Made by a program: the position numbers and the translations under genes | The notes under the pieces: model-generated | Databases searched by the model: none | What the model was told of the DNA's origin: nothing | What the model saw: only the letters and a program-made list of their open reading frames with translations | NCBI RefSeq assembly: GCF_023229105.1 | Contig: NZ_JALNZY010000001.1 | Coordinates: 1,938-65,937 of the forward strand | DNA from: Sulfurimonas sp. | GTDB taxonomy: Bacteria > Campylobacterota > Campylobacteria > Campylobacterales > Sulfurimonadaceae | DNA: 64,000 nt | Reading direction: 5' to 3' | Shown here: in pieces, positions 1-64,000 of the stretch | Numbering within the stretch: position 1 is the first letter of the stretch | Layout of the letters: each line of letters begins with the position of its first letter

Positions 1-130
1 AGTTGAAAAGCTAGAAGCTTTCAATCCACCAACACTCCAAGCAGCTTCGCAGATTTCGGGTATTACTCCGGCAGCGATAGAGATACTGCATATATTTATA
101 AGAATTTCTATGAAAAATCAGAAATATTAA
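1..130 (+). CDS. mnmG: tRNA uridine-5-carboxymethylaminomethyl modification enzyme MnmG/GidA, C-terminal end (partial)
   Basis: My translation from base 2 is [42 protein letters not shown], matching the conserved MnmG C-terminus (P.TL..ASRISG.TPAA); stop TAA at 128-130. Confidence 0.85.
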
Positions 131-236
131 CAATTTCTTGACCTACTCTACTACATGTAAGCTGTGTGTTAAATTTTTATGACAGCCTTTGTATAGTTCT
201 TGATTTTTTTAACATTATCATAAGAGACAATCCATT

Positions 237-494
237 TTATAACGTCTTCGGCAACAGTTCACACATATCTATTTCAAGTACATAAGCGATTTTTGCCAGA
301 TGCTCTATATTGAAGTGCTGTTTATTATGGTAAATCTCCGCAAGAGAAATGATAGAAACGGATTTATGCCCTATCATCTGCGCTAGTTTTAGTTGACTGA
401 GTCCTTTTTCTGTACGTGCTTTTTTAACATTATTGCCTATTTCTACATGTAGGTCATCTATAAAATCTTCGGGTAAATCTAAAATATCTTTCAT
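237..494 (-). CDS. XRE/Cro-C1 family helix-turn-helix transcriptional regulator
   Basis: 85 aa with IGNNVKKARTEKGLSQLKLAQMIG, a typical HTH_3 pattern. Confidence 0.85.
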   Translation of the reverse strand: MKDILDLPEDFIDDLHVEIGNNVKKARTEKGLSQLKLAQMIGHKSVSIISLAEIYHNKQHFNIEHLAKIAYVLEIDMCELLPKTL

Positions 495-604
495 TTAATC
501 CAACTTGTTATAAGAAGTTGTAAAGTTTATTAGGATAAAATTTTTCTATCAACTTGTAATAACAAGTTAAAATATAAAAAGTGAATTGAAAAGCAGTAAT
601 TTAA

Positions 605-1459
605 ATGAAGTATGAATCTTATTTACAATATATTTCTTTAATAGGAAAACATGTACCTATTTCCGTTACCAACACACACGGTGTCATAACTTGCGTAAGT
701 GATGCCTTTTGCAAAATGACGGGTTATTCAGAGCACGAACTTATCGGACAGAAACATTCCCTATTGCGTCATTTTGATACAAGAGATGAAATTTATAGCG
801 ACATGTGGAGCAAGATATCACAGGGAGTATCTTGGTATGGACGTCTGAAAAATAAGACCAAATGTAAAAAGACTTTTTTGGTGGACGAATATATAGAACC
901 TCTGTTCAAAGCCGGCGAAGTCATCGGCTATATGGCTATACGAAAAAACGTCACCAATGAAGCGGCATTTGAAAAACTTGCAAAAATAGATCCTTTGACG
1001 GGGCTATATAACCGTTATGCTATCGAAGAGTTTTTACGTTTGTTCATAGAAGAAGCCCACAGATATGAGGTAGAGTTCTCCGTTATTATGATAGACTTGG
1101 ATGATTTTAAAGAAGTAAATGACATGTATGGGCATTTGGCAGGGGATGAAGTTCTAAAAAGCTTTGCGACTATTTTTCAAAAAACGATTCGATTGTCCGA
1201 CCGTGTAGGTCGTTGGGGCGGAGAGGAGTTTTTAGTTCTGCTTCCGCATGCATCATACGAAGAAGCGTTTGAGTTGGCTGAGCGCGTGCGCGTAAAAACA
1301 TGCTCTTGTCGATTCGATGAAATAGGATATAAAACCGCAAGTTTTGGAGTTGCGTTGTTTGAAAAAGGAGATACTCTGACATCATTGATAAACAAAGCAG
1401 ATCAAGCATTATATATATCTAAAAAAAAAGGTAAGAATCAAGTACGTTGTTTTAGATAA
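605..1459 (+). CDS. PAS-domain diguanylate cyclase (GGDEF)
   Basis: N-terminal PAS (VSDAFCKMTGYSEHELIGQ), DPLTGLYNR, GGEEF active site and RxxD I-site (RLSD). Confidence 0.92.
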   Translation: MKYESYLQYISLIGKHVPISVTNTHGVITCVSDAFCKMTGYSEHELIGQKHSLLRHFDTRDEIYSDMWSKISQGVSWYGRLKNKTKCKKTFLVDEYIEPLFKAGEVIGYMAIRKNVTNEAAFEKLAKIDPLTGLYNRYAIEEFLRLFIEEAHRYEVEFSVIMIDLDDFKEVNDMYGHLAGDEVLKSFATIFQKTIRLSDRVGRWGGEEFLVLLPHASYEEAFELAERVRVKTCSCRFDEIGYKTASFGVALFEKGDTLTSLINKADQALYISKKKGKNQVRCFR

Positions 1460-1720
1460 CCTTGCAATCTCCTCAATATAATCGAACACGAGTGTTATAT
1501 TTTCGAACTTAAAGATATACCTCTCTTTTGCGTCGTCGCCCCTCTTGGAACTCTGTAAGTTTTACGTATATAGGTTACAGAGACCGCATGAAATTTTTTG
1601 TCTTTTTTTATGAGAATTATCCTTTTGAAGTTCTCGTTTAGTTATTTTGATATAAGCAGTATTAATCAGCAAAACAGGTTAAAAGGATAAAATTTTAAAA
1701 ATTATAAGAGAGATAGAGAA

Positions 1721-2587
1721 ATGAATATCTACTACTATGTACATACTGGGCACAGAATAGGGCTTGACAGATTTAGAAGAGCATGTACGATAATCCGCTT
1801 GTTAAAAGATATGGATATTACGCTTCTTTGTTCGGATTTTCGTATTGCAAATGAGGCGAGACATTTTGGTGTGGATAAAGCGGTTGGAATAGATGTGATT
1901 AGGAACATTCCTCAAATTGCAAAACATGGCGATAAACTGATATTTGACTCTGAAGAAGCAAATCCTATCATGCTTGATGATATGAGAAAATTTTTCTCCA
2001 CTTTTATCCGTGTAAGCGATGATAAAAATGATAAAAAAGAGCAGGGAGAATTTTTAATTTCTCCTTATTTAAGTGGCGAGGGCATCTGTAATGCTGTTGC
2101 AATAGATGATAAATATTTTCAAGATAAAGAAAAAACAATCAAGCTTTCATACTTTTTCGGCGATGATGATTATGAGAAGGATTTAGAGAAAAATTTAGCT
2201 TTTGTTGAGGATTTAAACCCTGATTTACTGCTCGGTTTTTATTACTTTTTGGATTATGAAGATTCCCTAAAAGGGAAGTTTAATAAGCATCATGAGTTTG
2301 AAGAGTATGACGATGTCATTCAAAAGTCAGAAATTCTCATAACATCATCCCCTCAAGCCGTTTTAGAAAGTTTAGCATCAGGTGCTAAACCAATATATAT
2401 TCAAAGAGAGGATTATGCTTCAGATTTTCAAGAATTGTTTAAGAAAATGAACATTCCAATCATCGAAAATTATGAAAAATGTCAACTCTTGACAACATTG
2501 AAAAGCCTTGAAACAAGGGAGTATTACAATGTGCAACATAATAGCGATAAATTACGAGATTTTATAAAAGAAAACTTAAATTTATAA
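1721..2587 (+). CDS. conserved hypothetical protein, distantly PseG/SpsG-like (GT-B fold)
   Basis: 288-aa ORF with good RBS; N-terminus HTGHRIGLDRFRR resembles the PseG/SpsG GxGH..R region; C-terminal SEILITSSPQAVLESLASG is GT-B-like. Confidence 0.45.
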   Translation: MNIYYYVHTGHRIGLDRFRRACTIIRLLKDMDITLLCSDFRIANEARHFGVDKAVGIDVIRNIPQIAKHGDKLIFDSEEANPIMLDDMRKFFSTFIRVSDDKNDKKEQGEFLISPYLSGEGICNAVAIDDKYFQDKEKTIKLSYFFGDDDYEKDLEKNLAFVEDLNPDLLLGFYYFLDYEDSLKGKFNKHHEFEEYDDVIQKSEILITSSPQAVLESLASGAKPIYIQREDYASDFQELFKKMNIPIIENYEKCQLLTTLKSLETREYYNVQHNSDKLRDFIKENLNL

Positions 2588-2648
2588 TTACTTAAAACTA
2601 TTTTAGTATATAATCAGGCTTTAATTTTATACGAAAGAGAGCTTAGAG

Positions 2649-3173
2649 ATGCATAACAGTAGCCGTAGAGGTTTTATGGGTAAAGCATTTGGTGCCGTTG
2701 CAGGTATCGGTGCTGTTGGTTCATTGGTTGCAATGAAAAAGTCTTGGGACCCGCTTCCAAGCGTTAAAGCCGCAGGTTTTACCACTCTTGATATGACAAT
2801 ATATCCAGAAGGTGAACTAGTAACAGAAAAATGGAGAGGAAAGCCTATCTTTGTTTTGAAAAAAACAGCTGAAATGATTGCAAGCCAAACAGAGAGCCAA
2901 AAGGCAAGAGATGTTGTCGTTGGAGATTCTCATTTTATGATTGCTATTGGTTTATGCACACACTTAGGTTGTATCCCAGGTTACAATCCCGCAGAGAAGT
3001 CATTTTTATGTGCTTGTCATGGCGGTATGTTTAACTGGGCCGGTGAGGTAACTAAAGTTCCGCCACCACGTGCATTTGATATTCCTCCATTTAAAATTGA
3101 AGGTAACAATATGATTCTTGGCGAAGTAGGTCCGGAATTTCAAGCTATGAAAGATAGCGGAATAACGCTTTAA
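2649..3173 (+). CDS. petA: ubiquinol/menaquinol-cytochrome c reductase Rieske Fe-S subunit
   Basis: Tat signal SRRGFM; Rieske boxes CTHLGC and CACHGG. Confidence 0.97.
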   Translation: MHNSSRRGFMGKAFGAVAGIGAVGSLVAMKKSWDPLPSVKAAGFTTLDMTIYPEGELVTEKWRGKPIFVLKKTAEMIASQTESQKARDVVVGDSHFMIAIGLCTHLGCIPGYNPAEKSFLCACHGGMFNWAGEVTKVPPPRAFDIPPFKIEGNNMILGEVGPEFQAMKDSGITL

Positions 3174-3188
3174 AGAGGGGGATGAATT

Positions 3189-4403
3189 ATGGCACATTTT
3201 ACAAAAGCAACAAGTGTTAAGGATTGGTTAAACCAACGCCTAGCAATTGAAAAAGTTGAAAAGGTTATGGCATCTGAGTATTGGATACCGAAAAATATTA
3301 ACTTTTTATGGGCAATGGGTATGGTTTTGGCAATTACATTTGCATTACTATTAGTTTCAGGAATTTTTCTTTTAATGTATTATCAACCACATGTTGATTT
3401 GGCATTTGACAGTGTAAACTTCACTATCATGAGAGAGGTAGATTTTGGTTGGTTATGGAGACATGTTCACGGGGTAGCTGCATCTGTAGTTTTCTTGGTT
3501 ATTTATATTCACATGTTTACGGGCATCTATTATGGTTCATATAAGAAGGGGCGTGAGATGATTTGGATCTCGGGCATGCTTTTATTTGTGACTTTTTCTG
3601 CTGAAGCGTTTAGCGGATATATGCTTCCTTGGGGACAAATGAGTTACTGGGCAGGTATGGTTATTACTAACATTTTTAGTCTTGGCGATTTGCACTTAAA
3701 TGGTTTAGTTGAGTGGATTCGTGGAGATTATGTTCCTGCTCAAGCATTCTTAAGCCGTTTCTTTATGCTTCACGTACTTCTTTTACCATTGGCTATTATG
3801 GGACTTATAGGGCTTCACTTTGCAGCTCTTCGTATTCCACATGTTAATAATCAAGACGGCGAAGAGATTGATTTTGATGCAGAGAGTAAAAAATACCTAG
3901 CTGGCGATAAAGCTGGTTCTAAAGTTATGCGTTTTGCTAATGATTTTATGAGTAAAGATTTAATGGTTGTCGGTATATTCCTTATCTTTTTCTTTTATCT
4001 TGTATTTTATAATTACGGTTTTGCACTTGATCCTGTAAACTTTGACCCTGCAGATATGCTTAAAACTCCTGCACATATCTACCCAGAGTGGTACTTCTTG
4101 TGGTCTTATGAGATTTTACGTCCATTTTCTGTAAACATCGGTCTAATGGCTTTTGGTTTTGCACAAGTTATCTTTGTTCTTCTTCCATGGTTAGATAGAA
4201 GCCCAAATGCTGTTCCGGCAAGTCGTCGTGGTGCATTTAAAGTTTGGTTCTGGTTGTTATTAATCGATATGATTGTCTTGACAGCCATGGGCAAACTACC
4301 TCCAGAGGGTATATTCAGCACTATTGGTTTAGTTGCTGCATTAGCGTTTATAGTTTTATGGGTTGCACTTCCATTTATAACTATGAATGAAAAAAAAGTA
4401 TAA
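3189..4403 (+). CDS. petB: cytochrome b of the bc1 complex
   Basis: WLWRHVH, GYMLPWGQMSYW, PEWY motif. Confidence 0.97.
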   Translation: MAHFTKATSVKDWLNQRLAIEKVEKVMASEYWIPKNINFLWAMGMVLAITFALLLVSGIFLLMYYQPHVDLAFDSVNFTIMREVDFGWLWRHVHGVAASVVFLVIYIHMFTGIYYGSYKKGREMIWISGMLLFVTFSAEAFSGYMLPWGQMSYWAGMVITNIFSLGDLHLNGLVEWIRGDYVPAQAFLSRFFMLHVLLLPLAIMGLIGLHFAALRIPHVNNQDGEEIDFDAESKKYLAGDKAGSKVMRFANDFMSKDLMVVGIFLIFFFYLVFYNYGFALDPVNFDPADMLKTPAHIYPEWYFLWSYEILRPFSVNIGLMAFGFAQVIFVLLPWLDRSPNAVPASRRGAFKVWFWLLLIDMIVLTAMGKLPPEGIFSTIGLVAALAFIVLWVALPFITMNEKKV

Positions 4404-4413
4404 GGAGAATAGG

Positions 4414-5361
4414 ATGAAAAATAAAGAACCTTTAATATTGGTTATTGTTATTGCTTTTGCTCTCCTAACATACTGGTTAGTTGAGCCATTTGCACACTCT
4501 CAGATGCATAAACATGTAGAGGGTAAAAATTTTGCTTATGCAGATTTACCGGCTCTTACTAAAGTAGGTAATGCCGCAAACGGTAAAGAACTTACAATGG
4601 GAGCTGCCGGTTGTACCGGTTGTCACTCTATCATAAAAGAGGGAGCACCTGCTGGGATGGATCCTGTTACTGCTGCGCAGAGCTATGGTGTAAATCCACC
4701 AGATCTAGGTGAAGCCGGTGTTCTTTATGATGCTAAGTTTTTAGCAGAGCTGATTAAAAATCCTGCACATGCACTTAAAGTTGAGCATAAATTTGATGCC
4801 GCTAAAGGTCAAATGCACCCAATGGTTGCTTTTTACGGAGCAGGCGGAGATATTGATCAAGAAGTTGCAGACATGGTTGCATATCTGCAATCAATAGCAG
4901 TTAAAAAAGATGAACTAACGCCAAAAATGGCATATGAAAATGCTTGTGGTAGATGTCATGAGATGAGATATGAAAAATGGACACAAATAGGAACTAAACC
5001 TTCGTTTAAGTTTGAAAAAGATTTATTAGCGTTTGATATTCAAGTGTTAGAGTACCAAAATGCATTAACGGCGTATATGGGTAAACTTCCTCCGGATTTA
5101 TCAATGTACATCCGTTCAAGAAGCGAGCATTTCTTAAGTACCTTTATCGAAAACCCTCAAGCACATTTAGCTGGTACAGCAATGCCTAGAGTAGGTATTA
5201 CGGCAGACACTGCGCACAAAGTTATTGAGCATATGGCAAATTCTGGAGATACAAAAAGAGATGAAAGAGCGTCTATTGGAACCAATGTGATGTGGTATAT
5301 TCTTGTTTTTGCTATCTTTGCATTCCTATGGAAAAGATCAGTTTGGAGAGATTTACACTAA
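4414..5361 (+). CDS. petC: cytochrome c1 (diheme, Campylobacterota type)
   Basis: Follows petB; CTGCH and CGRCH; C-terminal TM helix. Start moved to the ATG at 4414, behind the AAGGAG RBS. Confidence 0.93.
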   Translation: MKNKEPLILVIVIAFALLTYWLVEPFAHSQMHKHVEGKNFAYADLPALTKVGNAANGKELTMGAAGCTGCHSIIKEGAPAGMDPVTAAQSYGVNPPDLGEAGVLYDAKFLAELIKNPAHALKVEHKFDAAKGQMHPMVAFYGAGGDIDQEVADMVAYLQSIAVKKDELTPKMAYENACGRCHEMRYEKWTQIGTKPSFKFEKDLLAFDIQVLEYQNALTAYMGKLPPDLSMYIRSRSEHFLSTFIENPQAHLAGTAMPRVGITADTAHKVIEHMANSGDTKRDERASIGTNVMWYILVFAIFAFLWKRSVWRDLH

Positions 5362-5373
5362 ACTATCCAAAAT

Positions 5374-5397
5374 AACTTGCCTCTTCTGAGGCAAGTT
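5374..5397. terminator. hairpin terminator after petC (convergent with the RDD gene)
   Basis: Perfect 10-bp stem AACTTGCCTC-ttct-GAGGCAAGTT. Confidence 0.8.
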
Positions 5398-5460
5398 TCC
5401 TTCAGCAACTTCAAACTCAACTCTAAAATAACAGTATATAAATCACTCAAAAAATTAAAA

Positions 5461-5925
5461 CTACTCTTTTGTACTTACAACTAAAGTATTACAGATGATA
5501 TCATGAAGAGCTTTTTTGTCTTTTCTATAAAATGGCACAAGGAGCCCTAAAAGTGTAGTAGCAGTAAACAAAAAGGCTACAAACCGCAACAGAGCTCTAA
5601 AAAAACTTAGATTTTTCCCTGTTTTATCATCTACAACTTTTAATTCGTAAGCTTTTTTCCCCGGAGTTTGCCCAAACTTGCTCAAAAGCACAGCGTAGAT
5701 TAGCCCATAGAGAGACACACCAATAAGCGGTGCTAATTGTGAAGACTGAAACGCATCTTTACCATCTAAAGCAACATAAGTTATAAGGTAGAGTATGGGA
5801 GCATATATCATAAACAGATCTGTAATAAAAGCTTTTACTCTTGAACTATAATGTGCATAGTGGAGTTTATTTATCTTTTTTTTCTCTGTAATGTGCTTGT
5901 TTTTTTTTAGGTTTCTAAATCTCAT
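5461..5925 (-). CDS. RDD family membrane protein
   Basis: RVKAFITD...GQTPGKK...R..LHD RDD signature. Start moved to MRFRNLKK, just downstream of a TGTTATAAT box at 5932-5940. Confidence 0.88.
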   Translation of the reverse strand: MRFRNLKKNKHITEKKKINKLHYAHYSSRVKAFITDLFMIYAPILYLITYVALDGKDAFQSSQLAPLIGVSLYGLIYAVLLSKFGQTPGKKAYELKVVDDKTGKNLSFFRALLRFVAFLFTATTLLGLLVPFYRKDKKALHDIICNTLVVSTKE

Positions 5926-6185
5926 GGCGCAATTATAACAAAGGAAAAGAACATTTTTAATGTCTAGAAGTATAAAGCAGTGCTTAAAATGTAGAATTAG
6001 CAAATAAAAGTCAACAAAATGACAATGAAAGGGTAAATTTAAACTAAATTTAAAAATTAGAGAGGTAGAATATGTGAGGTCGTAATTGCCTATAACTAGA
6101 AGTGATATACAAGCTATAAGATTTATAGCGTTATATATCACTTCTATAAAGAGGGTGATTAAGAGACAAAAAACAGGAGAATTAA

Positions 6186-7415
6186 ATGAGAAATATGGTA
6201 AAAATGTCAATAGTGGCAGCTTCACTGATTGCAACTACAGCAATGGCTGCAGATAAAGGTATAGATATTACTACTACTGGTCAAGCGGTAGTTTATTATC
6301 AAACATTAGCTAATAATGGCGCTGGCGCACCAGATCTTTTTGATCAAGCAACCGGTAGAGCGAATGTGGGTATTCAGTTAAACTTAGATGCAGATCTTAA
6401 AAATGGGTTTACGTTTGGTTCAACAATTAACTACCTAGGAACTTTAGGTTTAGAAAAAAACATAGTTTCTGGTACTATGCAAAATACAAATGGTGGGATA
6501 GCTGAAAACAATATTGCTGATGATATCTACTTAAGTCAATTGTATATTGCTAAAAAGATTGCTAACACAACTGTAAAACTTGGTCGTCAAGAACTTCCAC
6601 AATCTCTTTCACCATTTGCATATTCTGAGGGATGGAGTGTATTTAAAAATACTTTCGATGCTGCTTTAGTTGTTAATACAGATATTCCTGATACTACTTT
6701 GGTTGGTGCTTATGTTTCTAAAGGAAACTTTAACGCTGCTGCAAATGCTGATATGTCAAGCTATGGAGATCTTAGCACAACAGCAGGTGCTGTAAACAGT
6801 ACTGCTTATATGGTTACTGCTCAAAATAAGTCTATTCCAGTGGCAACTTTAACGGGTACATATTATTCATTATCTGACGTAGCTGGGGTTGTAGATGCAG
6901 ATGTTCTTTGGGGAGATGTTGCTATAGCTAGTAAAGATTTACCGTTGGGACTAAACTTTGGTATTCAAGGTGGATCTATCATGCCAGATTCTGGTTTAAA
7001 AGATACTGACGCTTTAGGTTTAAAAGCTGGCATGAAAATTGATGCTTTATCTTTAACTGCAGCATATACAACTGTTAATGATGGAGCTGTTGGTATAAGA
7101 AATACAGGTGGTATCAAAACTCCACTATATACACAAATGATTCTTAATCAAACTTCTCTATATTTAGACAATGACACTTACATGTTAAAAGTTGCTTATA
7201 GTTTTGGAGAAGCCGGTACTCTAATCGCTCAAGGTGCTATAACTGATGATAAATCAGTTGCTGATAGAGATTTAACTGACTTAGAGCTTGTATATAAAGT
7301 TAAAGCCGGCGGTGTTGATTTCTTAGCTGCTTACGTTAACCAATCATGGGACGCACCAGCAGGCGCTGCTGATGGTCAAGACTTAGTTCGTGTTGTTGCA
7401 CGTTATAACTTCTAA
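6186..7415 (+). CDS. major outer membrane porin (Campylobacterota MOMP/OprD-like)
   Basis: Signal peptide, amphipathic beta-strands, C-terminal VARYNF beta-signal, strong RBS and own terminator. Confidence 0.8.
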   Translation: MRNMVKMSIVAASLIATTAMAADKGIDITTTGQAVVYYQTLANNGAGAPDLFDQATGRANVGIQLNLDADLKNGFTFGSTINYLGTLGLEKNIVSGTMQNTNGGIAENNIADDIYLSQLYIAKKIANTTVKLGRQELPQSLSPFAYSEGWSVFKNTFDAALVVNTDIPDTTLVGAYVSKGNFNAAANADMSSYGDLSTTAGAVNSTAYMVTAQNKSIPVATLTGTYYSLSDVAGVVDADVLWGDVAIASKDLPLGLNFGIQGGSIMPDSGLKDTDALGLKAGMKIDALSLTAAYTTVNDGAVGIRNTGGIKTPLYTQMILNQTSLYLDNDTYMLKVAYSFGEAGTLIAQGAITDDKSVADRDLTDLELVYKVKAGGVDFLAAYVNQSWDAPAGAADGQDLVRVVARYNF

Positions 7416-7444
7416 TAAACATTTAACACGCTAAATGTTTTCCT

Positions 7445-7466
7445 CTCTCAAGCTCTTGCTTGAGAG
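7445..7466 (+). terminator. terminator after the porin gene
   Basis: CTCTCAAGC-tctt-GCTTGAGAG, 9-bp perfect stem. Confidence 0.8.
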
Positions 7467-7548
7467 TACATCTTTTAAAATATCCGTTTCTTATAAAATA
7501 TTCAACTCCTTATGATATAATCTAACATAAAAATAAAAAAGAGTAACT

Positions 7549-8166
7549 ATGAAAAAAATTAAAATATTACTAAGTGCAACGGCATTGTTGCTCATAACCG
7601 GATGTGCAAATAAAGTTCCATTTGAAGAGAGTGTACCTCTTGAAAATGCATCTGTAGCTTATGTATATATGCCAAATTACAGTGAATTAGTTGAAGGCAG
7701 TTCTAATCAAAATTATTCTATAAGAATAAATGATAAAATGGTTGAAGGTAGAATTAAAAGCAATGAATATATGGTGCTTGACTTAAAGCCACAAAATATC
7801 AAATTTTCGGCAATAAGAGGTGCTATAGAGGAAAAAACAGTTACCTTAGATTTAAAAGCAGGGGAGACATACTATCTTAGAATCAGAGATAATCTGCAAA
7901 ACGGTAGTTTCGGTTTTGAAAATGTTTCAAAAGAGATTGCAAAAAAAGAGATTATCAACACTGGTCTTGCCGGCTCAGTTATGGAAGATGCAAGCAATGT
8001 TCTTAGTGAACTTGTAGGAACTTCTGAGCCAAAAGAGGAAAAAATAAAAGCTAAAACAGTTACTTCAAAAACTGATGAATTGGAAAAAGCATATAACTTA
8101 AAACAAAAAGGCGCTCTAACAGAGGAGGAGTTTAAAGCTCTAAAGTCTGAAATCATCTCCAAATAA
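7549..8166 (+). CDS. lipoprotein, DUF2846-like domain plus C-terminal SHOCT domain
   Basis: Lipobox LITGC; C-terminal LEKAYNLKQKGALTEEEFKALKSEII is the SHOCT pattern; TGATATAAT promoter at 7513-7521. Confidence 0.75.
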   Translation: MKKIKILLSATALLLITGCANKVPFEESVPLENASVAYVYMPNYSELVEGSSNQNYSIRINDKMVEGRIKSNEYMVLDLKPQNIKFSAIRGAIEEKTVTLDLKAGETYYLRIRDNLQNGSFGFENVSKEIAKKEIINTGLAGSVMEDASNVLSELVGTSEPKEEKIKAKTVTSKTDELEKAYNLKQKGALTEEEFKALKSEIISK

Positions 8167-8170
8167 CTAT

Positions 8171-8193
8171 CTTCTTGTACCTAGTACAAGAAG
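8171..8193 (+). terminator. terminator hairpin
   Basis: CTTCTTGTAC-cta-GTACAAGAAG, 10-bp perfect stem right after the stop codon. Confidence 0.75.
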
Positions 8194-8279
8194 CCCTCTT
8201 TTAATTTTTTCTGATTAGCATCAAACTTTATTTTAGCTCTACAAGATATAATACAAGCAACAATAAAATAGGAAAATAT

Positions 8280-9245
8280 ATGCTAATTGATAGCTTTGAG
8301 AGGGTAGTTGACTATCTTCGCATCTCCGTAACAGAGAGATGCAACTTTAGATGTCAGTACTGTATGCCTGAGAAGCCTTTTTCATGGGTGCCAAAAGAGA
8401 ATCTGCTTACATTTGAGGAGCTTTTTTTATTTGTCAAAGTTGCCATTGACGAGGGAATTAAAAAAATCCGCATAACAGGTGGAGAACCGCTTCTAAGAGA
8501 AGACTTAGATAAATTCATAAAAATGATTTACGATTATGAGCCTAGCATAGATTTGGCTATGACGACAAATGCCTTTTTGCTCAAATCCACTGCACAAAAA
8601 CTAAAAGATGCTGGATTAAAACGTTTAAACGTAAGCATTGACACACTAAAACCTGAAGTTGCGCAAAAAATAGCAGGAAAAGATGTTTTAAAGAATGTTT
8701 TAGAGGGTGTTGAGGAAGCAAGAGCAGTAGGTTTAAAGGTTAAGGTAAACATGGTTCCTATGAAAAATGTTAATGCAGATGAAATTATAGATGTTTTAAA
8801 CTACTGCAAAGAGCGTGATATGACGATAAGATTTATAGAGTATATGGAGAACCAATATGCTTCTAAAGAGATAAGTGGACTTAAATCAGATGAACTTTTG
8901 GCAACTCTAAGAGAGCATTATGAGTTTGAAGATGAAGGATTTGATGGGGCATCTCCTTCACATTATTACCGTTTAAAAGATGGTTATAGATTTGGAATCA
9001 TTGAGCCTTATGGGGATGATTTTTGTAAGCAGTGCAATCGTATTCGTTTAACTGCAGAGGGAAATCTTATACCATGCCTCTATTTTGATGAAGCTATGAG
9101 TATATCAAAATCCATAAAAGAGGATGATATTGCAGCGGCTGCTGAAGTTTTAAGAGAAGTTGTAAAGAGTAAGCCGGAAAAAAATCGTTGGGGTGGGGAA
9201 GATGGAGAAGTTTCATCCCGTGCTTTTTATGAAACAGGTGGTTGA
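8280..9245 (+). CDS. moaA: GTP 3',8-cyclase (molybdenum cofactor biosynthesis)
   Basis: [17 protein letters not shown] radical SAM motif; C-terminal [11 protein letters not shown]...PC cluster; ends in GG. Confidence 0.97.
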
Positions 9246-10003
9246 TGATATATTTAGTTGAACATTTTTACTCTATCCAAGGCGAGGGACGCTACACGGG
9301 TACGCCATCAATTTTTTTTCGTTTTGGCGGCTGCAATATGAAGTGTGAGGGTTTTGGCTGCCAAGAGAGAGCGCCTGATGGCACTAAAATTTTGGGATGC
9401 GATACGGTTTATGCGGTAAACAAAGAGCACTTTTTACAAAACTGGATTCCTATAAAGAGTGTAAAAGAGCTATTGGGTGTTTTAGATCTTTATGAGTTGC
9501 CAAAAAAAGTAGATATTGTCTTAACAGGTGGAGAACCGCTTATCTATGCAAGTGAGCATATTTTTATAGAGTTTTTAGAAGCGTTGCATGCAGCTGGGCA
9601 TAGAATTACTTTTGAAACAAACGGTTCATTGGGAGTAGATTTTGAGCGCTATCCAATCTACAAAGAGTGCATTTTTGCGTTATCAGTAAAGCTCTCAAAC
9701 TCAAACGAACCCTTAAGCAAAAGAGTTAGAGGCAGTGTTATAAACTCCATTGCTACAAATGCAAAGGAGGCTTTTTTTAAATTTTCTATTGATGCCGAGT
9801 CTATAAATTTGGGACTTGAGGAGGAGATAGAAGAGATTATTATACATTCGCCTACAACTTCACTTTACTGTATGCCTCTTGGCGGAACAAAAGAGGAAGT
9901 TGAAGCAAATACAGCTCCTCTAATAGAGTTTTGCAAGTCAAAAGGGTACAATTTTAGCGACAGACTTCATATACGAATATGGGACCAAAACAGAGGTGTT
10001 TAG
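9245..10003 (+). CDS. queE: 7-carboxy-7-deazaguanine synthase
   Basis: EHFYSIQGEG, RFGGCNMKC...CDT, LTGGEP, RLHI..W. Confidence 0.92.
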   Translation: MIYLVEHFYSIQGEGRYTGTPSIFFRFGGCNMKCEGFGCQERAPDGTKILGCDTVYAVNKEHFLQNWIPIKSVKELLGVLDLYELPKKVDIVLTGGEPLIYASEHIFIEFLEALHAAGHRITFETNGSLGVDFERYPIYKECIFALSVKLSNSNEPLSKRVRGSVINSIATNAKEAFFKFSIDAESINLGLEEEIEEIIIHSPTTSLYCMPLGGTKEEVEANTAPLIEFCKSKGYNFSDRLHIRIWDQNRGV

Positions 10004-10006
10004 TTT

Positions 10007-10588
10007 ATGATAATAAGAAAGCTTTTTAAATTTGAAAACGCGCATATAGTCAGGGGATGCTCTAGCATAAAATGCAGAAGCTCTATTCATGGACACTCAT
10101 ACAGAGTCGAACTCCTATTTGAGTCAAATTTTTTAGATAACGGTCAGATGGTTTATGATTTTGGACTTATGAAGCAAAATATGAAAGATATTATTGACGG
10201 CTTTGATCATGCTATAACTATATGGAGCGGTGACGATAAAGAGTATATAACAGATATGAAAAAGCACTCTGCTAGATGGGTAGAAGTTCCTCTCTCCCCA
10301 TCGGCAGAGCAGTTTAGCAGAATATTTTTTGTGCTTATTGACAGACTTTTAAAACTTACTAGTACGGTTAACGGAGAGAGGGAAGTAAAGCTTCACAGTG
10401 TAATAGTTCATGAGACGGCGACAGGTTATGCAGAGGCTTTTAAAGAAGATGCTTACTCAGATATAATGGGTAAAATTGACTTAAATGAGATTTTGTTCTC
10501 TTTGGAGATACAAAATAGCTGGCAAGACTCTAAGCTCTTTGAGAAGATTAAAAACGGTGAAAATTTCATAAATCCTAAGAGTGTTTAA
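10007..10588 (+). CDS. queD: 6-carboxytetrahydropterin synthase
   Basis: FENAH...C...HGHSY, DHA and ETATG motifs; follows queE. Confidence 0.9.
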   Translation: MIIRKLFKFENAHIVRGCSSIKCRSSIHGHSYRVELLFESNFLDNGQMVYDFGLMKQNMKDIIDGFDHAITIWSGDDKEYITDMKKHSARWVEVPLSPSAEQFSRIFFVLIDRLLKLTSTVNGEREVKLHSVIVHETATGYAEAFKEDAYSDIMGKIDLNEILFSLEIQNSWQDSKLFEKIKNGENFINPKSV

Positions 10589-11802
10589 CTGCAGGAGAGG
10601 CTTTTTTGCTCTTTTGAGTTGAAACTAAATCTTGTAGAGATTATCTTAACCCTGCTATCCTTTTTTATCAGTTCACACTTCCCATCAGTTATAATATACG
10701 CGTTTGAGTGTGCTAAAGGTGTTATCATTCCGGGTGAAAAATTATCGTGTGGGGTAAACTCATAGCCGTCAAAGTAACCGGGAATCAGCGATCTTCTGCC
10801 GCCTCTTATGGTGCAGTCATTTGATATTTTTGTCTCTATTGTAGCAATGTATTTTTCCTCATCCCCGCTAAGAGCCAAGATAATGCTTTGAGCAAAAAGT
10901 TCAAAATTGAGTGCGGCGGCTAGTGGATTTCCCGGAAGATTGAGCACTAAAGTATCTTTTATGCGACCAAATGTTGTTGGCTTACCGGGTTTAATCTCAA
11001 TTTTGTCAAAAAATATCTCATACCCGAACTTGCCAAATGCCTCTTTTGTAAAGTCCGCATCCCCGACACTTACCCCGCCTGAGGTTACTACCAAATCGCT
11101 CTCTAGAGCACTTTGAATATGTTCATATATAGCATCAAGCGAATCACATGCCGTTCCTATAAAGTCAACTTCGCATCCAAGCTCCTGCACTCTGCTGCAA
11201 AATGTAGGAGAGTTTGTGTTGTAGAGTTGATGAGATGCAACGCTCTCAAAGTGCATCTTTAGCTCATTTCCTGAAGCAAAAACAGCCACCTTTGGTTTCT
11301 TATGTACTTTTATATGGCTGATGCCCTGTGATGCTAAGAGTGTAATATGGTGCGCATGGATTCGTTGCCCTTTTTTTAGCAGGATGGTTCCGCTTTTGAT
11401 ATCTTCGCCGCATAAACGAATATGTTTTGATGCTTTTATAAAGCCGGGGAGTTTAACGCCGTTGTTAGTTAGCGTAACATCTTCTATGGGAACGATTGCC
11501 TCGCATCCTAAAGGAATTCTCGCGCCTGTCATTATTTTGATAGCAAACCCACCCTTTAATGCCTCTTTAGAGTCATCTCCCGCAAATATTGTATGCTCTA
11601 CCGTTACCTCTTTAAGAGCATCTGCAACTTTTACGGCATAGCCGTCCATTGCCGAGTTGTCGTATGGTGGAAGATTGTGACTTGCCGTAATGTTCTCTGC
11701 CAAAACAGAGCCTAAAGCCTCTTCAATCGGTAATATTTTAAGTGATTTTGCCTTAACGTTTTTATAAATATAATCAAGCGCTTCTTCTATAGTAACAGCC
11801 AT
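10585..11802 (-). CDS. moeA: molybdopterin molybdotransferase
   Basis: PPYDNSAMDGYAV, IMTGA, TSGGVSVGDAD, IKPGKP, LPGNP. Start moved to MAVTIEE at 11802. Confidence 0.95.
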   Translation of the reverse strand: MAVTIEEALDYIYKNVKAKSLKILPIEEALGSVLAENITASHNLPPYDNSAMDGYAVKVADALKEVTVEHTIFAGDDSKEALKGGFAIKIMTGARIPLGCEAIVPIEDVTLTNNGVKLPGFIKASKHIRLCGEDIKSGTILLKKGQRIHAHHITLLASQGISHIKVHKKPKVAVFASGNELKMHFESVASHQLYNTNSPTFCSRVQELGCEVDFIGTACDSLDAIYEHIQSALESDLVVTSGGVSVGDADFTKEAFGKFGYEIFFDKIEIKPGKPTTFGRIKDTLVLNLPGNPLAAALNFELFAQSIILALSGDEEKYIATIETKISNDCTIRGGRRSLIPGYFDGYEFTPHDNFSPGMITPLAHSNAYIITDGKCELIKKDSRVKIISTRFSFNSKEQKSLSCS

Positions 11803-11839
11803 GTTTCTTCTTTTTCTCTTTTTATTGTAATATTCCACC

Positions 11840-12247
11840 ATGAATGAAATGTATGATATGAGTATTGTAACACACAACTGGGGTGTTACGTTAGTGTTGG
11901 GCGTAATTTTTGTAAATATTTTTATGCTCTTTGGTATAAAAAGTTTAACAAAATATACAAAAGCAATGTCGCTTTTTACGCCGATTGTTGCAACGGCTAT
12001 AGGTATGGTTGTTTTTACGGGTGTTGTTATGATGGCGGCAAAACATCTTGATTTTACGATAGAAAATATCATCATGATACTTTTTGCATTTCTGCTTATT
12101 TATCTTGAGATAAAGCGTGCAAAAGGGCTTAAGAAAATCAACAAAAAAGAGCCTGATACATTTAAAAACTTTAAAGCATATGCGTTTAAAATTTTTCTTT
12201 TGCAGATATTTGTGACACTTAGTATCTCATTTTGGATGTGGCTTTGA
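11840..12247 (+). CDS. hypothetical membrane protein (about 4 TM helices)
   Basis: Hydrophobic 135-aa ORF overlapping the rsmE start. Confidence 0.7.
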   Translation: MNEMYDMSIVTHNWGVTLVLGVIFVNIFMLFGIKSLTKYTKAMSLFTPIVATAIGMVVFTGVVMMAAKHLDFTIENIIMILFAFLLIYLEIKRAKGLKKINKKEPDTFKNFKAYAFKIFLLQIFVTLSISFWMWL

Positions 12248-12915
12248 TATATATACTTGATGATGAAGCAGGGAAGCAGGCGCTGCATGTAAAAGGGGAG
12301 CTGCATAAATATCTCATAAAAGTTCGTCGTCACAAAGAGGGCGATGAGATAAATTTCAGATCAAGACAAAACATAGAGATTTTGCACAGATATAAAATAG
12401 AGACAGTTGAACCAAGGAGTGCAGAGTTGTCTCTTATCTCTTCAGATATACATGAGGTCAAGAGTGAAAAATCGCTCCATATCGGCTGGTGCACAATAGA
12501 TGCAAACTCTATAGAAAAGGTTCTTCCATCTCTTTGTGAGATAGGCGTTGCAAGAGTGTCGTTTATAACATGCCAGAGAAGCCAAAAAAACACTAAGCTT
12601 GATTTTAAAAGATTTCAAAGAATTATAGAGGCTTCAATGCAACAGTGCGGAAGAAGCACATATATTGAGTTTGATACCTATAAAAACGTGGAGGAGTTTG
12701 TGACAAAGTTTCCCGACGTAAATGTATTTGACTTTTGTGATGAGGTTTTAGAGGAGTATAGCGCCGTTAAAACGGTTTTAATTGGCTGCGAGGGAGGTTT
12801 CTCTTTAAGTGAGAGAGAGCTTCTTTCATCTTTAAAAAGATTCCGACTAAACACGCCGATGGTTTTGCGCTCAGAGAGTGCAGTTGTTGCGATAGCTAGT
12901 AAAATACTGCTTTAA
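12232..12915 (+). CDS. rsmE: 16S rRNA m3U1498 methyltransferase
   Basis: HKYLIKVRR, EASMQQCGR, LIGCEGGFS, VLRSESA SPOUT motifs. Confidence 0.92.
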   Translation: MDVALIYILDDEAGKQALHVKGELHKYLIKVRRHKEGDEINFRSRQNIEILHRYKIETVEPRSAELSLISSDIHEVKSEKSLHIGWCTIDANSIEKVLPSLCEIGVARVSFITCQRSQKNTKLDFKRFQRIIEASMQQCGRSTYIEFDTYKNVEEFVTKFPDVNVFDFCDEVLEEYSAVKTVLIGCEGGFSLSERELLSSLKRFRLNTPMVLRSESAVVAIASKILL

Positions 12916-12924
12916 GATATTTTT

Positions 12925-12933
12925 TGCTATAAT
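12925..12933 (+). promoter_or_regulatory. extended -10 promoter of rpmE
   Basis: TGCTATAAT, the Campylobacterota sigma70 TGnTATAAT type, 83 bp upstream of the ATG. Confidence 0.65.
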
Positions 12934-13015
12934 CCGATTTCTAAAAATCCGCCCCCATACGGATTTAAAAAATATATAGATATTCGCACACAAACGAGTA
13001 TCAAAAGGCAAAAAA

Positions 13016-13216
13016 ATGAAAAAAGATCTTCACCCAAAATTAGTAACTTGTACAGTAACATGCTCATGTGGAAACACTTTTGAAACACAAAGCGCGAAAG
13101 AAGAGATGAGAATTGACATCTGTAATGAGTGTCACCCGTTTTTTACCGGTTCTGAGAGAATGGTAGATACAGCAGGAAGAATTGAAAAGTTCAACCAACG
13201 TTACGCAAAAAAATAA
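13016..13216 (+). CDS. rpmE: 50S ribosomal protein L31 (Zn-binding form)
   Basis: MKKDLHP...CSCG...[10 protein letters not shown]...GRIEKF. Confidence 0.98.
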
Positions 13217-13228
13217 TCAAGATTTTTC

Positions 13229-14044
13229 TTGCTTACACTTGTTCCAACTCCGATTGGAAATATAGGCGATATATCACTTAGAGCAATAGAAGCTCTAAGT
13301 GATGCCGATATACTTTTATGCGAAGATACTCGCGTTACGAAAAAACTTATCCACATACTCAAAGAGCGCTACAACACCTCTTTTAAATCCGAACAAAATT
13401 TTATCTCCCTTCATTCTCATAACGAAAAAGAGTTTATAGCCACTCTTGAGAGCTCTTTTTTTGAACAAAATGTTATCTATGTCAGTGATGCTGGGATGCC
13501 TGGAGTTAGTGATCCGGGTCAAGCACTTGTTAGATACTGCCAAAAAAATGGTGTCGTTTATGATGTTTTGCCGGGGGCTAATGCGCTTTTAACTGCTTTT
13601 GTAGCAAGCGGATTTGTAGAGACAAAGATGCTTTTTTGGGGATTTTTACCTCATAAAGGCAAAGAGAGGACAGCTTCGCTTCTTGGAGCACTCGGTAGCG
13701 GGTTTACCACGGTTGTTTATGAATCTCCGCATAGACTCGAAAAACTCTTAGATGAGCTAGCTTTCGAGGAACCGACAAGAGAGATATTTTTGGCAAAAGA
13801 GCTTACGAAAAAGTATCAGCGCTACTATTTTGGAACTGCTGAGGATATTAAACAAAAAGTTGATGCAAATCTTCGTGGCGAGTGGGTTGTAGTTATTAGT
13901 GCAGCTGAGGCACAAAATCCAAGCGCAATAAGTCAAAATGATATTTTAGAACTTGATTTGCCTAAGAAAGTTCAGGCAAAGCTTATCTCTAAAATAACGG
14001 GCGAAAATACAAAAGCCTGTTATGAGAGACTCTTAAAGCTATAG
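13229..14044 (+). CDS. rsmI: 16S rRNA C1402 2'-O-methyltransferase
   Basis: LVPTPIGNIGDIS.RA, CEDTR, SDAGMPGVSDPG, YESPHR, KELTK; TTG start. Confidence 0.95.
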   Translation: MLTLVPTPIGNIGDISLRAIEALSDADILLCEDTRVTKKLIHILKERYNTSFKSEQNFISLHSHNEKEFIATLESSFFEQNVIYVSDAGMPGVSDPGQALVRYCQKNGVVYDVLPGANALLTAFVASGFVETKMLFWGFLPHKGKERTASLLGALGSGFTTVVYESPHRLEKLLDELAFEEPTREIFLAKELTKKYQRYYFGTAEDIKQKVDANLRGEWVVVISAAEAQNPSAISQNDILELDLPKKVQAKLISKITGENTKACYERLLKL

Positions 14045-14082
14045 ATATATACTATTTTCAATTTTTTGGATAAAATGCTCAA

Positions 14083-14769
14083 ATGTTAATTTATGCAAAA
14101 CAACCAATCAACTATATTATAAACAATCATCCTGCAAAGATAAAAACACTTTATCTGGCAAAAGAGATAGAGAAAAAAGAGTATTCTCGTCTTATGAAAA
14201 TGGGTTTCGAGATAAAAAGAATACCCTCTGACGCAGCCGGAAAAATGTGCAAAAATGCCTCTCATCAAGGAATACTTGCGGAAGTGGACGAATACGAGCT
14301 GCAAGACTATAAGGCTTTTTTAAATTATGATTTTGTTCTTATACTTTCAGGTCTTAGTGATGTCGGCAATATCGGCGCAATTATCAGAACTGCTTATGCG
14401 CTTGGCGTTGATGCAGTTATTGCATGTGGTGTAAAATCACTTCCTCTTGAAGCCATTACTAGAACAAGTACCGGAGCGCTTTTTGATATGCCTTTTGCCA
14501 TAGAGACCAATATCCATAATGTGATAAATGACTTAAAAATGTCAGGCTTTACTACATATGGCGCAGATATGGGAGGTGTTGACATAAGAGATATAAAAGT
14601 TCAAAGCAGACGCGCTCTCTTTTTAGGAAGTGAAGGCGAGGGACTTACTTCGCGGGTTAGCTCAAAGCTCGATAGCATCATAAGCATAAAAATGGCACAC
14701 AAGTTTGACTCTTTAAATGTCGGTGCAGCGGGGGCAATTTTGATAGATAGGATGAGAAAATATGAGTGA
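14083..14769 (+). CDS. rlmB: 23S rRNA G2251 2'-O-methyltransferase (TrmH family)
   Basis: HQGILA, DVGNIGAIIRTA, GSEGEG, SLNV motifs. Confidence 0.9.
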   Translation: MLIYAKQPINYIINNHPAKIKTLYLAKEIEKKEYSRLMKMGFEIKRIPSDAAGKMCKNASHQGILAEVDEYELQDYKAFLNYDFVLILSGLSDVGNIGAIIRTAYALGVDAVIACGVKSLPLEAITRTSTGALFDMPFAIETNIHNVINDLKMSGFTTYGADMGGVDIRDIKVQSRRALFLGSEGEGLTSRVSSKLDSIISIKMAHKFDSLNVGAAGAILIDRMRKYE

Positions 14770-15547
14770 TGATTTTGAAAAATTAAAACGTATCGGTATA
14801 CAGAAAATCCATGAAACAACTCATATCGCAAGAGCACATATTCAAGCGATATTTAATGAAAATTTTGAGGAGATGAGCAGTGTTCAGCTTTTTGGATTTA
14901 TCTCTATACTAGAGAGAGAATATACTCTTGATTTAAGTGAATTAAGAGCTAACGCCAAAGAGTTTTTTAAAACCAATACTCTCCCTTTTGAAAACACAAG
15001 CAAAGTTAAAATTTTTGCAACACCAAAGAAAAAAAGCAATGCCACCTTTATCTATACCATTATAGCTCTTGTAGCTGCTGTTTTGACACTACTCTATTTT
15101 GCTTCAAGAGCGCCTCAAACTGAAGTTGCAGAAATTCACAAAACTATTGAGAGTGCCGCTATAATAGCTCAAGATGATGAAAATAGCTCAAAAATTGATG
15201 AAAATTCTACACAATTGCTCGAACCAACAGAAGTAGAAGAGGTACGAGTTCAAGCAGAAGCTAAGCCGATAACGCTGAAAATTATTCCAAAAACAAGGGT
15301 GTGGTTAGGCTATATTGATTTGTCTGATTATAAAAAGTATCAAAAAGTCTTTTCAGACGAACTTGAACTTAACACGACAAAAGATTGGCTTCTATCGTTT
15401 GGACATGGACATGTAGATATAGAGATAAACGGCGAAGTAAAAAGTTTTAAAGACCCAAAAAATATAAGATTTTCATATATTGATTCTGAGTTAAAAGAGA
15501 TAAATTTTGAGGAGTTTAAGAGTTTAAACAAGGGTAGTGGATGGTAA
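14762..15547 (+). CDS. conserved hypothetical membrane protein, RodZ-like architecture
   Basis: N-terminal HTH-like segment (IQKIHETTHI...FISILEREY), one TM helix, periplasmic beta-rich C-terminus (RVWLGY). Confidence 0.5.
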   Translation: MSDDFEKLKRIGIQKIHETTHIARAHIQAIFNENFEEMSSVQLFGFISILEREYTLDLSELRANAKEFFKTNTLPFENTSKVKIFATPKKKSNATFIYTIIALVAAVLTLLYFASRAPQTEVAEIHKTIESAAIIAQDDENSSKIDENSTQLLEPTEVEEVRVQAEAKPITLKIIPKTRVWLGYIDLSDYKKYQKVFSDELELNTTKDWLLSFGHGHVDIEINGEVKSFKDPKNIRFSYIDSELKEINFEEFKSLNKGSGW

Positions 15548-16401
15548 AAATATTTTTATTTTTTGCTCTGCTACTCTCCCTCTCCTCTGCCGCCGAAGTA
15601 AAACAAAAGAGCAAAGATGACCCCTTGATTCAAAAAGTCAAAAGTTTGATAGCTCCTGCTACGTTTGCCAAAGATAGGGCTTATATAGATATTATTTTCT
15701 CTCCAAGAGCAGATTATTATAACAGCGAGGGAAGAGTAGATTCTGTAAAAGTTGTTCAAACACTCAAAGATAACGGCATTTTAAACCTCTTTTTTAAAAC
15801 TCCACGTGAGATAAATATAAGTTTTAAAACCCAAGGGTTACCCCTGTTTTTTATAAAGATAATGAGTGATTCACTTAGAAATATAGGCTATTACAGGTAT
15901 GTGACTAAGGAGTCGAGTTTTGATGAATCAGAATTTATTTGGAAGATAAGTCTTACCTCTGAATATGCTGCTGATCCGCTTATTCTTAGTCAAGAGCTAA
16001 GGAAAAGCAACTGCGAAATTGTTGATGTTGTAAGAGAGACGGAGAGTGACTGGTCGTATATTATTGATATGAAAAATGCCAAACTAAATGTAAGTGTACT
16101 TGAAGATTCTGAGGAGTTTAGGCTTAAGAGATCTCTGTACTCATATTGGCTTGATGTATCAAAGGTAGATGATATTGAGATAAGAAGTTCTAGTAGAAAC
16201 GACTGGTATCCATATATAGCCTATTATGACAAATCTCTAAAGCTACTGCGTGTCATTAAAATAGATAAAAAAACAAGTAAAATTATGTTAAATATGAGAG
16301 AAAATACGCACTACATAAAGATTTCAGATATCTACTCTCTTAAAAATATCAAAGATGATTTGGTTTTAAAACCGACAGTTAAAGAAATAAACAAATTATA
16401 A
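15541..16401 (+). CDS. conserved hypothetical periplasmic protein
   Basis: Signal peptide; 286-aa ORF translationally coupled within the operon. Confidence 0.7.
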   Translation: MVKIFLFFALLLSLSSAAEVKQKSKDDPLIQKVKSLIAPATFAKDRAYIDIIFSPRADYYNSEGRVDSVKVVQTLKDNGILNLFFKTPREINISFKTQGLPLFFIKIMSDSLRNIGYYRYVTKESSFDESEFIWKISLTSEYAADPLILSQELRKSNCEIVDVVRETESDWSYIIDMKNAKLNVSVLEDSEEFRLKRSLYSYWLDVSKVDDIEIRSSSRNDWYPYIAYYDKSLKLLRVIKIDKKTSKIMLNMRENTHYIKISDIYSLKNIKDDLVLKPTVKEINKL

Positions 16402-16445
16402 AAATTTTCGATAGAATGTCATTAATAATTTAAGCAGGAATATTC

Positions 16446-17663
16446 ATGTTTGACGAAATACAATTTGATAGAGTAAAAAGATTGCCAAAGTACGTTTTTG
16501 CTGAGGTAAATGAACTTAAAATGGCGCAGCGTAGAGCAGGTGCGGATGTAATAGATTTTTCTATGGGAAATCCGGATGGAGATACTCCTGAGCATATCAG
16601 ACAAAAACTGATTGAGTCTGCACAAAAGACAAAGACACATGGGTATTCAACTTCAAAAGGGATTCCTAAGCTTTTATCAGCGATTGCGGATTGGTACAAA
16701 AGAAGATATGACTGTGATCTGGACCCTATGACTGAGTGTGTTGCTACAATGGGCTCAAAAGAGGGATATGCGCATCTCGCATACGCTATAACCAACCTCG
16801 GTGACGTTACTATTGTGCCCGACCCGACATATCCTATACATGAATACGCATTTATACTAGCAGGCGGAAGCGTAATCAAGTTTGGAATAGAGTTTGACGA
16901 AGATTTCAAGATAAATGAGGATAAGTTTTTTGAAGATCTTGTAAAAGTTTTTAAAGAGAGCTCGCCTAGACCAAAGTATGTTTTGGTAAATTTTCCTCAT
17001 AATCCTACAACAGCAACTGTTACACAGGACTTTTATGTCAGACTCGTGGCACTTGCTAAGGAGCTTAGATTTTATGTAATTAGCGATATCGCTTATGGAG
17101 ATATAACATTTTGTGATTATGTAACACCATCTATCATGAGTGTTCCTGGTGCAAAAGATGTGGCGGTTGAGAGTTTTACTCTCTCAAAAAGCTACAATAT
17201 GGCTGGGTGGCGAGTAGGCTTTTTTGTCGGTAATAAGAAACTTATCGGCGCACTTCAAAAAATCAAATCCTGGCTTGATTATGGGATGTTTACTCCTATT
17301 CAAGTAGCGGCTACGATAGCATTAAACGGCGATCAGCAGTGTGTTAAAGATATTACTGCAAAGTACGAGCATCGCCAGGATATTCTTTTAGAGGCGTTTG
17401 ATAGAGCAGGTTGGCATGTACGAAAAAATCGTTCAAGTATGTTTGTCTGGGCGAAACTTCCTGAGTGCGTAGCGCATCTTGGAAGCTTGGAGTTTTCAAA
17501 AAGATTGCTTGTAGAAGCTGGGGTGGCAGTTGCTCCGGGGATAGGCTTTGGCGAGTATGGAGAGGGTTATGTTCGTATAGCTCTTATAGAAAATGACAAT
17601 AGAATTCGTCAAGCGGCACGAAACATAAAAGAGTTTTTAAAACAATTTGAAGAGAAAAAATAA
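16446..17663 (+). CDS. PLP-dependent class I/II aminotransferase (AlaC/YfdZ-like; often annotated LL-diaminopimelate aminotransferase)
   Basis: RLPKYVF, DFSMGNPD, SKSYNMAGWRVG PLP-lysine motif. Confidence 0.9.
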   Translation: MFDEIQFDRVKRLPKYVFAEVNELKMAQRRAGADVIDFSMGNPDGDTPEHIRQKLIESAQKTKTHGYSTSKGIPKLLSAIADWYKRRYDCDLDPMTECVATMGSKEGYAHLAYAITNLGDVTIVPDPTYPIHEYAFILAGGSVIKFGIEFDEDFKINEDKFFEDLVKVFKESSPRPKYVLVNFPHNPTTATVTQDFYVRLVALAKELRFYVISDIAYGDITFCDYVTPSIMSVPGAKDVAVESFTLSKSYNMAGWRVGFFVGNKKLIGALQKIKSWLDYGMFTPIQVAATIALNGDQQCVKDITAKYEHRQDILLEAFDRAGWHVRKNRSSMFVWAKLPECVAHLGSLEFSKRLLVEAGVAVAPGIGFGEYGEGYVRIALIENDNRIRQAARNIKEFLKQFEEKK

Positions 17664-17665
17664 AT

Positions 17666-18925
17666 ATGATTAAAGTAGGAATTATTGGCGTTGGGACTGT
17701 TGGAACGAGTGTAGCACAGATTTTAAAGGACAATGCCGATGTAATTTCTGCGCGTGCGGGAGTTGATATAGTCGTAAAAAGTGGGGTTGTAAAAAACCTA
17801 AACAAGGATAGGGGTTTAGATATAAAACTTACAGACAATGTTGATGACATTTTAGATGATGATGAGATTGATATTGTAGTTGAGCTTATGGGCGGCGTTG
17901 ATGAGGCTTTTGAGATAGTAAAACGTGCGCTTAAAAACGGTAAAGCAGTCGTAACTGCAAACAAGGCGCTTTTAGCTTATCACAGATATGAACTTCAGGA
18001 GATTGCGCAAGATATAGCTTTTGAGTATGAAGCTAGCGTTGCGGGCGGCATTCCTATTATCAATGCTCTTCGTGATGGGCTATCGGCAAATCATATAGAG
18101 TCTATCAAGGGGATTATGAACGGTACGAGTAACTATATGCTAACTGAGATGATTCAAAACGGCATGAGCTATTTTGATGCCCTTAAAAGTGCACAAGATC
18201 TCGGTTATGCAGAGGCAGACCCGACTTTTGACGTAGGCGGCTATGATGCGGCGCATAAGCTTCTAATCCTTGCAAGCATCGCTTATGGCATAGATGCAAA
18301 ACCAGAAGATATTCTTATAGAGGGTATTGAGAATGTCTCAAAAGATGATGTCGAATTTGCAAATGAGTTTGGATATGCTATCAAGCTTCTAGGCATTGCC
18401 AAAAAAGATGCAAACATGGTGGAGCTTCGCGTTCATGCAAGCATGATAAGCAAAGATGAGATGATAGCAAAGATAGACGGTGTTATGAACGGCATCAGCG
18501 TTGTTGGTGATAAAGTCGGCGAAACTCTATATTATGGACCTGGAGCCGGTGGAGATGCTACTGCAAGTGCCGTTGTCGCAAACATTATAGACATAGCAAG
18601 AAGCGGAAAGAGCAAACCAATGCTCGGCTTTGACAAACCGATGGAACGTGGACTTTTTTTAAAACCTGCGCAGGACATTGAGTCAAAATACTACCTGCGA
18701 ATAAATGTCTCTGATAAAAAGGGAGTTTTAGCAAGAGTAACCAAAATGTTTGAAGATAACGATATCTCTATTGAGACTATGTTACAGCGCCCATCTTCAA
18801 AGGAGAGTGCAAATCTTCTTATCTCAACACATACAGCTTATGAGAGAGATATCCAAAAGCTTATAAAGGCACTATCTGAGTTGGAGTTTGTAAACTTCAA
18901 GCCTGTCATGATTAGGATAGTGTAA
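17666..18925 (+). CDS. hom: homoserine dehydrogenase with C-terminal ACT domain
   Basis: GVGTVG, VVTANKA, EASVAGGIP, NGTSNY, YAEADP, GPGAG. Confidence 0.97.
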   Translation: MIKVGIIGVGTVGTSVAQILKDNADVISARAGVDIVVKSGVVKNLNKDRGLDIKLTDNVDDILDDDEIDIVVELMGGVDEAFEIVKRALKNGKAVVTANKALLAYHRYELQEIAQDIAFEYEASVAGGIPIINALRDGLSANHIESIKGIMNGTSNYMLTEMIQNGMSYFDALKSAQDLGYAEADPTFDVGGYDAAHKLLILASIAYGIDAKPEDILIEGIENVSKDDVEFANEFGYAIKLLGIAKKDANMVELRVHASMISKDEMIAKIDGVMNGISVVGDKVGETLYYGPGAGGDATASAVVANIIDIARSGKSKPMLGFDKPMERGLFLKPAQDIESKYYLRINVSDKKGVLARVTKMFEDNDISIETMLQRPSSKESANLLISTHTAYERDIQKLIKALSELEFVNFKPVMIRIV

Positions 18926-18938
18926 GGTTATTATCCTC

Positions 18939-19769
18939 TTACACTTTTAAAATAACTACATCTTTTTTTGAGTTTTCTAAGATGTCAAGGGCATAAAAAC
19001 TTACACTGCCTGTTGTATGAACCGCCACTAGGTCAAAATTGATATCCTTGACTTCACTCTCAAATAGTTTCGGGTTTAGTGAACTTTTACGAACTTTGCC
19101 TGAGATATTTATATCTTTTGGTAGCTCTAAAGAGTTTATAAAAATATCTAACTTTTCTTCAGACTCCTGCATCAAAGAGAGTTGATAATCAATAATATCT
19201 GTATTATTAAAGCCATAAGTGTTTAATCTGTTTTCAAATGGGATTGTATAAAAGTTTAAAAGTTTTATATTTAAACTAGGAAATATATTGACTACTCTTC
19301 TTATAGCTTCTCTGGAGTCATTAGAAAAATCTGTAAGCATTAAAATATTTTTGTATTTTAACTCATGGTCGCTTTTTACAACCAGAACAGGAACAGGAGA
19401 ATTTCTTATTATATCTTTTGTGTGTGACCCCATATAAGCATCGCCTAAAAAATAGGTCTCTCCGCTTTTGCCCATAATAATCAAATCACTGTTTAAAATT
19501 TGCGCAGCTTTTGCTACCTCGTTTTTTATTTTTCCATTTACACAGTGAAAGTTTTCATCGTTTATGCTAGGAAACTTTTCACTAAGTTTTTTTACACTAT
19601 GCTCTCTAATATAGGAGAGATCTTTTTTTGGTGAAAAAAATGAGTTCTCAACAACATGAACAATATGCACGACTCCATTAAACTTTTTTGTAAAATTCAT
19701 AGCCTTTTGTAGCACCCTAAGGCTGTCATCCGAAAAATCTACAGCTACTAGTGTCTTTAACTTATTCAT
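18939..19769 (-). CDS. universal stress protein (tandem USP domains)
   Basis: LVAVDFS..S, DLIIMGKSG, MGS, PVLVVK, followed by a second ILMLTDFS domain. Confidence 0.9.
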   Translation of the reverse strand: MNKLKTLVAVDFSDDSLRVLQKAMNFTKKFNGVVHIVHVVENSFFSPKKDLSYIREHSVKKLSEKFPSINDENFHCVNGKIKNEVAKAAQILNSDLIIMGKSGETYFLGDAYMGSHTKDIIRNSPVPVLVVKSDHELKYKNILMLTDFSNDSREAIRRVVNIFPSLNIKLLNFYTIPFENRLNTYGFNNTDIIDYQLSLMQESEEKLDIFINSLELPKDINISGKVRKSSLNPKLFESEVKDINFDLVAVHTTGSVSFYALDILENSKKDVVILKV

Positions 19770-19860
19770 GATTTTTCCCTGCTATTTTAACTAACATGTA
19801 TTCTATCTTTTTATTGTAAAGAAATATGATAGAATTTATCAAATTTAAAGGAGCGGAAAT

Positions 19861-20211
19861 ATGAAATTTGTTGCTTTAGTAGTTATAGCATCTACGCAGT
19901 ATGAGGAGAAGCTTAAAGATATTGCCAAAGAAGCAGGGGCAGGTGGCGGAACTATTTTACAAGGCAAGGGAAGTAGCTTAGGAGAAAAAAAGAGCTTTTT
20001 TGCCCTTACTTTTGAAGGGAACCAATCTGTGATTATTTATATCCTAGAAGAGAAGCTCTCAAGAGCAGTTCTCAAAGCTATAAACACAGAGATACAAAAC
20101 AACCCAACAGATTGTATCGCTTTTACAATGCCGATTTCACACATGGTAGGGCTTGATAGAGAGCTGCTTAAAGTATTTGAAGATTCAATCAAACTTGAAG
20201 AGAACTTATAG
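19861..20211 (+). CDS. PII-like signal transduction protein
   Basis: AKEAGAGGGTILQGKG...IAFTMPI PII pattern; TGATAGAAT promoter at 19827-19835. Confidence 0.8.
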   Translation: MKFVALVVIASTQYEEKLKDIAKEAGAGGGTILQGKGSSLGEKKSFFALTFEGNQSVIIYILEEKLSRAVLKAINTEIQNNPTDCIAFTMPISHMVGLDRELLKVFEDSIKLEENL

Positions 20212-20217
20212 GAGAAG

Positions 20218-20607
20218 ATGATGATAGTAGAGAATGTTATGAAAAAGAGTGTAACCACAATTAAGCCATACGCAACTCTCAAAGAGGCACTTTTGCTTAT
20301 GAAAGAGAAGAAGTTGAAATCACTAATAGTTGATAAAAGTTTACCGAGTGATGCTTATGGGATAATTACAAATACGCAGATATTAAAAGCAATATTGGCA
20401 GAAGATGGCGATATAGAGCTTCTGAATGTTTACGATGTATATAATAAGCCCGCCTTTAGCGTCTCTGCAAAAATAGATGTAAAGTATGCTGCAAAAATAA
20501 TGATAGATCACAATATCAAAAGAGTCGTAGTAACCGACAATAACGAGCTCAAAGGCGTGCTCTCAATCACTGATTTAACTGATTATCTGATGAGTTTAGT
20601 GGATTAA
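20218..20607 (+). CDS. CBS-domain pair protein
   Basis: VENVMKK...YGIIT..IL...GVLSITD, two CBS motifs. Confidence 0.88.
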   Translation: MMIVENVMKKSVTTIKPYATLKEALLLMKEKKLKSLIVDKSLPSDAYGIITNTQILKAILAEDGDIELLNVYDVYNKPAFSVSAKIDVKYAAKIMIDHNIKRVVVTDNNELKGVLSITDLTDYLMSLVD

Positions 20608-22097
20608 TGTTAGAATTAATAAAAGAGTTTAAAAAAACTTTTATTGAATCATTTTTAAATCTTATTCCGATTCTGCTTATTATTGCAGGGTTTCAAATCT
20701 TTGTTTTTCAAAGTGTTCCGGATGATTTAGATTCTATAGTTTTTGGCTTTTTTATAGTTATTATCGGGGTAACATTCTTTTTAATGGGGCTTGAGATTGG
20801 AGTGTTCCCGCTTGGAAACAGTCTCTCAAGTGAATTTTTGGAGAAAAAATCTATATTTTGGTTTGCACTATTTGGTTTTGCTTTGGGTTTTAGCGCCTCT
20901 GTCGCTGAACCTGCCATAATAGCCGTTGCTTCTCAGGCACAGACAATCACAAACGGTGTTCTTGATGCTTGGACGCTTAGGCTTATTATTGCGACAAGTG
21001 TCGGAACAATTACCGCTTTTAGCATTATTAGAACTATCTATGGCTGGTCGATTTCAAAGATTATTATCATAGGATATGCGGCAGTTCTGCTTATAACATA
21101 CTTCGCCCCTCGTGAGATTGTAGGGCTCGCCCATGATTCAGGCGTTGTTGCTACTAATGTTGCGACTGTTCCTCTTATTGTAGCCCTTGGCATTGGGATA
21201 GCTTCGGCAATTAAAGAGAGAAGTGTTTTAAGAGACGGTTTTGGATTTGTGGCACTCGCTAGTATTACTCCAATGATCAGTATCCAGCTTTATGGTATAT
21301 TTGTCCTTGATGATGGTTTCTCATCTCAAATCCAATATGTCGTAAATGAGGTAGATGGTAAGACTCATTATATCGGTGGCTTTAGTGTGATAAAGGTTCT
21401 TTTAGATCTCCTTGATACATTTACCAATATCTTGCCTATCATTGTTACTATCGTTCTTTTTCAATACTTTGTGATTAAAAAACCACTACCAAATATCAGT
21501 AGAGTTATATTTGGGTTTATCTTTTTAATTTTTGGACTTTATGGTTTTATTGTTGGAATCAAGCTTGGACTCTTTCCTATAGGAGAATCAATTGCCCAAA
21601 ATTTGGTAATTATGAACAATGTATTTTTTATATATCTTTTTGCATTTTTGATAGGTTTTGGCACAACCATGGCCGAACCTGCTTTGGTGGCGGTTATAAA
21701 ACAGGCAGATAAAATGTCGGAAAAGCAGATGAATGTTAAAATAATTAGGTTATTGGTCGCTATTGGTGTGGGAATGGGAATAGTAGTTGGTGCATATAAG
21801 ATAGTAAATGGAGATGATATTTGGTTATATATTGCATTTTTGTATATGTTTGCAATTTTGCTTGCTCTGTTTGCTCCAAAAGATATTATAGCTTTTGCTT
21901 TTGATTTAGGTGGCGTTACAACTTCAGCGATTACAGTGCCAATAGTTACGGCATTTGGGCTTTACTTAGCGATAAATATAGAAGGAAGAGACCCTCTTAT
22001 GGATGGATTAGGACTTATGGCATTTGCCTCCATATCTCCGATGATAACCGTAATGGGATATAGTATCTTGGTAGAAAAGTTTAAAAATTCTCTTTAA
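20607..22097 (+). CDS. DUF1538 family membrane protein (two fused DUF1538 halves)
   Basis: Repeated G..LGLFP.G, AEPA and DSG/DLGGVTT...VP motifs in both halves; highly hydrophobic. Confidence 0.8.
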   Translation: MLELIKEFKKTFIESFLNLIPILLIIAGFQIFVFQSVPDDLDSIVFGFFIVIIGVTFFLMGLEIGVFPLGNSLSSEFLEKKSIFWFALFGFALGFSASVAEPAIIAVASQAQTITNGVLDAWTLRLIIATSVGTITAFSIIRTIYGWSISKIIIIGYAAVLLITYFAPREIVGLAHDSGVVATNVATVPLIVALGIGIASAIKERSVLRDGFGFVALASITPMISIQLYGIFVLDDGFSSQIQYVVNEVDGKTHYIGGFSVIKVLLDLLDTFTNILPIIVTIVLFQYFVIKKPLPNISRVIFGFIFLIFGLYGFIVGIKLGLFPIGESIAQNLVIMNNVFFIYLFAFLIGFGTTMAEPALVAVIKQADKMSEKQMNVKIIRLLVAIGVGMGIVVGAYKIVNGDDIWLYIAFLYMFAILLALFAPKDIIAFAFDLGGVTTSAITVPIVTAFGLYLAINIEGRDPLMDGLGLMAFASISPMITVMGYSILVEKFKNSL

Positions 22098-22149
22098 TTA
22101 ATATTAAATAGATAAAATTTTGTATAAAAATAAGATGTGAAAGTTTTAG

Positions 22150-24213
22150 ATGGAAAATACTCAAACAATAGATAGCGTTTGCACATACTGCGGTGTCGGC
22201 TGTGATATAGCCGCACATGTAAAAGATAATAAAATTCAAAAAATCTTTGCACACAAAGATGGAGTCGTCTCGCAGGGGAAGCTGTGCGTAAAAGGGAAGT
22301 ACGGATTTGATTTTGTTGACTCAAAAGAGCGTCTTAGGGCTCCTAGAATAAAAAAGAGTTTCTTAGATAAAAATCCTTCCATAAAGGAGGCGGTAGCATC
22401 AGCACTACTTGATTTTGACGATGTTTGGTATGAGAGTGATTTGGACAGTGCTACAACCGCTGCTGCCATGAAGCTTAAAGAGATTCAAAAGATGTACGGA
22501 CGAAAAAGTATAGCTTCTATCGGGGGAGCGAGAACCTCATGTGAGAGTGCCTATCTTTTTCAAAAATTTACCCGTCACACGCTTAACTCCCCGCATGTAG
22601 ATAACTGTGCGAGAGTCTGCCACTCACCGAGCTTAAAAGGGATGCGCACTACCATCGGAGAGGGCGCTGCAACGAACCCTTACAACGACATATATAACTG
22701 CGAATTTATGATAGTTATCGGCTCAAATACGACAGAGGCACATCCTATTATTGCAAATCGTATTGTTGACATGGCGCAAAAACATGACAATCTAGCTGTT
22801 TTTGATGTTAGAGAGATAAAACTCCACCGCTTTGCAAAATATAAGGCAATTGTGCCTTATGAGGCAAATCTTCTTGTGTTAAATATGCTCGCACATGTCA
22901 TTATAAGCGAAGAGCTTTATGATGAGAGTTTTATAGCGGAGCGGACAAAGGGCTTTGCGGAGTTCAAGGAGATGATTTTAAATGATCCTTATGCAGATCC
23001 GAAATATTTTGAGAACATTAAAGGGTATGAGCAGTTAAGCAAGACAATTCCAAAGGTTGCAAGGGAGTATGCGCTTAAGAAATCGATGATTTTTTGGGGA
23101 CTTGGAATCACTGAACATATAGATGGTTCTTATGCGGTTATGGCGATTACGCATCTCGCACTGATGAGTGGAAATATCGGTAAAAGTGGTGCAGGTCTTA
23201 TGCCGCTTCGTGGGCAGAACAATGTTCAAGGCGCTTGTGATATGGGAATGCTTCCATATTATGACCCTGATTATCAAGTGCCAAAAGAGGTTGGCTTGAT
23301 GACTCCGCAGCTTGTGGATGAGATGCTTGAGGGTCGCTTAAAAGCGGTGCTGAATATCGGAGAGGACTTGACGCATATTCATCCAAATGTAAATAAAGTT
23401 GAGGGAGCAATAAGCAACTTAGAGTTTATAATGGTGCAAGAGCTTTTTGTAACGGATATTACGGCAAAAGCGGACATCATCATAGGTGTTAAATCAGCGT
23501 ATGAAAAGACAGGTGTTTACGTAAATGCTATGAGAAGACTGCATCTCTCTCAGCCGCTTGTTGAGTCTGATTTGCCTGATGACTGGGAAGTTTTACAACT
23601 TCTTGATAATAAAATGGGCGGAAGCAGCGCTTATAAAAACTCAAACGAAATTTGGGATGAGGTTCGGGAAGTGGCATACCGCCGCTTTAGCGGGGCATCA
23701 TATATTAGACTTCAAAGGCATAGAAAAAGAGGGCTTCAGTGGCCTGTTCATACCGAAGATACGCCGATTTTGCATCAGCTAGACTTTAGAACGGAGGACG
23801 GTTTAGGCGAATTCCACTATCATCAGTACAAGTTACGAAACATGGTGCAGGAGATAGTTGAGCAAAAAGATAGAAACTACTATCTTACAACCGGAAGAAC
23901 GATAGCCATGTACAACAACGCTGCGCAAACAAAACAAACGCCTAGTTTGGTAGATAGATACGAGGAGGATATTTTGCTTGTAAATAGTGATGACGCGGAT
24001 GATTTTAGAGGGGAACGTGTCATCTTAAAAACAAAAAACGGGCAGACGAAACCGCTAAAGATTAAATTTACGGATAAGGTGGAGCCAAAAACTCTTTTTG
24101 TAACATTTCACTATGCAGACTCTAAAATAAATGCGCTTTTTGGGGATGAGAGTGATGAGCTGATTTTAACGGCTGCTTTTAAATCTCTAAAAGTTGAAGT
24201 AGTAAATCTTTAG
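22150..24213 (+). CDS. molybdopterin oxidoreductase, formate dehydrogenase H (FdhF)-like catalytic subunit, Cys type
   Basis: CTYCGVGC...CVKG [4Fe-4S] motif, DNCARVCHSPS active-site loop, LRGQNNVQG; no signal peptide. Confidence 0.82.
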   Translation: MENTQTIDSVCTYCGVGCDIAAHVKDNKIQKIFAHKDGVVSQGKLCVKGKYGFDFVDSKERLRAPRIKKSFLDKNPSIKEAVASALLDFDDVWYESDLDSATTAAAMKLKEIQKMYGRKSIASIGGARTSCESAYLFQKFTRHTLNSPHVDNCARVCHSPSLKGMRTTIGEGAATNPYNDIYNCEFMIVIGSNTTEAHPIIANRIVDMAQKHDNLAVFDVREIKLHRFAKYKAIVPYEANLLVLNMLAHVIISEELYDESFIAERTKGFAEFKEMILNDPYADPKYFENIKGYEQLSKTIPKVAREYALKKSMIFWGLGITEHIDGSYAVMAITHLALMSGNIGKSGAGLMPLRGQNNVQGACDMGMLPYYDPDYQVPKEVGLMTPQLVDEMLEGRLKAVLNIGEDLTHIHPNVNKVEGAISNLEFIMVQELFVTDITAKADIIIGVKSAYEKTGVYVNAMRRLHLSQPLVESDLPDDWEVLQLLDNKMGGSSAYKNSNEIWDEVREVAYRRFSGASYIRLQRHRKRGLQWPVHTEDTPILHQLDFRTEDGLGEFHYHQYKLRNMVQEIVEQKDRNYYLTTGRTIAMYNNAAQTKQTPSLVDRYEEDILLVNSDDADDFRGERVILKTKNGQTKPLKIKFTDKVEPKTLFVTFHYADSKINALFGDESDELILTAAFKSLKVEVVNL

Positions 24214-24543
24214 ATGAGCAGGGCTAAAGGGAATTTTGCAGAGGATAAAGCTTGCGAATTTCTTATAGATGCTGGATTTAGCGTTGTAGAGAGAAATTTT
24301 TACTCCCGTTTTGGCGAGATAGATATCATCGCTATCAAAGGGAATGTTTTGCACTTTATAGAGGTTAAGAGCGGTCTTGATTATGAGAGTGCGGTTTATA
24401 ATATCACAAAAAGCAAGCTCTCTAAAATCATAAAAACGGCACATGTTTATATGAAAAGGAGCTCTTTAGATGTGGATTTTGTTTTTGATGCTTTGATTGT
24501 TGTGGATGCAAAGATAGAGTTTATAGAGAACATTACGCTCTAA
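24214..24543 (+). CDS. yraN: YraN/UPF0102 family protein
   Basis: KGNFAEDKA..FL, RNFYSRFGEIDIIA, FIEVK. Confidence 0.9.
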   Translation: MSRAKGNFAEDKACEFLIDAGFSVVERNFYSRFGEIDIIAIKGNVLHFIEVKSGLDYESAVYNITKSKLSKIIKTAHVYMKRSSLDVDFVFDALIVVDAKIEFIENITL

Positions 24544-24545
24544 GG

Positions 24546-24935
24546 TTATTTTTTTAAATCTACCTCTTCAAGGAGATTTAAAAATCCATCAACCTCTCTG
24601 CTTCCGTTGTCGGCGTGTATTATCTCGCCCCTATTTGTTAAGAAGTAGTGTCTAGGCACACCTTGGGTTTTAAACCTTTTTGGTATCTGATGCTTGTCTC
24701 TTGAGAGATATAAAAGCACATACTCCTCTTGAAGCCTATCTATAACCTCTTTTTTTGAGAGCGTCAACTCCTTAAATCTATCACACCATCTGCATACATC
24801 AGCACCTATAAAAAGATAGACTCCCTTGTTCTGTTTTTGAGCTTGTTGGAGTGCTTTATCGTAGTCGTTAAGCCAATTAAGTTCAGCACTATAGAGAGTT
24901 GCAAGAAGTGTAAACAGGAGTGCAAAAAGTTTCAT
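24546..24935 (-). CDS. exported thioredoxin-fold protein (Thioredoxin_7/SoxW-like)
   Basis: Signal peptide, W..DYDKALQQA, CRWC, GVP. Confidence 0.8.
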   Translation of the reverse strand: MKLFALLFTLLATLYSAELNWLNDYDKALQQAQKQNKGVYLFIGADVCRWCDRFKELTLSKKEVIDRLQEEYVLLYLSRDKHQIPKRFKTQGVPRHYFLTNRGEIIHADNGSREVDGFLNLLEEVDLKK

Positions 24936-25014
24936 GTTATTTGTAAAGACCTAAGAAATTATTTTTCACTATAATAACACAAGAATAAAAATAAAATAGA
25001 GCAGGAGAGTTTTT

Positions 25015-26430
25015 ATGGTTGCAAATATATTTTTTGGCTCAAAAGAAGTATCAAGAAAAGAGATGACGTATAGAGTGAGTCCATACAGCAAAGAGGTCGT
25101 CTCCTCGGCGGTAATTTGTAGCGCTGATGATGCAAATAAAGCACTGCTTATCGCCAAAGAAGCTTCAAAGGAGGCTAGAAAAACTACAATAGCGCAGAGA
25201 TGCGACTGGCTTTTAGATGTTGCTAAAAAATTAAAAGAAAATAGAGAGGATATAGCAAAAACCATTACCGATGAGGTAGGAAAACCCATCGTTTTTGCCA
25301 GAGTAGAAGTTGATAGATGCATAGAGACCATAACAATTTCTGCCGAGACTATGCGAACTATGCATGGGGAGACGATTAACACTGATGCTATGAGAAGCGG
25401 TAAAAAAACGACAGCCTTTTTTATACGCGAGAGTGCGGGGGTTGTTGTGGCAATTACTCCTTTTAACTTTCCGCTAAATTTAGTGGCGCACAAACTGGCT
25501 CCTGCTTTAGCGGCAGGAAATGCAGTTGTGTTAAAACCGACTCCCGAGGCCCCACTTACCGCCTATAAATTTGCAAAACTATTTATAGAGAGTGAGTATG
25601 CGATAAAAGATGCTCTTAGCGTTGTTTATGGTGATGCTGAGGTAGGTAGTGCGCTTATTACAAGCGAGATACCACGGGTTATAAGCTTTACGGGCAGCGT
25701 TGCTGTCGGTAATATTATTGCAAAGAGTGCCGGAATTAAAAAAATCTCTCTTGAGCTTGGAGGAAATGCCGCGACTTATATTGATGAGAGTGCGGATTTG
25801 GATTTGGCGGCTTCAAGATGTGCTATCGGCGCATTTGTAAACTCTGGGCAGGTCTGCATCTCGCTTCAGCGCATCTATGTCAATGCAAAAATATATGATG
25901 AGTTTGCGCAAAAGATGGCAGAGCAAACAAAAAAACTCGTTGTCGGTTCTCCTTATGAGGAGGATACTTTTATGGGTCCGCTTATTGATGATGAGGCGTG
26001 CAAGAGGGCTATGAGTTGGGTAGAGAGTGCCATAAAAGAGGGAGCAACCGCTATGCTCTCTCCAAAGATAGAGGGGCGGCTTTTTTACCCATGTATTATG
26101 AGCGAGGTTCGAGATGATATGGCGATTGTTTGTGAGGAAGTTTTTGCACCGATAGTCTCTTTGATTAGAGTTGAGAGTTTTGATGATGCGCTTGTGCGTA
26201 TGAACAACTCTCCTTACGGGCTTCAATTTTCAATCTTCACAAATGATTTGAGTCTTACAAAAAGAGCAATCTACGAACTTGACGCAGGAGGAGTGGTAAT
26301 TAACGACATACCGACTCTGCGTTTTGATATTCAACCTTATGGCGGAGTGAAACTTAGTGGTGTGGGACGAGAGGGGCCGCGCTTTGCTATAGAAGAGATG
26401 AGTGAGATAAAAAGTATTGTTATCTGCTGA
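25015..26430 (+). CDS. NAD(P)-dependent aldehyde dehydrogenase family protein
   Basis: ITPFNFP, FTGS, LELGGN, GQVC, EEVFAP, PYGGVKLSG. Confidence 0.95.
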   Translation: MVANIFFGSKEVSRKEMTYRVSPYSKEVVSSAVICSADDANKALLIAKEASKEARKTTIAQRCDWLLDVAKKLKENREDIAKTITDEVGKPIVFARVEVDRCIETITISAETMRTMHGETINTDAMRSGKKTTAFFIRESAGVVVAITPFNFPLNLVAHKLAPALAAGNAVVLKPTPEAPLTAYKFAKLFIESEYAIKDALSVVYGDAEVGSALITSEIPRVISFTGSVAVGNIIAKSAGIKKISLELGGNAATYIDESADLDLAASRCAIGAFVNSGQVCISLQRIYVNAKIYDEFAQKMAEQTKKLVVGSPYEEDTFMGPLIDDEACKRAMSWVESAIKEGATAMLSPKIEGRLFYPCIMSEVRDDMAIVCEEVFAPIVSLIRVESFDDALVRMNNSPYGLQFSIFTNDLSLTKRAIYELDAGGVVINDIPTLRFDIQPYGGVKLSGVGREGPRFAIEEMSEIKSIVIC

Positions 26431-26670
26431 AAATAAGAGAAGTAATGTTACAAAAATACTAAAAGTAAAAATATTCATTTTGTAATATAAAATCTTAAAT
26501 CCGTTAAAAAAGTCTCATTTAATACATTTTAAAATTAAATTTAAAATGCCTAAAATAAGGGATATACAGGAAAAATTAAGTCTGTACAATTATTTAATAG
26601 AAGGTACAAAAACAGTGCAAAAAGATGAAAAAAAAAGATGATAAATTCATATTAAAATTAGAAAAAGTTA

Positions 26671-26679
26671 TGATATAAT
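26671..26679 (+). promoter_or_regulatory. extended -10 promoter of the first cytochrome operon
   Basis: TGATATAAT 45 bp upstream of the ATG at 26724. Confidence 0.6.
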
Positions 26680-26723
26680 CGGACACAGTATAACTAAAAT
26701 AACTAAAACAAGGGAGCTTTTAG

Positions 26724-27074
26724 ATGAAAAAAACAATAGTAGGCTTATCGATTTCAACACTTTTTTTGTGTAATATTTGGGCTCAAGATATAAGTGCCCA
26801 AAGAGGTCAAGTGATATTTGAAACAAAAGGGTGTGTGACATGTCATAAAGATGATATAGATACAATCGGGCCATCATTGTCTACAATTGCCAGAGAGTAT
26901 CTAGGAAAAGAGAGAGAACTTCTCTCTTATCTTAGAGGACAGGCACCGGCTATTATTGATCCTGCGCGTGCACCGGTTATGGATCCGCAACTTGTAAAAA
27001 TCAGGTCGCTTTTTGATCCGGATATGCAAGCGCTTACAATGTACATCATTTCTGCAAACGACAGACCGTTTTAA
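26724..27074 (+). CDS. monoheme class I cytochrome c (c551/c552-like)
   Basis: Signal peptide, CVTCH, IGPSL, distal Met (PVMDPQ). Confidence 0.88.
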   Translation: MKKTIVGLSISTLFLCNIWAQDISAQRGQVIFETKGCVTCHKDDIDTIGPSLSTIAREYLGKERELLSYLRGQAPAIIDPARAPVMDPQLVKIRSLFDPDMQALTMYIISANDRPF

Positions 27075-27102
27075 TAAATAGTGAGGAAAGAGAAAAATAA
27101 AT

Positions 27103-28287
27103 ATGAAATATAGCTGGTTTTTTATATTAAAGATAGTAGTTGTCATGCTATCTGTTAGTGTCTTCGCACAAGGAGCTGTTTTAACAGATGCTGAGAAGTT
27201 TTACGGCACAGAACTCAAAGCATCAAAAAAAGTTCAGCACCCTCCTTTTGAGTGGGGTGACTGTACTGTTTGTCATACGGACGCAAAGGGGGAAGGAGCT
27301 CTTATTATGGATCCTCCTGAGTTATGTGCTATGTGTCATGAAGCAAAAGACACCAAAGCATTTATTCATGGTCCGGTAGCAGCAGGTGCATGTACAGCTT
27401 GCCATAATCCACATGAATCAGATAATGCAAAATTATTAACAGCATCTAGTATAAATGAGCTTTGTGTTTCATGTCATCAAGCTAAAGATGAGTTTATGCG
27501 CAATACCGCAAATATCCACTCGCCAGTAAAAGATCAGTGTATTAATTGCCATGACCCCCATACCGAGGATCATCAGTATCAATTAAAAGCCGATGGTAAA
27601 AAAGATCTCTGTGTTATGTGCCATGTCGATAAAGAAGTTTGGACAAGCACGGTAACAGATAAGCACGGCGCACTTGATAGACCTAGAAAGTGTTTAGAGT
27701 GTCATGATGCGCATGGCTCAGAGGTGCCGATGAATTTGATTAAAAATACTTCAAAAGAGCTCTGTTTGTCATGTCACAGCGAATCATTAACAAGAGATGA
27801 AGACGGTAGTAAGATTCTAAATATAGGAAAACATCTTGAAAATAATCCTGACTGGCATGGTCCTATTCTCTGGGGAGATTGTGCAGCATGTCACAATCCG
27901 CATGGTTCAAATAACTTAAGAATGTTGAACAAGCCGTTCCCTAGAACTTTCTATGATAAGTTTGAAGAGGATAACTATATCTGTTTTCAGTGCCATGAAA
28001 AAGAGAAGATTATGGATGCCAATACAACAACAGCGACAAATTTTAGAAACGGCTCAAACAATATGCACTTTGTACATGTAAACAAAGAAAAAGGTCGCTC
28101 TTGCCGAGCTTGTCATGATTTCCATGGTACAAAAGAGTATCCGCACCACTTAAGAGCAAAGACGAAGTTTGGTAAGATAAACTTCCCTATTCGTTTCATT
28201 GAAACGGAAAACGGCGGTTCATGTGCACCTGCCTGCCACGCTCGCCGTCACTATGACAGAGCAACGCCAAAAGTTAACCTTAAATAA
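27103..28287 (+). CDS. periplasmic dodecaheme cytochrome c (paired-CXXCH type; 11 CXXCH + CX3CH)
   Basis: Signal peptide; repeating H-x-P...CXXCH-xPH...L-CXXCH units; terminal CAPACH. Confidence 0.92.
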   Translation: MKYSWFFILKIVVVMLSVSVFAQGAVLTDAEKFYGTELKASKKVQHPPFEWGDCTVCHTDAKGEGALIMDPPELCAMCHEAKDTKAFIHGPVAAGACTACHNPHESDNAKLLTASSINELCVSCHQAKDEFMRNTANIHSPVKDQCINCHDPHTEDHQYQLKADGKKDLCVMCHVDKEVWTSTVTDKHGALDRPRKCLECHDAHGSEVPMNLIKNTSKELCLSCHSESLTRDEDGSKILNIGKHLENNPDWHGPILWGDCAACHNPHGSNNLRMLNKPFPRTFYDKFEEDNYICFQCHEKEKIMDANTTTATNFRNGSNNMHFVHVNKEKGRSCRACHDFHGTKEYPHHLRAKTKFGKINFPIRFIETENGGSCAPACHARRHYDRATPKVNLK

Positions 28288-28288
28288 A

Positions 28289-29314
28289 ATGAGTTTTAAA
28301 TTTATATACTTATTTCTCTTGTTATTTACCACAATAAGTGGTAATGCGCAAGAGATATCTTCCTTAATACTTCAGCCTCAAGATAAAACACGTTATATTG
28401 GAGAGAGCAGCACTTTTGTAATAAATGCTACGCTTAAAGAGGCAGACTATATAGTTATAGAGCAAAGTGATATAACTACGACATTAGAAATAAAACCGCA
28501 AAAAGATACATACTGTAAAACAATTAACCTCAATCCGGGAGAAAACACTGTTTTTGTTACTCTTTACAAGGATGCAAAACCTATAGGTAAAAGTAGTAGA
28601 GTGCTCTATTTTCTTTCAGAACTTTTTGAGGGAGTTGATGAATATGAGCTTGATGAGTACAAGATAAGATTTTTTCATCAGGATGCCAAAGAGAAGAAGT
28701 GTGCCTCATGTCACAATATGACATCAAATATTCCAACGAATAATGAAGCTCTTGAAGATGTGACAAAAACCACATGTTATGAGTGTCACAACAGCATGAT
28801 AAGTACAAAAAACACACATGCTCCAGCTGCCAACTGGCTTTGCATCAATTGCCATAATGGAAAATTTGGCGAGTATAATATGCAAGATAAAGGCGCTTCA
28901 AAATACTTAGTAGCAGATCCAGTGGCAAAAACTTGTGCAGAGTGTCACGAGGATGTTAAAGAGTGGGAAGAGAGTAAATTTGGACATGGTCCTGTGAATG
29001 ATGGAAGATGTGAGAGGTGTCATAACCCACACGGCTCAGACAACGAGTTTTTTCTAAGAAAATCAATCTGGGAGTTGTGCACTACATGTCATGCTGAAAA
29101 ATCAAATGGACAACATGTTACATCAGCTATAGGTTTTGGTGCACCGAATAAAAGTGGAGGACATCCAACAAGAGATAGAGAAGACCCTGCACGTCCCGGA
29201 AGAGAACTTACTTGTAGCGGATGCCATAACCCGCACGGTTCCGGCGGAATATCTCTGTTAAGAATGAAGGGAACTATGCCTTATGGCGTATGTCAAAGAT
29301 GCCACAAGAAGTAA
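28289..29314 (+). CDS. octaheme cytochrome c with N-terminal non-heme beta-sandwich-like domain
   Basis: Start moved to MSFKFIY at 28289; signal peptide; ~130-aa heme-free region, then 8 CXXCH. Confidence 0.9.
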   Translation: MSFKFIYLFLLLFTTISGNAQEISSLILQPQDKTRYIGESSTFVINATLKEADYIVIEQSDITTTLEIKPQKDTYCKTINLNPGENTVFVTLYKDAKPIGKSSRVLYFLSELFEGVDEYELDEYKIRFFHQDAKEKKCASCHNMTSNIPTNNEALEDVTKTTCYECHNSMISTKNTHAPAANWLCINCHNGKFGEYNMQDKGASKYLVADPVAKTCAECHEDVKEWEESKFGHGPVNDGRCERCHNPHGSDNEFFLRKSIWELCTTCHAEKSNGQHVTSAIGFGAPNKSGGHPTRDREDPARPGRELTCSGCHNPHGSGGISLLRMKGTMPYGVCQRCHKK

Positions 29315-29330
29315 ACAAACAGTTATTCTT

Positions 29331-29347
29331 ATCACAAAAATATCACA
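29331..29347 (+). promoter_or_regulatory. ATCACA-N5-ATCACA direct repeat, candidate regulator site
   Basis: ATCACAAAAATATCACA; a near-identical copy (16/17) lies at 44265-44281. Confidence 0.5.
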
Positions 29348-29386
29348 ATATTACAATTTATCTATATTTTTGTTACAAAAAGTGAC

Positions 29387-29400
29387 TTGATATAAGTCAA
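29387..29400. promoter_or_regulatory. Crp/Fnr-family box (TTGA-N6-TCAA)
   Basis: TTGATATAAGTCAA: 9/10 match to the FNR consensus TTGAT-N4-ATCAA; upstream of the OmcE-like gene. Confidence 0.55.
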
Positions 29401-29505
29401 AGTGATTTTTTTCTCTCTTTTAATCATGTTTAATTTAGATTTAGTTATACTTGTACTAGAAAATAGTATTACAAAAAATTATATACTATTAGGGAAGGAG
29501 ACAAA

Positions 29506-30249
29506 ATGATTAGTAATAAAATCAAAGTTATTCTGTTTGCATCAATGTTAGGTGCCTCGTCTGTATTTGCTGGTCCGATTAGTGGTAGTCCGCATGACTT
29601 GTCCGCTCTTGCTGGATTAGATAGTTCAACTGCTGACAATGGGGAGATATGTGTATATTGTCATACGCCTCACGCGGCAAACTCCGCTTTTACAGGTGCG
29701 CCTTTGTGGAACAAGGCTACTCCAGCGGGAACATTTGATATGTATGGTGCAACAATAGCAGGAACAAATACAGAGGCAGCTCCGGCGAGTCCGTCTTTAG
29801 CATGCCTTAGCTGTCATGATGGTGTTAGTGCGATAGACTCTATTGTAAATGCACCCGGTTCTGGTATGAAATCAGTAACTGGATCTAAAGACATAGTAAC
29901 TGGTCTTGCGACTCAGTATGGCGGGAACATAGGTGGTCCGCTAAATGCTACGACTACGGGTAACCCTGATTTGACAAACGATCATCCTGTATCGATTATA
30001 TATACAGAGGGTAAAGCTGGACTTAGAGCGACTACTGTAAATCTTGCAACACTAGGTGATAATATTGCTTGGTTGGGTGCTACAACTATTGGAGATTTGC
30101 TTCGCGGGCCTACAAATGATCAAGTAGAGTGCGGTAGTTGTCATGATCCACATAACGGTGGAAATGATCAAGCAACAGCTACTGAAGTTAACTTCCTTCG
30201 CCATACAAATAAAAACAGCTACCTTTGTCTAGGTTGCCACAATAAATAA
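29506..30249 (+). CDS. secreted tetraheme cytochrome c, OmcE-like (candidate nanowire subunit)
   Basis: Sec signal (SVFA/G); PHDLS, EICVYCHTPH, PLWN, CLSCHDG, DLTNDHPV, VECGSCHDPH, FLR, LCLGCH. This order matches my recollection of Geobacter OmcE. Confidence 0.8.
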   Translation: MISNKIKVILFASMLGASSVFAGPISGSPHDLSALAGLDSSTADNGEICVYCHTPHAANSAFTGAPLWNKATPAGTFDMYGATIAGTNTEAAPASPSLACLSCHDGVSAIDSIVNAPGSGMKSVTGSKDIVTGLATQYGGNIGGPLNATTTGNPDLTNDHPVSIIYTEGKAGLRATTVNLATLGDNIAWLGATTIGDLLRGPTNDQVECGSCHDPHNGGNDQATATEVNFLRHTNKNSYLCLGCHNK

Positions 30250-30253
30250 TATT

Positions 30254-30280
30254 CAGTAGAGAGGTTCTTCCTCCCTGCTG
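30254..30280 (+). terminator. imperfect hairpin terminator after the OmcE-like gene
   Basis: CAGTAGAGAGG-ttctt-CCTCCCTGCTG followed by a T-rich tract. Confidence 0.55.
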
Positions 30281-30306
30281 TCTTCATTTTCCCATTATAC
30301 TTTCTT

Positions 30307-30315
30307 TGTTATAAT
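30307..30315 (+). promoter_or_regulatory. extended -10 promoter of the NHL/PPIase/barrel operon
   Basis: TGTTATAAT 33 bp upstream of the ATG at 30348. Confidence 0.6.
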
Positions 30316-30347
30316 GCAATATTATTATATCAAAGTCGGAGTCTTAT

Positions 30348-31451
30348 ATGAAAATCATCTTTCTTTCAATTCAAGTTATTATAATGTTCTTTTTTCAGGC
30401 TTGTGCTACCAAAGAGGTTGAAGTAGAAAAAATTATAACATTTCCTCAATATCCACAAACACCAAAAATACTGTATCTAACCACATACAGAGGTGGTGCA
30501 AAAGAGGATAAGTCAAGTGCATTAGATGTTTTTTTGGGTGAAAAAAAGAGTGAAAAAAAGGTTTCAAACATCATCAAGCCATATGGTGTTGGACTTCAAG
30601 ATGGCAAAGTGTATGTTGCGGATACAGGTTCGGATGCAGTATTTGTAATAGATGAGAATAGCAGAGAGCTTAAGTTTATAGGCAACGGTATAGTAGGCAG
30701 ACTTGCTGCACCTGTTGGAATTGCATTTGATAGAGATAAAAATTTATATGTAAGTGATTCGCGTGAGAGAAAAATAAACGGCTATAACTTAAACGGAGAG
30801 CTAAATTTTGTTCTTGGGGATAGAATGGAGTTTGCAAGCCCTACGGGAATTGCAGTAGATAAAAAACAGCACAGACTTTATGTTGTAGATACAAAAGCGC
30901 ATCAGTTTAAAGCTTACGATATTGCTACAAAAGAGCTTCTGTATAGCGTAGGTCAAAGAGGCACAAATGATGCAGAGTTTAACTTTCCTACAAACATTGC
31001 AGTAGATCAAAGAAATGGAAATATAGTAGTTGTAGATACACAAAACTTTCGAGTACAAATATTTGATAAAGATGGAAAATTTATAAGCAAGTTTGGAAAT
31101 ATCGGCAATAAGCCGGGAACATTTGCAAGACCAAAAGGTGTCGGTATTGACAGTGAGGGTAACATTTATATAGCTGATAGCGCGTTTAACAATATTCAGA
31201 TATTTGATGAGAAGGGAAGCGCACTGCTTATGTTTTTTGGCGGTGGGGGTTATGGTCCAACTCAGTTTCGTCTAGTTACTGGAGTATATATAGATGAGAA
31301 TGACAAGATAATAGTTGCTGATGGTTTTAGCGGAAGAGTACAGACATTTCAGTATATTAGTGAGAAATGGAAAGAGAACAATCCTCAGAAATATAGTGAA
31401 ATTACTGCTCCTCCAAATCTAGAATCGGATAATAAAACAGAAAAAAAGTAG
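30348..31451 (+). CDS. NHL-repeat (6-bladed beta-propeller) lipoprotein
   Basis: Lipobox FQAC; repeats PYGVG/PVGIA/PTGIA/PTNIA/PKGVG...YVADT, FNFP, NFRVQIFD. Confidence 0.92.
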   Translation: MKIIFLSIQVIIMFFFQACATKEVEVEKIITFPQYPQTPKILYLTTYRGGAKEDKSSALDVFLGEKKSEKKVSNIIKPYGVGLQDGKVYVADTGSDAVFVIDENSRELKFIGNGIVGRLAAPVGIAFDRDKNLYVSDSRERKINGYNLNGELNFVLGDRMEFASPTGIAVDKKQHRLYVVDTKAHQFKAYDIATKELLYSVGQRGTNDAEFNFPTNIAVDQRNGNIVVVDTQNFRVQIFDKDGKFISKFGNIGNKPGTFARPKGVGIDSEGNIYIADSAFNNIQIFDEKGSALLMFFGGGGYGPTQFRLVTGVYIDENDKIIVADGFSGRVQTFQYISEKWKENNPQKYSEITAPPNLESDNKTEKK

Positions 31452-31460
31452 GGTGGGGTT

Positions 31461-32396
31461 TTGAATAAAGTATTTTTAATAGCCGTTTTAGGCACATTTT
31501 TATACGCAGGTAAGATACTGTTACCGGAATCTACGGTTGCAGTTGTCAATGGTACTGCTATTTCAGTAGATGAGAGAGACAAAGAGGTTGGAAAACTGCT
31601 TCCAAAAGCATATTTTCACTCAAGCGTAAATGCTGAAAAGCTAAAAGATTTACAAGAAAAAGCACTGGAAACATTGATTGAAAAAACACTGCTTTATACT
31701 TATGCTGTTTCAAAAAATATAAAAACAAGTGAGAGTGAAGTAGATGAAGTTATGACAAATCTCGCTGCAACTTACGGCTCTAAAGAAAAGCTAGAAGAAG
31801 CAGTGAAGCAGCTTGGATTTACAAAAGAGACTTTTAGAGAAGTTGTTAAAAAAGATGAAACACTAAAAAAACTTTATAAAAAAGAGATAAAGAGTGATAT
31901 TAGCGATAGAGCGCTAAGAGACTATTATGAAAAAAATAGCTACAAATTTAAAGAACCTGAAAAGATAAGAGTTAGACTGATACATATAAGAAACAACCCT
32001 GAAGATCCAGAAGGCAAAAGCAAAGCAAAAAAGAGAGTTGATGATGCAATGGCAGAGATAAAAAAGGGGACTCCTTTTGCAGATGTAGCGGCAAAATACT
32101 CTACTGCTATGAGCCGCATTAAAGGCGGAGATATGGGATTCCTTCATAGAGGAAGACTGGAAGTAGCGGTTGAAGATGCTGCTTTTTCTATGGAAATTGG
32201 GCAAACAAGTGAGATTATAGAACAAGATATCGGTTTTTTTATAGTAAAAGTGGAAGATAAAGCCCTATCAAATCAGCTCTCTTTTGAAGAAGTCAAAGAT
32301 GGACTTAAGAAGGATTTAAAAACCAAAGAAGAAGATGAAAAAAAAGCAAAACTACTTGAGAGGCTAATGCTAAATTCGGTGATTGTGAAACAATAG
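31461..32396 (+). CDS. periplasmic parvulin-type peptidyl-prolyl isomerase / SurA-PrsA-like chaperone
   Basis: VAVVNGTAIS SurA-N pattern; VRLIHI, FADVAAKYS, KGGDMGF rotamase motifs. Confidence 0.9.
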   Translation: MNKVFLIAVLGTFLYAGKILLPESTVAVVNGTAISVDERDKEVGKLLPKAYFHSSVNAEKLKDLQEKALETLIEKTLLYTYAVSKNIKTSESEVDEVMTNLAATYGSKEKLEEAVKQLGFTKETFREVVKKDETLKKLYKKEIKSDISDRALRDYYEKNSYKFKEPEKIRVRLIHIRNNPEDPEGKSKAKKRVDDAMAEIKKGTPFADVAAKYSTAMSRIKGGDMGFLHRGRLEVAVEDAAFSMEIGQTSEIIEQDIGFFIVKVEDKALSNQLSFEEVKDGLKKDLKTKEEDEKKAKLLERLMLNSVIVKQ

Positions 32397-32397
32397 C

Positions 32398-34179
32398 GTG
32401 TTACAAAAAAAAACCCTATGTTGCCTCTGTCTAACCCTTGCATTAGTCTCAAGGCTTGCGGCAAATGATTATCCCGATGGTGGACTTTATGGAAGCCTAA
32501 ATTATCTATATATTCAAGATGATTATACCAATAGCGGAAGAGAGAACTCAAAAGAGAACTTTTTACAAGAGTATAAAATGGGGTACAAAGGCAATATCTA
32601 TAGTCCACGTCTGCTTGACTACTCACTTGAAGGTCTTATTAGATTTGATACAGAAAAACTTCAAAGAGACAAAGAGACATCAAAGCGTAAAACTTACGGG
32701 GAAGATTATAAAGCATATCTTGATTTTATCAAAGACACAAAAGTTCCTTTTACTATTTATGCGAATAAAACACAAAGACCGGTAAATACGGTTTATAGCG
32801 CTTACTCAACAAATTATCAGTATGAGACAAGCGGCGAGGGAGTAACCGGTTCTTTAAAATTTGAACCGTATATGGTTACATATGGGGCTACTACAATAAA
32901 AACAGTGGCAGAGTTCAGCGACAGACTGCAAGATTCTCGAACTACAACTTACAGTAGTTCATTTCGTTATAACAAAGAAAAGCATAACGTACAAGCAAAC
33001 TATTCACACTCCATATTGGAAAATGAACAAAACTATATTAACGATGAAATTACGAGCATTAATCAAGTCAAAGATATATTTGCAATATCTCATAACTGGA
33101 AAGCTTCTGATGCTTTTAATATAGATTCTACTGCATCATATGAAAATGATGAATATTATGCAAGAGAGACTATGGATGCAGGCGTGAATCTAAACTATAG
33201 ACCAAAAAATGCCGACTATGACACTTACTTATCGTTTCTTGGAACGACAATGGAGTATGGAGATTTAACAGGGGGTGAAAAATATATTTTTGACTCGTTA
33301 AACATTAATCAAGGAGTTAACTACAGGGTAACTCCGAGTATTACTTTATCAGAGTCTGCCATGGCATATTTATATGATAGCACGACCTCAAGTGGCAGCA
33401 ATTCGTATGTTAATTTAGATGCTACTCACAACTATGCAACTACTATATTTTCAGATGTTTCTTTTACTCTTGTAAGCAGGGTGGGTGTGCAAAAAAATGA
33501 TTCTATAGTAAAAACCATCTTAGATGCAAACTCAACCACTACAAAAACAAGTACAGAGAGATATAACATTCAGCTCACCGCTAGAGGGAGAAAAAATTTC
33601 CCTTCTATCAATTCAAATTTAAATATAGACAGTGGCTACTATCACTCTTTGTACTCTACAAAAAGAGAAGAGCAGAGATATAACTTTGGGCTCTATTTTT
33701 TGTCAAAAATTTTTAGTATCGTAAATAATAATATTACTGCCAGATACAGTCATACAAATACTATCCCTGCGCCTTCTTTAATTACGCCAGAAGGAAGAAG
33801 CAGCTATTCAACGACAAATATAATGGAGTCTTTAGATTTTCATTTTAGACTTGGCGCAAGAGGACGAATCAGATTTAGAGTTGGAGCAGAATATGTAAAC
33901 ACAAAAACTGATAATGAAACCAACAGCCGTGTTGACCCAAGAGCAGAGATGAATATGAACTATAGGTTTTTCAATAACTGGATGTTTGATGCTTCCGCAA
34001 GGATAAACGAAGCATACAATACTCTTGAGCATTCAGGAAATGCAAATTTGACATTCAAAGCAGGAAAAACTAGTTTTTTAATGGGATATCAGTATAATAA
34101 GAGTGAGATAGAGAGTGTTTTAAACACAATACAAAATGAGCGTTCAACTTTTAGAGTACAGTTGACGCGGACATTTTAA
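32398..34179 (+). CDS. large outer-membrane beta-barrel protein (porin-cytochrome conduit or secretion pore candidate)
   Basis: GTG start, signal peptide, Tyr/Asn/Ser-rich alternating strands throughout, C-terminal FRVQLTRTF beta-signal, no CXXCH. Confidence 0.8.
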   Translation: MLQKKTLCCLCLTLALVSRLAANDYPDGGLYGSLNYLYIQDDYTNSGRENSKENFLQEYKMGYKGNIYSPRLLDYSLEGLIRFDTEKLQRDKETSKRKTYGEDYKAYLDFIKDTKVPFTIYANKTQRPVNTVYSAYSTNYQYETSGEGVTGSLKFEPYMVTYGATTIKTVAEFSDRLQDSRTTTYSSSFRYNKEKHNVQANYSHSILENEQNYINDEITSINQVKDIFAISHNWKASDAFNIDSTASYENDEYYARETMDAGVNLNYRPKNADYDTYLSFLGTTMEYGDLTGGEKYIFDSLNINQGVNYRVTPSITLSESAMAYLYDSTTSSGSNSYVNLDATHNYATTIFSDVSFTLVSRVGVQKNDSIVKTILDANSTTTKTSTERYNIQLTARGRKNFPSINSNLNIDSGYYHSLYSTKREEQRYNFGLYFLSKIFSIVNNNITARYSHTNTIPAPSLITPEGRSSYSTTNIMESLDFHFRLGARGRIRFRVGAEYVNTKTDNETNSRVDPRAEMNMNYRFFNNWMFDASARINEAYNTLEHSGNANLTFKAGKTSFLMGYQYNKSEIESVLNTIQNERSTFRVQLTRTF

Positions 34180-34192
34180 AGGGGAAAAAGAG

Positions 34193-35203
34193 ATGAAAAT
34201 TTTTTTATATATGCTGGTTTTTATAGGGGGCTTCAATACTTTTTATGCTCAAGAGAGAGTAAAATTGGTATGGCCACCGCCGCCGGATGAGGCCAAAATA
34301 GAGTTTGTCTCTTCTATCCATAATTCTGATGATTTAGGGATAAAAAAAGGTTTTTTTTCAAAGGCTTTTGATTTTTTATTCGGTAAAGAGGAGAGAAGCC
34401 TCCGAGCTCCGTTTGGTGTTCACGCTCATGAAGAGAGAGTTTATACGACCGATATAGCTACAAAATCACTCTATATATTTGATAAAAAAAAGAATAATAT
34501 GATTACGATTAGCGGTTCTAAAAAGGAGCAGTTTTTATATCCTATAGATATTACGACTGATGAGAGTGGAAATATTTATGTCTCAGACTCCGTAAGAGCT
34601 AAAATATATGTCTTTGAAAAAGATGGAGATTACAAATACTCTATAGAGCCAAAAATGCTGCAAAGACCGGTTGGAATTGCTATAAGCCCAGATAAAAAAC
34701 TCTATATCGTAGATGCGCTCTCAAGCCAGATACACGTAACTTCTCTAAAAGGGGACTACTTAGGATCTATCGGCAAAAACGGCACAGGCGATGGAGAGTT
34801 TAACAGACCTACCTTTATGGATATCGGTCATGATGGAAAGCTTTATGTGTCTGACTCTATGAATCATCGTGTGCAGATACTCGGTAGTGATGGAGGGTTT
34901 ATAGATAAATTTGGTAAGTTAGGGCAAGAGATAGGGAACTTTGGTAGTCCTAGGGGTATCTCGATAGATAGTGATGAGAATATTTATGTATGTGATACGA
35001 TGTTTAACAATATACAGATTTTTAATCAAAAAAAAGAGCTATTAATGGTGCTTGGTCGTTATGGAGATAAAAGAGGCGAATTTGCCCTAGCAGAAGATAT
35101 TTCAATAACAAAAGATAATATAATATATGTAACAGATACCAATAATAACCGCATTCAACTCTTTAAGCTTATTAACTCAGCACAGATAAGGAGTTTAAAA
35201 TGA
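34193..35203 (+). CDS. second NHL-repeat beta-propeller protein
   Basis: Signal peptide; PFGV/PIDI/PVGI/RPT/PRGI repeats, GEFNRP, NHRVQI, NNRIQLF. Confidence 0.92.
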   Translation: MKIFLYMLVFIGGFNTFYAQERVKLVWPPPPDEAKIEFVSSIHNSDDLGIKKGFFSKAFDFLFGKEERSLRAPFGVHAHEERVYTTDIATKSLYIFDKKKNNMITISGSKKEQFLYPIDITTDESGNIYVSDSVRAKIYVFEKDGDYKYSIEPKMLQRPVGIAISPDKKLYIVDALSSQIHVTSLKGDYLGSIGKNGTGDGEFNRPTFMDIGHDGKLYVSDSMNHRVQILGSDGGFIDKFGKLGQEIGNFGSPRGISIDSDENIYVCDTMFNNIQIFNQKKELLMVLGRYGDKRGEFALAEDISITKDNIIYVTDTNNNRIQLFKLINSAQIRSLK

Positions 35204-37260
35204 AATCTTTAATAATTACTTTATTGGTTTTTTTGTTTTTTTCAACCATTGAGTCGGCAGCCTCGATTGTAAATACAAAGCATAACCTCTCGGTAACAAG
35301 TGCTGTAGGAAACATAAAAGCTACGAGTGAAACTGAGGTTTGCGTCTTTTGTCATATACCGCATTTCTCACAGACTATTGGAAAGCCGCTTTGGAACAGA
35401 AGTATGCCCACAACAGACTATGTTATGTATGATAGTGATTATCTAAGACGGATGGGTTACCCTTCAATTGCCTCAGACCTTGGCTCGGCAAATGATACTC
35501 CGGGGGCACTCTCTCGTCAATGTCTTAGTTGTCATGATGGAACGATTGCCGTCGGTGCAGTCTCAAAACTTAGACGTGATTATGATGGCTCCTCAACAAT
35601 AGATATGAGCGGTGATGCCCCCGATGGAACCATACCCGATACAGCAGTAGGATTTATAGGCGCGGATCTCTCAAATCATCATCCCGTAGGAGTTGTCTAT
35701 GACCCGACAATAAGTAAAACCTTTGGCAATGGCGGAATCCGCTCAATGGAGCTAAAAGCAATACCAGACGCTCCTATAAAACTTTATGAGTATGCAGGAT
35801 ACAGCGGAAAATATGTAGAGTGTTCCTCCTGCCATAATCCGCATAAAGAGAATAGTAAGTTTTTACACTATGACAGCGGGGCAAACCATGGGCAAAATTT
35901 TGTAGGCACATGTACATCTTGTCATGAAAAAACGGATTGGACAGGGAGTGTGCACCAAAATCCTCCAGGTAATCCAACATATACCGATGCAGAACTTATT
36001 GCAAGATATGGAACTGGTGCTGTAAAAGAGCTTGGGTGTGCAAATTGTCATGTGCCTCACAACGGGGAGGGTGTAGGATACTTAAATAGACAGGTTAACG
36101 AGCAGACATGTTTTCAAGGAGCTGCCTCTACTGAGGGTGGTGCTGCTTGTCATGGTGTCGGCGGGGCAAAAGATATAAAGTCTATTTTAAGCAGATTATA
36201 TACTCATCCTGTCTTGGCGGAGGATAATATTGTGGGAACTCAGCATACAAATCTTGATACGCTCTATGGAACAGGCAATCTTGACCCGCTTGCTATAAAA
36301 GGGATGGACTGGGAAACAAATAAACATGCTGTTTGTATGGATTGTCACAATCCGCACCGTGCACGTGCCGGCACACATATAGTTGACGGTTCATGGTATG
36401 GCGTGCCCGGAGGATCTACAAATCTTGTCTCAAATGTACTTAAGGGAGTCTCCGGTATTGAGCCAACATGGCCGCCAGAATGGACACAGCCGACTACATT
36501 TACAACCATGGAGAGTTCAGAGAAGGAGTACCAAATCTGTTTTAAATGTCACTCATATTGGGGAATAGGTCTTGTAGCTAATAAATATGCTCCTTCAACT
36601 TATACTTCAGCAGGCGGTACTTTGCTTACGGATGTGGCATGGGAGATGAATATAAACAATAAATCTGGACACCCTGTTGTTATAAATTCTCTTGGAAGAA
36701 GTGGTGCTTATGCTCCAAAGGAGCTTGATACAATTCAGCTGCTTACGCCGTGGAAAGAGAATCCAGGGCTTAACACTATGTACTGTTCTGATTGTCACGG
36801 AGCCGATAATGAGCTTGGAGGCGACCCAAAAGGTCCTCATGGCTCAAACTTAAAGTATATTCTTAAAGGTGTAAATCAACACTGGCCGATGAAGCCAGAT
36901 GGTATTACTCTTTACACTATGGATGATTTGAAAAACAATACTGCCCAAGAGCTATTTTGCGCAAACTGCCATGACCCTAAGGAGCCACATACTACATGGT
37001 GGAATAAGATGGCAAACAAAGGTTACCAATGCGTTCAGTGCCATGTAGCAATACCGCATGGTTCTTCTGTTTCTAGACTGGTTGGATATCAGGGTTGGCC
37101 GGCGCCATATAATTATCAAGGGAATAAGTTGACTATGATTGGATATCGAAAAAATGCTTACACGCTTGTTGACCCGCGGGATGCATATGCTACGCATGCA
37201 GGTGGTGGCAGCTGTCATACCACAAATGCCGGTGGTTATGACTTGAACTTGATGCCGTAG
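35200..37260 (+). CDS. secreted multiheme cytochrome c: OmcE-like tetraheme module plus C-terminal extension (10 CXXCH + CX12CH)
   Basis: Signal peptide; SIVNTKHNLS...EVCVFCHIPH...PLWNR...CLSCHDG...DLSNHHPV...VECSSCHNPH...FL...CTSCH, then 7 further sites. Confidence 0.85.
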   Translation: MKSLIITLLVFLFFSTIESAASIVNTKHNLSVTSAVGNIKATSETEVCVFCHIPHFSQTIGKPLWNRSMPTTDYVMYDSDYLRRMGYPSIASDLGSANDTPGALSRQCLSCHDGTIAVGAVSKLRRDYDGSSTIDMSGDAPDGTIPDTAVGFIGADLSNHHPVGVVYDPTISKTFGNGGIRSMELKAIPDAPIKLYEYAGYSGKYVECSSCHNPHKENSKFLHYDSGANHGQNFVGTCTSCHEKTDWTGSVHQNPPGNPTYTDAELIARYGTGAVKELGCANCHVPHNGEGVGYLNRQVNEQTCFQGAASTEGGAACHGVGGAKDIKSILSRLYTHPVLAEDNIVGTQHTNLDTLYGTGNLDPLAIKGMDWETNKHAVCMDCHNPHRARAGTHIVDGSWYGVPGGSTNLVSNVLKGVSGIEPTWPPEWTQPTTFTTMESSEKEYQICFKCHSYWGIGLVANKYAPSTYTSAGGTLLTDVAWEMNINNKSGHPVVINSLGRSGAYAPKELDTIQLLTPWKENPGLNTMYCSDCHGADNELGGDPKGPHGSNLKYILKGVNQHWPMKPDGITLYTMDDLKNNTAQELFCANCHDPKEPHTTWWNKMANKGYQCVQCHVAIPHGSSVSRLVGYQGWPAPYNYQGNKLTMIGYRKNAYTLVDPRDAYATHAGGGSCHTTNAGGYDLNLMP

Positions 37261-37267
37261 GTGTAAG

Positions 37268-37807
37268 ATGAGATTTTTTTTATTAATATTACTATTTTTA
37301 GTGCAGCTTTGTTTTGCTAGCTCAAATGTAAATGATGATAAACGCATAAAAGATTCGTTGTTGAAATATAACTATGGAATCATCAAGATGACAAATAGCG
37401 GCAATACAAAACTTTTAAAAGATATGCTCTCTCAAGAGGTATATTTTAAGTTGATGGTTTGGGCAGACTCTTGGAAGTTCAGCAATCTTGCCATGGTTGC
37501 GCAGATAAATGACTTAAGGTTCTCTCCGATTGCTTACAATGAGAATAATGCCACCATAAGAACTATGGAGAACTGGACATTTGGGTATGCTGACTTGGTA
37601 AAGAGAGATTATGCATTAAAACCTATGACAATCTTTTATAAGATGAAATATACGCTAAAAAAACATCATGGGGAGTGGATAATAGTTGCTGTTGAAAATC
37701 TTCAAGAGGAGGTTTTTACGGAGCCAAATACGCATGAGACATCTTTGCTAGAAAAAAAAGAGAAGCCAAAAGAGGAGGCTGTGCAAGGAAAAATAGAGAC
37801 ACATTAA
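37268..37807 (+). CDS. exported hypothetical protein, NTF2/SnoaL-like fold suspected
   Basis: Signal peptide; ATIRTMENWTFGY...YKMKYTLKKHHGEWIIVAV pattern. Confidence 0.55.
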   Translation: MRFFLLILLFLVQLCFASSNVNDDKRIKDSLLKYNYGIIKMTNSGNTKLLKDMLSQEVYFKLMVWADSWKFSNLAMVAQINDLRFSPIAYNENNATIRTMENWTFGYADLVKRDYALKPMTIFYKMKYTLKKHHGEWIIVAVENLQEEVFTEPNTHETSLLEKKEKPKEEAVQGKIETH

Positions 37808-37861
37808 CCGTTGCGTAATAACTCTGTGATAGACTCCCTGCTTCATAAAAGTATTACAAAC

Positions 37862-37870
37862 TGTTATAAT
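37862..37870 (+). promoter_or_regulatory. extended -10 promoter of ccsBA
   Basis: TGTTATAAT 33 bp upstream of the ATG at 37903. Confidence 0.6.
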
Positions 37871-37902
37871 ACTTTGCAAGATTTAAAACTTTAAGGACAA
37901 GT

Positions 37903-40900
37903 ATGACATTTATTAAAAAAGTGTGGTCATTTTTAATCTCTATGAAATTAATGGCCGTTCTAATTCTGTTATTTGGAGCCGCAAGCGGCGTAGGAACGTT
38001 TATAGAAAATGATTACGGTGTAAATACTTCTTGGGCTGTTATATATGCAAGCAGATGGTTTGAGGCAATTCAGATACTGCTGGGAATAAGTATTTTGGGA
38101 AATATTTTTCGATATAAAATGATTCAGAAAAAAAAGATTCCTGTTCTTATATTCCACGTAGGATTTATAGTTATTTTAATAGGTTCTGGAATAACACGTT
38201 ACTGGGGTTATGAGGGCATAATGAATATACGTGAAGGTGCAACTGAACACCGCATGCTCTCATCTGATGCATTTTTGCAGATAGAGGCAAAAAAGGGCCC
38301 TAAAGAGTTTATAAAACATAAGGTAGTTTATGTCTCTGAGCTTGGGGGAAGAGACTTTAGCGAGAGTTTATATATTGACGATAAAGAGCTTAAGGTAACC
38401 TATAAAGGTTTTATAGCAAAAGCGGTAAAAACGGTTGTTGAAGATCCAAACGGAAAGCCTATAGCAGGACTTGTCATAATGACGCCTCAGGGACCTGAGA
38501 AGTATTTTATAAGCAGCGGAGAATCTTTTGATGTCGGTCCGCTTGCCGTATTTTTTGACAAAGAAGTCTCTGTAAACAAGCCTGTTATTCGCCTTATGAG
38601 CGAGGGAGATAAAATATCTTTTGTGGCTAATGTTCCTATCGGATGGACAAAAATGGCTGATAGAACAGAGGGCGTTTATGAAGCAGGCGTGAAGTACGCA
38701 TTTGATGCGGGAGAGCTCTATAATGTCAGAGGCGTTCAGGTAGTTGCCAAAGAAGTTTATGAGAGAGGTGCAGTCAAGGTTGTTGATGCAGATGAATATC
38801 AAAAAACTGCAAAACAGAATCTTAACATGGATAAAAACCCGCTATCTGCACTCGTAGTAGATGTTACATACAACGGAGAAACACGTGAGGTCGCTATGAT
38901 GGGTAAAGGAAAGCGTTATCAGGGCTTTACAGAGCTGCTAAATATGGATGATATAGAGCTTACACTAGAGTGGGGTGCAAAGATTTTAGAGCTACCGTTT
39001 GCGCTTAAGCTAAATAAATTTGTGATGCTAAAGTACCCAGGCTCGATGAGTCCATCCTCTTATGAGAGCTATATTACTCTGTTGGATAATAAAAACAGTA
39101 TAAAAGAGGATTATAAGATTTATATGAACAATGTACTTGACTATGGTGGATATCTCTTTTTTCAATCATCTTACGACAAAGATGAAAAAGGAACTGTACT
39201 ATCTGTAAATCATGACCCAGGAAAGTGGCCTACCTATATAGGCTATATAATGCTTGGAATAGGGATGTTTCTAAACCTTTTAAATCCAAATAGCTACTTC
39301 GGAAAACTTGCCCGCATGAAATATGAGTACAAGGCTGGAGTTGTTGCAGCAGTTGTGGCTTTTACAACACTTTTTGGCACGCAGCCTCTTGTCGCATCAA
39401 CTGCTGATGCCGGGCAAATTAAACATGTTGATGCAAACCATGCAAATCACTATGGGACTCTGCTTGTTCAGAGTCGTGACGGCAGGATTAAGCCTCTTGA
39501 TACGATGAGTATGGAGTATCTAAATAAAATTACTGCAAAAAGTAGTATGTTTGGACTCAGTCACAATCAGATAATTTTAGGCATGGCATCAAACCCTGAA
39601 GCTTGGAAAGAGGTGGAGATGATTAAAATCTTCCACCCGAAACTGAAAAAAGAGCTAGGAATAGAAGAGTCAAAAAACAGTTTTGCCTACAGCATAGTTT
39701 TTGATAAATTCGGTAACTATATTTTAGGTCCATTGGCGGAAGAGGCTCTTAGAAAACGCCCTGCAGAGAGAGGCACTTACGAAAAAGAGATTATTAAAGT
39801 AGATGAGAGAGTAAATGTCGCTTATATGGTATATTCAGGACGTTTTATGACCGTCTTTCCTTTAAAAGGAGATCAGACTCATAAGTGGTACTATCCTCAA
39901 GAGGCATTAGAAACTTTTCCTAGTGAAGCCGCAAATGAGGTAATGGCTCTTTTAAGAAGCAACTCTCTGGGACTCTCTAAAGGGTTGCAGAGTGGTAACT
40001 GGAGTGATGCAAACAAGGCAATTGACGACATTAAAGCATATCAGGTTAAGATAAACCCAGAGCTAGTAGCAGAAGATATGCTTATAAAAGCAGAGTTGTT
40101 ATATAACAAGCTACAAATCTTTGAGAGGCTTTACCCTATCTATCTGTTGTCCGGTCTTCTTTTGCTTGTGTTGATTTTTATCCGTTTAGCAAAACCTGCT
40201 CTAGACTTAAAAAGAGTTGTGCGCGTGATACTTGTTATTTTTGCAGTTGCATTTGTCGTTCATACGTTTAGCCTTGGACTTCGATGGTACATAGCAGGGC
40301 ATGCACCGTGGAGTAACGGATATGAGGCGATGCTTTATATCTCATGGAGTATAATTTTAGCCGGTCTCTTGTTCGCAAGGTCATCAGAGCTTGCAGTTGC
40401 AACTACAGGTCTTTTTTCGGGAATAACACTTTTTGTAGCACACTTAAGCTGGCTTGATCCTCAAATCACGACCATGGTACCTGTACTTAAATCCTACTGG
40501 CTGACTATACATGTATCTATAATTACGGCGAGTTACGGCTTCCTTGGGCTTAGTACACTGCTTGGCTTTATATCGTTGATATTTTATATTATGCTTGCAA
40601 ATAAGAGTAAACGTGAGCAGATTAGCGTTAACATTATGGAATCTACTCGTATAAGCCAGATGTCAATGATTGTGGGACTTTCTCTTCTTACGCTTGGAAA
40701 CTTTATCGGAGGTGTTTGGGCAAACGAGTCCTGGGGAAGATATTGGGGATGGGACCCTAAAGAGACTTGGACTATAGTTACAATCGCTGTTTATGTTTTT
40801 GCAACACACATGCGTTTTATCCCCGCACTCAAGTCAAACTTTTTATATAATGTAGTCTCCGTTATAGCGTATGCATCAGTCATTATGACTTACTTTGGAG

Positions 40901-41061
40901 TGAACTATTATCTCTCGGGTATGCACTCTTATGCCGCAGGAGATCCTGTTCCGGTACCAGAGTGGATATACTATGTTATCTCTGTAATAGTTTTAGTTAT
41001 TATCATGGCATCGTTAAATCGTGAAAAATTGGTAAAAGTAAAACCGATAATCACAAAGTAG
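37903..41061 (+). CDS. ccsA: fused system II cytochrome c synthase (CcsBA; NrfI/CcsA1/CcsA2 type)
   Basis: ResB-like N-half (FHVGF..ILIG, YPGS..PSSY); CcsA C-half with WANESWGRYWGWDPKETW (WWD domain) and GMHSYA. Confidence 0.95.
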   Translation: MTFIKKVWSFLISMKLMAVLILLFGAASGVGTFIENDYGVNTSWAVIYASRWFEAIQILLGISILGNIFRYKMIQKKKIPVLIFHVGFIVILIGSGITRYWGYEGIMNIREGATEHRMLSSDAFLQIEAKKGPKEFIKHKVVYVSELGGRDFSESLYIDDKELKVTYKGFIAKAVKTVVEDPNGKPIAGLVIMTPQGPEKYFISSGESFDVGPLAVFFDKEVSVNKPVIRLMSEGDKISFVANVPIGWTKMADRTEGVYEAGVKYAFDAGELYNVRGVQVVAKEVYERGAVKVVDADEYQKTAKQNLNMDKNPLSALVVDVTYNGETREVAMMGKGKRYQGFTELLNMDDIELTLEWGAKILELPFALKLNKFVMLKYPGSMSPSSYESYITLLDNKNSIKEDYKIYMNNVLDYGGYLFFQSSYDKDEKGTVLSVNHDPGKWPTYIGYIMLGIGMFLNLLNPNSYFGKLARMKYEYKAGVVAAVVAFTTLFGTQPLVASTADAGQIKHVDANHANHYGTLLVQSRDGRIKPLDTMSMEYLNKITAKSSMFGLSHNQIILGMASNPEAWKEVEMIKIFHPKLKKELGIEESKNSFAYSIVFDKFGNYILGPLAEEALRKRPAERGTYEKEIIKVDERVNVAYMVYSGRFMTVFPLKGDQTHKWYYPQEALETFPSEAANEVMALLRSNSLGLSKGLQSGNWSDANKAIDDIKAYQVKINPELVAEDMLIKAELLYNKLQIFERLYPIYLLSGLLLLVLIFIRLAKPALDLKRVVRVILVIFAVAFVVHTFSLGLRWYIAGHAPWSNGYEAMLYISWSIILAGLLFARSSELAVATTGLFSGITLFVAHLSWLDPQITTMVPVLKSYWLTIHVSIITASYGFLGLSTLLGFISLIFYIMLANKSKREQISVNIMESTRISQMSMIVGLSLLTLGNFIGGVWANESWGRYWGWDPKETWTIVTIAVYVFATHMRFIPALKSNFLYNVVSVIAYASVIMTYFGVNYYLSGMHSYAAGDPVPVPEWIYYVISVIVLVIIMASLNREKLVKVKPIITK

Positions 41062-41094
41062 ATATAAGCAAACAGATACCAAAGGAGAGAAGAG

Positions 41095-41691
41095 ATGAAA
41101 AAATGGTTTATGGCAGTTGCGATTGCTATTTTGACAGCGGGGTGTTCGACGCTTGAGGTACAGGTTGATTATGATCCGGAGTATAAATTCTCAAGCCTCT
41201 CTACGTTTAGCGTGGTCTATACAAACAGAAATGATGCGAGAGATTTTGACAGAGATCGCATCAGCAGACTGCTAGATGCGTATATGCAAGAGAAGGGGTA
41301 TATAAAGTCTCCTAAGAACAAAGCTGAGTTTTATATTACAATGCATCTTGATGTGCAAAAAAAGAGTCAGATGGAGACTAATTATGAGACTATCGGAATC
41401 AGACCTATACCGTATGTATATTATGGAGCAATGGGTCCCGCAGCTATTTATCCAAGAGGCTATCCTTCAGGAATGGTTACAGCAGAGCCTGATGTTAGGG
41501 TAACTACAAGAACTAACGAGTATGAAGAGGGCAAACTTATTCTAGAAGTTTTTGATGTCAAGGAAAACAGGGTTGTTTGGCAGGGTATAGCAATAGATGA
41601 GCTCTCAAAAGGTCATACGCAAGAAGAGAAAAACAACTATTTAAAAAAAGTTATTTCCGAGCTTTTTAAAGATTTTCCTGCAAAGAAGTAG
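41095..41691 (+). CDS. DUF4136 family lipoprotein
   Basis: Lipobox LTAGC; VDYDP...F, EYEEGKLILEVFD...VVWQG. Confidence 0.8.
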   Translation: MKKWFMAVAIAILTAGCSTLEVQVDYDPEYKFSSLSTFSVVYTNRNDARDFDRDRISRLLDAYMQEKGYIKSPKNKAEFYITMHLDVQKKSQMETNYETIGIRPIPYVYYGAMGPAAIYPRGYPSGMVTAEPDVRVTTRTNEYEEGKLILEVFDVKENRVVWQGIAIDELSKGHTQEEKNNYLKKVISELFKDFPAKK

Positions 41692-41695
41692 AGGC

Positions 41696-41729
41696 TAGAG
41701 TGGGTATCCTTTAAAGATATCCCAATCTA
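41696..41729. terminator. bidirectional terminator between convergent operons
   Basis: TAGAGTGGGTATC-ctttaaa-GATATCCCAATCTA imperfect stem. Confidence 0.55.
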
Positions 41730-41737
41730 TATATATA

Positions 41738-42595
41738 TTATAAAGAGGTAAATTTAGCTTCTTCTATAAGTACAGAGAAGTTGTACCCGTAACCGAGGTC
41801 GATGTCTGTTTTGACTATTCCGTTTGCAGTAACTGTGTCTCCTACTTGTACGGTTGAGTTTACCGCCGTTGCGATTATATCGTTTGTGCCTGCACTACCA
41901 GAGCCATCTTGAAGATGAATCCAATCCTTACCCATAATATTTTTAGAAATTTTGACTATCTTAGCATTTATTTTTACGCTTTTGTCTTTAAGGGCAGCTT
42001 TTTTTGTATATAGCTCTTCTATAGTGTATCCGCCTTTGTTTTTTGCTACAGAGATGGCAGCTGAATCAGGCTGCGTTACCGTTGCTGTTGTTGCAGGCTC
42101 TTTTGAGTGGTCGCAATTTGCATGAGCATCCTCTAGGGTCAATGTTTTAGCAGATGCATCTGTAGCACTTCCATCTGCGGGTACAATAGCACTTACAAAA
42201 ACTAACTGGTCAAAATGTTTATTTAACGACTTACTTGTAAAATCATTCATAACCATCTGCTCCAAGAACGAGATAGAGCTTCCAACAACAACATTTGTCT
42301 GTGGACCTGCTATCCAGTATATGTTTCCGCCTTCATCAACTTTAGCATAAGTGTAACCGCCGCCATTTATAGTCTCTAGTGCCTTTGCTATATGAGGCGT
42401 GTTTAACTGTACATTACCCTTAGCAGGTGCGTTTGCTTGTGCTTGCTCTGTGGCAGGCACGCCATACATACTTTTAGGAATACTCTCCTCGACACTTTTG
42501 CTTATTTGGGTTGAACTCTCTTGTTCTTTAGGCTTATCGCTACAGCCGTACATTAAAAGTGCGGCAACACTAATTGCTATTGATATTTTGTTCAT
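41738..42595 (-). CDS. NrfJ-like lipoprotein with C-terminal OB-fold-like domain
   Basis: Lipobox MYGC; ALETINGGGYTYAKV...YWIAGP (NrfJ-like); C-terminal VKINAKIVK...MGKDWIHLQDGSG...DLGYGY. Confidence 0.6.
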   Translation of the reverse strand: MNKISIAISVAALLMYGCSDKPKEQESSTQISKSVEESIPKSMYGVPATEQAQANAPAKGNVQLNTPHIAKALETINGGGYTYAKVDEGGNIYWIAGPQTNVVVGSSISFLEQMVMNDFTSKSLNKHFDQLVFVSAIVPADGSATDASAKTLTLEDAHANCDHSKEPATTATVTQPDSAAISVAKNKGGYTIEELYTKKAALKDKSVKINAKIVKISKNIMGKDWIHLQDGSGSAGTNDIIATAVNSTVQVGDTVTANGIVKTDIDLGYGYNFSVLIEEAKFTSL

Positions 42596-43343
42596 TTTGT
42601 TCCTTTAAAATTTTTTTATGTTCTTCATATCTTTTTTTTGCTGCTTCAAAAGTTTCGTTGGGGTTTTTACTTGCTTTGAAGTATTCTTCCATAAAGTTGT
42701 TGTAGTCAATCTCTTCTTGAGTTATTTTTTTGGCTTTTTTCTGGGCATCTTTTTGTTCTTGAGTTAGAACTAGAGGTAGAGCTTCTATAAGAATAGCTAC
42801 GGCATTCATCTGCTTCTCAGAGAGTTTTGAAGCCTGCCCATTCATCATGACTCCTTGACCGTAAGTATTTCTTGTACCTGCTTTATATTCCTTTAAATCT
42901 TTTACAACTTCTGTTGCACTCATTCCAGCAATCAGTTTGCTTACGCCAAGCGATTTTTTTTGACCCTTGTCGCCATGGCATACCGCGCATTTTTGAAAAA
43001 TCTCTTCAGCAGTCATATCTTTTGTCCGTTTAGGCTCTGTAGCTATTTTGACTATCGGAGCAAGAGATGCTATATAGCCAGAGAGTTCTTTTATATCTGC
43101 ATCAGAGAGTCGTTTTGCCTGTCCTTGCATCATGCTTCCGAGTCCGTATGTGTTCCTAGTGCCTGCTCTGTACTCTTGAAGTATAGCGGTAACCTCTTTT
43201 TGGTCCATGCCAGCAATGCTTTTTGTTAGATTTTGAGAGTGTTTTTCACCATTTTTTCCATGACAAGTCGCACATCTATCAAAGAGTTGTGTTGCGGAAG
43301 CTACAGTGGCGATTGAGATTAGAATAAGTAAAGCTTTTTTCAT
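42570..43343 (-). CDS. diheme cytochrome c (tandem c553-like domains)
   Basis: Signal peptide; CATCHG and CAVCHG, each followed by YKAGTR.....MM.GQA..LS. Confidence 0.9.
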   Translation of the reverse strand: MKKALLILISIATVASATQLFDRCATCHGKNGEKHSQNLTKSIAGMDQKEVTAILQEYRAGTRNTYGLGSMMQGQAKRLSDADIKELSGYIASLAPIVKIATEPKRTKDMTAEEIFQKCAVCHGDKGQKKSLGVSKLIAGMSATEVVKDLKEYKAGTRNTYGQGVMMNGQASKLSEKQMNAVAILIEALPLVLTQEQKDAQKKAKKITQEEIDYNNFMEEYFKASKNPNETFEAAKKRYEEHKKILKEQNEQNINSN

Positions 43344-43346
43344 CTT

Positions 43347-44090
43347 CTACTCCTCTGGAAGAACCGACTCTTGAATTTCAACTTGCCACTGCTCTTGATC
43401 TAAAATCAGTTTTGCTTCCGAGTTTCCGTTTAGGTAAGCCTCTTTTAAGAGATCCTCTGCCTCTTTTTTATCTTTGGCAACACCGTCGCCTTCAAGATAC
43501 ATTCTGCCAAGCGTATATTGAGCCTCTCCGCAGCTTTGCATTGCGGACTTGCTTAGATACTCTTTTGCTTTTTCTATATCCTTTTTAACTCCTTGCCCAC
43601 TTTTATACATATAGCCCACTTTGTTTTGTGCCAGTGGATAACCTGCATCGGCAACCTGCTTATATAGAGGAAAGGCTTTTGCATAATCCTGCTCTGCACC
43701 GTCACCTTTATAATATAAGTCCGCTAAATGAAGCGCCGATTTTTGATCACCTTTTTTAGCTGCTTTGGAAAACAGAGCGATAGCCTCTTTGTCATTTTGT
43801 TTTACGCCATCACCCTTGTGGTACATAACCGCGAGGTTATAAATAGCTTTTGCATGACCTTGATCTGCTGCTTTTTGGTACAACTTAGCGGCCATGGCAT
43901 GGTCTTTATCGGTAACAATTCCTTGATAATACATACCACCCAATGCAAACTGGCTATTTGCTTCCCCTTTTTCGGCTTTTATTTTTACGGACATAAAAGC
44001 TTTTTTATTCATATCAATCTTCTCTGCAGCAACGGCTGAGTTTAAAATCAGCAAAGAGTGCAGAAGAAGTATAAGCACTGTTTTTTTCAT
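43347..44090 (-). CDS. Sel1-like (SLR/TPR) repeat periplasmic protein
   Basis: Signal peptide; repeated A.QG.A.AQ..LG.MY..G.GV..D units; TGATATAAT promoter on the minus strand at 44128-44136. Confidence 0.92.
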   Translation of the reverse strand: MKKTVLILLLHSLLILNSAVAAEKIDMNKKAFMSVKIKAEKGEANSQFALGGMYYQGIVTDKDHAMAAKLYQKAADQGHAKAIYNLAVMYHKGDGVKQNDKEAIALFSKAAKKGDQKSALHLADLYYKGDGAEQDYAKAFPLYKQVADAGYPLAQNKVGYMYKSGQGVKKDIEKAKEYLSKSAMQSCGEAQYTLGRMYLEGDGVAKDKKEAEDLLKEAYLNGNSEAKLILDQEQWQVEIQESVLPEE

Positions 44091-44264
44091 AGTTATTCCT
44101 CGTAAATTACTTTGTCAGTAAGGGGTTATTATATCAGCAGTAAGTAAATTAATTTCTTAAAAATCGATATGCAGCTTTTTGTTTTGTATAAATAATAATA
44201 ATTATAAATAGAAGGATAATTATATGTTTATATTATATTTACTATTTAATTATTGTATGAAATA

Positions 44265-44281
44265 ATCACAAAAAAATCACA
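44265..44281 (+). promoter_or_regulatory. ATCACA-N5-ATCACA direct repeat, candidate regulator site
   Basis: ATCACAAAAAAATCACA upstream of the NapC/NirT gene; matches 29331-29347 at 16/17. Confidence 0.5.
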
Positions 44282-44378
44282 TTCAAACAAAGTTTATTCT
44301 TTTGCTCTATATTTAGTTTAAATTAATAAAGAAAGGTTAATAATTACAAGAAGTATACATAAAAGGGAAGAGGGAAAA

Positions 44379-45008
44379 GTGCAAAAAGATGATATGAGAA
44401 TAGAAAGAAAGAGAAAATACTCTTTTGGAATAAGGGTTATAATTGCTCTTATAGTAGGTGGAGTAGTTGTAGGGATGGGAACATCTTTTGTTACGGTCAT
44501 TGCAGTAAAGCATACGTCAGACGTAAACTTTTGTGGTTCTTGCCACTCTATGAAGCCTATGGCTGATGCTTATAGAAATAGTGTTCATGGTGGGTACGGT
44601 GATAGCGGTATTATGGCTACTTGTGCGGATTGTCACTTGCCACATGAATCTACTCTTGGTTATATGGTACAGAAGGTTAAGACCGGTATGTGGGATGTGT
44701 GGGTTGAGACTACGCACGATACTTCAAAAATTGATTGGCATGAGCGTCGCAGAGAGCGTCGTAACTGGGTTTATGATAGTGGATGTCTGCATTGTCATGA
44801 AAACTTATTACGCGGTACCCGACCAAATAAAAAGGCATTTACTGCTCATAAAGCCTATTTCTCTGAAAAACTTTTAGTTGAAGGTGAAGATGGGAAAGAG
44901 CGTGCAAAGTGTGTTGATTGTCACAGAAATGTAGGTCACTATCAACTAGAAAAACATCTTCCGCCACCGCCAGTGGAAGTATATAATGAAAATAATAAAA
45001 AGCATTAA
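44379..45008 (+). CDS. NapC/NirT family membrane-bound tetraheme quinol dehydrogenase (CymA/NrfH-like)
   Basis: GTG start; N-terminal TM helix; TSDVNFCGSCHSM, CADCHLPH, CLHCH, CVDCH..VGH. Confidence 0.93.
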   Translation: MQKDDMRIERKRKYSFGIRVIIALIVGGVVVGMGTSFVTVIAVKHTSDVNFCGSCHSMKPMADAYRNSVHGGYGDSGIMATCADCHLPHESTLGYMVQKVKTGMWDVWVETTHDTSKIDWHERRRERRNWVYDSGCLHCHENLLRGTRPNKKAFTAHKAYFSEKLLVEGEDGKERAKCVDCHRNVGHYQLEKHLPPPPVEVYNENNKKH

Positions 45009-45014
45009 GGAGAT

Positions 45015-45539
45015 ATGATGGAACAAAAATATATTAAACCAACTATTATTGTGGGTGTGCTTGTTATCATTATCATTCTGCTTGCTATGTCAAATGCTGG
45101 TGAAAAGTTTGTGCGTTTAGGAAAAATTGGGGAGCAGATTGCAACCAATCTTGCTAATGCAAGTCATGGAGATCCTCGTTCTCTTAAAGAGATGGACAAA
45201 GAACGAATAAAAGCTACTACGGGTAGCTCTCATACCGTAGATGTCAGTGAGTTGCCAAAGGCATTTCTCCCACTCAAAGAGCATGGGCATCCACCTTTTA
45301 CCCTGGGTGCGTGTAACGTATGTCATGCTTCAAGAACAGATAAGCCCGCTGCAATTACGACTCGTACGGTAGCTGAGCTTTGTTACACATGTCATTATCC
45401 AAAAGAGGAAATTGATAAGCGTATGGCTGCACTAGATTGTAATAAGTGTCACAGCCCTCATCACGCAGATAGGGAAAAACTTGTGCGAAATAAAGTTATT
45501 GAAAAAGAGTGTCCAGTAGGTGAATTTCAATCAAACTAA
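45015..45539 (+). CDS. membrane-anchored triheme cytochrome c
   Basis: N-terminal hydrophobic helix; CNVCH, CYTCH, CNKCH; HPPF.LGAC motif shared with the dodecahemes. Confidence 0.85.
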   Translation: MMEQKYIKPTIIVGVLVIIIILLAMSNAGEKFVRLGKIGEQIATNLANASHGDPRSLKEMDKERIKATTGSSHTVDVSELPKAFLPLKEHGHPPFTLGACNVCHASRTDKPAAITTRTVAELCYTCHYPKEEIDKRMAALDCNKCHSPHHADREKLVRNKVIEKECPVGEFQSN

Positions 45540-45583
45540 TAGTTTGATTGAAATTTGGTAGTTAAAAAACACGAGGTATAGTA

Positions 45584-47104
45584 ATGAAACAAAATATGAC
45601 AAAAATAATAATAACAGTGTTGGTATTAGCACTGAGTGTATTCTTATTTCAGTCATATGGTGTTGCTGATAAGCTGAGTCGCTTTGTTACTATAATGGGT
45701 AATATAACAAATAGTCTTAAAAATGCCAAACATGCCTATGAAGAGGTTAATTTTACTATAAGCGATGATGAATTAAAAGATGTCAATATCACTAAACTTG
45801 CCCAAGAGTTTAAAAGTTCTATTGATAAGAAAAAAGAGGCTCTTGTTCTTGCTATAAAAGCACCGCCAGAGATTCAAGTTGATGAGATTAGAGAAGAAGA
45901 GATCCCAACACACACTAAAACACAAACAATAAAAGCAAAAATTGTTAAGATGGAAGATTTACCTGCAAAATTCAAACCGCTTAAGCAGTATCTTCATGAA
46001 CCATTTAAGATGGGAGCATGCCAAATCTGCCATACATCAAAGAATAATAAACCCGGAGAGCTGGTTAAGAAAAATATTTCTGAGATATGTTATGAATGTC
46101 ACAAGACTCGCTACACAAAAAAGTTTGATCATAAACCTGCAAAAGATGGACGATGCATGGACTGTCATGATCCGCATCAGTCAAATACAAAAAAGTTACT
46201 AAAGGCTGAGTCTGTAAATACCCTATGTCTGAAGTGCCATGACCGCAAAAGCACATTCAGTGCAAAAGCAGAAAAGCTGTTTGTCAACATGGACTTGGCG
46301 GTTAAGCATAAGCCTATTGTAGAAAAGAGTTGTTTAGAGTGTCACGATGCACATACGGCAGATCACAAATCACTCCTTTCTCTTGATGCAAAGATGGATT
46401 TATGTTTGGATTGCCATGATACAATTAAAGAAAAAATAACTCATGCAAAGTTTAAACATGGTGGTGTAAATACAAGTGAGAAGCGCTGTTTAGAGTGTCA
46501 TGATCCGCATGCTACAAAACATGTTAAACTGCTTAAAAAAGACCCGGTTGCTACATGTTTAAAGTGCCATGACAAAGAAGTAAAGTCTGATGAAGACGGC
46601 GGAATGCTTATGAATATGAAAAAGCATCTAGACGAAAATCCAAATTGGCACAAACCAATAAAAGATGTTAAAAAAGAGGGAGGATGTTCAGCTTGTCACG
46701 ATCCACACGGTTCAGATAACTTTAGCATTCTAAGAAAATCTTTTACGCAAAACTTTTATGCTGATTTGGCAAATAAAGAGTTTTTTTGTTTTAAGTGTCA
46801 CACAGAGAAAAAAATTACAAAACAGTTTATCACTACTTCACAGGAGCACAATATTACTGCGTTTAGAGACGGCGAGGTAAATCTGCACTACCTACATGTA
46901 AACGATAGAAAAGGGCGTGCATGTAGAGCTTGTCATGATGAACATGCTTCTAAATACAAGCATCTTATAAGGGACTATACCGATTTTAACGGTATAAAAT
47001 TTCCGCTTAGGTTTAAAGAGAGTGCTGAGGGTGGTTCTTGTGCTCCTGCTTGTCATAAAGAGTTTGCTTATGACCGTGTTAATCCAAAAGGGATAGGAAA
47101 GTGA
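45584..47104 (+). CDS. membrane-anchored dodecaheme cytochrome c (11 CXXCH + CX3CH), paralog of 27103-28287
   Basis: N-terminal TM helix and ~110-aa heme-free stalk, then paired-CXXCH units ending GGSCAPACH. Confidence 0.92.
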   Translation: MKQNMTKIIITVLVLALSVFLFQSYGVADKLSRFVTIMGNITNSLKNAKHAYEEVNFTISDDELKDVNITKLAQEFKSSIDKKKEALVLAIKAPPEIQVDEIREEEIPTHTKTQTIKAKIVKMEDLPAKFKPLKQYLHEPFKMGACQICHTSKNNKPGELVKKNISEICYECHKTRYTKKFDHKPAKDGRCMDCHDPHQSNTKKLLKAESVNTLCLKCHDRKSTFSAKAEKLFVNMDLAVKHKPIVEKSCLECHDAHTADHKSLLSLDAKMDLCLDCHDTIKEKITHAKFKHGGVNTSEKRCLECHDPHATKHVKLLKKDPVATCLKCHDKEVKSDEDGGMLMNMKKHLDENPNWHKPIKDVKKEGGCSACHDPHGSDNFSILRKSFTQNFYADLANKEFFCFKCHTEKKITKQFITTSQEHNITAFRDGEVNLHYLHVNDRKGRACRACHDEHASKYKHLIRDYTDFNGIKFPLRFKESAEGGSCAPACHKEFAYDRVNPKGIGK

Positions 47105-48036
47105 TATCTGCTTATGATTTTGCAAAAGCTTTTATAGCGTTGGCTATATTTTTCACAGGCGCTTTTGCAGAAGATGGGTTTATGCAGGTACTCACTCCAA
47201 AACAGAACCATCTTCAAACTGAGTTGACGCTAAATGTTGTTTTAGAGATAGACAAAAAAAGAGTAGATATCATTAAAATAATGACTCCCTTAGAGGAGAT
47301 AGAGATAGATATGAAAAGCCAAAAAAATACAGAGTGCAAAAACATTCAGCTGAGACTCGGTGAAAACAGAGTTGATATTAGAGCCTATAAAGAGAATGTT
47401 TTAGTAGCTCAAGAGAATAGAGATGTTTATGTCTCATCAGAGCTTTATCATCAGTTTAGGTATCCGCCACAAGAGTATAGCCATACTTATTTTCACAATA
47501 AAGATAATGAGAAACTTTGTGCAAAATGTCACGACATGAGTGTGAATGAAGTAAGTGGTGTGGCATTTGAGGATATTACAAAATCAAACTGTTATGGATG
47601 TCACAAGAGTATAAACAAAGAGAAGTATGCTCATGCCCCTTCGGCAAACTGGCTATGTACTAGCTGTCATATACAGAGCAAAAAAGGTGTCTCCAAATAT
47701 CTCACAAAAGAGCCTATTAATGCTTCATGTTTTGAGTGTCACGAGGAGAACAAAGAGTTATGGGGTAATGCAAAATATCGCCATGAACCATTGGATTCAG
47801 GACACTGCGAGAAGTGTCATAATCCTCACTCCGGTCCCTACATCATGTTTATACGCAAAGATGTAAACCTGATATGTCTGGGATGCCATAAAGATAAGCA
47901 TATAAAAGCGCAGCAGAGCAAAAATTCTGCATGTAGTGGTACTAGCGAGGGGGGCTTATGTATAGAGTGCCATACGCCGCATGCGTCAAATCAGCCGTTT
48001 TTTCTAAAAAAGAGATTTGAGAGAGTTGTAAAATGA
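47101..48036 (+). CDS. heptaheme cytochrome c with N-terminal beta-sandwich-like domain
   Basis: GTG start, signal peptide, 7 CXXCH; paralog of 28289 and 48033. Confidence 0.88.
   Translation: MISAYDFAKAFIALAIFFTGAFAEDGFMQVLTPKQNHLQTELTLNVVLEIDKKRVDIIKIMTPLEEIEIDMKSQKNTECKNIQLRLGENRVDIRAYKENVLVAQENRDVYVSSELYHQFRYPPQEYSHTYFHNKDNEKLCAKCHDMSVNEVSGVAFEDITKSNCYGCHKSINKEKYAHAPSANWLCTSCHIQSKKGVSKYLTKEPINASCFECHEENKELWGNAKYRHEPLDSGHCEKCHNPHSGPYIMFIRKDVNLICLGCHKDKHIKAQQSKNSACSGTSEGGLCIECHTPHASNQPFFLKKRFERVVK
47530..47625 (+). repeat. 96-bp direct repeat, copy 1
   Basis: 94/96 identical to 48465-48560. Confidence 0.9.
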
Positions 48037-49043
48037 GAAGGTATATCTGCATAAAATATATACTCTCTTTACTGTTCTGCTCTTTCTTGCTTTTTGCGCA
48101 GGATGAAACAGGATTCAGATTGCTTAATCCGCAAATCTCTAGTATAAATGAAGAGAGGATTGCTTCATTTGTGATTGAGGCTGATAGCCAAAAAATAGAT
48201 TTTATTTCAATAACGACAGATGCAAACAAGACGTTTAGCATTGAGGTTAATGAGGAGCGCTCACACTACTGTAAAAGTATAAATCTTCATATTGGGCTAA
48301 ACAGTATAAAAGTGGCAGGCTACAAAAATGCTTTAGTTATAAAAGAGCAGAGCAGAGAGCTCTTTTTTGTATCAAAAGTTGACAAAGATTTTAGATACCC
48401 GCCAGAGGGGTATAGCAAAAAACATTTTCATAACCAAGAGAATGAGAAGCTATGTATAAAATGCCACGACATGAGTGTGAATGAAGTAAGTGGCGTGGCA
48501 TTTGAAGATATTACAAAATCAAACTGTTATGGATGTCACAAGAGTATAAACAAAGAGAAGCACTCACATGCACCATCGGTAAATTGGCTCTGCACATCTT
48601 GTCATAACGGTGAGGTAGGAGTGTTTAATAAGGCAGATAAAGATAGGACAAAATATAGTGTTCCAGATCCGATAGAGGGAGTTTGCTTCTCCTGCCATAA
48701 AAAATATAAAGAGGAGTGGAGCAAAAAAAGGTTCCATCATGAGCCTGCGGAGTCCGGACGCTGCAATAGGTGTCATAATGCACACTCATCGCTTAGCGAG
48801 TTTTACCTAAAAAAGCCTTCTTGGGAGCTCTGTACAGATTGTCATAAAGATAAAATTGAGGGGATGCATATTGTTAAAACATTTGGGAGAAAAGCGCATC
48901 CGACCCATAATGTAAAAGATCCCTCCAGAGAAGGCAAGGATTTAAGCTGTACAAGTTGTCATAACCCGCATGCCTCAAACGCGCCATCTCTTCTACAGAG
49001 TGAAACCAGCATGGGGCTCTGCTCCCGTTGCCATAAAAAATAA
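48033..49043 (+). CDS. octaheme cytochrome c with N-terminal beta-sandwich-like domain
   Basis: Signal peptide, 8 CXXCH; same layout as 28289-29314 (HAP..NWLC, GHP/AHPT...DP.R.G..L.C). Confidence 0.9.
   Translation: MRRYICIKYILSLLFCSFLLFAQDETGFRLLNPQISSINEERIASFVIEADSQKIDFISITTDANKTFSIEVNEERSHYCKSINLHIGLNSIKVAGYKNALVIKEQSRELFFVSKVDKDFRYPPEGYSKKHFHNQENEKLCIKCHDMSVNEVSGVAFEDITKSNCYGCHKSINKEKHSHAPSVNWLCTSCHNGEVGVFNKADKDRTKYSVPDPIEGVCFSCHKKYKEEWSKKRFHHEPAESGRCNRCHNAHSSLSEFYLKKPSWELCTDCHKDKIEGMHIVKTFGRKAHPTHNVKDPSREGKDLSCTSCHNPHASNAPSLLQSETSMGLCSRCHKK
48465..48560 (+). repeat. 96-bp direct repeat, copy 2
   Basis: 94/96 identical to 47530-47625; both differences are synonymous. Confidence 0.9.
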
Positions 49044-49130
49044 AAAGTGTTGTCATTTGTTGAACTTTTTAAAGTGCTATAGTGCTGTTTTTAGATATAA
49101 TCGCGCAATTTTATACTAAGAGATACACTT

Positions 49131-51680
49131 ATGGATATTAGAGAAGAATTTTTAAGATTTTTTGAATCAAAAAATCATGACAGAGTGGCTAGCTCGCCTC
49201 TTGTTCCCGATGATGCGACGCTACTTTTTAACAATGCGGGGATGGTTCCTTTTAAGTCCATCTTTACAGGCGAAGTTCCTGCTCCTCACAATCCTAGAGC
49301 AGTCTCATGCCAAACATGTATTCGTGCCGGCGGAAAACACAATGACTTGGAAAATGTAGGTTATACGGCAAGACATCACACTTTTTTCGAGATGCTAGGT
49401 AACTTTAGTTTTGGGAATTATTTCAAAGAAGAAGCAATTGAGTATGCCTGGGAGTTTATAACAAAGGTTCTTAAGCTTCCAAAAGAGAAACTCTGGGTTA
49501 CAGTGCATGAGAGCGATGATGAAGCGGAGAAGCTTTGGCAAAAGCATGTAGCGCATGAGAGAATTATGCGTCTTGGCGATAAAGATAACTTTTGGCAGAT
49601 GGGTGACACGGGACCATGTGGACCATGTAGTGAAATTTTTTACGATCAAGGCGAGGAGAATTTCAATGGTCCTGAGGATTGTATGGGAGGCGAGGGCGAT
49701 AGATTTTTAGAGATTTGGAATCTTGTCTTTATGCAGTATGAGAGAAGCAGTGATGGCACCCTAACTCCTCTTCCAAAACCTTCTATTGATACAGGAATGG
49801 GGTTTGAGCGTGTTGTGGCAATTAGCGAGGGCGTTACAAGTAACTACTCCTCCTCACTTTTTATGCCTATAATCAAAAAGATTGAAGTGCTTATAAAAAA
49901 AGAGTATATTTATGCCGATGGCGCATCTTACCGCGTTATAGCAGATCACGTAAGAACTGCTCTTTTTCTTCTCTCTCAGGGTGTAAATTTCTCCAACGAG
50001 GGTAGAGGATACGTACTTAGAAGAATTCTCCGACGCGGGGTAAGACATGGTTATCTGCTTGGGTTTAGTGAGCCTTTTATGTATAAACTTGTAGATACTG
50101 TTGTCGCAATCATGGGCAAAGAGTATGATTATCTAGCTCAAAAAGCAGAAGTTGTAAAAGAGCAGATTGAGCTTGAAGAAGCAAGATTTTTCAAAACTAT
50201 TGCATCTGGAATTGAGCTTTTTAATGAAGAGCTTAAGGAGACAAAAGAGGTATTTAGCGGGGAGGTTGCATTTAAACTCTACGATACTTTTGGCTTCCCT
50301 CTTGATTTGACCGAAGATATGTTAAGAGAGAAAAATCTCAAACTTGATGCAGTTACGTTTGAAACACTGATGAGTCAGCAGCGTACACGTGCAAAAGCTG
50401 CTTGGAAGGGTAGCGGAGATGAAGCTGTTCATGGCGATTTTAAAGAGCTTTTAGAAAAATTCGGTGAAAATAGCTTTGTTGGGTACGAAAGTACAAAGCA
50501 CAAAAGTAGAGTTTTGGCACTCTTGGATAAGCAGTATCGTCATGCCGATATGCTCCCCTCAGGCGCAAAAGGTTGGGTGCTTTTAGAGGCAACTCCTTTT
50601 TATGCAGAATCAGGCGGACAGTGTGGAGATATAGGCACACTTACAGGCTTGGCAAAGGTAGAAGATACTAAGAAATTTTTCGGTTTAAACCTCTCTGAGA
50701 TAACGGTTGAAAAAGAGTTAAAAGTATCAGATGAAGTTGAAGCTGTTGTGGATATTTCAAGAAACGAGATAACTAAGCATCACTCTGCAACTCACTTGCT
50801 CCATGCAGTGCTTTTTGATGTGCTAGGAGAGCATATCTCTCAAGCAGGTTCGCTTGTTGAAGCAGATAGACTTCGCTTTGACTTCTCTCATCCAAAAGCT
50901 ATCTCGCAGGAAGAACTTCTTGAGATAGAAAACAGAGTAAATGAGCAGATTATGCGCGGTCTTGGTGGTAAAACTGAGGTCATGAGTATTGAGGACGCTA
51001 AAAAATCAGGTGCAAAAGCACAGTTTGGCGAGAAATACGGACAAGAGGTAAGAGTCGTTAGCTTCGGTGATGCAAGTATTGAGTTTTGTGGCGGAGTGCA
51101 TGTGGATAACACTGCATCAATCGGCTCATTTATTATCACAAAAGAGAGCGGCGTAAGTGCAGGTGTACGCAGAATTGAGGCAGTTTGCGGATATGCGGCG
51201 TATGAGCACTTCTGTGAGAATAGAGCACTGATTAAAGAGATTCAAGCAGAGGTTAAAAACCTAGATGCTATGGCAGGAATCTCAAGACTAAAATCAACTA
51301 TCTCTGAGTTAAAAGTAGAGCTTCTTGAGGCGCAAAACAGCATACACGTAGAGATAAAAGCGGATAATATTAACGGCGTTGCAGTTGTGGTTGATGAGCT
51401 GACAAGCGGCGATATAAAAGAGAAAATTGACGAACTTAAAAACCAAAACGAAAAATTATGCGCAATGCTCTTTCAAGTTAAAGGCGATAAAGTTTTGATA
51501 GCTGCAGGTGTTAAAGGTGCTGATGCAAAAGCAGGAGAGTGGATTAAAAACATTGCTCCGATTTTAGGCGGAGGTGGAGGCGGCAGAGCTGATTTTGCGC
51601 AAGCCGGTGGAAAAGATATCTCTAAGATTGCCGAAGCTAAAGTAAAAGCAAAAGCTTACATAAGTGAGGTTTTGGGGTAG
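49131..51680 (+). CDS. alaS: alanine--tRNA ligase
   Basis: [52 protein letters not shown]. Confidence 0.99.
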
Positions 51681-52162
51681 TGCAAGATATATTTTTAGAG
51701 CATAAAACAGTCATAGTTTTTTTACATGTGATTAGTGCAGTTGTTTGGGTAGGTGGCATGATAGCTATGCGTTACGCTGCTCACTACTCTTTTTTAGAAA
51801 TTGAGTCTCCGCAAAAGAGACTTGAGCGCATCTCTCATGCCCTAAAGAGACTTTTTTATATAGTGCTTCCGTTTGTCGTTACTCTTATAATAACTGCAAT
51901 TTTTATGATAAAAGGTTATGGACTGAGCCAGAGCGATTTTTCCGCGTTTTCTCATATAAAAGAGGGCATTTGGAGCATCATGTTTATTAATTTAATCGTC
52001 ATGATTTTAAGAAGAAGCAGAGGCGAGAGAATGTTAAATGAGGGCAATATGCTTGGAGCTAAAACTCAAATAGAGCTTATTGGAAAATTTATGGTTCCTC
52101 TAAATATCACTCTTGGTATTATCGCTATATTTTTAGGGACATACCTCTCAAGCACTCTGTGA
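51680..52162 (+). CDS. hypothetical membrane protein (4 TM helices, CopD/DUF-like)
   Basis: FLHVISAVVWVGGM motif; hydrophobic. Confidence 0.6.
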   Translation: MQDIFLEHKTVIVFLHVISAVVWVGGMIAMRYAAHYSFLEIESPQKRLERISHALKRLFYIVLPFVVTLIITAIFMIKGYGLSQSDFSAFSHIKEGIWSIMFINLIVMILRRSRGERMLNEGNMLGAKTQIELIGKFMVPLNITLGIIAIFLGTYLSSTL

Positions 52163-52728
52163 TGATAAGACTTGCATCTTCTTCGCAAACCCGTGCAAAA
52201 CTTCTCAGAGATTCGGGTATCGGGTTTATTCAAGAGAGTGTAGATTTTGATGAAGATAGCATAATCGCCTCATCTGCTAAAAATTTTGTATATCAGGCAA
52301 CAATAGGAAAATTTGAAGCAAATCTAAGAGCTTTTGGATATAAGGATTACCCGCTTTTAGTTGCTGACACAGTAGTTGCCTCAAGTGGGCAGATTCTTAG
52401 AAAAGCAAGATGCGCTGATGAAGCGCGAAATATTTTGTTTACTCAAAGCGGGAGTGAGACAAGTATAATTACCTGCATGGTATACCAATCTTGTGAAATG
52501 AAGATTATAGATATCTCTGAGACCAAGTATCTCTTTAATGATTTTGACTTTGATGAAGTAGAGAGATATTTAAAGAGCGGGGAGTGGCGAGGTAAAGCAG
52601 GAGCTTGTATGGTTGAAGGGTTTTGCAAACAGTATATTAGAGAAGTAAAAGGGTATGAAAGTACCGCTATGGGATTAAATACCGATTTATTGTCAATTTT
52701 TCTATTGGATAAAGAAAAATATTGTTAA
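52159..52728 (+). CDS. maf: Maf family nucleoside triphosphate pyrophosphatase
   Basis: IRLASSSQTR..LL, LVADTVV, EWRGKAGA, GL. Confidence 0.92.
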   Translation: MMIRLASSSQTRAKLLRDSGIGFIQESVDFDEDSIIASSAKNFVYQATIGKFEANLRAFGYKDYPLLVADTVVASSGQILRKARCADEARNILFTQSGSETSIITCMVYQSCEMKIIDISETKYLFNDFDFDEVERYLKSGEWRGKAGACMVEGFCKQYIREVKGYESTAMGLNTDLLSIFLLDKEKYC

Positions 52729-53834
52729 AATATATCAAAAAAGGATTTCTCATTTTAAAATCTAGCAGATTCTCTCTAATTGGAGTTATTGTTATAGTAA
52801 CACTGCTCTTAGGCGGTTGGCTCTATGTTGATTTTGTTGAGGATTCCAAGCGTGTGCTGGAGATTTCAAATAACGGCTTTGATTTTTTTATATATAAGTG
52901 GCTTACCATTACGCTAATTACTATTATGATTATTGCCGTGATAGTAGGTAATTATATTCATGAAAAAAATGACAAGCAAAGAATGTACTATAAAAATATT
53001 ATAGATTCTTCATCAAATATTGTAGTGGTGGTAGATAAGAACAGTATTATTGAGGTAAACAAGACTTTTTTCAAATATTTTAACAAATACAGCACCCTCG
53101 AAGAGTTTAAAAAAGAGCATAAATCAATATCTGGTTTTTTTGTAGAAAAAGATGGATATGTCCATAAAAATATGGGTGGAGTAAACTGGATTGAGTATGT
53201 GATGCAAAATCCTAAAGACAATCAAATAAAGATTCTCATCGGCTCAAATCTCTACTACTTTACGGTCGGAATCTCTCTTATTTCTCCAAAAGATGGTCAT
53301 TACAGTGCAATTTTTTCAGATATAACCAAAGAGAAGCTCTACCAAAAAGAGCTAGAACATACAAATATAACAGACCCTCTTACAAAGATAAGAAACAGAT
53401 ATTACTACAATCAGCAGATAAAGCAAGGTAGTTCAAACGCAAACCACTATTTTTATCCACTTTCGCTTATTGTTTTTGATATAGATTATTTTAAAAAAAT
53501 AAACGACAGTTATGGTCATGATATTGGAGATGATGTGCTTGTTGAATATACAAAACTGATATCTTCACATCTAAGAGACGGTGATATTTTTTGCAGAATT
53601 GGAGGAGAGGAGTTTACTCTTATACTTCCATATACAGATAGAGCAAGTGCGTACAAAGTAGCCGAAAAATTAAGAGTAGCAGTAAAAGAGCATAAAAAAA
53701 TAGTTCCAATCACTATGAGTTTTGGAGTTGTGGAGTATGCTAAAGGGGAAGACTTAGAGTTTCTTTTTAAAAGAGCAGATGAGGCTCTTTATGATGCTAA
53801 AGAGGGTGGCAGAGACAAGGTTATGGTTAGATAA
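52722..53834 (+). CDS. membrane-associated diguanylate cyclase (2 TM, PAS-like, GGDEF)
   Basis: TTG start; TDPLTKIRNR, DIDYFKKIND.YGH, RDGD I-site, GGEEF. Confidence 0.9.
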   Translation: MLKYIKKGFLILKSSRFSLIGVIVIVTLLLGGWLYVDFVEDSKRVLEISNNGFDFFIYKWLTITLITIMIIAVIVGNYIHEKNDKQRMYYKNIIDSSSNIVVVVDKNSIIEVNKTFFKYFNKYSTLEEFKKEHKSISGFFVEKDGYVHKNMGGVNWIEYVMQNPKDNQIKILIGSNLYYFTVGISLISPKDGHYSAIFSDITKEKLYQKELEHTNITDPLTKIRNRYYYNQQIKQGSSNANHYFYPLSLIVFDIDYFKKINDSYGHDIGDDVLVEYTKLISSHLRDGDIFCRIGGEEFTLILPYTDRASAYKVAEKLRVAVKEHKKIVPITMSFGVVEYAKGEDLEFLFKRADEALYDAKEGGRDKVMVR

Positions 53835-54928
53835 TGTACTATGAAAGCGAACTAAAAGCGCTTAAAAAATCTAAAAGATACAGGCAAAGAGAGCTTTATG
53901 ACGACGCTTTTTTAGATTTTGCTTCAAACGATTATCTTGGACTTGCACATAAAAAAGAGCTACATACTCTCACATGTCAAACTCTCTTAGAGATGCCGCT
54001 TCATAGTTCAAAAGCTTCACTTTTAGTAAATGGCTATCATCAAATTCATAAAAATTTTGAGACGGCTTTATGTGAAGCAAACGGCTTTGAAGATGGAGTG
54101 ATTTTAGGAAGCGGCTTTAATGCAAATATAGCGCTTATTGAAGCTCTTGTTAGACGTGGGGATACCCTTTTTATGGATGAGAAGTATCATGCCTCGGGAG
54201 TTCTTGCATCAAATATAAAGAGTGTAAATGTAAAATTTTTCTCTCATAACAATATGCAGGAGCTAGAAGAGCTTCTAAAATCATCCGAGGCTAAAAGAAA
54301 GATAGTCGCAGTTGAGGGCATCTACTCAATGGACGGCGATTTAGTAGAAAGCGCGGTTTTTGAAATTTGTGATAGATATGATGCTCTCTTGATAGTGGAT
54401 GAGGCGCATAGCAGCGGAGTAATCGGGGAAAATCTCATGGGAGTTTTTGACTACTATAAGATTGCCATCAAGCCAAACTACATAAAAATGGGAACGCTTG
54501 GAAAGGCTTATGGGAGTTTCGGTGCTTTCATTCTTGCCTCCTCACATATCGTCGAGTATCTTATCAACCGTGCAAAACCAATTATCTACGCTACTTCTCT
54601 TTCACTATATGATACACTTTTGGCGCATAATGCACTTAGATATATTTTGCAAAATAGAGAGTATTTAAAAAGTGAGATACAAAAACGCCAAAAGATTGTT
54701 TATGAAGAGTTGGGAGTTAAGGTAAAGGGTCTTATCGTTCCCATTACTATCAATGACAACAAAAAAGTTATAGAGATTCGTGAGGCACTTAAAAAATTAG
54801 GTTTTGAAGTTGGTGCAATAAGGCAGCCGACTGTTGAGAGAGCTATTATACGTCTTATAGCAAGAGTGGGCGAGAGTTGCGATATGTTAAGAGAGTTGTG
54901 CATAAGTTTGGCTAAAATAAAACAATGA
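53834..54928 (+). CDS. bioF: 8-amino-7-oxononanoate synthase
   Basis: DFASNDYLGL, SGFNAN, VEGIYSMDGD, DEAHS, GTLGKAYG. Confidence 0.9.
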   Translation: MYYESELKALKKSKRYRQRELYDDAFLDFASNDYLGLAHKKELHTLTCQTLLEMPLHSSKASLLVNGYHQIHKNFETALCEANGFEDGVILGSGFNANIALIEALVRRGDTLFMDEKYHASGVLASNIKSVNVKFFSHNNMQELEELLKSSEAKRKIVAVEGIYSMDGDLVESAVFEICDRYDALLIVDEAHSSGVIGENLMGVFDYYKIAIKPNYIKMGTLGKAYGSFGAFILASSHIVEYLINRAKPIIYATSLSLYDTLLAHNALRYILQNREYLKSEIQKRQKIVYEELGVKVKGLIVPITINDNKKVIEIREALKKLGFEVGAIRQPTVERAIIRLIARVGESCDMLRELCISLAKIKQ

Positions 54929-55614
54929 ATGTAACAAAACTGCGAATAACAATAGAGAAAAAAAATCTAGTTGACATTGCTTTTAACATCTCCTCCTCCC
55001 TCGCACTTGTCGGACAGAGCGGAAGCGGAAAGAGTTTGACAATAAAGGCTTTGCTTAACATGCTGCCAAAGAGTATGGAGTTGGAGATAGAGCACGAGGG
55101 CAATTTTGAGCTTATAGCCGGAAAGACTTTGGCTTTTGTGCCTCAAAATCCCTTTACGGCACTCTCTCCTCTAACAAAGATTAAAAAACAGTTTTTCATA
55201 CCTGAGCAAAAAGTGCAAACGCTTTTTGCTCAAGTCGGACTTGATGCAGATCTTTTAGAGAGATTCCCACCTGAGCTATCGGGCGGGCAGCTTCAAAGAG
55301 TGGTGATTGCTATGGCGCTAAGTAATGAGCCTGAACTTATTTTGCTTGATGAGCCTACAACCGCACTTGATCCAAAGAGTAGAGTTGTTATTTTAGATCT
55401 ACTAAAAACTCTCCAAGCTGAGTTTGGTTTTAAAATACTTTTTGTAACACATGACATGAATTCTGCTAAAATTTTATGTGAAGATATCTGCGTTATAAAA
55501 AATGGAAAAGTTGTAGAGAGTGGAAGAATGGAAAATGTTTTGCAAAATCCACTGGATGCGTACACAAAAGTTTTAATTGATGCAAGTTTTGCAAATAGGA
55601 GTTTTAGAACATGA
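54925..55614 (+). CDS. ABC transporter ATP-binding protein (peptide/nickel type)
   Basis: GQSGSGKS, FPPELSGGQLQR, LDEPTTALD, VTHD. Confidence 0.92.
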   Translation: MNVTKLRITIEKKNLVDIAFNISSSLALVGQSGSGKSLTIKALLNMLPKSMELEIEHEGNFELIAGKTLAFVPQNPFTALSPLTKIKKQFFIPEQKVQTLFAQVGLDADLLERFPPELSGGQLQRVVIAMALSNEPELILLDEPTTALDPKSRVVILDLLKTLQAEFGFKILFVTHDMNSAKILCEDICVIKNGKVVESGRMENVLQNPLDAYTKVLIDASFANRSFRT

Positions 55615-57611
55615 GAGTTGTTAAAAATATATTTTTCACGTTTCTTCTGTTTGGATTTTTAGCTCCATTTTTAGTTCTTGCTTATTTTTTGCTCGAAGAA
55701 GAGTATGATATATCTTCACTTGAAAATTATAAACCACCCTTAACAACAAGGTTTTATGATAAAAACGGCGAGAAGATTGCTAATATTTTTGAAAACGAAC
55801 ATAGATATTATGCAGAGTTTAATGAGATTCCCTCGCGTGCAATTGAGGCACTTTTAGCCATAGAAGATACTACTTTCTTTGAACACCCCGGCATAAATAT
55901 AGATGCTATTTTTAGAGCGATTATTAAAGATATTAAAGCAGGAAAATTGGTTGAGGGGGCTAGTACCATAACGCAGCAGTTGGTAAAAAATAGACTTCTC
56001 ACAAGAGAGAAAAAACTCTCAAGAAAAGTTAAAGAGGTTATCTACTCATTAAAACTCGAACTGGCTTTGAGTAAAGAGGAGATACTTGAGAGGTATCTCA
56101 ATGAGATCTATTTTGGGCATGGCTATTATGGGATAAAAACAGCAGCGGACGGCTATTTCCATAAAAAACTTGATGATTTGACCCTCAAAGAGATAGCGAT
56201 ACTTGTAGGTCTGCCAAAAGCTCCAAGCACTTATGCACCAACAAAAAATTATGAAATTTCTATGGGCAGGGCAAACCGTGTGATAGCAAGAATGTATGCC
56301 CTTGGATGGTTAGATGAGCAAACATACAACAACTCCCTGCTTGAGACGCCTGAAGTTTTTGATGATACGCTGACACAAAATAACGCACCGTTTATAGTGG
56401 ATGAGATTCTAAGAAGAGCCTCGGAGTTTGGAATAGATAATATAAAAAGTGGCGGATATGAAATCTATACGACTATAGATATAAGACTTCAAAAAGCGGC
56501 GAAAGAGTCTCTCAAAAAAGCTTACGATATGTCGATTGAGAGGATTGAGAGCTATATTGCTAGTGACAAGAGAGCGTTGGCTGCAAATCCAAATTATGAG
56601 ATTGAACAAGATATAAACAGCTCTCTTTTAAATGGTGCACTTGTTTCATTGGACTCTAAAACAGGAGATATTTTAGCCCTTGTAGGAAGTGTTGATTATC
56701 AAAAAAGCTCTTATAATAGGGCAACACAGGGGCGTCGTCAGCCGGGTTCTGCATTTAAGCCTTTTATATATCAAGTTGCTGTAGATTTAGGATATTCTGG
56801 AGCGACGGAGCTAATTGATATCTCTAGAACATACACTTATGAAAAAAACGGCGAAGAGCTAAAATGGCAGCCAAAAAATTACGAGAAAAATTATAAAGGT
56901 CTTGTAACGCTAAGGGAAGCACTTGTTCACTCAAGAAATTTAGCAACTATAAACCTTGTTAATGACATTGGCTTAACGACGCTTCTTAGAGAGTTTAGGA
57001 AGTTTGGCATAGCCAATCTTCCTCCGGATTTATCTATAGCACTAGGGAGCATTACGCTCTCTCCTTTAGAGTTGGCAAAATACTATACCTCTTTTGCAAA
57101 CGGCGGTATTCAGGTCAAGCCGCATCTTGTTCGATATATAGACAAAGGTTCTGTAACCGTTTATGAGAAGAGAGAGGACGCTCGTTTTATAACGCAGGAG
57201 ACGCAAGCCTATATAATGACGAATATTCTTCAAGATGTTATAAAAAGTGGAACGGGTAGAATGGCAGATGTTAAAGGGATAGAGCTTGCTGGCAAAACAG
57301 GAACTACAAACAACAACGTAGATGCTTGGTTTGCAGGCTATTCTCCGAGTATAGAGACTGTTGTTTGGTTTGGAAATGATGATAATACCCCGATGTACAA
57401 ACGTGAAACAGGCGGAAAAGTTGCCGGACCTGCATTTGCCTTGTACTATGAGAATGTATTAGAGCTATATCCGCAGATTCAAAGAGAGTTTGTTGTGCCT
57501 GAGGGAATTATGGAAGTAAATATAAACGGTAAGAGAGAGATTTTTAGTGAGATATCAAAACCGCCTCGTGCAGAGGCGGAAGTGAATTCACAAGAGATGT
57601 TGCTTTTTTAG
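55611..57611 (+). CDS. mrcA: penicillin-binding protein 1A (transglycosylase-transpeptidase)
   Basis: AIEDTTF, GASTITQQLVKN, RQPGSAFKP, HSRN, AGKTGT. Confidence 0.95.
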   Translation: MRVVKNIFFTFLLFGFLAPFLVLAYFLLEEEYDISSLENYKPPLTTRFYDKNGEKIANIFENEHRYYAEFNEIPSRAIEALLAIEDTTFFEHPGINIDAIFRAIIKDIKAGKLVEGASTITQQLVKNRLLTREKKLSRKVKEVIYSLKLELALSKEEILERYLNEIYFGHGYYGIKTAADGYFHKKLDDLTLKEIAILVGLPKAPSTYAPTKNYEISMGRANRVIARMYALGWLDEQTYNNSLLETPEVFDDTLTQNNAPFIVDEILRRASEFGIDNIKSGGYEIYTTIDIRLQKAAKESLKKAYDMSIERIESYIASDKRALAANPNYEIEQDINSSLLNGALVSLDSKTGDILALVGSVDYQKSSYNRATQGRRQPGSAFKPFIYQVAVDLGYSGATELIDISRTYTYEKNGEELKWQPKNYEKNYKGLVTLREALVHSRNLATINLVNDIGLTTLLREFRKFGIANLPPDLSIALGSITLSPLELAKYYTSFANGGIQVKPHLVRYIDKGSVTVYEKREDARFITQETQAYIMTNILQDVIKSGTGRMADVKGIELAGKTGTTNNNVDAWFAGYSPSIETVVWFGNDDNTPMYKRETGGKVAGPAFALYYENVLELYPQIQREFVVPEGIMEVNINGKREIFSEISKPPRAEAEVNSQEMLLF

Positions 57612-57614
57612 TCA

Positions 57615-58043
57615 TTACTGCTTATATTCATCTCGCACTATGTTATGGCAGCGAAAACAAGCATGTTCTATGTAAGTATAAGCTCTTTGAGCCTCTTCAC
57701 GACGAACTATGCCTGATTGATTGCGCTTGTTTTCAATAGCATCAAGGATTATTTGAACATTATGGCTGATGATTTGCGCGCTCATAACGGCTTCGCTTGC
57801 TTTATGTTTTTTGTTTGCTGGAAGCATAGCAGTGAAGTTGTCTTTATCTCCGAGTAAATCTTGTGAATGTTGTGCAAAGCGCTTGATTGAGTCTTCAACG
57901 CCTTTTTGATCACTAGCTATAAATGACTTCTGAACTTCAGCAAGTTCTGCTCCAAGTTGTAACATATTTGACCTAAGATCGTAAGCACTAAGTGGTGTAT
58001 AAAGTAGAAATATTAAACTACCTATGAGTGTTTTTTTTAACAT
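57615..58043 (-). CDS. class II (four-helix bundle, c'-like) cytochrome c
   Basis: Signal peptide, helical body, single C-terminal CFRCH. Confidence 0.75.
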   Translation of the reverse strand: MLKKTLIGSLIFLLYTPLSAYDLRSNMLQLGAELAEVQKSFIASDQKGVEDSIKRFAQHSQDLLGDKDNFTAMLPANKKHKASEAVMSAQIISHNVQIILDAIENKRNQSGIVRREEAQRAYTYIEHACFRCHNIVRDEYKQ

Positions 58044-58201
58044 AACAGAACTCCTTTTTTTGTTGTGATTGATTGTAACATAATAATTTTAATTTATATA
58101 TAAAGTTTTTTTGAATTTTTATGAACTATTTTTGGCGTTAACATTAAGTTTTTTTTAAAGAATAGAGAGTAAAGTAGAGCAGATTTTCACAAAGGTTGTA
58201 T

Positions 58202-58930
58202 ATGAGCAAAATTATTTTAATAGCTTTTGTCTTGATACTAAATCTAAGGGCAGATGAGGCTCATGAGATTATCAAAAAACTTGATGAAAACTTCAGAGGT
58301 AAAAATATCTATATGAAGTTAGAGATGAAGATACTCTTTATGGGGCATGAGAGAAGCATGAAGATGCAGAGCTATTCTCAGGGAACCAAAAAGAGCTTTG
58401 TAAAAATTATCTATCCGCCAAAAGATGACGGCATTACCTTCTTAAGCCTTGATGGGGAGATGTGGCAGTATGTGCCCAAGATAGAGAGGATTATAAAGAT
58501 ACCTCCCTCTATGATGCTTCAAAAATGGATGGGAAGCGACATAACAAACGATGATATGGTAAAACAGAGTTCAATAGTAGAGGATTATGAGCCAAAAATC
58601 ATAAAAAAAGAGGGAAGCCTCGTAATAATTGAGCTTTTACCAAAAGAGAACGCTCCTGTTGTTTGGGGGAAGATAGTGCTAAATATAGACACTAAGACCT
58701 ATACCTCCTCTAAAGATATATTTTATGATGAAGAGGGCAAAGAGGTAAGGTATTTTATATACGAAAATGTAAAAAAAGTAGGCAACTACTATATCCCGAC
58801 ATATTGGAGAGTCCAATCAAGTGATGTTGAGGGTAGATATACGGAGATATTTTTAGAAGAGGTTGAGTATGATAGGGAAATCTCAGAGGAGTATTTTCAG
58901 AAAAGTGCTTTAAAGAGATTTTCAAAGTAA
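58202..58930 (+). CDS. outer membrane lipoprotein-sorting protein (LolA-like)
   Basis: KSFVKIIYPPKDDGITFL...MWQYVPKIERIIKI...WMGSDITNDD family motif; ATG at 58202. Confidence 0.85.
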   Translation: MSKIILIAFVLILNLRADEAHEIIKKLDENFRGKNIYMKLEMKILFMGHERSMKMQSYSQGTKKSFVKIIYPPKDDGITFLSLDGEMWQYVPKIERIIKIPPSMMLQKWMGSDITNDDMVKQSSIVEDYEPKIIKKEGSLVIIELLPKENAPVVWGKIVLNIDTKTYTSSKDIFYDEEGKEVRYFIYENVKKVGNYYIPTYWRVQSSDVEGRYTEIFLEEVEYDREISEEYFQKSALKRFSK

Positions 58931-58942
58931 GGAGGAGCCGAG

Positions 58943-60163
58943 ATGTTTAAACTGGCACTTAAAAATACTCTTTTTTACAAGGGACGCTCTACTGCAACGG
59001 CTGTTTTGACCTTTGCATCGACGATACTTTTTATACTATATATATCTCTAACAAACGGCTCTCATAACGCCATACTTGAAAATTCTCTAAAAATTTATAC
59101 GGGTGCTATAGAGATTTACCATAAAGATTATCGCGATATCGGCGGCAACGAATATCTTATACAAAATGTTAAGGCAATTACTGACAAACTAGCTAAAATA
59201 GAAGCTATTGAAGCGTACAGCACAAGATATGAGACATACGGGCTGCTCTCAAACAAAGAGCACTCTGCCGCATCCATGGTTGCAGGGATAGAGCCAGAGA
59301 AAGAGAAGATTTTAAGCTCTCTTGAGTCAGCTCTTACAGAGGGTGCTTTTTTAGATAAAAACTCCGCAAACTGTGTCTATATGGGCATTGAGCTGGCAAA
59401 AAAATTAAAGCTTGGCATCGGCGATGAGGTTGCTTTTATCGGGAGTGCGAGTGATGGCTCTTTTGCGGCTGATATTTTTAGGGTTTGTGCAACATTTAAA
59501 ACAGGCTCGTTTGAGTTTGATTCAAGTAGCTCCTTTATCGCAAGAAGCTATTTTGATGAGCTGATGTATGCAAAAAACAGAGCCTCCTATATAACTATAA
59601 AGCTCAAAAATATAGATGATGCAGAGAAGGTAAATAGTCAAATCATTACAATTATTGATGATGAAAATTTAGAGTCTCTTACATGGAAAACCCTTATGAG
59701 AAATATGGTTGAGAGTATGGAGGTTGATGCTGTTTTTGGGTATATTTCCCTCTCTTTATTTATGGTTGTAATCTTTTTTGTGATTATGATTTACGGTTTT
59801 ATAAATGTCAGCTCTCGGATAAAAGGGTTTGGTGTTTTGCGTTGCATTGGACTCTCAAAGAGAAATATTTTCTCAATTCTTTTTTATGAAATCTTGATTC
59901 TCTCTATCTTAGCGACTGTTCTAGCCACGCCGATAGCCGCTTATATCTGTTACTATTACAGTATAAATCCCATCGTGATAGAGGGGATTGCCGACATATA
60001 CAAGGATTACGGAATCGTCTTAAATGAGATACCTTTTGATTTTAATCTATTTACAATTGGCTGGAATCTAGGAGTTATCTATCTGCTAAACTTTTTGAGC
60101 ATTTTATACCCCTATATGTATATAAACTCATTTGGACCTTTTGAGGCGACAAGACATGTATAA
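58943..60163 (+). CDS. ABC transporter permease (LolE/MacB/FtsX-like)
   Basis: LALKNT...R, large periplasmic domain, LKLGIGD, RIKGFGVLRCIG. Confidence 0.9.
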   Translation: MFKLALKNTLFYKGRSTATAVLTFASTILFILYISLTNGSHNAILENSLKIYTGAIEIYHKDYRDIGGNEYLIQNVKAITDKLAKIEAIEAYSTRYETYGLLSNKEHSAASMVAGIEPEKEKILSSLESALTEGAFLDKNSANCVYMGIELAKKLKLGIGDEVAFIGSASDGSFAADIFRVCATFKTGSFEFDSSSSFIARSYFDELMYAKNRASYITIKLKNIDDAEKVNSQIITIIDDENLESLTWKTLMRNMVESMEVDAVFGYISLSLFMVVIFFVIMIYGFINVSSRIKGFGVLRCIGLSKRNIFSILFYEILILSILATVLATPIAAYICYYYSINPIVIEGIADIYKDYGIVLNEIPFDFNLFTIGWNLGVIYLLNFLSILYPYMYINSFGPFEATRHV

Positions 60164-61367
60164 GCTCATACTAAAATTAGCATGGAAAAACTCATTTTTA
60201 AGGCGTGCAAGAGTGCTCCTTGTTATCATTATGATTGCGGTGAGTATGAGCATGATGCTTGTGCTTGAAGGTGTTTATGACGGCTTGGTTAAAAATATGG
60301 TAGATAAAAACAAAAGAAGCGAGAGTGGAGATATTAGCATTTTTGCAAAAGAGTATAGGGTAAACAGAGATTTAACATACAGGATAAAAAACGCAGATGA
60401 GATAAAAGCCCAACTACAGAGCATGAAAGGCGTAGAAGCGGTTGTTTTAAGAGTAAAAGCAGACGGTCTCCTCTCTACTGCAAGAAAATCATCGTTTGCA
60501 TCTCTCATCGGCATAGATTTAAAAGAGGAGGAGCATTTTGGAAAGTTTAGCGAGTTTTTAAAAGAGGGTGTTATTGATTTGCAAAAGCAGGGTGCTATCG
60601 TAGGAATAGAGCTTGCAAAAACACTAAAGCTTCGCATAGGCTCTAAAGTCGTCTTTTCCACTCAGGACACAAAGGGCGAGATAAACTCTATAGCACTTCA
60701 TGTTAGAGCAATTGTTCAGACTACAAATATCGGACTTGATAACAGCGCTATTTTTATAGATATTAATCAGTCGCACAAATTTCTAGGAACTACCTCACAA
60801 GATGCTATGCAGATTGCTATTAGAGGCGAAGAGAGAGAGCTTTATGAAAAACTAAAGAGGGCATTTCCAAATTTAGATGTTAAAGAGTTTTTAGAACTTC
60901 AGCCCATGATGAAGATGATGCAGGATGTGATGATTATATTTAACTCCGTCACATTTTTAATAGTTATGGGCGTTGTTTTTATAGGGATTTTCGGTGTCAT
61001 GTATGTCTCTATATTGGAGAGAGTCCGTGAATTTGGCATCATGATAAGCTTAGGGATGCCCTACAGATATATAAGAGCGCAGATATTTTTAGAGTCTATA
61101 GTTGTCGGGCTTCTTGGATATCTCGGTGGAGCGGTTTTAGGAGCTGTTTTGCTTATCTATCTTGAGCGTTATGGAATAGATTTGAGTGCATTTTCAGATG
61201 CTTTGGAGATGTGGGGCTATGAAGCGGTAATATATGCCACCATAAAAGTCTCTTACTTTACTACTACGTTTGGAGCGATTATAACCGCGTCACTACTTAG
61301 TGTAATTATTCCGCTGGCAAAGATAAAAAAACTCAACCCCATAGAAGTGATAAAGGCTGACAAATGA
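60156..61367 (+). CDS. second ABC transporter permease (LolE/MacB/FtsX-like)
   Basis: Start moved to MYKLILKLAWKN at 60156; ERVREFGIMISLG. Confidence 0.9.
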   Translation: MYKLILKLAWKNSFLRRARVLLVIIMIAVSMSMMLVLEGVYDGLVKNMVDKNKRSESGDISIFAKEYRVNRDLTYRIKNADEIKAQLQSMKGVEAVVLRVKADGLLSTARKSSFASLIGIDLKEEEHFGKFSEFLKEGVIDLQKQGAIVGIELAKTLKLRIGSKVVFSTQDTKGEINSIALHVRAIVQTTNIGLDNSAIFIDINQSHKFLGTTSQDAMQIAIRGEERELYEKLKRAFPNLDVKEFLELQPMMKMMQDVMIIFNSVTFLIVMGVVFIGIFGVMYVSILERVREFGIMISLGMPYRYIRAQIFLESIVVGLLGYLGGAVLGAVLLIYLERYGIDLSAFSDALEMWGYEAVIYATIKVSYFTTTFGAIITASLLSVIIPLAKIKKLNPIEVIKADK

Positions 61368-62044
61368 TAAAATTACAAAATGTAAATAAGTATTTCTACA
61401 GAGGTGAGCCAAGAGAGGTTCATGCACTTCGTGATATAAACTTAATCATAGAAGCCGGAGAGTTTACTCTTTTTCGCGGACCTTCGGGATGCGGAAAGAC
61501 TACACTTCTAAATGTCATAGGAGCACTTGATAGCTGTGATAGCGGCGAGATTTTTCTTCAAGAAAGAGAGATAACGGCTTTGAGTGAAGGCGAGCGGACA
61601 AATTTAAGACTCCATGAGATGGGTTTTGTGTTTCAAGCCTATAATCTTATTCCTGTTTTAAATGTTGAAGAGAACATTGGCTTTGTTATGAGACTTCGTG
61701 GTTTTAGCGATAGCGATATAAAAAAAAGAGTTCTGGAGGTTGCAACGCTTTTGGAGATTGACAATAAGCTAAAATCACTTCCAAATGCTCTAAGCGGTGG
61801 ACAGCAGCAACGCGTGGCAGTCGCACGCGCAGTAGCCGCGAAACCAAAGATCATACTAGCAGACGAGCCTACCGCAAATCTTGACTCTAAGAACTCTGAG
61901 ATACTTATTGGGATGATGAGAGAGTTAAATGAGAGAGAGGAGATTAGCATCCTGTTTGCTTCACATGATGAGCTTATTATGAGAAGTGTAACGAGGATTG
62001 TTACGTTAATAGATGGCGCAGTCGCAGATGATTATAAACAATAA
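61364..62044 (+). CDS. ABC transporter ATP-binding protein (LolD-like)
   Basis: GPSGCGKTT, GFVFQAYNL, LSGGQQQRVA, ADEPTANLD. Confidence 0.93.
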   Translation: MIKLQNVNKYFYRGEPREVHALRDINLIIEAGEFTLFRGPSGCGKTTLLNVIGALDSCDSGEIFLQEREITALSEGERTNLRLHEMGFVFQAYNLIPVLNVEENIGFVMRLRGFSDSDIKKRVLEVATLLEIDNKLKSLPNALSGGQQQRVAVARAVAAKPKIILADEPTANLDSKNSEILIGMMRELNEREEISILFASHDELIMRSVTRIVTLIDGAVADDYKQ

Positions 62045-63188
62045 AAAATTACTCTTTTTTCTACCTTTTGTTGCCATAACACTCTTTGGAGATATGAGTT
62101 ATAAAGTAGAAAATACCAATATTACACTCTCGCAAGGCTCAAGCGCTGTAGAATATAAAAGGCATATTTACAATTACAATAGAGTTAGAGTTTATGCCAA
62201 CTACACAAATGAGGGCTATTTCGCAAGCGTAATTGGTGACGCGGTAAATTATTTAGGAGATAGCTATACAAGCTCAAATGGTTTTGAGTACCTAAAAAAC
62301 TCCCGTGCCAACACCCCTTTTGAGTCGCAGACAAATTTCAAAGATTATGGTGATGGTTCAGTTTATGTAAAACTCTATAGAGCCTACGTGGGGTATGAGG
62401 ATTCAAAAAACAGAGTAGTAGCAGGTTTACAAAATATATCTATGGGAGTAGGGCGTATATGGACACCGACAAATATCTTTAACCCAAAAAATAGCTATGC
62501 GATAGAGCCGGATGAGATATACGGAGTAAGTGCCGCCTCTTATGTCAGACACTTGAGTGATACCTCACATGTCACTTTTGTAGCGAGCCAAAATGCAGAA
62601 AAAAAGTTTAAGTATGCAGGAGGATACAAAGGGTATCTTGGCTTTGTGGATATTGGAGTCAATGTTGTACACTCTGAAAAAACCAAGATGCTAGGGTATG
62701 AGATAGAGGGTAATCTAGCAGATACGGGAATAGAGTTAAGAAGTGAAGCCGGTTATATAAAAAGCACCCTTTTTGATGCCCTAAACCAAGAGTATGAGGT
62801 GGAGTTTTTTCAGGGAATTTTAGGAGCGGAGTATGGCTTTAGAAATGGTGTGAGCGTGGTGTTTGAGACGTTGTACAGTTCAAAAGAGTTTACAAATGAA
62901 GAGAGACTTTTAAATATAAATTCGGATATTTTATCAAATCTCCTCAATGCTAATTTTTATGGCGGAGTTACACTATCTTATAGTTTCAATCTTTTTTTAG
63001 ATGCTTCTTTGCTTTATATAGAGAGCTTTGGTAACAAAAATTCACGTTTTATATCGCCTAGCCTAAACTATACGCTAAACGATTACAATAGTTTTACGAT
63101 AGGTGCACAGATACTAAATGGCAAAGAAGAGAGTGAGTTTGGAGCTTATGAAAACAGTTACTTTTTTAAATGGAGATTATCTTTTTAA
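62028..63188 (+). CDS. outer-membrane beta-barrel protein
   Basis: Signal peptide, LYRAYV, GVGRIWTPT.IFNP, C-terminal FKWRLSF beta-signal; start moved to 62028. Confidence 0.75.
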   Translation: MIINNKKLLFFLPFVAITLFGDMSYKVENTNITLSQGSSAVEYKRHIYNYNRVRVYANYTNEGYFASVIGDAVNYLGDSYTSSNGFEYLKNSRANTPFESQTNFKDYGDGSVYVKLYRAYVGYEDSKNRVVAGLQNISMGVGRIWTPTNIFNPKNSYAIEPDEIYGVSAASYVRHLSDTSHVTFVASQNAEKKFKYAGGYKGYLGFVDIGVNVVHSEKTKMLGYEIEGNLADTGIELRSEAGYIKSTLFDALNQEYEVEFFQGILGAEYGFRNGVSVVFETLYSSKEFTNEERLLNINSDILSNLLNANFYGGVTLSYSFNLFLDASLLYIESFGNKNSRFISPSLNYTLNDYNSFTIGAQILNGKEESEFGAYENSYFFKWRLSF

Positions 63189-63327
63189 GAGCCAAAGAGA
63201 GTTGCCCTCTTTTGCGGAGAAATTTTTCTGCCTTGTATGAGGCAAGCTTCTATAAAGAAACTTCATTTTATAGCCATAACTTCTGACGCTTTATGCGTCA
63301 AGCGTCAGTGCCACAGCGGCTAGCGTA

Positions 63328-63351
63328 GTCAAAGGAATTACTTCCTTTGAC
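63328..63351. terminator. terminator hairpin downstream of leuA
   Basis: GTCAAAGGAA-ttac-TTCCTTTGAC, perfect 10-bp stem 7 bp from the leuA stop. Confidence 0.75.
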
Positions 63352-63358
63352 GTTTATA

Positions 63359-64000
63359 TTAATGAAACGCTCTATTTAGTGCGCAAAAGAGTGCTTTTAC
63401 AGATGCTGTAGCTATATCGTTGTCTGAGCCTACTCCAAAGCATGAGAGCGTCTCTTTAGTCTCTATCTCTATATATGCGATAGCTTTTGCAGAGCTTTTG
63501 TTTCCAAAGGAGTGTTCAAAGTATGAGTTGATAGAAAACTCATTTTCGTAGTTTTTCATTAAGGCATCTTTACATGCATCAACAGGACCGTTTCCTTCTC
63601 CCTGGGCTACAATCTCTTTGCCCTCATGAGAGTAGGTCAAAGTACATTTTGAGATACCTTTTACACTAGAGACGGTAAAGTCAACTAAGGAGATATGCTC
63701 TTTTATAGCAAAATAGTTCTCGTTAAAAATTTCAAATATCTCTTCAGAGCTAAGTTCTTGTCCTTTTTTGTCACTTACTTCTTGAACTAGTTTACCGACT
63801 TCAGGGTGCATCGCTTTTGGAAGTTGATAACCAAAGTTTTTCTCTAAAATAAATGCAACCCCGCCTTTTCCAGACTGAGAATTTATGCGGATAATACTCT
63901 CATAGCTTCTTCCTACATCTTCAGGGTCTATCGGAAGATACGGAACTTCCCAGAAAATCTCATTTTTTGATTTTCTGTAAGCTAGGCCTTTATTTATAGC
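63359..64000 (-). CDS. leuA: 2-isopropylmalate synthase, C-terminal part (partial)
   Basis: Frame is open to the window edge: AINKG...WEVPYLPIDPEDVGRSYESIIRINSQSGKGG, then the regulatory domain GNGPVDA...YFEHS...A.AY.E...GVG. Confidence 0.95.
   Translation of the reverse strand, partial: AINKGLAYRKSKNEIFWEVPYLPIDPEDVGRSYESIIRINSQSGKGGVAFILEKNFGYQLPKAMHPEVGKLVQEVSDKKGQELSSEEIFEIFNENYFAIKEHISLVDFTVSSVKGISKCTLTYSHEGKEIVAQGEGNGPVDACKDALMKNYENEFSINSYFEHSFGNKSSAKAIAYIEIETKETLSCFGVGSDNDIATASVKALFCALNRAFH

Follow-up and report, generated by a model that had tools for sequence, protein, structure and literature searches.

The gene cluster and its haem motifs

The groundwater/landfill Sulfurimonas carries a tightly packed cluster of genes for envelope electron transfer, which takes up 22.3 kb of the window (the whole stretch of 64,000 nucleotides that we analysed). 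A six-frame count gives 70 CXXCH motifs in this region and 7 in the remaining 41.7 kb. The genes are as follows, and all of the positions given by the earlier sequence-only reading were correct.

26724..27074, plus: class I cytochrome c with one haem and a signal peptide; the operon starts with its gene (PF00034, E=9e-8; one CXXCH)
27103..28287, plus: dodecahaem periplasmic cytochrome H12a, MtrA/DmsE-like (11 CXXCH and a C-terminal CAPACH)
28253..29314, plus: octahaem cytochrome H8a, whose N-terminal domain (~130 aa) is haem-free (8 CXXCH)
29506..30249, plus: OmcE-like tetrahaem cytochrome, 247 aa, UetA equivalent (4 CXXCH; PDB homology)
30348..31451, plus: NHL six-bladed beta-propeller lipoprotein (PF01436, E=1.7e-30; lipobox FFQAC on inspection of the N-terminus)
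31461..32396, plus: SurA-like N-terminal domain with parvulin PPIase, UetB equivalent (PF13616, E=3e-21; PF13624)
32398..34179, plus: 28-strand outer-membrane beta-barrel with C-terminal Phe, positional UetC equivalent (AlphaFold2)
34193..35203, plus: second NHL propeller, with signal peptide and without a lipobox (PF01436, E=5e-28)
35200..37260, plus: undecahaem cytochrome of the UetJ/OccP family, 686 aa (10 CXXCH and one CX12CH)
37268..37807, plus: 179-aa secreted protein with no assigned family (placed by synteny)
37903..41061, plus: fused CcsBA, System II cytochrome c synthase (PF05140 and PF01578; TIGR03144, E=2e-46)
41095..41691, plus: DUF4136 lipoprotein, membership of the system uncertain (PF13590, E=5e-30; present in loci L005 and L006)
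41738..42595, minus: 285-aa lipoprotein with no assigned family, membership uncertain (kept in L005 and L006)
42570..43343, minus: dihaem class I cytochrome c (2 CXXCH; PF00034, E=4e-17, two stretches)
43347..44090, minus: Sel1/TPR repeat protein (PF08238, E=2e-41)
44379..45008, plus: NapC/NirT/NrfH-family tetrahaem quinol dehydrogenase with N-terminal membrane helix (4 CXXCH)
45015..45539, plus: trihaem cytochrome with N-terminal hydrophobic anchor (3 CXXCH)
45584..47104, plus: dodecahaem paralogue H12b, 42% identical to H12a (11 CXXCH and CAPACH)
47101..48036, plus: heptahaem paralogue of the octahaem family, 44% identical to H8b (7 CXXCH)
48033..49043, plus: octahaem paralogue H8b, 42% identical to H8a (8 CXXCH)

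The earlier count of 11 c-type cytochrome genes and 72 haem motifs holds, the motifs being 69 CXXCH, two CX3CH and one CX12CH. The CX3CH motif is the CAPACH of the two dodecahaem proteins, and CAP[AM]CH is kept in the paralogue, in S. marisnigri, in S. baltica and in Persephonella. Because the CX3CH and CX12CH motifs are conserved, we consider them to be real haem sites.

Homology also supports the layered inventory that had been read from the letters: an inner-membrane NapC/NirT protein (PF03264, E=5e-33; every specific NCBIfam model falls below its cutoff), multihaems of the MtrA type in the periplasm, a large barrel, and cytochromes that are predicted to lie at the surface. Pfam domains confirm the two NHL propellers and the SurA-N/parvulin protein, and CcsBA is indeed a fused ResB+CcsA protein, of 1052 aa. 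The proposed 593-aa beta-barrel was modelled by AlphaFold2 as a 28-strand barrel with a mean pLDDT of 87.

In S. marisnigri, S. baltica and OW818672 the monohaem gene occupies the same place, and its product might connect with the bc1/Sox/cbb3 cytochrome c pool. For both H12a (E=3.4e-15) and H8b (E=1.9e-13) the sole PDB match is 6r2q_A, a 333-aa chain of the Mtr complex; against the NCBIfam DmsE-family decahaem model H12a scores 120 bits, below the cutoff of 192. H12b has an additional N-terminal region of ~130 aa that includes a hydrophobic segment. For H8a we find the ATG at 28253 (353 aa) more likely than the TTG at 28199 because metagenome contigs carry the same 353-aa call. The second propeller is 32% identical to the first, and its gene overlaps the undecahaem gene by 4 nt. 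The 179-aa protein, which had no match in Pfam or NCBIfam, keeps its place between the undecahaem and ccsBA genes in Campylobacterota. A CcsBA gene, or CcsA and CcsB genes, adjoins the undecahaem gene in most phyla, and Sel1 matches lie near the cluster in many loci.

The OmcE-like proteins and the barrel

The tetrahaem protein had been called OmcE-like, and we agree. It aligns by phmmer over its full length with the OmcE structures 7TFS (E=1.6e-22) and 9YUQ (E=2.7e-18), with many gaps and modest identity, and all eight of its haem-ligand histidines (His30, 53, 56, 104, 160, 213, 216 and 245) are invariant across 29 homologues. We regard it as a candidate subunit of an extracellular filament. 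It is also quite possible, at somewhat less than an even chance, that the tetrahaem and undecahaem proteins, instead of polymerising, sit on the barrel as a discrete surface complex that is functionally analogous to MtrC on MtrAB. Filaments have been demonstrated for the OmcE proteins of two Desulfuromonadia only (10.1101/2025.10.22.684050), the proteins to which the resemblance is modest and gappy. Tetrahaem OmcE-like proteins are very widespread, the OmcE authors filter them by gene context, and the undecahaem protein alone would be a wire 11 haems long. Against a discrete complex, the donor His of the N-terminal KHDLS-type motif is as invariant as the remaining ligands, the chain stops directly past the fourth haem motif as in OmcE, and the genes for a barrel and a propeller lipoprotein, the context used to pick out putative nanowire formers, stand beside it.

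Residues 1–245 of the undecahaem protein are a complete OmcE module (7TFS, E=5e-22 over residues 7–223), followed by seven further haem sites. The family alignment has ten invariant CXXCH motifs and C304-X12-C317-H318 as site 6. The protein aligns with Tenderia UetJ at 11 of 11 haem sites (E=1e-51). In UetJ, in a Dechloromonas homologue and in a Desulfobacterota homologue the sixth site is a plain CXXCH that matches it in every aligned column, whereas in Campylobacterota and Aquificota the site is the unusual CX12CH. The N-terminus of Tenderia UetJ is an OmcE homologue (E=1.8e-21), and so is Tenderia UetA (E=3.8e-25), a homology that by these alignments is new in the present analysis. With its OmcE module the undecahaem protein could terminate an OmcE polymer at one end. 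The AlphaFold2 model of this protein has a pLDDT of 41, and its shape and docking are read from sequence alone.

Searches of Pfam and of PDB sequences with the barrel protein gave no match. The best Foldseek match of its model in the PDB is MtrB (6r2q_B, E=2.5e-10), with a TM-score of just 0.35. The barrel family is small and fast-evolving (105 representatives). Comparison by hhalign detected no sequence relation with Tenderia UetC (0.6% probability), and the match to a Desulfobacterota barrel (probability 92%) is confined to an N-terminal motif.

Relatives in other phyla

The core order of OmcE-like protein, PPIase, barrel, NHL propeller, undecahaem protein and CcsA recurs, among the matches listed, in Campylobacterota, Aquificota, Nitrospirota, Desulfobacterota MAGs, Gamma- and Betaproteobacteria and others; a UetJ-like protein is present in the Desulfobacterota MAG L083. 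The sequence-only reading had guessed that S. marisnigri might have such a locus, and there is a syntenic cluster at the same chromosomal site in both Ca. S. marisnigri SoZ1 and Ca. S. baltica GD2. Its claim of novelty went too far, as the same architecture has been published as the uet, occ and omcE clusters, and a 2025 preprint counts Campylobacterota among the phyla with OmcE homologues near a porin and propeller (10.1101/2025.10.22.684050). The locus is a member of a multi-phylum cluster type already named three times and not a new kind of system.

The omcE cluster of the Desulfuromonadia (G. sulfurreducens, 7TFS; D. soudanensis, 9YUQ) likewise encodes a tetrahaem protein with four CXXCH and four further ligand histidines, a large beta-barrel and two beta-propellers (barrel and propellers are always present; 10.1101/2025.10.22.684050), more multihaem cytochromes, and adjoining resB/ccsB-type genes. 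The Sulfurimonas locus differs in belonging to Campylobacterota, in its SurA-like PPIase and in the NapC-headed module of paralogous cytochromes nearby, and glycosylation genes do not follow it. Filaments have been seen for OmcE, whereas the Sulfurimonas locus is known from its genes.

The uetABCDEFGHIJ-ccsAB-nrfG cluster of Ca. Tenderia electrophaga, Gallionella and Leptothrix (10.1101/2022.05.06.490989; PMC10734462) shares the tetrahaem UetA, the PPIase UetB, the 28-strand barrel UetC, two NHL proteins (UetH/I) and the undecahaem UetJ, and continues with System II Ccs genes and one for a TPR protein; the NrfG-like TPR protein after ccsAB (10.1101/2022.05.06.490989) is paralleled here by the Sel1/TPR protein. 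The trihaem c7 proteins (UetD/E/G) and the cupredoxin (UetF) are absent from Sulfurimonas, which has MtrA-like 12- and 8-haem proteins instead and an additional propeller between the tetrahaem and PPIase genes. Its undecahaem protein is also shorter (686 aa against ~905 aa), with CX12CH at site 6.

The betaproteobacterial occA-S cluster of Ca. Dechloromonas occultata (10.1101/695007) is larger, with 19 genes and 10 cytochromes. It has NHL proteins and an undecahaem protein of the same family, OccP; our comparison was with a Dechloromonas MAG (homologue of 925 aa) and not with the Ca. D. occultata genome. MtrCAB of Shewanella (6R2Q) follows a common logic, a periplasmic multihaem protein inside a large barrel plus a surface cytochrome, and MtrB and chain A are the matches of the Sulfurimonas barrel and of H12a and H8b. 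However, MtrB has 26 strands to the 28 here, the DmsE/MtrA model is below cutoff, and no surface decahaem protein of the MtrC/OmcA type is encoded in the Sulfurimonas locus. Desulfovibrio ferrophilus IS5, compared by description only, encodes multihaems alongside NHL propellers, for which a stabilising role in an outer-membrane cytochrome complex has been proposed (PMC5815863), although its clusters centre on other large cytochromes, DFE_450 and DFE_464.

Proposed electron flow and its likely substrate

We are fairly confident that the locus encodes the form which the widespread OmcE/Uet/Occ outer-membrane multihaem machine takes in Campylobacterota, joined to a paralogous NapC-headed feeder. 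The NapC/NirT tetrahaem protein, anchored in the membrane, would draw electrons from the menaquinol pool; alternatively, the class I mono- and dihaem cytochromes would draw them from the cytochrome c pool of the periplasm. The MtrA-like periplasmic 12-, 8-, 7- and 3-haem proteins would carry them on, and they would cross the outer membrane through the 28-strand barrel, which the SurA-like parvulin and both NHL propellers probably help to assemble or brace. The undecahaem protein would receive the electrons at the surface, its OmcE module docking on the tetrahaem subunit; polymers of that subunit may form a haem wire. The adjacent CcsBA presumably matures these haem-dense proteins, including the CX3CH and CX12CH sites. 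The complete conduit and the nanowire that had been claimed for the locus are both predictions.

Both S. marisnigri and S. baltica respire solid manganese oxide, and for S. marisnigri no pathway to Mn(IV) has been established (PMC6589767). In an enrichment that reduces Mn(III), several of the strongly expressed multihaem cytochromes are products of the occ cluster (10.1101/695007). We looked for RNA runs covering Campylobacterota copies of the cluster and found none, nor any expression, localisation or genetic data on them. Further points count against our reading: Fe(III) oxides do not support growth of S. marisnigri (PMC6589767), in contrast to organisms that use OmcE; the barrel shows no detectable sequence relation to UetC; and the Uet trihaem c7 proteins and cupredoxin are absent.

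The same hardware might run in reverse, importing electrons from a solid donor, be it FeS, pyrite, elemental sulfur, a cathode, cable bacteria or another partner cell, and passing them through the cytochrome c pool to a cbb3 oxidase or Nap. This is the direction proposed for Uet in Ca. Tenderia, a cathode-oxidising autotroph on whose biocathodes uet expression differs with electrode potential (10.1101/2022.05.06.490989), and Gallionella and Leptothrix, which have Uet as well, oxidise iron (PMC10734462, PMC13386937). The class I cytochromes could reach oxidases while bypassing the quinone pool, Sulfurimonas EET genes were transcribed mostly at times of high cable-bacteria abundance (PMC11748539), and relatives occur, among the matches listed, in Persephonella, Nitrosophilus and Hydrogenimonas, lithotrophs associated with minerals. 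We still think reversal rather unlikely. A NapC/NirT quinol dehydrogenase heads the second module, which is the classical outward entry (cf. CymA), though reversible, and MnO2 reduction is the sole Sulfurimonas phenotype that needs exchange with a solid (PMC6589767), with the cluster in both of the species that show it.

We also considered that the NapC/3-/12-/7-/8-haem module (44379–49043) could be a separate chain of the periplasm, placed beside the core by chance or duplication, in which case the locus would not be a single conduit. The three minus-strand genes separate it from the core, its cytochromes are paralogous to H12a and H8a (42% identity), and the S. marisnigri and S. baltica loci were viewed only up to ccsA/resB. 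Even so, a NapC-type gene and an H12 paralogue stand beside the core in L005, L008 and Persephonella L010, in differing orientations, and we therefore favour a functional link over chance and judge independence unlikely. The suggested link is drawn from a neighbourhood that is conserved but rearranged.

A soluble or chelated substrate, periplasmic or at the surface, such as ligand-bound Mn(III), seems improbable: occ was indeed found in an enrichment assayed on soluble Mn(III)-pyrophosphate and not on solid MnO2 (10.1101/695007), but the Sulfurimonas proteins lack motifs of the catalytic type (CXXCK is absent, and the NrfA, Otr and HAO families give no hit above cutoff), their haem density of about one per 25–35 residues is typical of wires, and periplasmic reduction of something soluble would not need a 28-strand barrel, propellers and an OmcE-type subunit.

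What is new here is the OmcE module within the undecahaem protein, the CX12CH sixth haem site, and the synteny of the cluster in species that respire MnO2. For Sulfurimonas, outward transfer to solid Mn(IV) oxide would be the most likely use of the machine, and inward flow could pass through the same chain.

Content and source of the cluster

Twenty genes lie close together between 26724 and 49043 of the window. Of these, 17 are on the plus strand and 3 on the minus strand, and 11 encode c-type cytochromes. The parts that we discuss are:

26724-27074 (+), monohaem cytochrome c, the first gene
27103-28287 (+), 12-haem cytochrome H12a
28253-29314 (+), 8-haem cytochrome H8a
29506-30249 (+), OmcE-like tetrahaem protein, 247 aa
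30348-31451 (+), NHL lipoprotein
32398-34179 (+), predicted beta-barrel, 593 aa
34193-35203 (+), NHL protein
35200-37260 (+), undecahaem cytochrome of the UetJ/OccP family, 686 aa
37268-37807 (+), secreted protein, 179 aa
37903-41061 (+), CcsBA, a fused ResB-CcsA System II synthase
41738-44090 (-), trio of a 285-aa lipoprotein, a dihaem class I cytochrome c and a Sel1 repeat protein (43347-44090)
44379-49043 (+), module headed by a NapC/NirT protein, with the second 12-haem cytochrome H12b and 7- and 8-haem paralogues

Our count, made ORF by ORF, agrees with the 11 cytochromes and 72 haem motifs of the sequence-only reading, and the motifs break down into 69 CXXCH, two CX3CH and one CX12CH. 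A six-frame count gave 70 CXXCH within the cluster and 7 in the other 41.7 kb of the window. The two CX3CH sites are CAPACH motifs close to the C-termini of both 12-haem paralogues, and CAP[AM]CH is shared by the two paralogues and their counterparts in S. marisnigri, S. baltica and Persephonella. This conservation indicates that the atypical motifs are not noise. Pfam matched the NapC/NirT protein at E=5e-33. It also recovered the pair of NHL propellers, the parvulin protein, which has a SurA-N domain as well, and the fused ResB-CcsA, all of which the sequence-only reading had named. Further matches were a DUF4136 lipoprotein, a Sel1 protein and a class I cytochrome with two haems.

A promoter and terminator scan found no enrichment over shuffled sequences, so the operon structure is predicted from gene spacing. 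GC is flat throughout the window, and we rejected horizontal transfer as judged from composition. The 8-haem gene has two possible starts (28199-28287): TTG at 28199 gives 371 aa and an 89-nt overlap with the 12-haem gene, and ATG at 28253 gives 353 aa, as on the metagenome contigs. The minus-strand trio is kept with the cluster in two further Sulfurimonas/Helicobacteraceae loci. The 179-aa protein between the undecahaem gene and ccsBA has no Pfam or NCBIfam family; its position is conserved in Campylobacterota loci, and the S. marisnigri version is 154 aa.

Identical loci are present on two metagenome contigs (88 kb and 346 kb). Sulfurimonas sp. has the closest named proteins (70-82% identity), which supports the earlier assignment to a Sulfurimonas-like host. 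DNA runs with the OmcE-like gene came only from groundwater and landfill metagenomes, and none was found among the RNA runs searched for it. The habitat is not marine.

OmcE modules and their proposed maturation

The OmcE-like protein matches G. sulfurreducens OmcE (7TFS) at E=1.6e-22, with query residues 5-247 aligned to chain residues 6-232, and 9YUQ, which we infer to be the OmcE filament subunit of D. soudanensis, over its full length (E=2.7e-18). Eight His are invariant in 29 homologues, including those of S. marisnigri and S. baltica: the four motif His and His30, His56, His160 and His216. The OmcE-like label therefore holds, on full-length homology and on the eight ligand His. His30 sits in an N-terminal PHD/KHDLS-type motif, and what is visible in the protein as to polymerisation is a signal peptide and this conserved donor-type His only. 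Petersen et al. looked for candidate nanowire-forming OmcE homologues by four CXXCH, four further ligand His, and a nearby barrel and propeller lipoprotein (10.1101/2025.10.22.684050). The barrel, the NHL lipoprotein and the NHL protein all lie close to the OmcE-like gene, and by sequence this protein with its neighbours would count as such a candidate. The window has one OmcE-like gene; two paralogues occur in L008, L009, L010, L012 and L043, loci from our undecahaem scan that belong to other Campylobacterales, Persephonella and Nitrospirota. Some of these paralogues carry five CXXCH, like the 5-haem group of the 2025 preprint.

The undecahaem is the better conserved protein. Identity among Sulfurimonas, Nitrosophilus and Persephonella is ~50%, much more than for the tetrahaem protein or the barrel. 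Its residues 1-245 make up a full OmcE module: 7TFS matches at E=5e-22, and the 9YUQ alignment reaches as far as the fourth CXXCH. Seven more haem sites follow. The chain runs on past the fourth motif, whereas OmcE stops right there, and His252, ~10 residues beyond that motif, is kept in 6/6 distant homologues aligned. An AlphaFold2 model (34-sequence alignment, no haems) had a pLDDT of 41 and was unusable.

In the arrangement that we propose from sequence, the undecahaem would retain the donor His of the OmcE subunit. His252 would replace the incoming His, so that the fourth haem would be satisfied internally and the chain lengthened by seven haems. With its donor His kept and its fourth haem ligated from within, the undecahaem would fit only one end of a polymer, and it could thus cap an OmcE-type filament at its base or its tip. 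Petersen et al. report no such end candidate in OmcE operons (10.1101/2025.10.22.684050).

Site 6 of the undecahaem is C304-X12-C317-H318, with a 10-residue insertion separating its two cysteines. CX12CH is invariant in 34 aligned homologues. It is found in Campylobacterota and Aquificota, whereas in Tenderia UetJ and the Dechloromonas and Desulfobacterota-MAG homologues it aligns with a plain CXXCH. The L010 ORF from a Persephonella MAG (9986-12868) extends to 960 aa, with a C-terminal class I monohaem domain that resembles the window's first gene. Either the two are truly fused or the MAG has a frameshift; other Persephonella homologues are ~690 aa.

In our synteny comparison a System II synthase gene adjoins the undecahaem gene in most phyla, Proteobacteria included. 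W. succinogenes CcsA1 is a dedicated haem lyase for the CX15CH site of MccA, and a dedicated role for CcsBA is plausible by analogy, given the conserved CX12CH and CX3CH sites. Homologues with plain CXXCH at site 6 keep their neighbouring ccs genes too, and the omcE cluster of Desulfuromonadia adjoins an apparently housekeeping resB/ccsB (10.1101/2025.10.22.684050); both points weaken the case for a dedicated lyase. The Uet authors remark that System II is unusual in Proteobacteria (10.1101/2022.05.06.490989). Upstream of the cluster, beyond the aldehyde dehydrogenase gene, lies a secreted thioredoxin-like protein (DsbH/Thioredoxin_7; 24546-24935, minus strand), and S. marisnigri and S. baltica have it in the same place. 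A System II synthase needs an apocytochrome thiol reductase, and this protein is a candidate for that role.

Relation to the uet, occ and omcE clusters

The undecahaem alignment was used to scan a single genome per species, and 80 of 328 confirmed loci were listed. S. marisnigri is not among them and does carry the gene, so the scan does not show which cultured Sulfurimonas have the gene or lack it. Among the loci listed, the core order OmcE-like, PPIase, (barrel), NHL, undecahaem, CcsA-type recurs in Campylobacterota, Aquificota (Persephonella), Nitrospirota, Chlorobiaceae and Bacteroidota MAGs, Desulfobacterota MAGs, Magnetococcales, Gammaproteobacteria (Ca. Tenderia, Ca. Thiodiazotropha, Sedimenticolaceae) and Rhodocyclaceae (Dechloromonas and unclassified MAGs). 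Within Rhodocyclaceae, the Azoarcus and Aromatoleum loci showed the undecahaem gene only.

Clusters of this type already have published names. The uet cluster of Ca. Tenderia, to which the core corresponds, holds UetA (tetrahaem), UetB (PPIase), UetC (28-strand barrel), UetH/I (NHL) and UetJ (undecahaem), then ccsA, ccsB and a TPR gene (10.1101/2022.05.06.490989), and is also known from Gallionella and Leptothrix (PMC10734462, PMC13386937). In a Mn(III)-reducing enrichment, several of the multihaem cytochromes with high expression are encoded in the occ cluster (10.1101/695007), whose undecahaem is OccP and to which the Dechloromonas homologue corresponds. As annotation, the sequence-only reading largely stood. 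Its claim of an undescribed kind of system did not, as the architecture was already published as uet, occ and the omcE cluster.

The window undecahaem matches a Ca. Tenderia sp. locus (tblastn, E=1e-51, 32% identity), and 11/11 haem sites align with UetJ. UetA of Ca. Tenderia sp. in turn matches OmcE (E=3.8e-25), as does the N-terminus of UetJ (E=1.8e-21). This link is not drawn in the OmcE bundle preprint, nor in those Uet and Occ papers that we read. We believe from sequence and gene order that the omcE cluster, uet and occ are one family across many phyla.

The tetrahaem, PPIase and NHL genes stand in the same order in the window and in L070, our Ca. Tenderia comparison locus. The window barrel takes the position of UetC with an equal predicted number of strands (28), and downstream are System II ccs and a TPR-type gene in both, the window's being CcsBA and a Sel1 protein that parallels the NrfG-like TPR gene. 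Three trihaem c7 proteins (UetD/E/G) and the cupredoxin (UetF) of uet have no counterpart between barrel and NHL in the window; the window has upstream MtrA-like 12- and 8-haem proteins instead, and adds a second paralogous cytochrome set with NapC/NirT.

The 593-aa barrel had no family match and no PDB sequence match. Its AlphaFold2 model (26-sequence alignment) has the 28 strands at a mean pLDDT of 87, and its top PDB fold match is MtrB (6r2q_B; E=2.5e-10, TM 0.35). Profile comparison with Tenderia UetC gave a probability of 0.6%, with no sequence homology detected, and an N-terminal motif is common to the window barrel and a Desulfobacterota barrel. These barrels evolve fast, and a search of 1.8 billion proteins yielded only 105 representatives.

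The sole PDB match of the 12- and 8-haem proteins is chain A of the Mtr complex (6r2q_A; E=3.4e-15 for H12a). This 333-aa chain, which we read as MtrA by size, is labelled 'Cystathionine beta-synthase' in the PDB sequence table; the entry is titled 'Structure of the Mtr complex'. The 12- and 8-haem proteins stay below threshold on the DmsE-family model (TIGR03508); H12a, which has twelve haem sites, not 10, scored 120 bits against a cutoff of 192. The second set is 42-44% identical to the first and is headed by the membrane-anchored NapC/NirT protein (PF03264, profile positions 8-171/174, four CXXCH, hydrophobic N-terminus) and a trihaem protein. No specific subfamily model (NrfH, NapC, TorC) matched the NapC/NirT protein above cutoff. 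The NapC and H12 module adjoins the core in three other genomes (L005, L008, L010) in different orientations, and this recurrence supports, but does not prove, a functional link to the core.

A catalytic octahaem reductase of the Otr/ONR/HAO type was rejected for the 7- and 8-haem proteins, which show no family match and no special motif. We also rejected a surface decahaem of the MtrC/OmcA type, and its absence sets the window apart from MtrCAB. PF22113 matches were mostly under the gathering score and the rest were short repeat-motif matches, those above threshold showing no full-length architecture of that type; TIGR03507 gave a trace match only.

Manganese oxides and direction of electron flow

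The OmcE-like protein has homologues in Ca. S. marisnigri SoZ1 (52% identity) and Ca. S. baltica GD2 (53%), and the genomic context in both is collinear with the window. Upstream the shared order is molybdopterin oxidoreductase, UPF0102, the thioredoxin-like gene and aldehyde dehydrogenase. The cluster then runs monohaem c, 12-haem, 8-haem, OmcE-like, (one extra small gene), NHL, PPIase, barrel, NHL, undecahaem and a small protein, followed by ccsA and resB. This gene order recurs in a closed Sulfurimonas genome of 2.13 Mb. S. marisnigri had been named as a plausible carrier of such a locus, and SoZ1 does have the collinear cluster. The molybdopterin oxidoreductase (687 aa, 22150-24213, plus strand, N-terminal Fe4S4 domain) is in the upstream flank in 4/4 Sulfurimonas genomes compared; we found no link between it and the cluster.

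In the Black Sea and Baltic redoxclines, both organisms use solid MnO2 to oxidise sulfide. The isolation paper describes the electron route to MnO2 as unknown and possibly different from known ones, with Fe(III) oxides not used (PMC6589767). We found no link between the cluster and the MnO2 phenotype in the open papers searched, and we regard the association as a lead and claim no correlation.

We put together the proposed electron route through the cluster from homology and gene order. Two points speak for outward flow to Mn(IV): the NapC-type entry, and the phenotype of S. marisnigri and S. baltica. Inward flow has in its favour the Uet precedent and the class I cytochromes as possible links to oxidases. 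Haem chains of this sort can work in both directions; a paper on Gallionellaceae notes evidence for reversible flow through Mto/Mtr.

It is a tentative and rather doubtful proposal that this OmcE/Uet/Occ machine is the Mn(IV)-oxide reductase still missing from pelagic Sulfurimonas and the first cytochrome nanowire system in Campylobacterota, with the undecahaem as a previously unrecognised terminal adaptor of OmcE-type filaments. The analysis adds a candidate for an open physiological question, a unification of three named clusters and a structural hypothesis for the undecahaem. If the three are one family, data on the Geobacter filament, the Tenderia cathode and Dechloromonas Mn(III) reduction become mutually informative. 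The OmcE module of the undecahaem hints at a way in which filaments could be capped or anchored, a question that the structural papers leave open. For S. marisnigri and S. baltica, the cluster is a concrete and genetically testable candidate for the electron route to MnO2, and the groundwater and landfill origin of the window's locus means that such electron exchange may matter for aquifer Sulfurimonas too.

Follow-up and report, generated by a model that had tools for sequence, protein, structure and literature searches.

Does a bacterium whose cytochromes carry non-standard heme-binding motifs keep a separate enzyme to fill them? A gene cluster of a Sulfurimonas MAG poses this question. Within the window, the 64-kb stretch of DNA analysed here, multiheme cytochromes bearing three odd motifs (CX3CH, CX12CH and a terminal SCH) are encoded together with a fused CcsBA, a System II cytochrome c synthase (Table 1). 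Weighing the evidence as a whole, we lean modestly toward an affirmative answer: the three motifs would be real, selected heme c sites, and the adjacent CcsBA a working System II synthase from a second lineage, one that travels with the cluster and matures its cytochromes.

The gene cluster

By motif count the cluster encodes ~73 heme sites, and its gene content is best explained as a porin-cytochrome system for OmcE-type extracellular electron transfer. Protein F, to judge from its sequence, is the inner-membrane entry of the pathway. The 593-aa protein, a putative outer-membrane porin given its location and C-terminal Phe, holds an identical position across all cluster loci and returned no matches in searches of Pfam and NCBIfam. 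Orthologs of E occur in 8/8 cluster loci and show a weak ARC6-like IMS match; the ortholog of B in locus L081 has 342 aa. Outer-membrane cytochrome clusters of Desulfovibrio ferrophilus likewise encode NHL propellers, a PPIase and a porin (PMC5815863).

Similarity in sequence and fold marks an OmcE-type tetraheme unit in protein C (full-length; 9yuq is a further match) and in residues 7–223 of D. Both match the Geobacter OmcE nanowire (7TFS) in sequence at E ~1e-22 (5e-22 for D), and the AF2 model of D (pLDDT 82) matches 7tfs in fold (Foldseek E 1.3e-7, TMt 0.65). Unlike Geobacter OmcE, D carries eight further heme sites, two odd ones included.

Table 1. Genes and heme motifs of the cluster, numbered from the first letter of the window.
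Feature	Coordinates	Strand	Evidence or remark
A, MtrA-like periplasmic/porin-inserted dodecaheme cytochrome, 394 aa	27103..28287	+	11 CXXCH + C-terminal CX3CH; Pfam Paired_CXXCH_1 1e-52
CAPACH (CX3CH) of A, proposed 12th heme site	28222..28239	+	within conserved G-G-S-C-x-P-x-C-H...Y-D-R module
B, octaheme cytochrome with N-terminal non-heme domain	28289..29314	+	motif count, domain search
C, OmcE-like tetraheme cytochrome	29506..30249	+	match to OmcE filament 7TFS, E 1.6e-22, full-length
NHL-repeat beta-propeller protein 1	30348..31451	+	Pfam NHL 1.7e-30
SurA/PpiC-type peptidyl-prolyl isomerase	31461..32396	+	Pfam Rotamase_3, SurA_N_3
593-aa protein, putative outer-membrane porin	32398..34179	+	position and C-terminal Phe
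NHL-repeat beta-propeller protein 2	34193..35203	+	Pfam NHL 4.9e-28
D, 12-heme-site cytochrome, 686 aa	35200..37260	+	OmcE-like N-terminal tetraheme domain + eight-site extension
CFQGAASTEGGAACH (CX12CH), heme motif of D	36109..36153	+	C304, C317, H318
HAGGGSCH, terminal heme site of D, Cys-less His-bearing allele (H-X5-CH)	37195..37218	+	translation, homolog alignment
E, small secreted protein	37268..37807	+	lies between D and CcsBA in every cluster locus
Cluster-linked fused CcsBA (System II cytochrome c synthase), 1052 aa	37903..41061	+	Pfam ResB + Cytochrom_C_asm
F, NapC/NirT/NrfH-type tetraheme quinol dehydrogenase	44379..45008	+	NCBIfam NrfH 3e-21 (score below the curated cut-off), napC_nirT 4e-16
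H, membrane-anchored A paralog, 506 aa	45584..47104	+	11 CXXCH + CX3CH
CAPACH (CX3CH) of H	47039..47056	+	translation; family conservation
I and J, hepta- and octaheme B paralogs	47101..49043	+	motif count, profile search

Conserved CX3CH and CX12CH sites

The sequence-only reading had located CAPACH in both dodecaheme paralogs and the CX12CH motif CFQGAASTEGGAACH in D, and translating these coordinates confirmed all three. Every cysteine of A, D and H lies within a heme-type motif, leaving none spare.

The CX3CH motif is invariant in its family. Across 120 MtrA-like dodecaheme homologs, Nitrospiraceae-type sequences among them, the pattern G-G-x-C-x-P-x-C-H keeps both Cys and the His at spacing 3 in every case, and 117 also keep the proline equivalent to P376 of A. 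The conserved non-motif His residues of A number twelve, the same as its heme motifs. In the AF2 model of A (pLDDT 93.7) the CX3CH falls in a loop predicted to connect beta-strands, not in a helical turn.

Protein A matches MtrA (6R2Q) in sequence (3e-15), and its model matches 6r2q_A in structure (Foldseek E 6.5e-7, TMt 0.59). Scoring 120.1 bits where the cut-off requires 192.2, and with 11 CXXCH plus CX3CH instead of ten CXXCH, it falls outside the MtrA/DmsE decaheme family TIGR03508; its fold is MtrA-like despite this score. Like MtrA/DmsE, A combines a heme-wire fold with repeated doubled-CXXCH units and is accompanied by genes for a putative porin and extracellular cytochromes. Unlike them, it has twelve sites rather than ten and an extra C-terminal beta-module bearing the invariant CX3CH. 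We infer that in A and H this motif would form a twelfth heme site, in a conserved module added onto the MtrA-like wire. General systems mature CX3CH and CX4CH in other bacteria. A CX3CH is also described in an MtrA branch, at heme 1 and not at the C-terminus as in A (bioRxiv 10.1101/2025.05.29.656830).

Protein D has more than 2,300 homologs and, by translation, contains 10 CXXCH, the CX12CH and the SCH. C304, C317 and H318 of the CX12CH are invariant in 114/114 aligned homologs; the spacing is 12 in 105 of them, 13 in eight and 14 in one. Two Cys and the following His, the hallmark of a c-type heme site, are thus fully conserved in both motifs (CX3CH, 120/120; CX12CH, 114/114), and at the sequence level this conservation across homologs excludes chance occurrence. 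The 24 residues from C280 to C304 in D equal the interval between the paired motifs C97 and C121 in A, and C304 aligns with the first Cys of the second CXXCH in the doubled-CXXCH profile. Because C304 stands where a second CXXCH is expected to start, CX12CH can be read as a CXXCH lengthened by 10 inserted residues. In a doubled unit, the second motif would then carry these as a loop between its cysteines, as in the CX15CH of MccA.

The terminal site of D

The sequence-only reading described the end of D as an orphan GGGSCH at 37210-37218. The SCH does lie there, but GGGSCH spans 37201-37218, and the label orphan holds for this protein rather than for its family. In the window's D the 57 residues preceding C672 contain no Cys, so the site here has no upstream partner; about 100 of 114 homologs do have one, 1–12 residues away. 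Homolog alignment, which had been proposed as a check, reveals a hypervariable C-Xn-CH site (n = 1–12) of which SCH is one allele. The terminal CH itself is kept in 113/114 homologs, which rules out chance for this motif too. All 11 Cys-less alleles that bear the CH, the window's included, place a His 4–6 residues ahead of its Cys (Fisher p = 7e-8 for His in place of the missing Cys).

A lost heme site, one option raised earlier, is unlikely because 11/11 Cys-less alleles retain the CH and systematically put His in place of Cys. Together with the near-invariant CH across the family, these alleles argue that the site is under selection. By its sequence it falls into the single-thioether class, an XnCH motif without a partner Cys at a retained site, and its heme is probably held via one thioether. 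In this allele a His, placed one residue further upstream, stands in for the first Cys, and heme would most likely be attached to C672 by a single thioether, with H673 as proximal ligand. Mitochondrial cytochromes c of Euglenozoa have the single-cysteine motif (A/F)XXCH. Like these, the terminal SCH of D offers one Cys and a His with no partner Cys. Unlike them, the D site is bacterial, periplasmic or extracellular and served by System II, has a conserved His for the lost Cys, and is polymorphic among near-identical proteins.

A second CcsBA lineage travels with D

The 1052-aa ORF encodes a fused CcsBA (PF05140, 7.7e-22; PF01578, 9.9e-35); its TIGR03144 score of 158.6 lies below a cut-off, 187.6, that was set for unfused CcsB. 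The WWD region is intact (WGWDPKETW at residue 948), and H85, H870, H969 and H1008 are conserved in 35–36 of 39 aligned CcsBAs.

D, E and CcsBA are adjacent in eight of the nine D loci sampled (window, L081, L082, L083, L087, L088, L089 and L091), which span Sulfurimonas and Nitrosophilus (Campylobacterota) and a Persephonella-type locus (Aquificota). These cluster-linked CcsBAs share 45–89% identity and form one clade (SH-like 99, SH-aLRT 98) apart from a Sulfurimonadaceae clade (97–99). Their sister, or nearest outgroup, is an nrfH-nrfA-linked CcsBA, NrfI by gene context. The housekeeping CcsBA lineage has 67–80% mutual identity across the named Sulfurimonas species sampled and adjoins ferrochelatase in L086; the window copy shares just 41% identity with that lineage. 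Ca. S. marisnigri encodes two System II synthases within this one locus. The window enzyme thus shows two marks of a dedicated isoenzyme, a position beside a substrate cytochrome gene and a phylogeny apart from the general Sulfurimonas lineage, and the sequence evidence supports the view that it is not merely the everyday lyase placed there by accident.

The proposal that this CcsBA serves the odd motifs gains from its linkage to D, its distinct clade and its NrfI-like outgroup. Other observations weigh against it. The aligned cluster-type and housekeeping CcsBAs differ at only 2 strictly group-specific positions, with no clear specificity-determining residues. In addition, linkage is not obligatory: on a Nitrospiraceae contig the CX3CH family occurs with a CcsBA absent from the surrounding 10 kb, and there are tandem D paralogs that carry CX12CH but have no lyase nearby. 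An Aquificota locus (L001) has a cluster-clade CcsBA and no cytochrome genes on its 11.7-kb contig, suggesting that the lineage may be a general lyase in that phylum.

Comparison with Wolinella lyases

The arrangement recalls Wolinella succinogenes, in which fused CcsBA-type synthase genes lie beside multiheme cytochromes with non-standard motifs: CcsA1 with MccA (CX15CH) and NrfI with NrfA (CXXCK). CcsA1 and NrfI are distinct from the general CcsA2-type lyase, as the window's clade is apart from the housekeeping lineage. The long Cys-to-Cys spacer of D, 12 residues and 13–14 in a few homologs, resembles that of MccA. The window's clade is sister to an nrfHA-linked NrfI. Unlike theirs, the window substrate is an OmcE-fusion extracellular cytochrome and not a sulfite or nitrite reductase, and the lyase lineage is shared with Aquificota. 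We infer that the cluster CcsBA would mature the cluster cytochromes. From D gene linkage and the CcsA1/CX15CH and NrfI/CXXCK analogies, heme attachment to D would most likely depend on it, at the CX12CH site at least.

Alternative explanations

The synthase could instead supply extra capacity or co-regulation, with any CcsBA able to serve the terminal site as well as CX3CH and CX12CH. We consider this unlikely but a serious contender: it fits the heme load of the cluster, the near absence of a group-specific signature, the CX3CH homologs and D paralogs that have no adjacent CcsBA, and genomic surveys that count CX3CH and CX4CH as ordinary sites (PMC5566968; PMC5815863). Yet the lineage is kept beside D in Campylobacterota and the Aquificota locus across 45–89% identity, and its sister is a known type of motif-specific lyase. 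Moreover, a housekeeping-type CcsBA was strict about CXXCH in vitro, rejecting Ser substitution of either Cys (PMC8112865), and Wolinella has motif-specific CcsBA isoenzymes, its long-spacer motif needing its own lyase (PMC12285233). It is very unlikely that the enzyme is the organism's only, general-purpose CcsBA, beside the cluster by happenstance. Although the window holds a single CcsBA and L001 suggests that in Aquificota the lineage can occur on its own, the eightfold recurrence of D-E-CcsBA adjacency, the other lineage in all named Sulfurimonas species sampled and the window copy's low identity to it speak against this, as does, weakly, a housekeeping-type contig in the source metagenome (depth 9.9, versus 12.1 for the window contig).

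The sites themselves also admit other readings. The residue upstream of the terminal CH, mostly Cys and here His, and possibly C304 might be axial ligands, the terminal heme being always single-thioether and the Cys-to-His swap tuning redox potential. An upstream spacing of 1–12, unusual for a fixed two-thioether geometry, the systematic Cys/His interchange and a proposed His-to-Cys distal-ligand swap with motif change in an MtrA branch (bioRxiv 10.1101/2025.05.29.656830) favour this idea, but C304 lies exactly at the first-Cys position of a paired CXXCH, Gly-rich spacers can tolerate variable loop lengths, and contracted or extended two-thioether motifs from CXCK to CX17CH are documented; we rate it as rather improbable. 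That one or more odd motifs are heme-free, as a disulfide, metal site or decaying site, finds its hint in the beta-strand loop predicted for CX3CH. It is most improbable, given Cys, Cys and His invariant over hundreds of diverged sequences, a His always kept right after the second Cys, a distal His count in A that fits 12 hemes, and a terminal CH retained by every Cys-less allele. The cyanobacterial haemoglobin GlbN has a covalent His-vinyl heme link. A long shot, quite doubtful on present evidence, is that C-X4/5-CH and H-X5-CH are interchangeable chemistries among near-identical D proteins, the His forming such a link or accompanying a single-thioether heme, and that the CcsBA clade is a new class of System II lyase for long-spacer (CX12CH), variable-spacer and one-Cys substrates that general CcsBA rejects.

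On the reading we favour, in which the cluster CcsBA matures the cytochromes it travels with, a second heme-attaching enzyme, of a lineage unlike the everyday one of the genus, adjoins cytochromes with odd motifs. It would offer a new and testable case of a substrate-dedicated lyase.

Organization of the locus

The window sequence occurs in groundwater and landfill metagenomes, and its closest homologs carry Sulfurimonas sp. annotation, so the window derives from a MAG. The Geobacter OmcE nanowire (7TFS) is matched by the whole of the tetraheme cytochrome C and by residues 7-223 of the larger cytochrome D (E about 1e-22), and the dodecaheme cytochrome A matches MtrA of the Mtr complex (6R2Q; E 3e-15). 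We compared A and D structurally through AF2 confidence, secondary structure and Foldseek matches. The model of A (pLDDT 93.7) matches the fold of 6R2Q MtrA (E 6.5e-7), and that of D (pLDDT 82) the fold of 7TFS (E 1.3e-7, TMt 0.65). Given OmcE-like C and D and an MtrA-like A, the locus looks, from sequence and models, like a quinol-to-surface electron conduit. In its parts list it is comparable to the Desulfovibrio ferrophilus outer-membrane cytochrome clusters that contain NHL proteins (PMC5815863). Identity with PCC3 of He et al. 2017 was ruled out on composition: PCC3 combines 20-60-heme proteins with a cytochrome b-like inner-membrane protein (PMC5566968); in the present cluster, by contrast, entry is through a NapC/NirT protein and some components are OmcE-like.

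Features of the cytochrome cluster and its surroundings, in window coordinates
Feature	Position	Length (aa)	Motifs or domains	Place
Thioredoxin-like protein	24546-24935 (-)	129	Thioredoxin_7/DsbH-like	2 kb upstream of cluster
Monoheme cytochrome c	26724-27074			first gene of cluster
A	27103-28287	394	11 CXXCH + CX3CH	second
CX3CH of A	28222-28239		CAPACH	
B			octaheme	after A
C			tetraheme	after B
First NHL propeller				between C and isomerase gene
SurA/PpiC-type isomerase				after first NHL propeller
Putative porin		593	no family match	3' of isomerase
Second NHL propeller				directly before D
D	35200-37260	686	10 CXXCH + CX12CH + SCH	
CX12CH of D	36109-36153			
Terminal SCH of D	37210-37218		GGGSCH from 37201	
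E	37268-37807	179	signal peptide	between D and CcsBA
Fused CcsBA	37903-41061	1052	ResB, CcsA	after E
DUF4136 lipoprotein				after CcsBA
Minus-strand unit			285-aa protein, dihaem cytochrome c, Sel1 protein	after DUF4136 lipoprotein
F			NapC/NirT-type tetraheme	second operon
G			triheme	second operon
H (paralog of A)	45584-47104	506	11 CXXCH + CX3CH	second operon
CX3CH of H	47039-47056		CAPACH	
I (paralog of B)	47101-48036			second operon
J (paralog of B)				second operon

The thioredoxin-like gene has an equivalent position in Ca. S. marisnigri; its product could reduce apocytochrome thiols in the periplasm, or be unrelated. In protein I, residues 278-291 (ACSGTSEGGLCIECH) resemble the heme-7 motif of B and J (CSGCH / CTSCH) interrupted by nine inserted residues; a Cys gained with the insert re-forms CXXCH, and the original first Cys, C278, is orphaned. 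Protein I is also without heme 8 of its paralogs.

Conserved noncanonical heme motifs

Translation reproduced all of the unusual motifs that the sequence-only reading had placed in this cluster. Every cysteine of A, H and D falls within a heme motif, which argues against stray cysteines. The claim that CX3CH is conserved in both dodecaheme paralogs was borne out well beyond the window: the spacing is three in 120/120 aligned homologs (40-83% identity, Nitrospiraceae-type sequences included), all of which carry the C-terminal block F-G-x3-[FL]-P-x-x-[YF]-x2-T-x2-G-G-[S]-C-x-P-x-C-H-x4-Y-D-R. In A numbering, G371, G372, C374, C378 and H379 are invariant, and P376 occurs in 117 of 120. Alignment A3 of A holds 12 conserved proximal His, each after a Cys, and 12 others (H46, H89, H104, H139, H153, H188, H204, H252, H267, H322, H325, H341), the number needed by twelve bis-His hemes. 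In the AF2 model, CX3CH falls in a loop of a small sheet of four strands (353-385) with no counterpart in MtrA. The literature list of heme motifs includes CX3CH as an accepted minor form, and one has been described at heme 1 of an MtrA branch (bioRxiv 10.1101/2025.05.29.656830); the C-terminal module of A and H is distinct from that site and not itself described.

The CX12CH motif of D (CFQGAASTEGGAACH) is conserved as well. C304, C317 and H318 are invariant in 114 full-length homologs, the frame T-C-[FY]-Q-G-A...A-x-C-H-G-x-G-G is conserved, and the spacer is 12 residues in 105, 13 in eight and 14 in one. Positions 3-32 of a doubled-CXXCH profile align to residues 274-304, and the 24 residues from C280 to C304 equal the paired-motif distance in A (C97 to C121). 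By this alignment and distance, CX12CH most plausibly corresponds to the second motif of a CXXCH pair, enlarged by a 10-residue loop between the two cysteines. The CX15CH motif of MccA follows an equivalent logic. We found no mention of CX12CH in the literature searched.

A variable, probable terminal heme site in D

The terminal SCH of D had been described as an orphan that may bind heme through a single thioether or have lost it. The query does lack a partner Cys, but most homologs have one 1-12 residues upstream. Terminal CH is kept in 113 of 114 homologs while the would-be partner position is extremely variable: the upstream Cys precedes CH by 4 residues in 40 sequences, 5 in 19, 1 in 17, 2 in nine and up to 12 in the rest. 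Thirteen have no Cys among the 12 preceding residues; in one of these the Cys is 13 residues distant and another no longer has CH, leaving 11, the query included. In all 11 a His stands 4-6 positions ahead of the CH cysteine (H666 in the query, where CH is C672/H673), in the pattern (S/T/N)-H-x-G-G-x-x-C-H, one column before the lost Cys position. Among Cys-bearing sequences only 11 of 101 have a His there (Fisher p = 7e-8). Descent of the Cys-less state from one derived clade was ruled out, as the 13 rows are scattered on the tree and imply at least 10 changes.

A decaying site would not retain CH and repeatedly gain the same His. A lost heme site is thus unlikely, and we conclude from these alignments that the terminal site is probably functional, with the query allele most likely holding heme through one thioether. 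H666 could be a vinyl contact or an axial ligand.

The nearest relative of the query D, P0001, is 85% identical over 661 columns, and its tail ends ...AYSPGCGGGGMCH vs ...AYATHAGGGSCH in the query. The tails of D homologs (last ~45 residues; codons about 37120-37260 in the window) fall into a few recurring types, so this segment behaves as an exchangeable cassette. In the query and P0001-P0040 the types are GWKKK..AYSPxCGGGGMCH, GYRKN..AYATHAGGGxCH and ..SGDxTCDGATCH; they swap among otherwise near-identical proteins, making the C-terminus a mosaic. The pattern suggests recombination or ancient polymorphism at the terminal heme site.

A second CcsBA lineage linked to D

In the window CcsBA, both ResB and CcsA domains are present, together with the conserved His and the WWD region. 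A homolog search with it returned mostly Bacteroidota among the matches listed, with none from the window's own genome or its close relatives among them, and supplied the housekeeping and NrfI comparison sequences. Cluster-linked CcsBAs and one Aquificota MAG copy form a clade (SH-like 99, SH-aLRT 98), separate from a Sulfurimonadaceae clade (support 97-99); in a second tree, L002, L017, L041, L066 and L024 (wrong ORFs, branch length 10) were disregarded, and the clades cited are independent of them. The Sulfurimonadaceae lineage is 67-80% conserved among S. autotrophica, S. paralvinellae, S. aquatica and others, yet the window copy is only 41% identical to it. One housekeeping-type Sulfurimonas copy (L086:6001-11084) has a gene for a 794-aa multiheme-like protein on its upstream side and ferrochelatase (hemH) two genes downstream. 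The cluster clade has as its sister (support 86) a CcsBA from a Halarcobacter MAG, encoded behind nrfH and nrfA (L003:7813-13144; NrfA 712 bits, cut-off 595); since both genes score above curated cut-offs, this CcsBA is NrfI by context.

Synteny points the same way. Nine loci with D homologs were compared, the window included, and the order D-E-CcsBA recurs in the window, L081, L082, L088, L089 and L091. Identity to the window CcsBA is 89% in L081 (Sulfurimonas), 57% in L082 (Nitrosophilus alvini), 54% in L088 and 53% in L089 (Sulfurimonas). The Persephonella-type locus L083 (Aquificota) has a 45% identical CcsBA 1.8 kb off on the opposite strand, and Ca. S. marisnigri (L087, CP054493) has a cluster-type copy 8 kb downstream (65% identity over the part compared). 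Only L092 has no CcsBA near its D paralogs. Clade separation, synteny and low identity to the housekeeping type together make it well supported that the window CcsBA is a second lineage moving with the cytochrome cluster. In Aquificota (L001) a cluster-clade CcsBA may be the general enzyme.

Matching a housekeeping CcsBA to cluster-bearing assemblies traced one contig, which belongs to a different assembly (GCA_050291915.1), and source-metagenome contigs match the housekeeping gene of L006 only over short segments, at 80-90% and from several organisms. A 4.3-kb housekeeping-type contig has a depth of 9.9, close to the 12.1 of the window contig, a hint that the organism also has a housekeeping CcsBA.

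Several loci show further variation. E lies between D and CcsBA in 8/8 cluster loci examined; it has no family match of its own, its orthologs weakly match an ARC6-like IMS domain, and it may be a maturation or assembly accessory. In L087:12623-22145, E and the fused CcsBA are separated by genes for an extra split synthase, with CcsA of 539 aa and ResB of 444 aa, as well as a 129-aa ORF and the gene of an S8 peptidase of 1473 aa, so this locus holds two System II synthases. L092:7851-12073 encodes two tandem D paralogs (678 and 690 aa) with CX12CH and a canonical terminal CXXCH, outside any NHL/PPIase/porin/CcsBA cluster and adjoining a CCP/MauG peroxidase and a cupredoxin. A Bacteroidales MAG (L069) has A-like, NHL and C/D-like cytochrome genes at 7-3350 and, 7 kb downstream (9995-13048), a CcsBA of divergent Bacteroidota type on a long branch shared with L049 and L056. 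On a Nitrospiraceae-type contig (L090:10001-14166), a CX3CH homolog of A with no CcsBA nearby is followed by a TPR protein (weak CcmH/CycH-like match), a thioredoxin-fold/TPR protein and an octaheme cytochrome, which may be a different dedicated maturation set.

Discussion

It had been proposed that the cluster's own CcsBA may serve the unusual motifs. The part of this that is well supported is a non-housekeeping lyase lineage linked to the cluster; motif specificity is plausible by analogy. Arguing for specificity are the Wolinella precedent, where the only experimentally known substrate-specific System II lyases, NrfI and CcsA1, occur (PMC12285233), and the strictness of one housekeeping-type CcsBA in vitro, where it accepts Ser in place of neither Cys (PMC8112865). 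Against obligatory pairing, the CX3CH protein of L090 and the CX12CH proteins of L092 occur without an adjacent lyase. The linkage of CcsBA is to D and not to the CX3CH proteins, which makes the CX12CH motif and the variable terminal site its more likely special substrates. A search for specificity-determining residues found only two positions that strictly separate cluster-type from housekeeping CcsBAs, neither in WWD. For the known specific lyases, engineering the motif alone does not suffice for recognition (PMC12285233).

The locus is a candidate third natural lyase-substrate pairing after NrfI and CcsA1, and by analogy would carry that paradigm into a cluster for extracellular electron transfer. 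New here are the motif spacing, CX12CH, and a naturally occurring Cys/His polymorphism at a probable heme site. As the D family is widespread (>2,300 homologs), CX12CH and the allelic series at the terminal site (spacing 1-12, or first Cys absent) offer a ready panel for probing what CcsBA recognizes. Heme counts based on CXXCH alone would fall short by one or two in A, H and D, and heterologous production of OmcE- and MtrA-type cytochromes from Campylobacterota and Aquificota may need the cognate lyase.

Follow-up and report, generated by a model that had tools for sequence, protein, structure and literature searches.

The ORF at positions 29506..30249 of the window (the whole 64,000-nucleotide stretch of Sulfurimonas sp. 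contig NZ_JALNZY010000001.1 that was analysed) probably codes for the major subunit of a cytochrome nanowire of the OmcE type, the host being a Sulfurimonas-like bacterium. Its 247-aa product is a full-length OmcE homolog that keeps every heme-attachment cysteine and every axial histidine. We infer that this protein polymerises and is located outside the cell, and regard it as a candidate major nanowire subunit. Independent support for the OmcE reading comes from the gene neighbourhood (Table 1), since its members are homologous to those of the Geobacter sulfurreducens omcE cluster.

The ORF is preceded by a strong Shine-Dalgarno sequence (AAGGAG, 7 nt 5' of the ATG). The N-terminus of the protein reads MISNKIKVILFASMLGASSVFA/GP, where the slash marks the predicted cut; judged by eye, it has an n-region with two Lys, a hydrophobic core and V-F-A before this cut. 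The same region aligns with the signal region of the OmcE precursor, and residues 3-21 were modelled by AF2 as a helix. The four CXXCH motifs are CVYCH (49-53), CLSCH (100-104), CGSCH (209-213) and CLGCH (241-245), and four histidines outside them are H30 (in PHDLS), H56 (CHTPH), H160 (NDHPV) and H216 (CHDPH). As in G. sulfurreducens OmcE, the N-terminal histidine lies about 8 residues past the predicted cleavage site and the C-terminus is 2 residues past the last CXXCH. A ninth histidine, H233 (LRH), was rejected as a family-wide ligand, being K, I, V or T in other homologs, both solved OmcEs included. The mature protein has 225 residues, of which 79 (35%) are Gly, Ala or Thr. The Sec signal, the four CXXCH motifs, the four additional histidines plus the one in LRH, and the Gly/Thr/Ala richness had all been described correctly in the first-pass annotation of this DNA.

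The 247-aa protein was compared with the PDB (177,635 sequences) using phmmer. It matched OmcE of G. sulfurreducens (7tfs_A, E 1.6e-22, query residues 5-247 on chain residues 6-232) and OmcE of D. soudanensis (9yuq_N, E 2.7e-18, query 5-247 on chain 3-218), with 34% identity to the 7TFS subunit and 35% to the 9YUQ subunit; the two validated OmcEs are mutually 41% identical (bioRxiv 10.1101/2025.10.22.684050). Since the next unrelated match had an E-value of 0.27, the full-length OmcE match is far beyond chance. The deposited 7TFS sequence contains every OmcE anchor named in the first-pass annotation (KHDLS, ICVFCHTPH, PLWNR, CMSCHDG, DLSNDHPV, ECGSCH, FLR and LCLGCH), these anchors align in the same order with the 247-aa protein, and the likeness that it proposed holds as a significant, full-length alignment with both solved OmcE filaments. 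In alignments of 13 (A1) and 118 (A3) sequences, which include both solved OmcE subunits or close relatives, the residues C49, C52, H53, C100, C103, H104, C209, C212, H213, C241, C244 and H245 are invariant, as are the distal H30, H56, H160 and H216.

The resemblance could in principle have been generic CXXCH similarity lacking conserved distal histidines, the outcome that the first-pass annotation had named as speaking against its reading. This is not what was found, since the four distal histidines and all eight CXXCH cysteines are invariant in the 118 homologs. There is practically no probability that the ORF product is just a periplasmic protein of the usual cytochrome c3 type. Close homologs do carry the public annotation 'cytochrome c3 family protein', and Paired_CXXCH_1 is the only Pfam family above cutoff for the 247-aa protein; this identity is refuted by an OmcE match (E 1e-22) that spans the full length, including the non-heme motifs PLWN, NDHP and FLR, and by true cytochrome c3 entries of the PDB, which gave E > 1.

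In the OmcE fold, parallel and T-shaped heme pairs alternate. AF2 models of the 247-aa protein were mostly coil, at low confidence. The mean pLDDT was 46.4 with a 45-sequence alignment and 55.7 with the 118-sequence alignment, and a Foldseek search of the PDB with the latter, better model returned no match. Poor models are expected, since a heme-dependent, coil-rich fold was predicted without its hemes.

Table 1. Features of the OmcE-type cluster and its surroundings in the window.
Feature	Position	Strand	Evidence or remark
Secreted monoheme cytochrome c (class I, 116 aa) that begins the cluster	26724..27074	+	Pfam Cytochrom_C 9.3e-8
11-heme periplasmic-type cytochrome, 394 aa, MtrA/DmsE-like	27103..28287	+	Paired_CXXCH_1 1e-52
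8-heme cytochrome, 341-353 aa by start codon choice	28253..29314	+	8 CXXCH
OmcE-family tetraheme c-type cytochrome, 247 aa	29506..30249	+	ATG start; predicted Sec signal 1-22
Hairpin then U-rich tract, candidate partial intrinsic terminator	30254..30293	+	Immediately 3' of the stop codon
NHL-repeat beta-propeller, 367 aa, probable lipoprotein (FFQAC/A)	30348..31451	+	Pfam NHL 1.7e-30
SurA-like periplasmic peptidyl-prolyl isomerase (PPIase), 311 aa	31461..32396	+	Rotamase_3 3.2e-21, SurA_N_3 2.6e-12
Outer-membrane (OM) beta-barrel, 593 aa, signal peptide, C-terminal Phe	32398..34179	+	Family profile (see text for barrel matches)
Second NHL beta-propeller, 336 aa, SPase I-type signal	34193..35203	+	Pfam NHL 4.9e-28
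Decaheme protein, 686 aa	35200..37260	+	N-terminal ~245 residues form a second complete OmcE module
Small secreted protein, 179 aa	37268..37807	+	Co-occurs with the 686-aa protein
Fused ResB-CcsA (CcsBA) System II cytochrome c synthase, 1052 aa	37903..41061	+	Cytochrom_C_asm 9.9e-35, ResB 7.7e-22
Second cytochrome operon: NapC/NirT-type tetraheme quinol dehydrogenase (209 aa), triheme, 11-, 7- and 8-heme cytochromes	44379..49043	+	

The cytochromes encoded upstream of the ORF have relatives in comparable loci. Sulfurimonas loci L005-L007, L087 and L088 have the 116-aa cytochrome in the corresponding place. The 394-aa cytochrome matches the DmsE-family model TIGR03508 (1.1e-34; 120 bits, below the cutoff of 192) and the 333-residue chain 6r2q_A (3.4e-15), which we take to be MtrA of the MtrCAB complex. 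It also has 36% identity (E 2.5e-63) with the 370-aa cytochrome from the omcE cluster of G. sulfurreducens, and the 8-heme cytochrome aligns over its full length with the 330-aa cytochrome of that cluster (28% identity, E 2.8e-39). Downstream, the 367-aa NHL propeller is 34% identical to the one encoded upstream of G. sulfurreducens omcE (E 3e-52), and the 336-aa propeller matches the G. sulfurreducens NHL propeller at E 2.2e-51. ResB and CcsB likewise flank the G. sulfurreducens cluster, and Ca. S. marisnigri and Ca. S. baltica have CcsA and ResB after theirs. Of 57 species loci, 35 have a PPIase homolog no more than 3 kb downstream of the OmcE homolog; the G. sulfurreducens omcE locus has none.

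The 593-aa barrel is a candidate secretion or anchoring pore. On its own it has no Pfam match; its family profile matches the OM barrels CymD (1e-7) and TbuX (6.5e-4), and three of the 41 family members match OMP_b-brl. A member of this barrel family is encoded downstream of the OmcE homolog in 38 of the 57 loci. Direct comparison with the 752-aa barrel of G. sulfurreducens gave no BLASTP match and a family HMM E-value of 0.45, and hhalign against a 3-sequence Geobacter profile gave a probability of 2.5%. Homology was seen only when hhalign was run with a 39-sequence profile on the Geobacter side, by which the two barrel families aligned over 497 columns (probability 96.4%, E 1.4e-9); HMMER alone missed it.

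The second cytochrome operon encodes a 209-aa NapC/NirT-type dehydrogenase (Cytochrom_NNT, 5e-33) and relatives of the cluster cytochromes: MHC506 has 42% identity with the 394-aa protein (E 3e-100) and MHC336 has 41% with the 8-heme cytochrome (E 6e-91). This operon is a possible inner-membrane entry point, and we infer its link to the OmcE cluster.

The hairpin that follows the ORF may mark it as a gene of high output. Folding of positions 30240-30350 of the window (111 nt, containing the hairpin) gave an MFE of -23.4 kcal/mol and a z-score of -3.79. In L005, L028, L087, L010 and L011 the homolog is followed at this place by clearer terminators, with a GC hairpin and a U-run, and G. sulfurreducens omcE (L085) likewise has a GC hairpin and U-run terminator 3' of the gene; the position is conserved in other phyla, G. 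sulfurreducens included. The hairpin was not among the calls of a consensus terminator scan of positions 26300-41900, a scan that performed at chance level for promoters (51 against 46.5 expected) and terminators (7 against 8.6). As far as sequence can tell, the strong Shine-Dalgarno and the conserved position of the hairpin fit an abundantly made structural subunit.

The 686-aa protein consists of an OmcE module followed by a six-heme extension of about 440 residues. Its OmcE module matches 7tfs_A (5.3e-22) and 9yuq_N (5.1e-17 over residues 5-244), and the protein matches the 247-aa protein by BLASTP at E 9e-19. All 16 Cys and His residues of the OmcE module are kept in the 686-aa protein and in 27 of 28 long homologs of other species. 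The gene overlaps the preceding NHL gene by 4 nt and is translationally coupled to it. Homologs of the 179-aa protein, which has no Pfam match, follow the long cytochrome in L005, L007, L011 and L033, and in L034 one adjoins a C-terminal fragment of it. From its domain composition and context, the 686-aa protein is a candidate terminal (base or tip) subunit or adaptor.

Comparison with known systems places the locus closest to those of the OmcE type. OmcE of G. sulfurreducens (GSU0618, 7TFS) has a similar length, a Sec signal and aligned sets of four CXXCH motifs and four distal histidines, and shares HDLS, CHTPH, PLWN, CHDG, NDHP and FLR with the 247-aa protein, which differs from it by two loop insertions, around residues 136-152 and 218-227. 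Both clusters have an upstream pair of multiheme cytochromes, an NHL protein, a downstream OM barrel and an adjacent System II synthase, whereas the PPIase, the second NHL gene after the barrel, the 686-aa OmcE-fusion and the 179-aa protein are extras of the Sulfurimonas cluster, and the barrels (593 and 752 aa) are only remotely related. The block of glycosyltransferase and sugar-modification genes that follows the barrel in the Geobacter-type omcE cluster, and is present in G. sulfurreducens, is absent here; the order after the barrel is NHL, 686-aa cytochrome, 179-aa protein, CcsBA and DUF4136. In this respect the Sulfurimonas cluster resembles the 'minimal' type of marine, alkaliphilic and thermophilic Desulfuromonadia. 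One such minimal cluster, without glycosylation genes, is that of D. soudanensis WTL, with two multiheme cytochromes, two propellers, the subunit and a barrel. Its subunit DSOUD_2954, which forms the bundled filament 9YUQ, is the one matched at 35% identity over the full length. The bundling loops of D. soudanensis are not conserved in the family (bioRxiv 10.1101/2025.10.22.684050), so bundling is not predictable for the 247-aa protein. D. soudanensis is a metal reducer, whereas the present host belongs to another phylum and to a lineage of sulfur-oxidising chemolithoautotrophs. Petersen et al. described the nanowire-competent context of OmcE as two multiheme cytochromes, two beta-propeller lipoproteins, OmcE and a large beta-barrel (bioRxiv 10.1101/2025.10.22.684050); all of these members are present around the ORF.

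Other cytochrome systems are more distant. OmcS and the osc genes of G. sulfurreducens follow the same concept, a filament with cross-subunit His ligation encoded beside assembly genes, of which OscH is proposed to act in folding and OscE, F and G in porin-like secretion (bioRxiv 10.1101/2025.10.22.684050; PMC13194489). OmcS, however, is a hexaheme protein without sequence similarity to OmcE. The MtrCAB/Pcc conduits also combine an MtrA/DmsE-like multiheme protein with an OM barrel and an outer multiheme protein, but Mtr has no counterpart of the OmcE-type subunit, the propellers or the PPIase. No MtrB or MtrC family match above cutoff was found in the cluster, and by none of the searches run is the 593-aa barrel an MtrB-family member. 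The archaeal PcECN (8E5F) and AvECN (8E5G) likewise have tetraheme subunits and insulated heme chains, but their subunit structure is described as completely different, and neither matched the 247-aa protein in the PDB search.

The cassette of OmcE-like, PPIase, barrel and NHL genes occurs in 31 of the 57 species-level loci, spread over many phyla. A genome pattern scan gave at least 600 matches. Two cultured MnO2 reducers, Ca. S. marisnigri and Ca. S. baltica, have a syntenic cluster, and the left flank of the cluster is also syntenic with these two genomes. A horizontal-transfer island was considered and rejected, as the GC content stays at 35-40% throughout the window and does not shift at the cluster; neither the GC profile nor the left-flank synteny gave a sign of recent acquisition. 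The host is a Sulfurimonas-like MAG, and the sequence is present in landfill and groundwater metagenomes. The sequencing runs containing the 247-aa gene were DNA metagenomes only, with no RNA run among them. Campylobacterota have been listed among the phyla with OmcE-plus-porin clusters (bioRxiv 10.1101/2025.10.22.684050), so the present locus adds a member to a reported group, with one new-looking extra, the candidate terminal subunit.

A working model for the nanowire can be proposed from these features. The 247-aa precursor would be exported by Sec and receive its four hemes from the CcsBA synthase encoded alongside. In the periplasm, the largely coil, Pro-rich subunit may be chaperoned by the SurA-like PPIase together with both NHL propellers; from there it would pass through, or be mounted on, the 593-aa barrel. 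Outside the cell the subunits would polymerise head to tail in the OmcE manner, each lending one axial His to a heme of the adjacent subunit, which would result in a continuous bis-His heme chain. Electrons would run from the quinone pool to the NapC/NirT-type dehydrogenase, then to the MtrA-like 11-heme and the 8-heme cytochromes and on to the chain. The chain would probably serve to exchange electrons with solids, Mn(IV) or Fe(III) oxides for example, or with partner cells.

Two other readings of the cluster have to be weighed against this model. The 247-aa protein might be a monomeric periplasmic or surface carrier within a conduit made of the 11-heme protein, the 593-aa barrel and the 686-aa decaheme protein. 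In Mtr/Pcc conduits, too, a barrel is combined with multiheme proteins inside and outside, and the 394-aa protein matches 6r2q_A and, partially, the DmsE family. Moreover, eight histidines for four hemes are equally compatible with a monomer and a polymer. The OmcE-like family is very large (4057 clusters at 50% identity, E <= 1e-3), not all of its members are expected to form wires, and many OmcE-like tetrahemes may not polymerise, as the authors of the Desulfuromonadia study warn (bioRxiv 10.1101/2025.10.22.684050). Even for Geobacter, how much OmcE filaments matter physiologically is a point of dispute (PMC13194489). We nevertheless consider such a carrier unlikely: both structurally examined members of the OmcE family are filaments, the validated omcE of G. 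sulfurreducens is surrounded by the same accessory genes, and, to judge by the terminator-like hairpin that follows its gene, the 247-aa protein seems to be needed in far larger amounts than the conduit parts.

The filament may also be heteropolymeric or capped, with the 247-aa protein as repeating unit and the 686-aa protein as a single terminal subunit, either a base that wires it to the barrel and the periplasmic cytochromes or a tip whose additional hemes contact the mineral. Judged from the genes, this arrangement is possible though not probable. It would refine the OmcE-type nanowire explanation and does not exclude it. The 686-aa protein has a complete OmcE module, is co-encoded and translationally coupled, and has a long homolog in 26 of the 57 loci, across phyla; an OmcE-like tip or stopper with more hemes was sought in Desulfuromonadia operons and none was found (bioRxiv 10.1101/2025.10.22.684050). 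The known cytochrome wires are all homopolymeric so far (PMC11936953). On the other hand, the 686-aa protein could equally be an independent outer-surface reductase. The long protein is also absent from the omcE locus of G. sulfurreducens, and OmcE assembly therefore does not generally require it.

Taken together, the OmcE-type nanowire remains the preferred explanation, and the locus puts a complete OmcE-type gene system in Sulfurimonas. Members of this genus are globally abundant sulfur-oxidising chemolithoautotrophs, in which, on genomic grounds, the cluster is a good candidate for electron passage to solid minerals. Cytochrome nanowires have been shown experimentally only in Geobacter, Desulfuromonas and two archaea, and their secretion, anchoring, start and termination are still open questions (bioRxiv 10.1101/2025.10.22.684050). 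The variant cassette, with subunit, PPIase, barrel, propellers and long OmcE-fusion cytochrome, recurs in many phyla, and the 686-aa type is a candidate for the 'tip or stopper' missing from the Desulfuromonadia operons (bioRxiv 10.1101/2025.10.22.684050). The extracellular electron transfer route of Ca. S. marisnigri and Ca. S. baltica is unexplained (PMC6589767); since both cultured MnO2 reducers carry the same cluster, the question is directly testable in available cultures. More speculatively still, and with some doubt, their MnO2 route might be a two-component nanowire of 247-aa repeats with a 686-aa end subunit as its anchor, its electrical adaptor or the tip touching the mineral. If true, Campylobacterota would have their first nanowire, and cytochrome wires their first heteromeric example.

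The OmcE-like gene starts with ATG, is preceded by AAGGAG 7 nt upstream and encodes 247 residues. The N-terminus has a Sec-signal layout (MISNKIKVILFASMLGASSVFA, then GP after the cleavage point), and Gly, Ala and Thr make up 35% of the mature protein. The four CXXCH motifs lie at residues 49-53, 100-104, 209-213 and 241-245, and five further histidines are present (H30, H56, H160, H216 and H233). The first-pass annotation, which had listed the signal, the heme motifs, the histidines and the Gly/Ala/Thr richness, was correct in all these details on recheck. It had also named a series of OmcE motifs; all of them are found in the deposited sequence of the Geobacter sulfurreducens OmcE filament (7TFS), where they align in the same order as in the OmcE-like protein.

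Alignment with OmcE, proposed in that annotation as a check, was performed with phmmer against all PDB sequences. The best match was 7tfs_A (E 1.6e-22; query 5-247, chain 6-232), followed by 9yuq_N (E 2.7e-18). OmcE filaments of Desulfuromonas soudanensis WTL, bundled in antiparallel fashion, were solved by cryo-EM in a 2025 preprint (bioRxiv 10.1101/2025.10.22.684050). 9YUQ is taken to be this structure, judging by its timing and its 16 identical chains, the accession being absent from the preprint text. The next match was unrelated (E 0.27). Genuine cytochrome c3 entries gave E > 1, and therefore the public label of close relatives, 'cytochrome c3 family protein', is a generic one. Eight Cys together with H30, H53, H56, H104, H160, H213, H216 and H245 were invariant in two alignments: one of the protein with ten Sulfurimonas-type homologs and the two solved subunits, the other of 118 sequences, to which Geobacter-type homologs had been added. 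Grouped at 50% identity, the family amounts to 4057 clusters with E <= 1e-3 and 2316 with E <= 1e-10, and more than 591 species-representative genomes carry a relative. Among the fetched homolog loci (L numbers), several encode OmcE homologs with five CXXCH, often of 300-360 aa (L016, L020, L021, L038, L054, L058, L059, L070, L073, L074, L080, L081), which may be the 'five-heme OmcE-like' group of the available preprint text (bioRxiv 10.1101/2025.10.22.684050). No propeller, PPIase or barrel was seen near the homolog in L054, L058 and L070, nor in the four-heme locus L019.

The gene belongs to a co-directional cluster of 11 genes, listed in the Table. The G. sulfurreducens omcE locus (L085) has the order ResB, CcsB, 9-heme cytochrome (370 aa), 8-heme cytochrome (330 aa), NHL propeller, omcE, a 752-aa protein without Pfam match, and glycosyltransferases. 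According to the available preprint text, nanowire-competent OmcE homologs were picked by their gene context, in which the subunit is accompanied by a large barrel, two propeller lipoproteins and two multiheme cytochromes, and such clusters were reported in five phyla, including Campylobacterota (bioRxiv 10.1101/2025.10.22.684050). The cluster described here is exactly this context.

Table. Features of the OmcE-like cluster (genes 1 to 11), its surroundings and compared loci, with BLASTP matches to G. sulfurreducens L085
Feature	Coordinates	Strand	BLASTP match
1, monoheme cytochrome c			
2, 11-heme cytochrome, 394 aa			370-aa cytochrome, E 2.5e-63
3, 8-heme cytochrome			330-aa cytochrome, E 2.8e-39, full length
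4, OmcE-like gene	29506..30249	+	
Hairpin and U-rich tract	30254..30293		
5, NHL beta-propeller lipoprotein			NHL propeller, E about 1e-52
6, SurA-like PPIase	31461..32396	+	
7, 593-aa protein, without Pfam match	32398..34179		direct match not found
8, second NHL propeller			NHL propeller, E about 1e-52
9, 10-heme protein, 686 aa	35200..37260	+	
10, 179-aa secreted protein	37268..37807	+	
11, fused ResB-CcsA (CcsBA) cytochrome c synthase	37903..41061	+	ResB and CcsB
Second operon: NapC/NirT-type tetraheme quinol dehydrogenase, membrane-anchored triheme protein, 11-, 7- and 8-heme cytochromes	44379..49043	+	
L085 (G. sulfurreducens), System II synthase	3911..6148		
L087 (Ca. S. marisnigri), System II synthase	19118 onward		
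L087, extra ~195-aa ORF	10941..11528		
L088 (Ca. S. baltica), extra ~195-aa ORF	10938..11522		

The 593-aa protein has a signal peptide and a C-terminal Phe. With an iterative HMM built from it, 48 of 86 loci were found to have a family member immediately 3' of the OmcE homolog. The family profile matches the PDB outer-membrane barrels CymD (1e-7) and TbuX (6.5e-4), and three members match Pfam OMP_b-brl. Profile-profile comparison with the 752-aa Geobacter family, represented by 39 sequences, gave a probability of 96.4% (E 1.4e-9, 497 columns), which makes the two barrels remote homologs.

This barrel is part of a recurring cassette, in which the subunit gene is followed by those for the PPIase, the barrel, an NHL protein and the long cytochrome. 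In the 57 species loci that extend at least 7 kb beyond the OmcE homolog on its downstream side, the barrel occurs in 38, the PPIase in 35 and a downstream NHL gene in 42, all three together in 31, and a long OmcE-like multiheme protein in 26. The same gene order is seen in Gamma-, Beta- and Alphaproteobacteria, Magnetococcales, Nitrospirota, Nitrospinota, Aquificota and Acidobacteriota. The G. sulfurreducens locus has neither the PPIase nor the long cytochrome. The gene for the SurA-like PPIase comes after the subunit and propeller genes and before that for the barrel; a folding factor, OscH, is said to be part of the osc cluster of OmcS. A full bacterial-type cassette, outer-membrane barrel included, was also seen in L048 (JBHHWA010000004.1), a contig that was assigned to a Thermoplasmata archaeon but is probably bacterial and wrongly binned. 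Sulfurimonas, Geobacter and some Bacteroidota loci (L034, L065) have a System II cytochrome c synthase beside the OmcE cluster; it is fused in the window, whereas ResB and CcsB/CcsA are separate elsewhere.

The 111 nt 3' of the OmcE-like stop codon fold significantly better than shuffled sequences (z -3.79), and the hairpin with its U-rich tract lies within this fold. A clear GC hairpin and U-run occupy the same place in L005, L010, L011, L028, L085 and L087, which represent other Sulfurimonas, Nitrospinota and Campylobacterales MAGs, Ca. S. marisnigri and, after omcE itself, G. sulfurreducens. Simple consensus scans remained at chance level. The arrangement resembles that of major pilin genes and suggests a large excess of the subunit over the machinery; the hairpin may set this high subunit-to-machinery ratio.

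The 686-aa protein contains a second, complete OmcE unit at residues 1-245 (AASIVNTKHNLS, CVFCHIPH, PLWNR, CLSCHDG, SNHHPV, CSSCHNPH, FLH, CTSCH), followed by an extension of ~440 residues with six further CXXCH. The module matches 7TFS (E 5.3e-22), 9YUQ (E 5.1e-17) and the 247-aa protein (E 9e-19). It retains all 16 heme-binding residues, as do 27 of 28 long homologs in other species. Per the available preprint text, no tip or stopper candidate, OmcE-like with extra hemes, was encoded in the Desulfuromonadia operons examined (bioRxiv 10.1101/2025.10.22.684050), and only homopolymeric cytochrome wires are known according to a field review (PMC11936953). Together with the module and its extension, this makes the 686-aa protein a candidate end subunit or adaptor. 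The 179-aa secreted protein, for which no family match was found, follows the long OmcE-fusion cytochrome in the window, L005, L007, L011 and L033; in L034 a homolog lies beside a C-terminal fragment of that cytochrome, and in L087 and L088 a 154-aa ORF takes its place.

As for the electron supply, the 394-aa cytochrome matches the 333-aa PDB chain 6r2q_A (E 3.4e-15), which we take to be MtrA of the MtrCAB complex, and partially the DmsE family. The PDB match table labels this chain 'Cystathionine beta-synthase', apparently an error of deposition or parsing. A second cytochrome operon lies 3 kb beyond the cluster; its 11-, 7- and 8-heme proteins are paralogous to the two cytochromes encoded upstream of the OmcE-like gene (closest pairs 42% identical for the 11-heme and 41% for the 8-heme proteins). 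The locus thus encodes plausible parts for a complete route between quinol and the cell surface, in an inferred order.

Taken together, these features support the OmcE-like protein as a candidate OmcE-type nanowire subunit. The main rival is that it is a non-polymerising family member acting in a porin-cytochrome conduit; eight His for four hemes fit a monomer as well as a polymer, and even in Geobacter there is debate about the role of OmcE filaments (PMC13194489). Two AlphaFold2 runs on the protein gave poor models, and Foldseek with such a model returned no match. The ninth histidine, H233 (FLRH), is kept in most Sulfurimonas homologs; other homologs and both solved OmcEs have K, I, V or T instead. 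The available preprint text speculates that a nine-His OmcE-like protein could serve as a filament stopper (bioRxiv 10.1101/2025.10.22.684050). Such a role seems unlikely here, because the nine-His protein is the only short subunit.

The closest homologs of this candidate nanowire subunit come from Sulfurimonas MAGs (up to 82% identity), and an identical protein is encoded on metagenome contigs 346 kb and 89 kb long. The window DNA occurs in landfill and groundwater metagenomes, and a search for RNA runs containing the gene gave no match. GC content across the window is 35-40%, without a step at the cluster. A syntenic cluster with the same left flank is present in Ca. S. marisnigri SoZ1 (CP054493.1) and Ca. 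S. baltica GD2 (CP054492.1), whose subunits are 52-53% identical to the window protein. In both, an extra ORF of ~195 aa, which has no Pfam match and is missing from the window, separates the OmcE-like gene from the first NHL gene. Ca. S. marisnigri grows by sulfide or thiosulfate oxidation coupled to the reduction of solid MnO2, and its electron-transfer route to MnO2 was left open by the authors (PMC6589767). Our literature search found no paper tying Sulfurimonas to OmcE or cytochrome nanowires; the occurrence of OmcE clusters in Campylobacterota is already noted in the available text of the 2025 preprint (bioRxiv 10.1101/2025.10.22.684050). The present analysis contributes two points: the OmcE-fusion cytochrome encoded alongside the subunit, and the occurrence of the cluster in MnO2 reducers that can be cultured.
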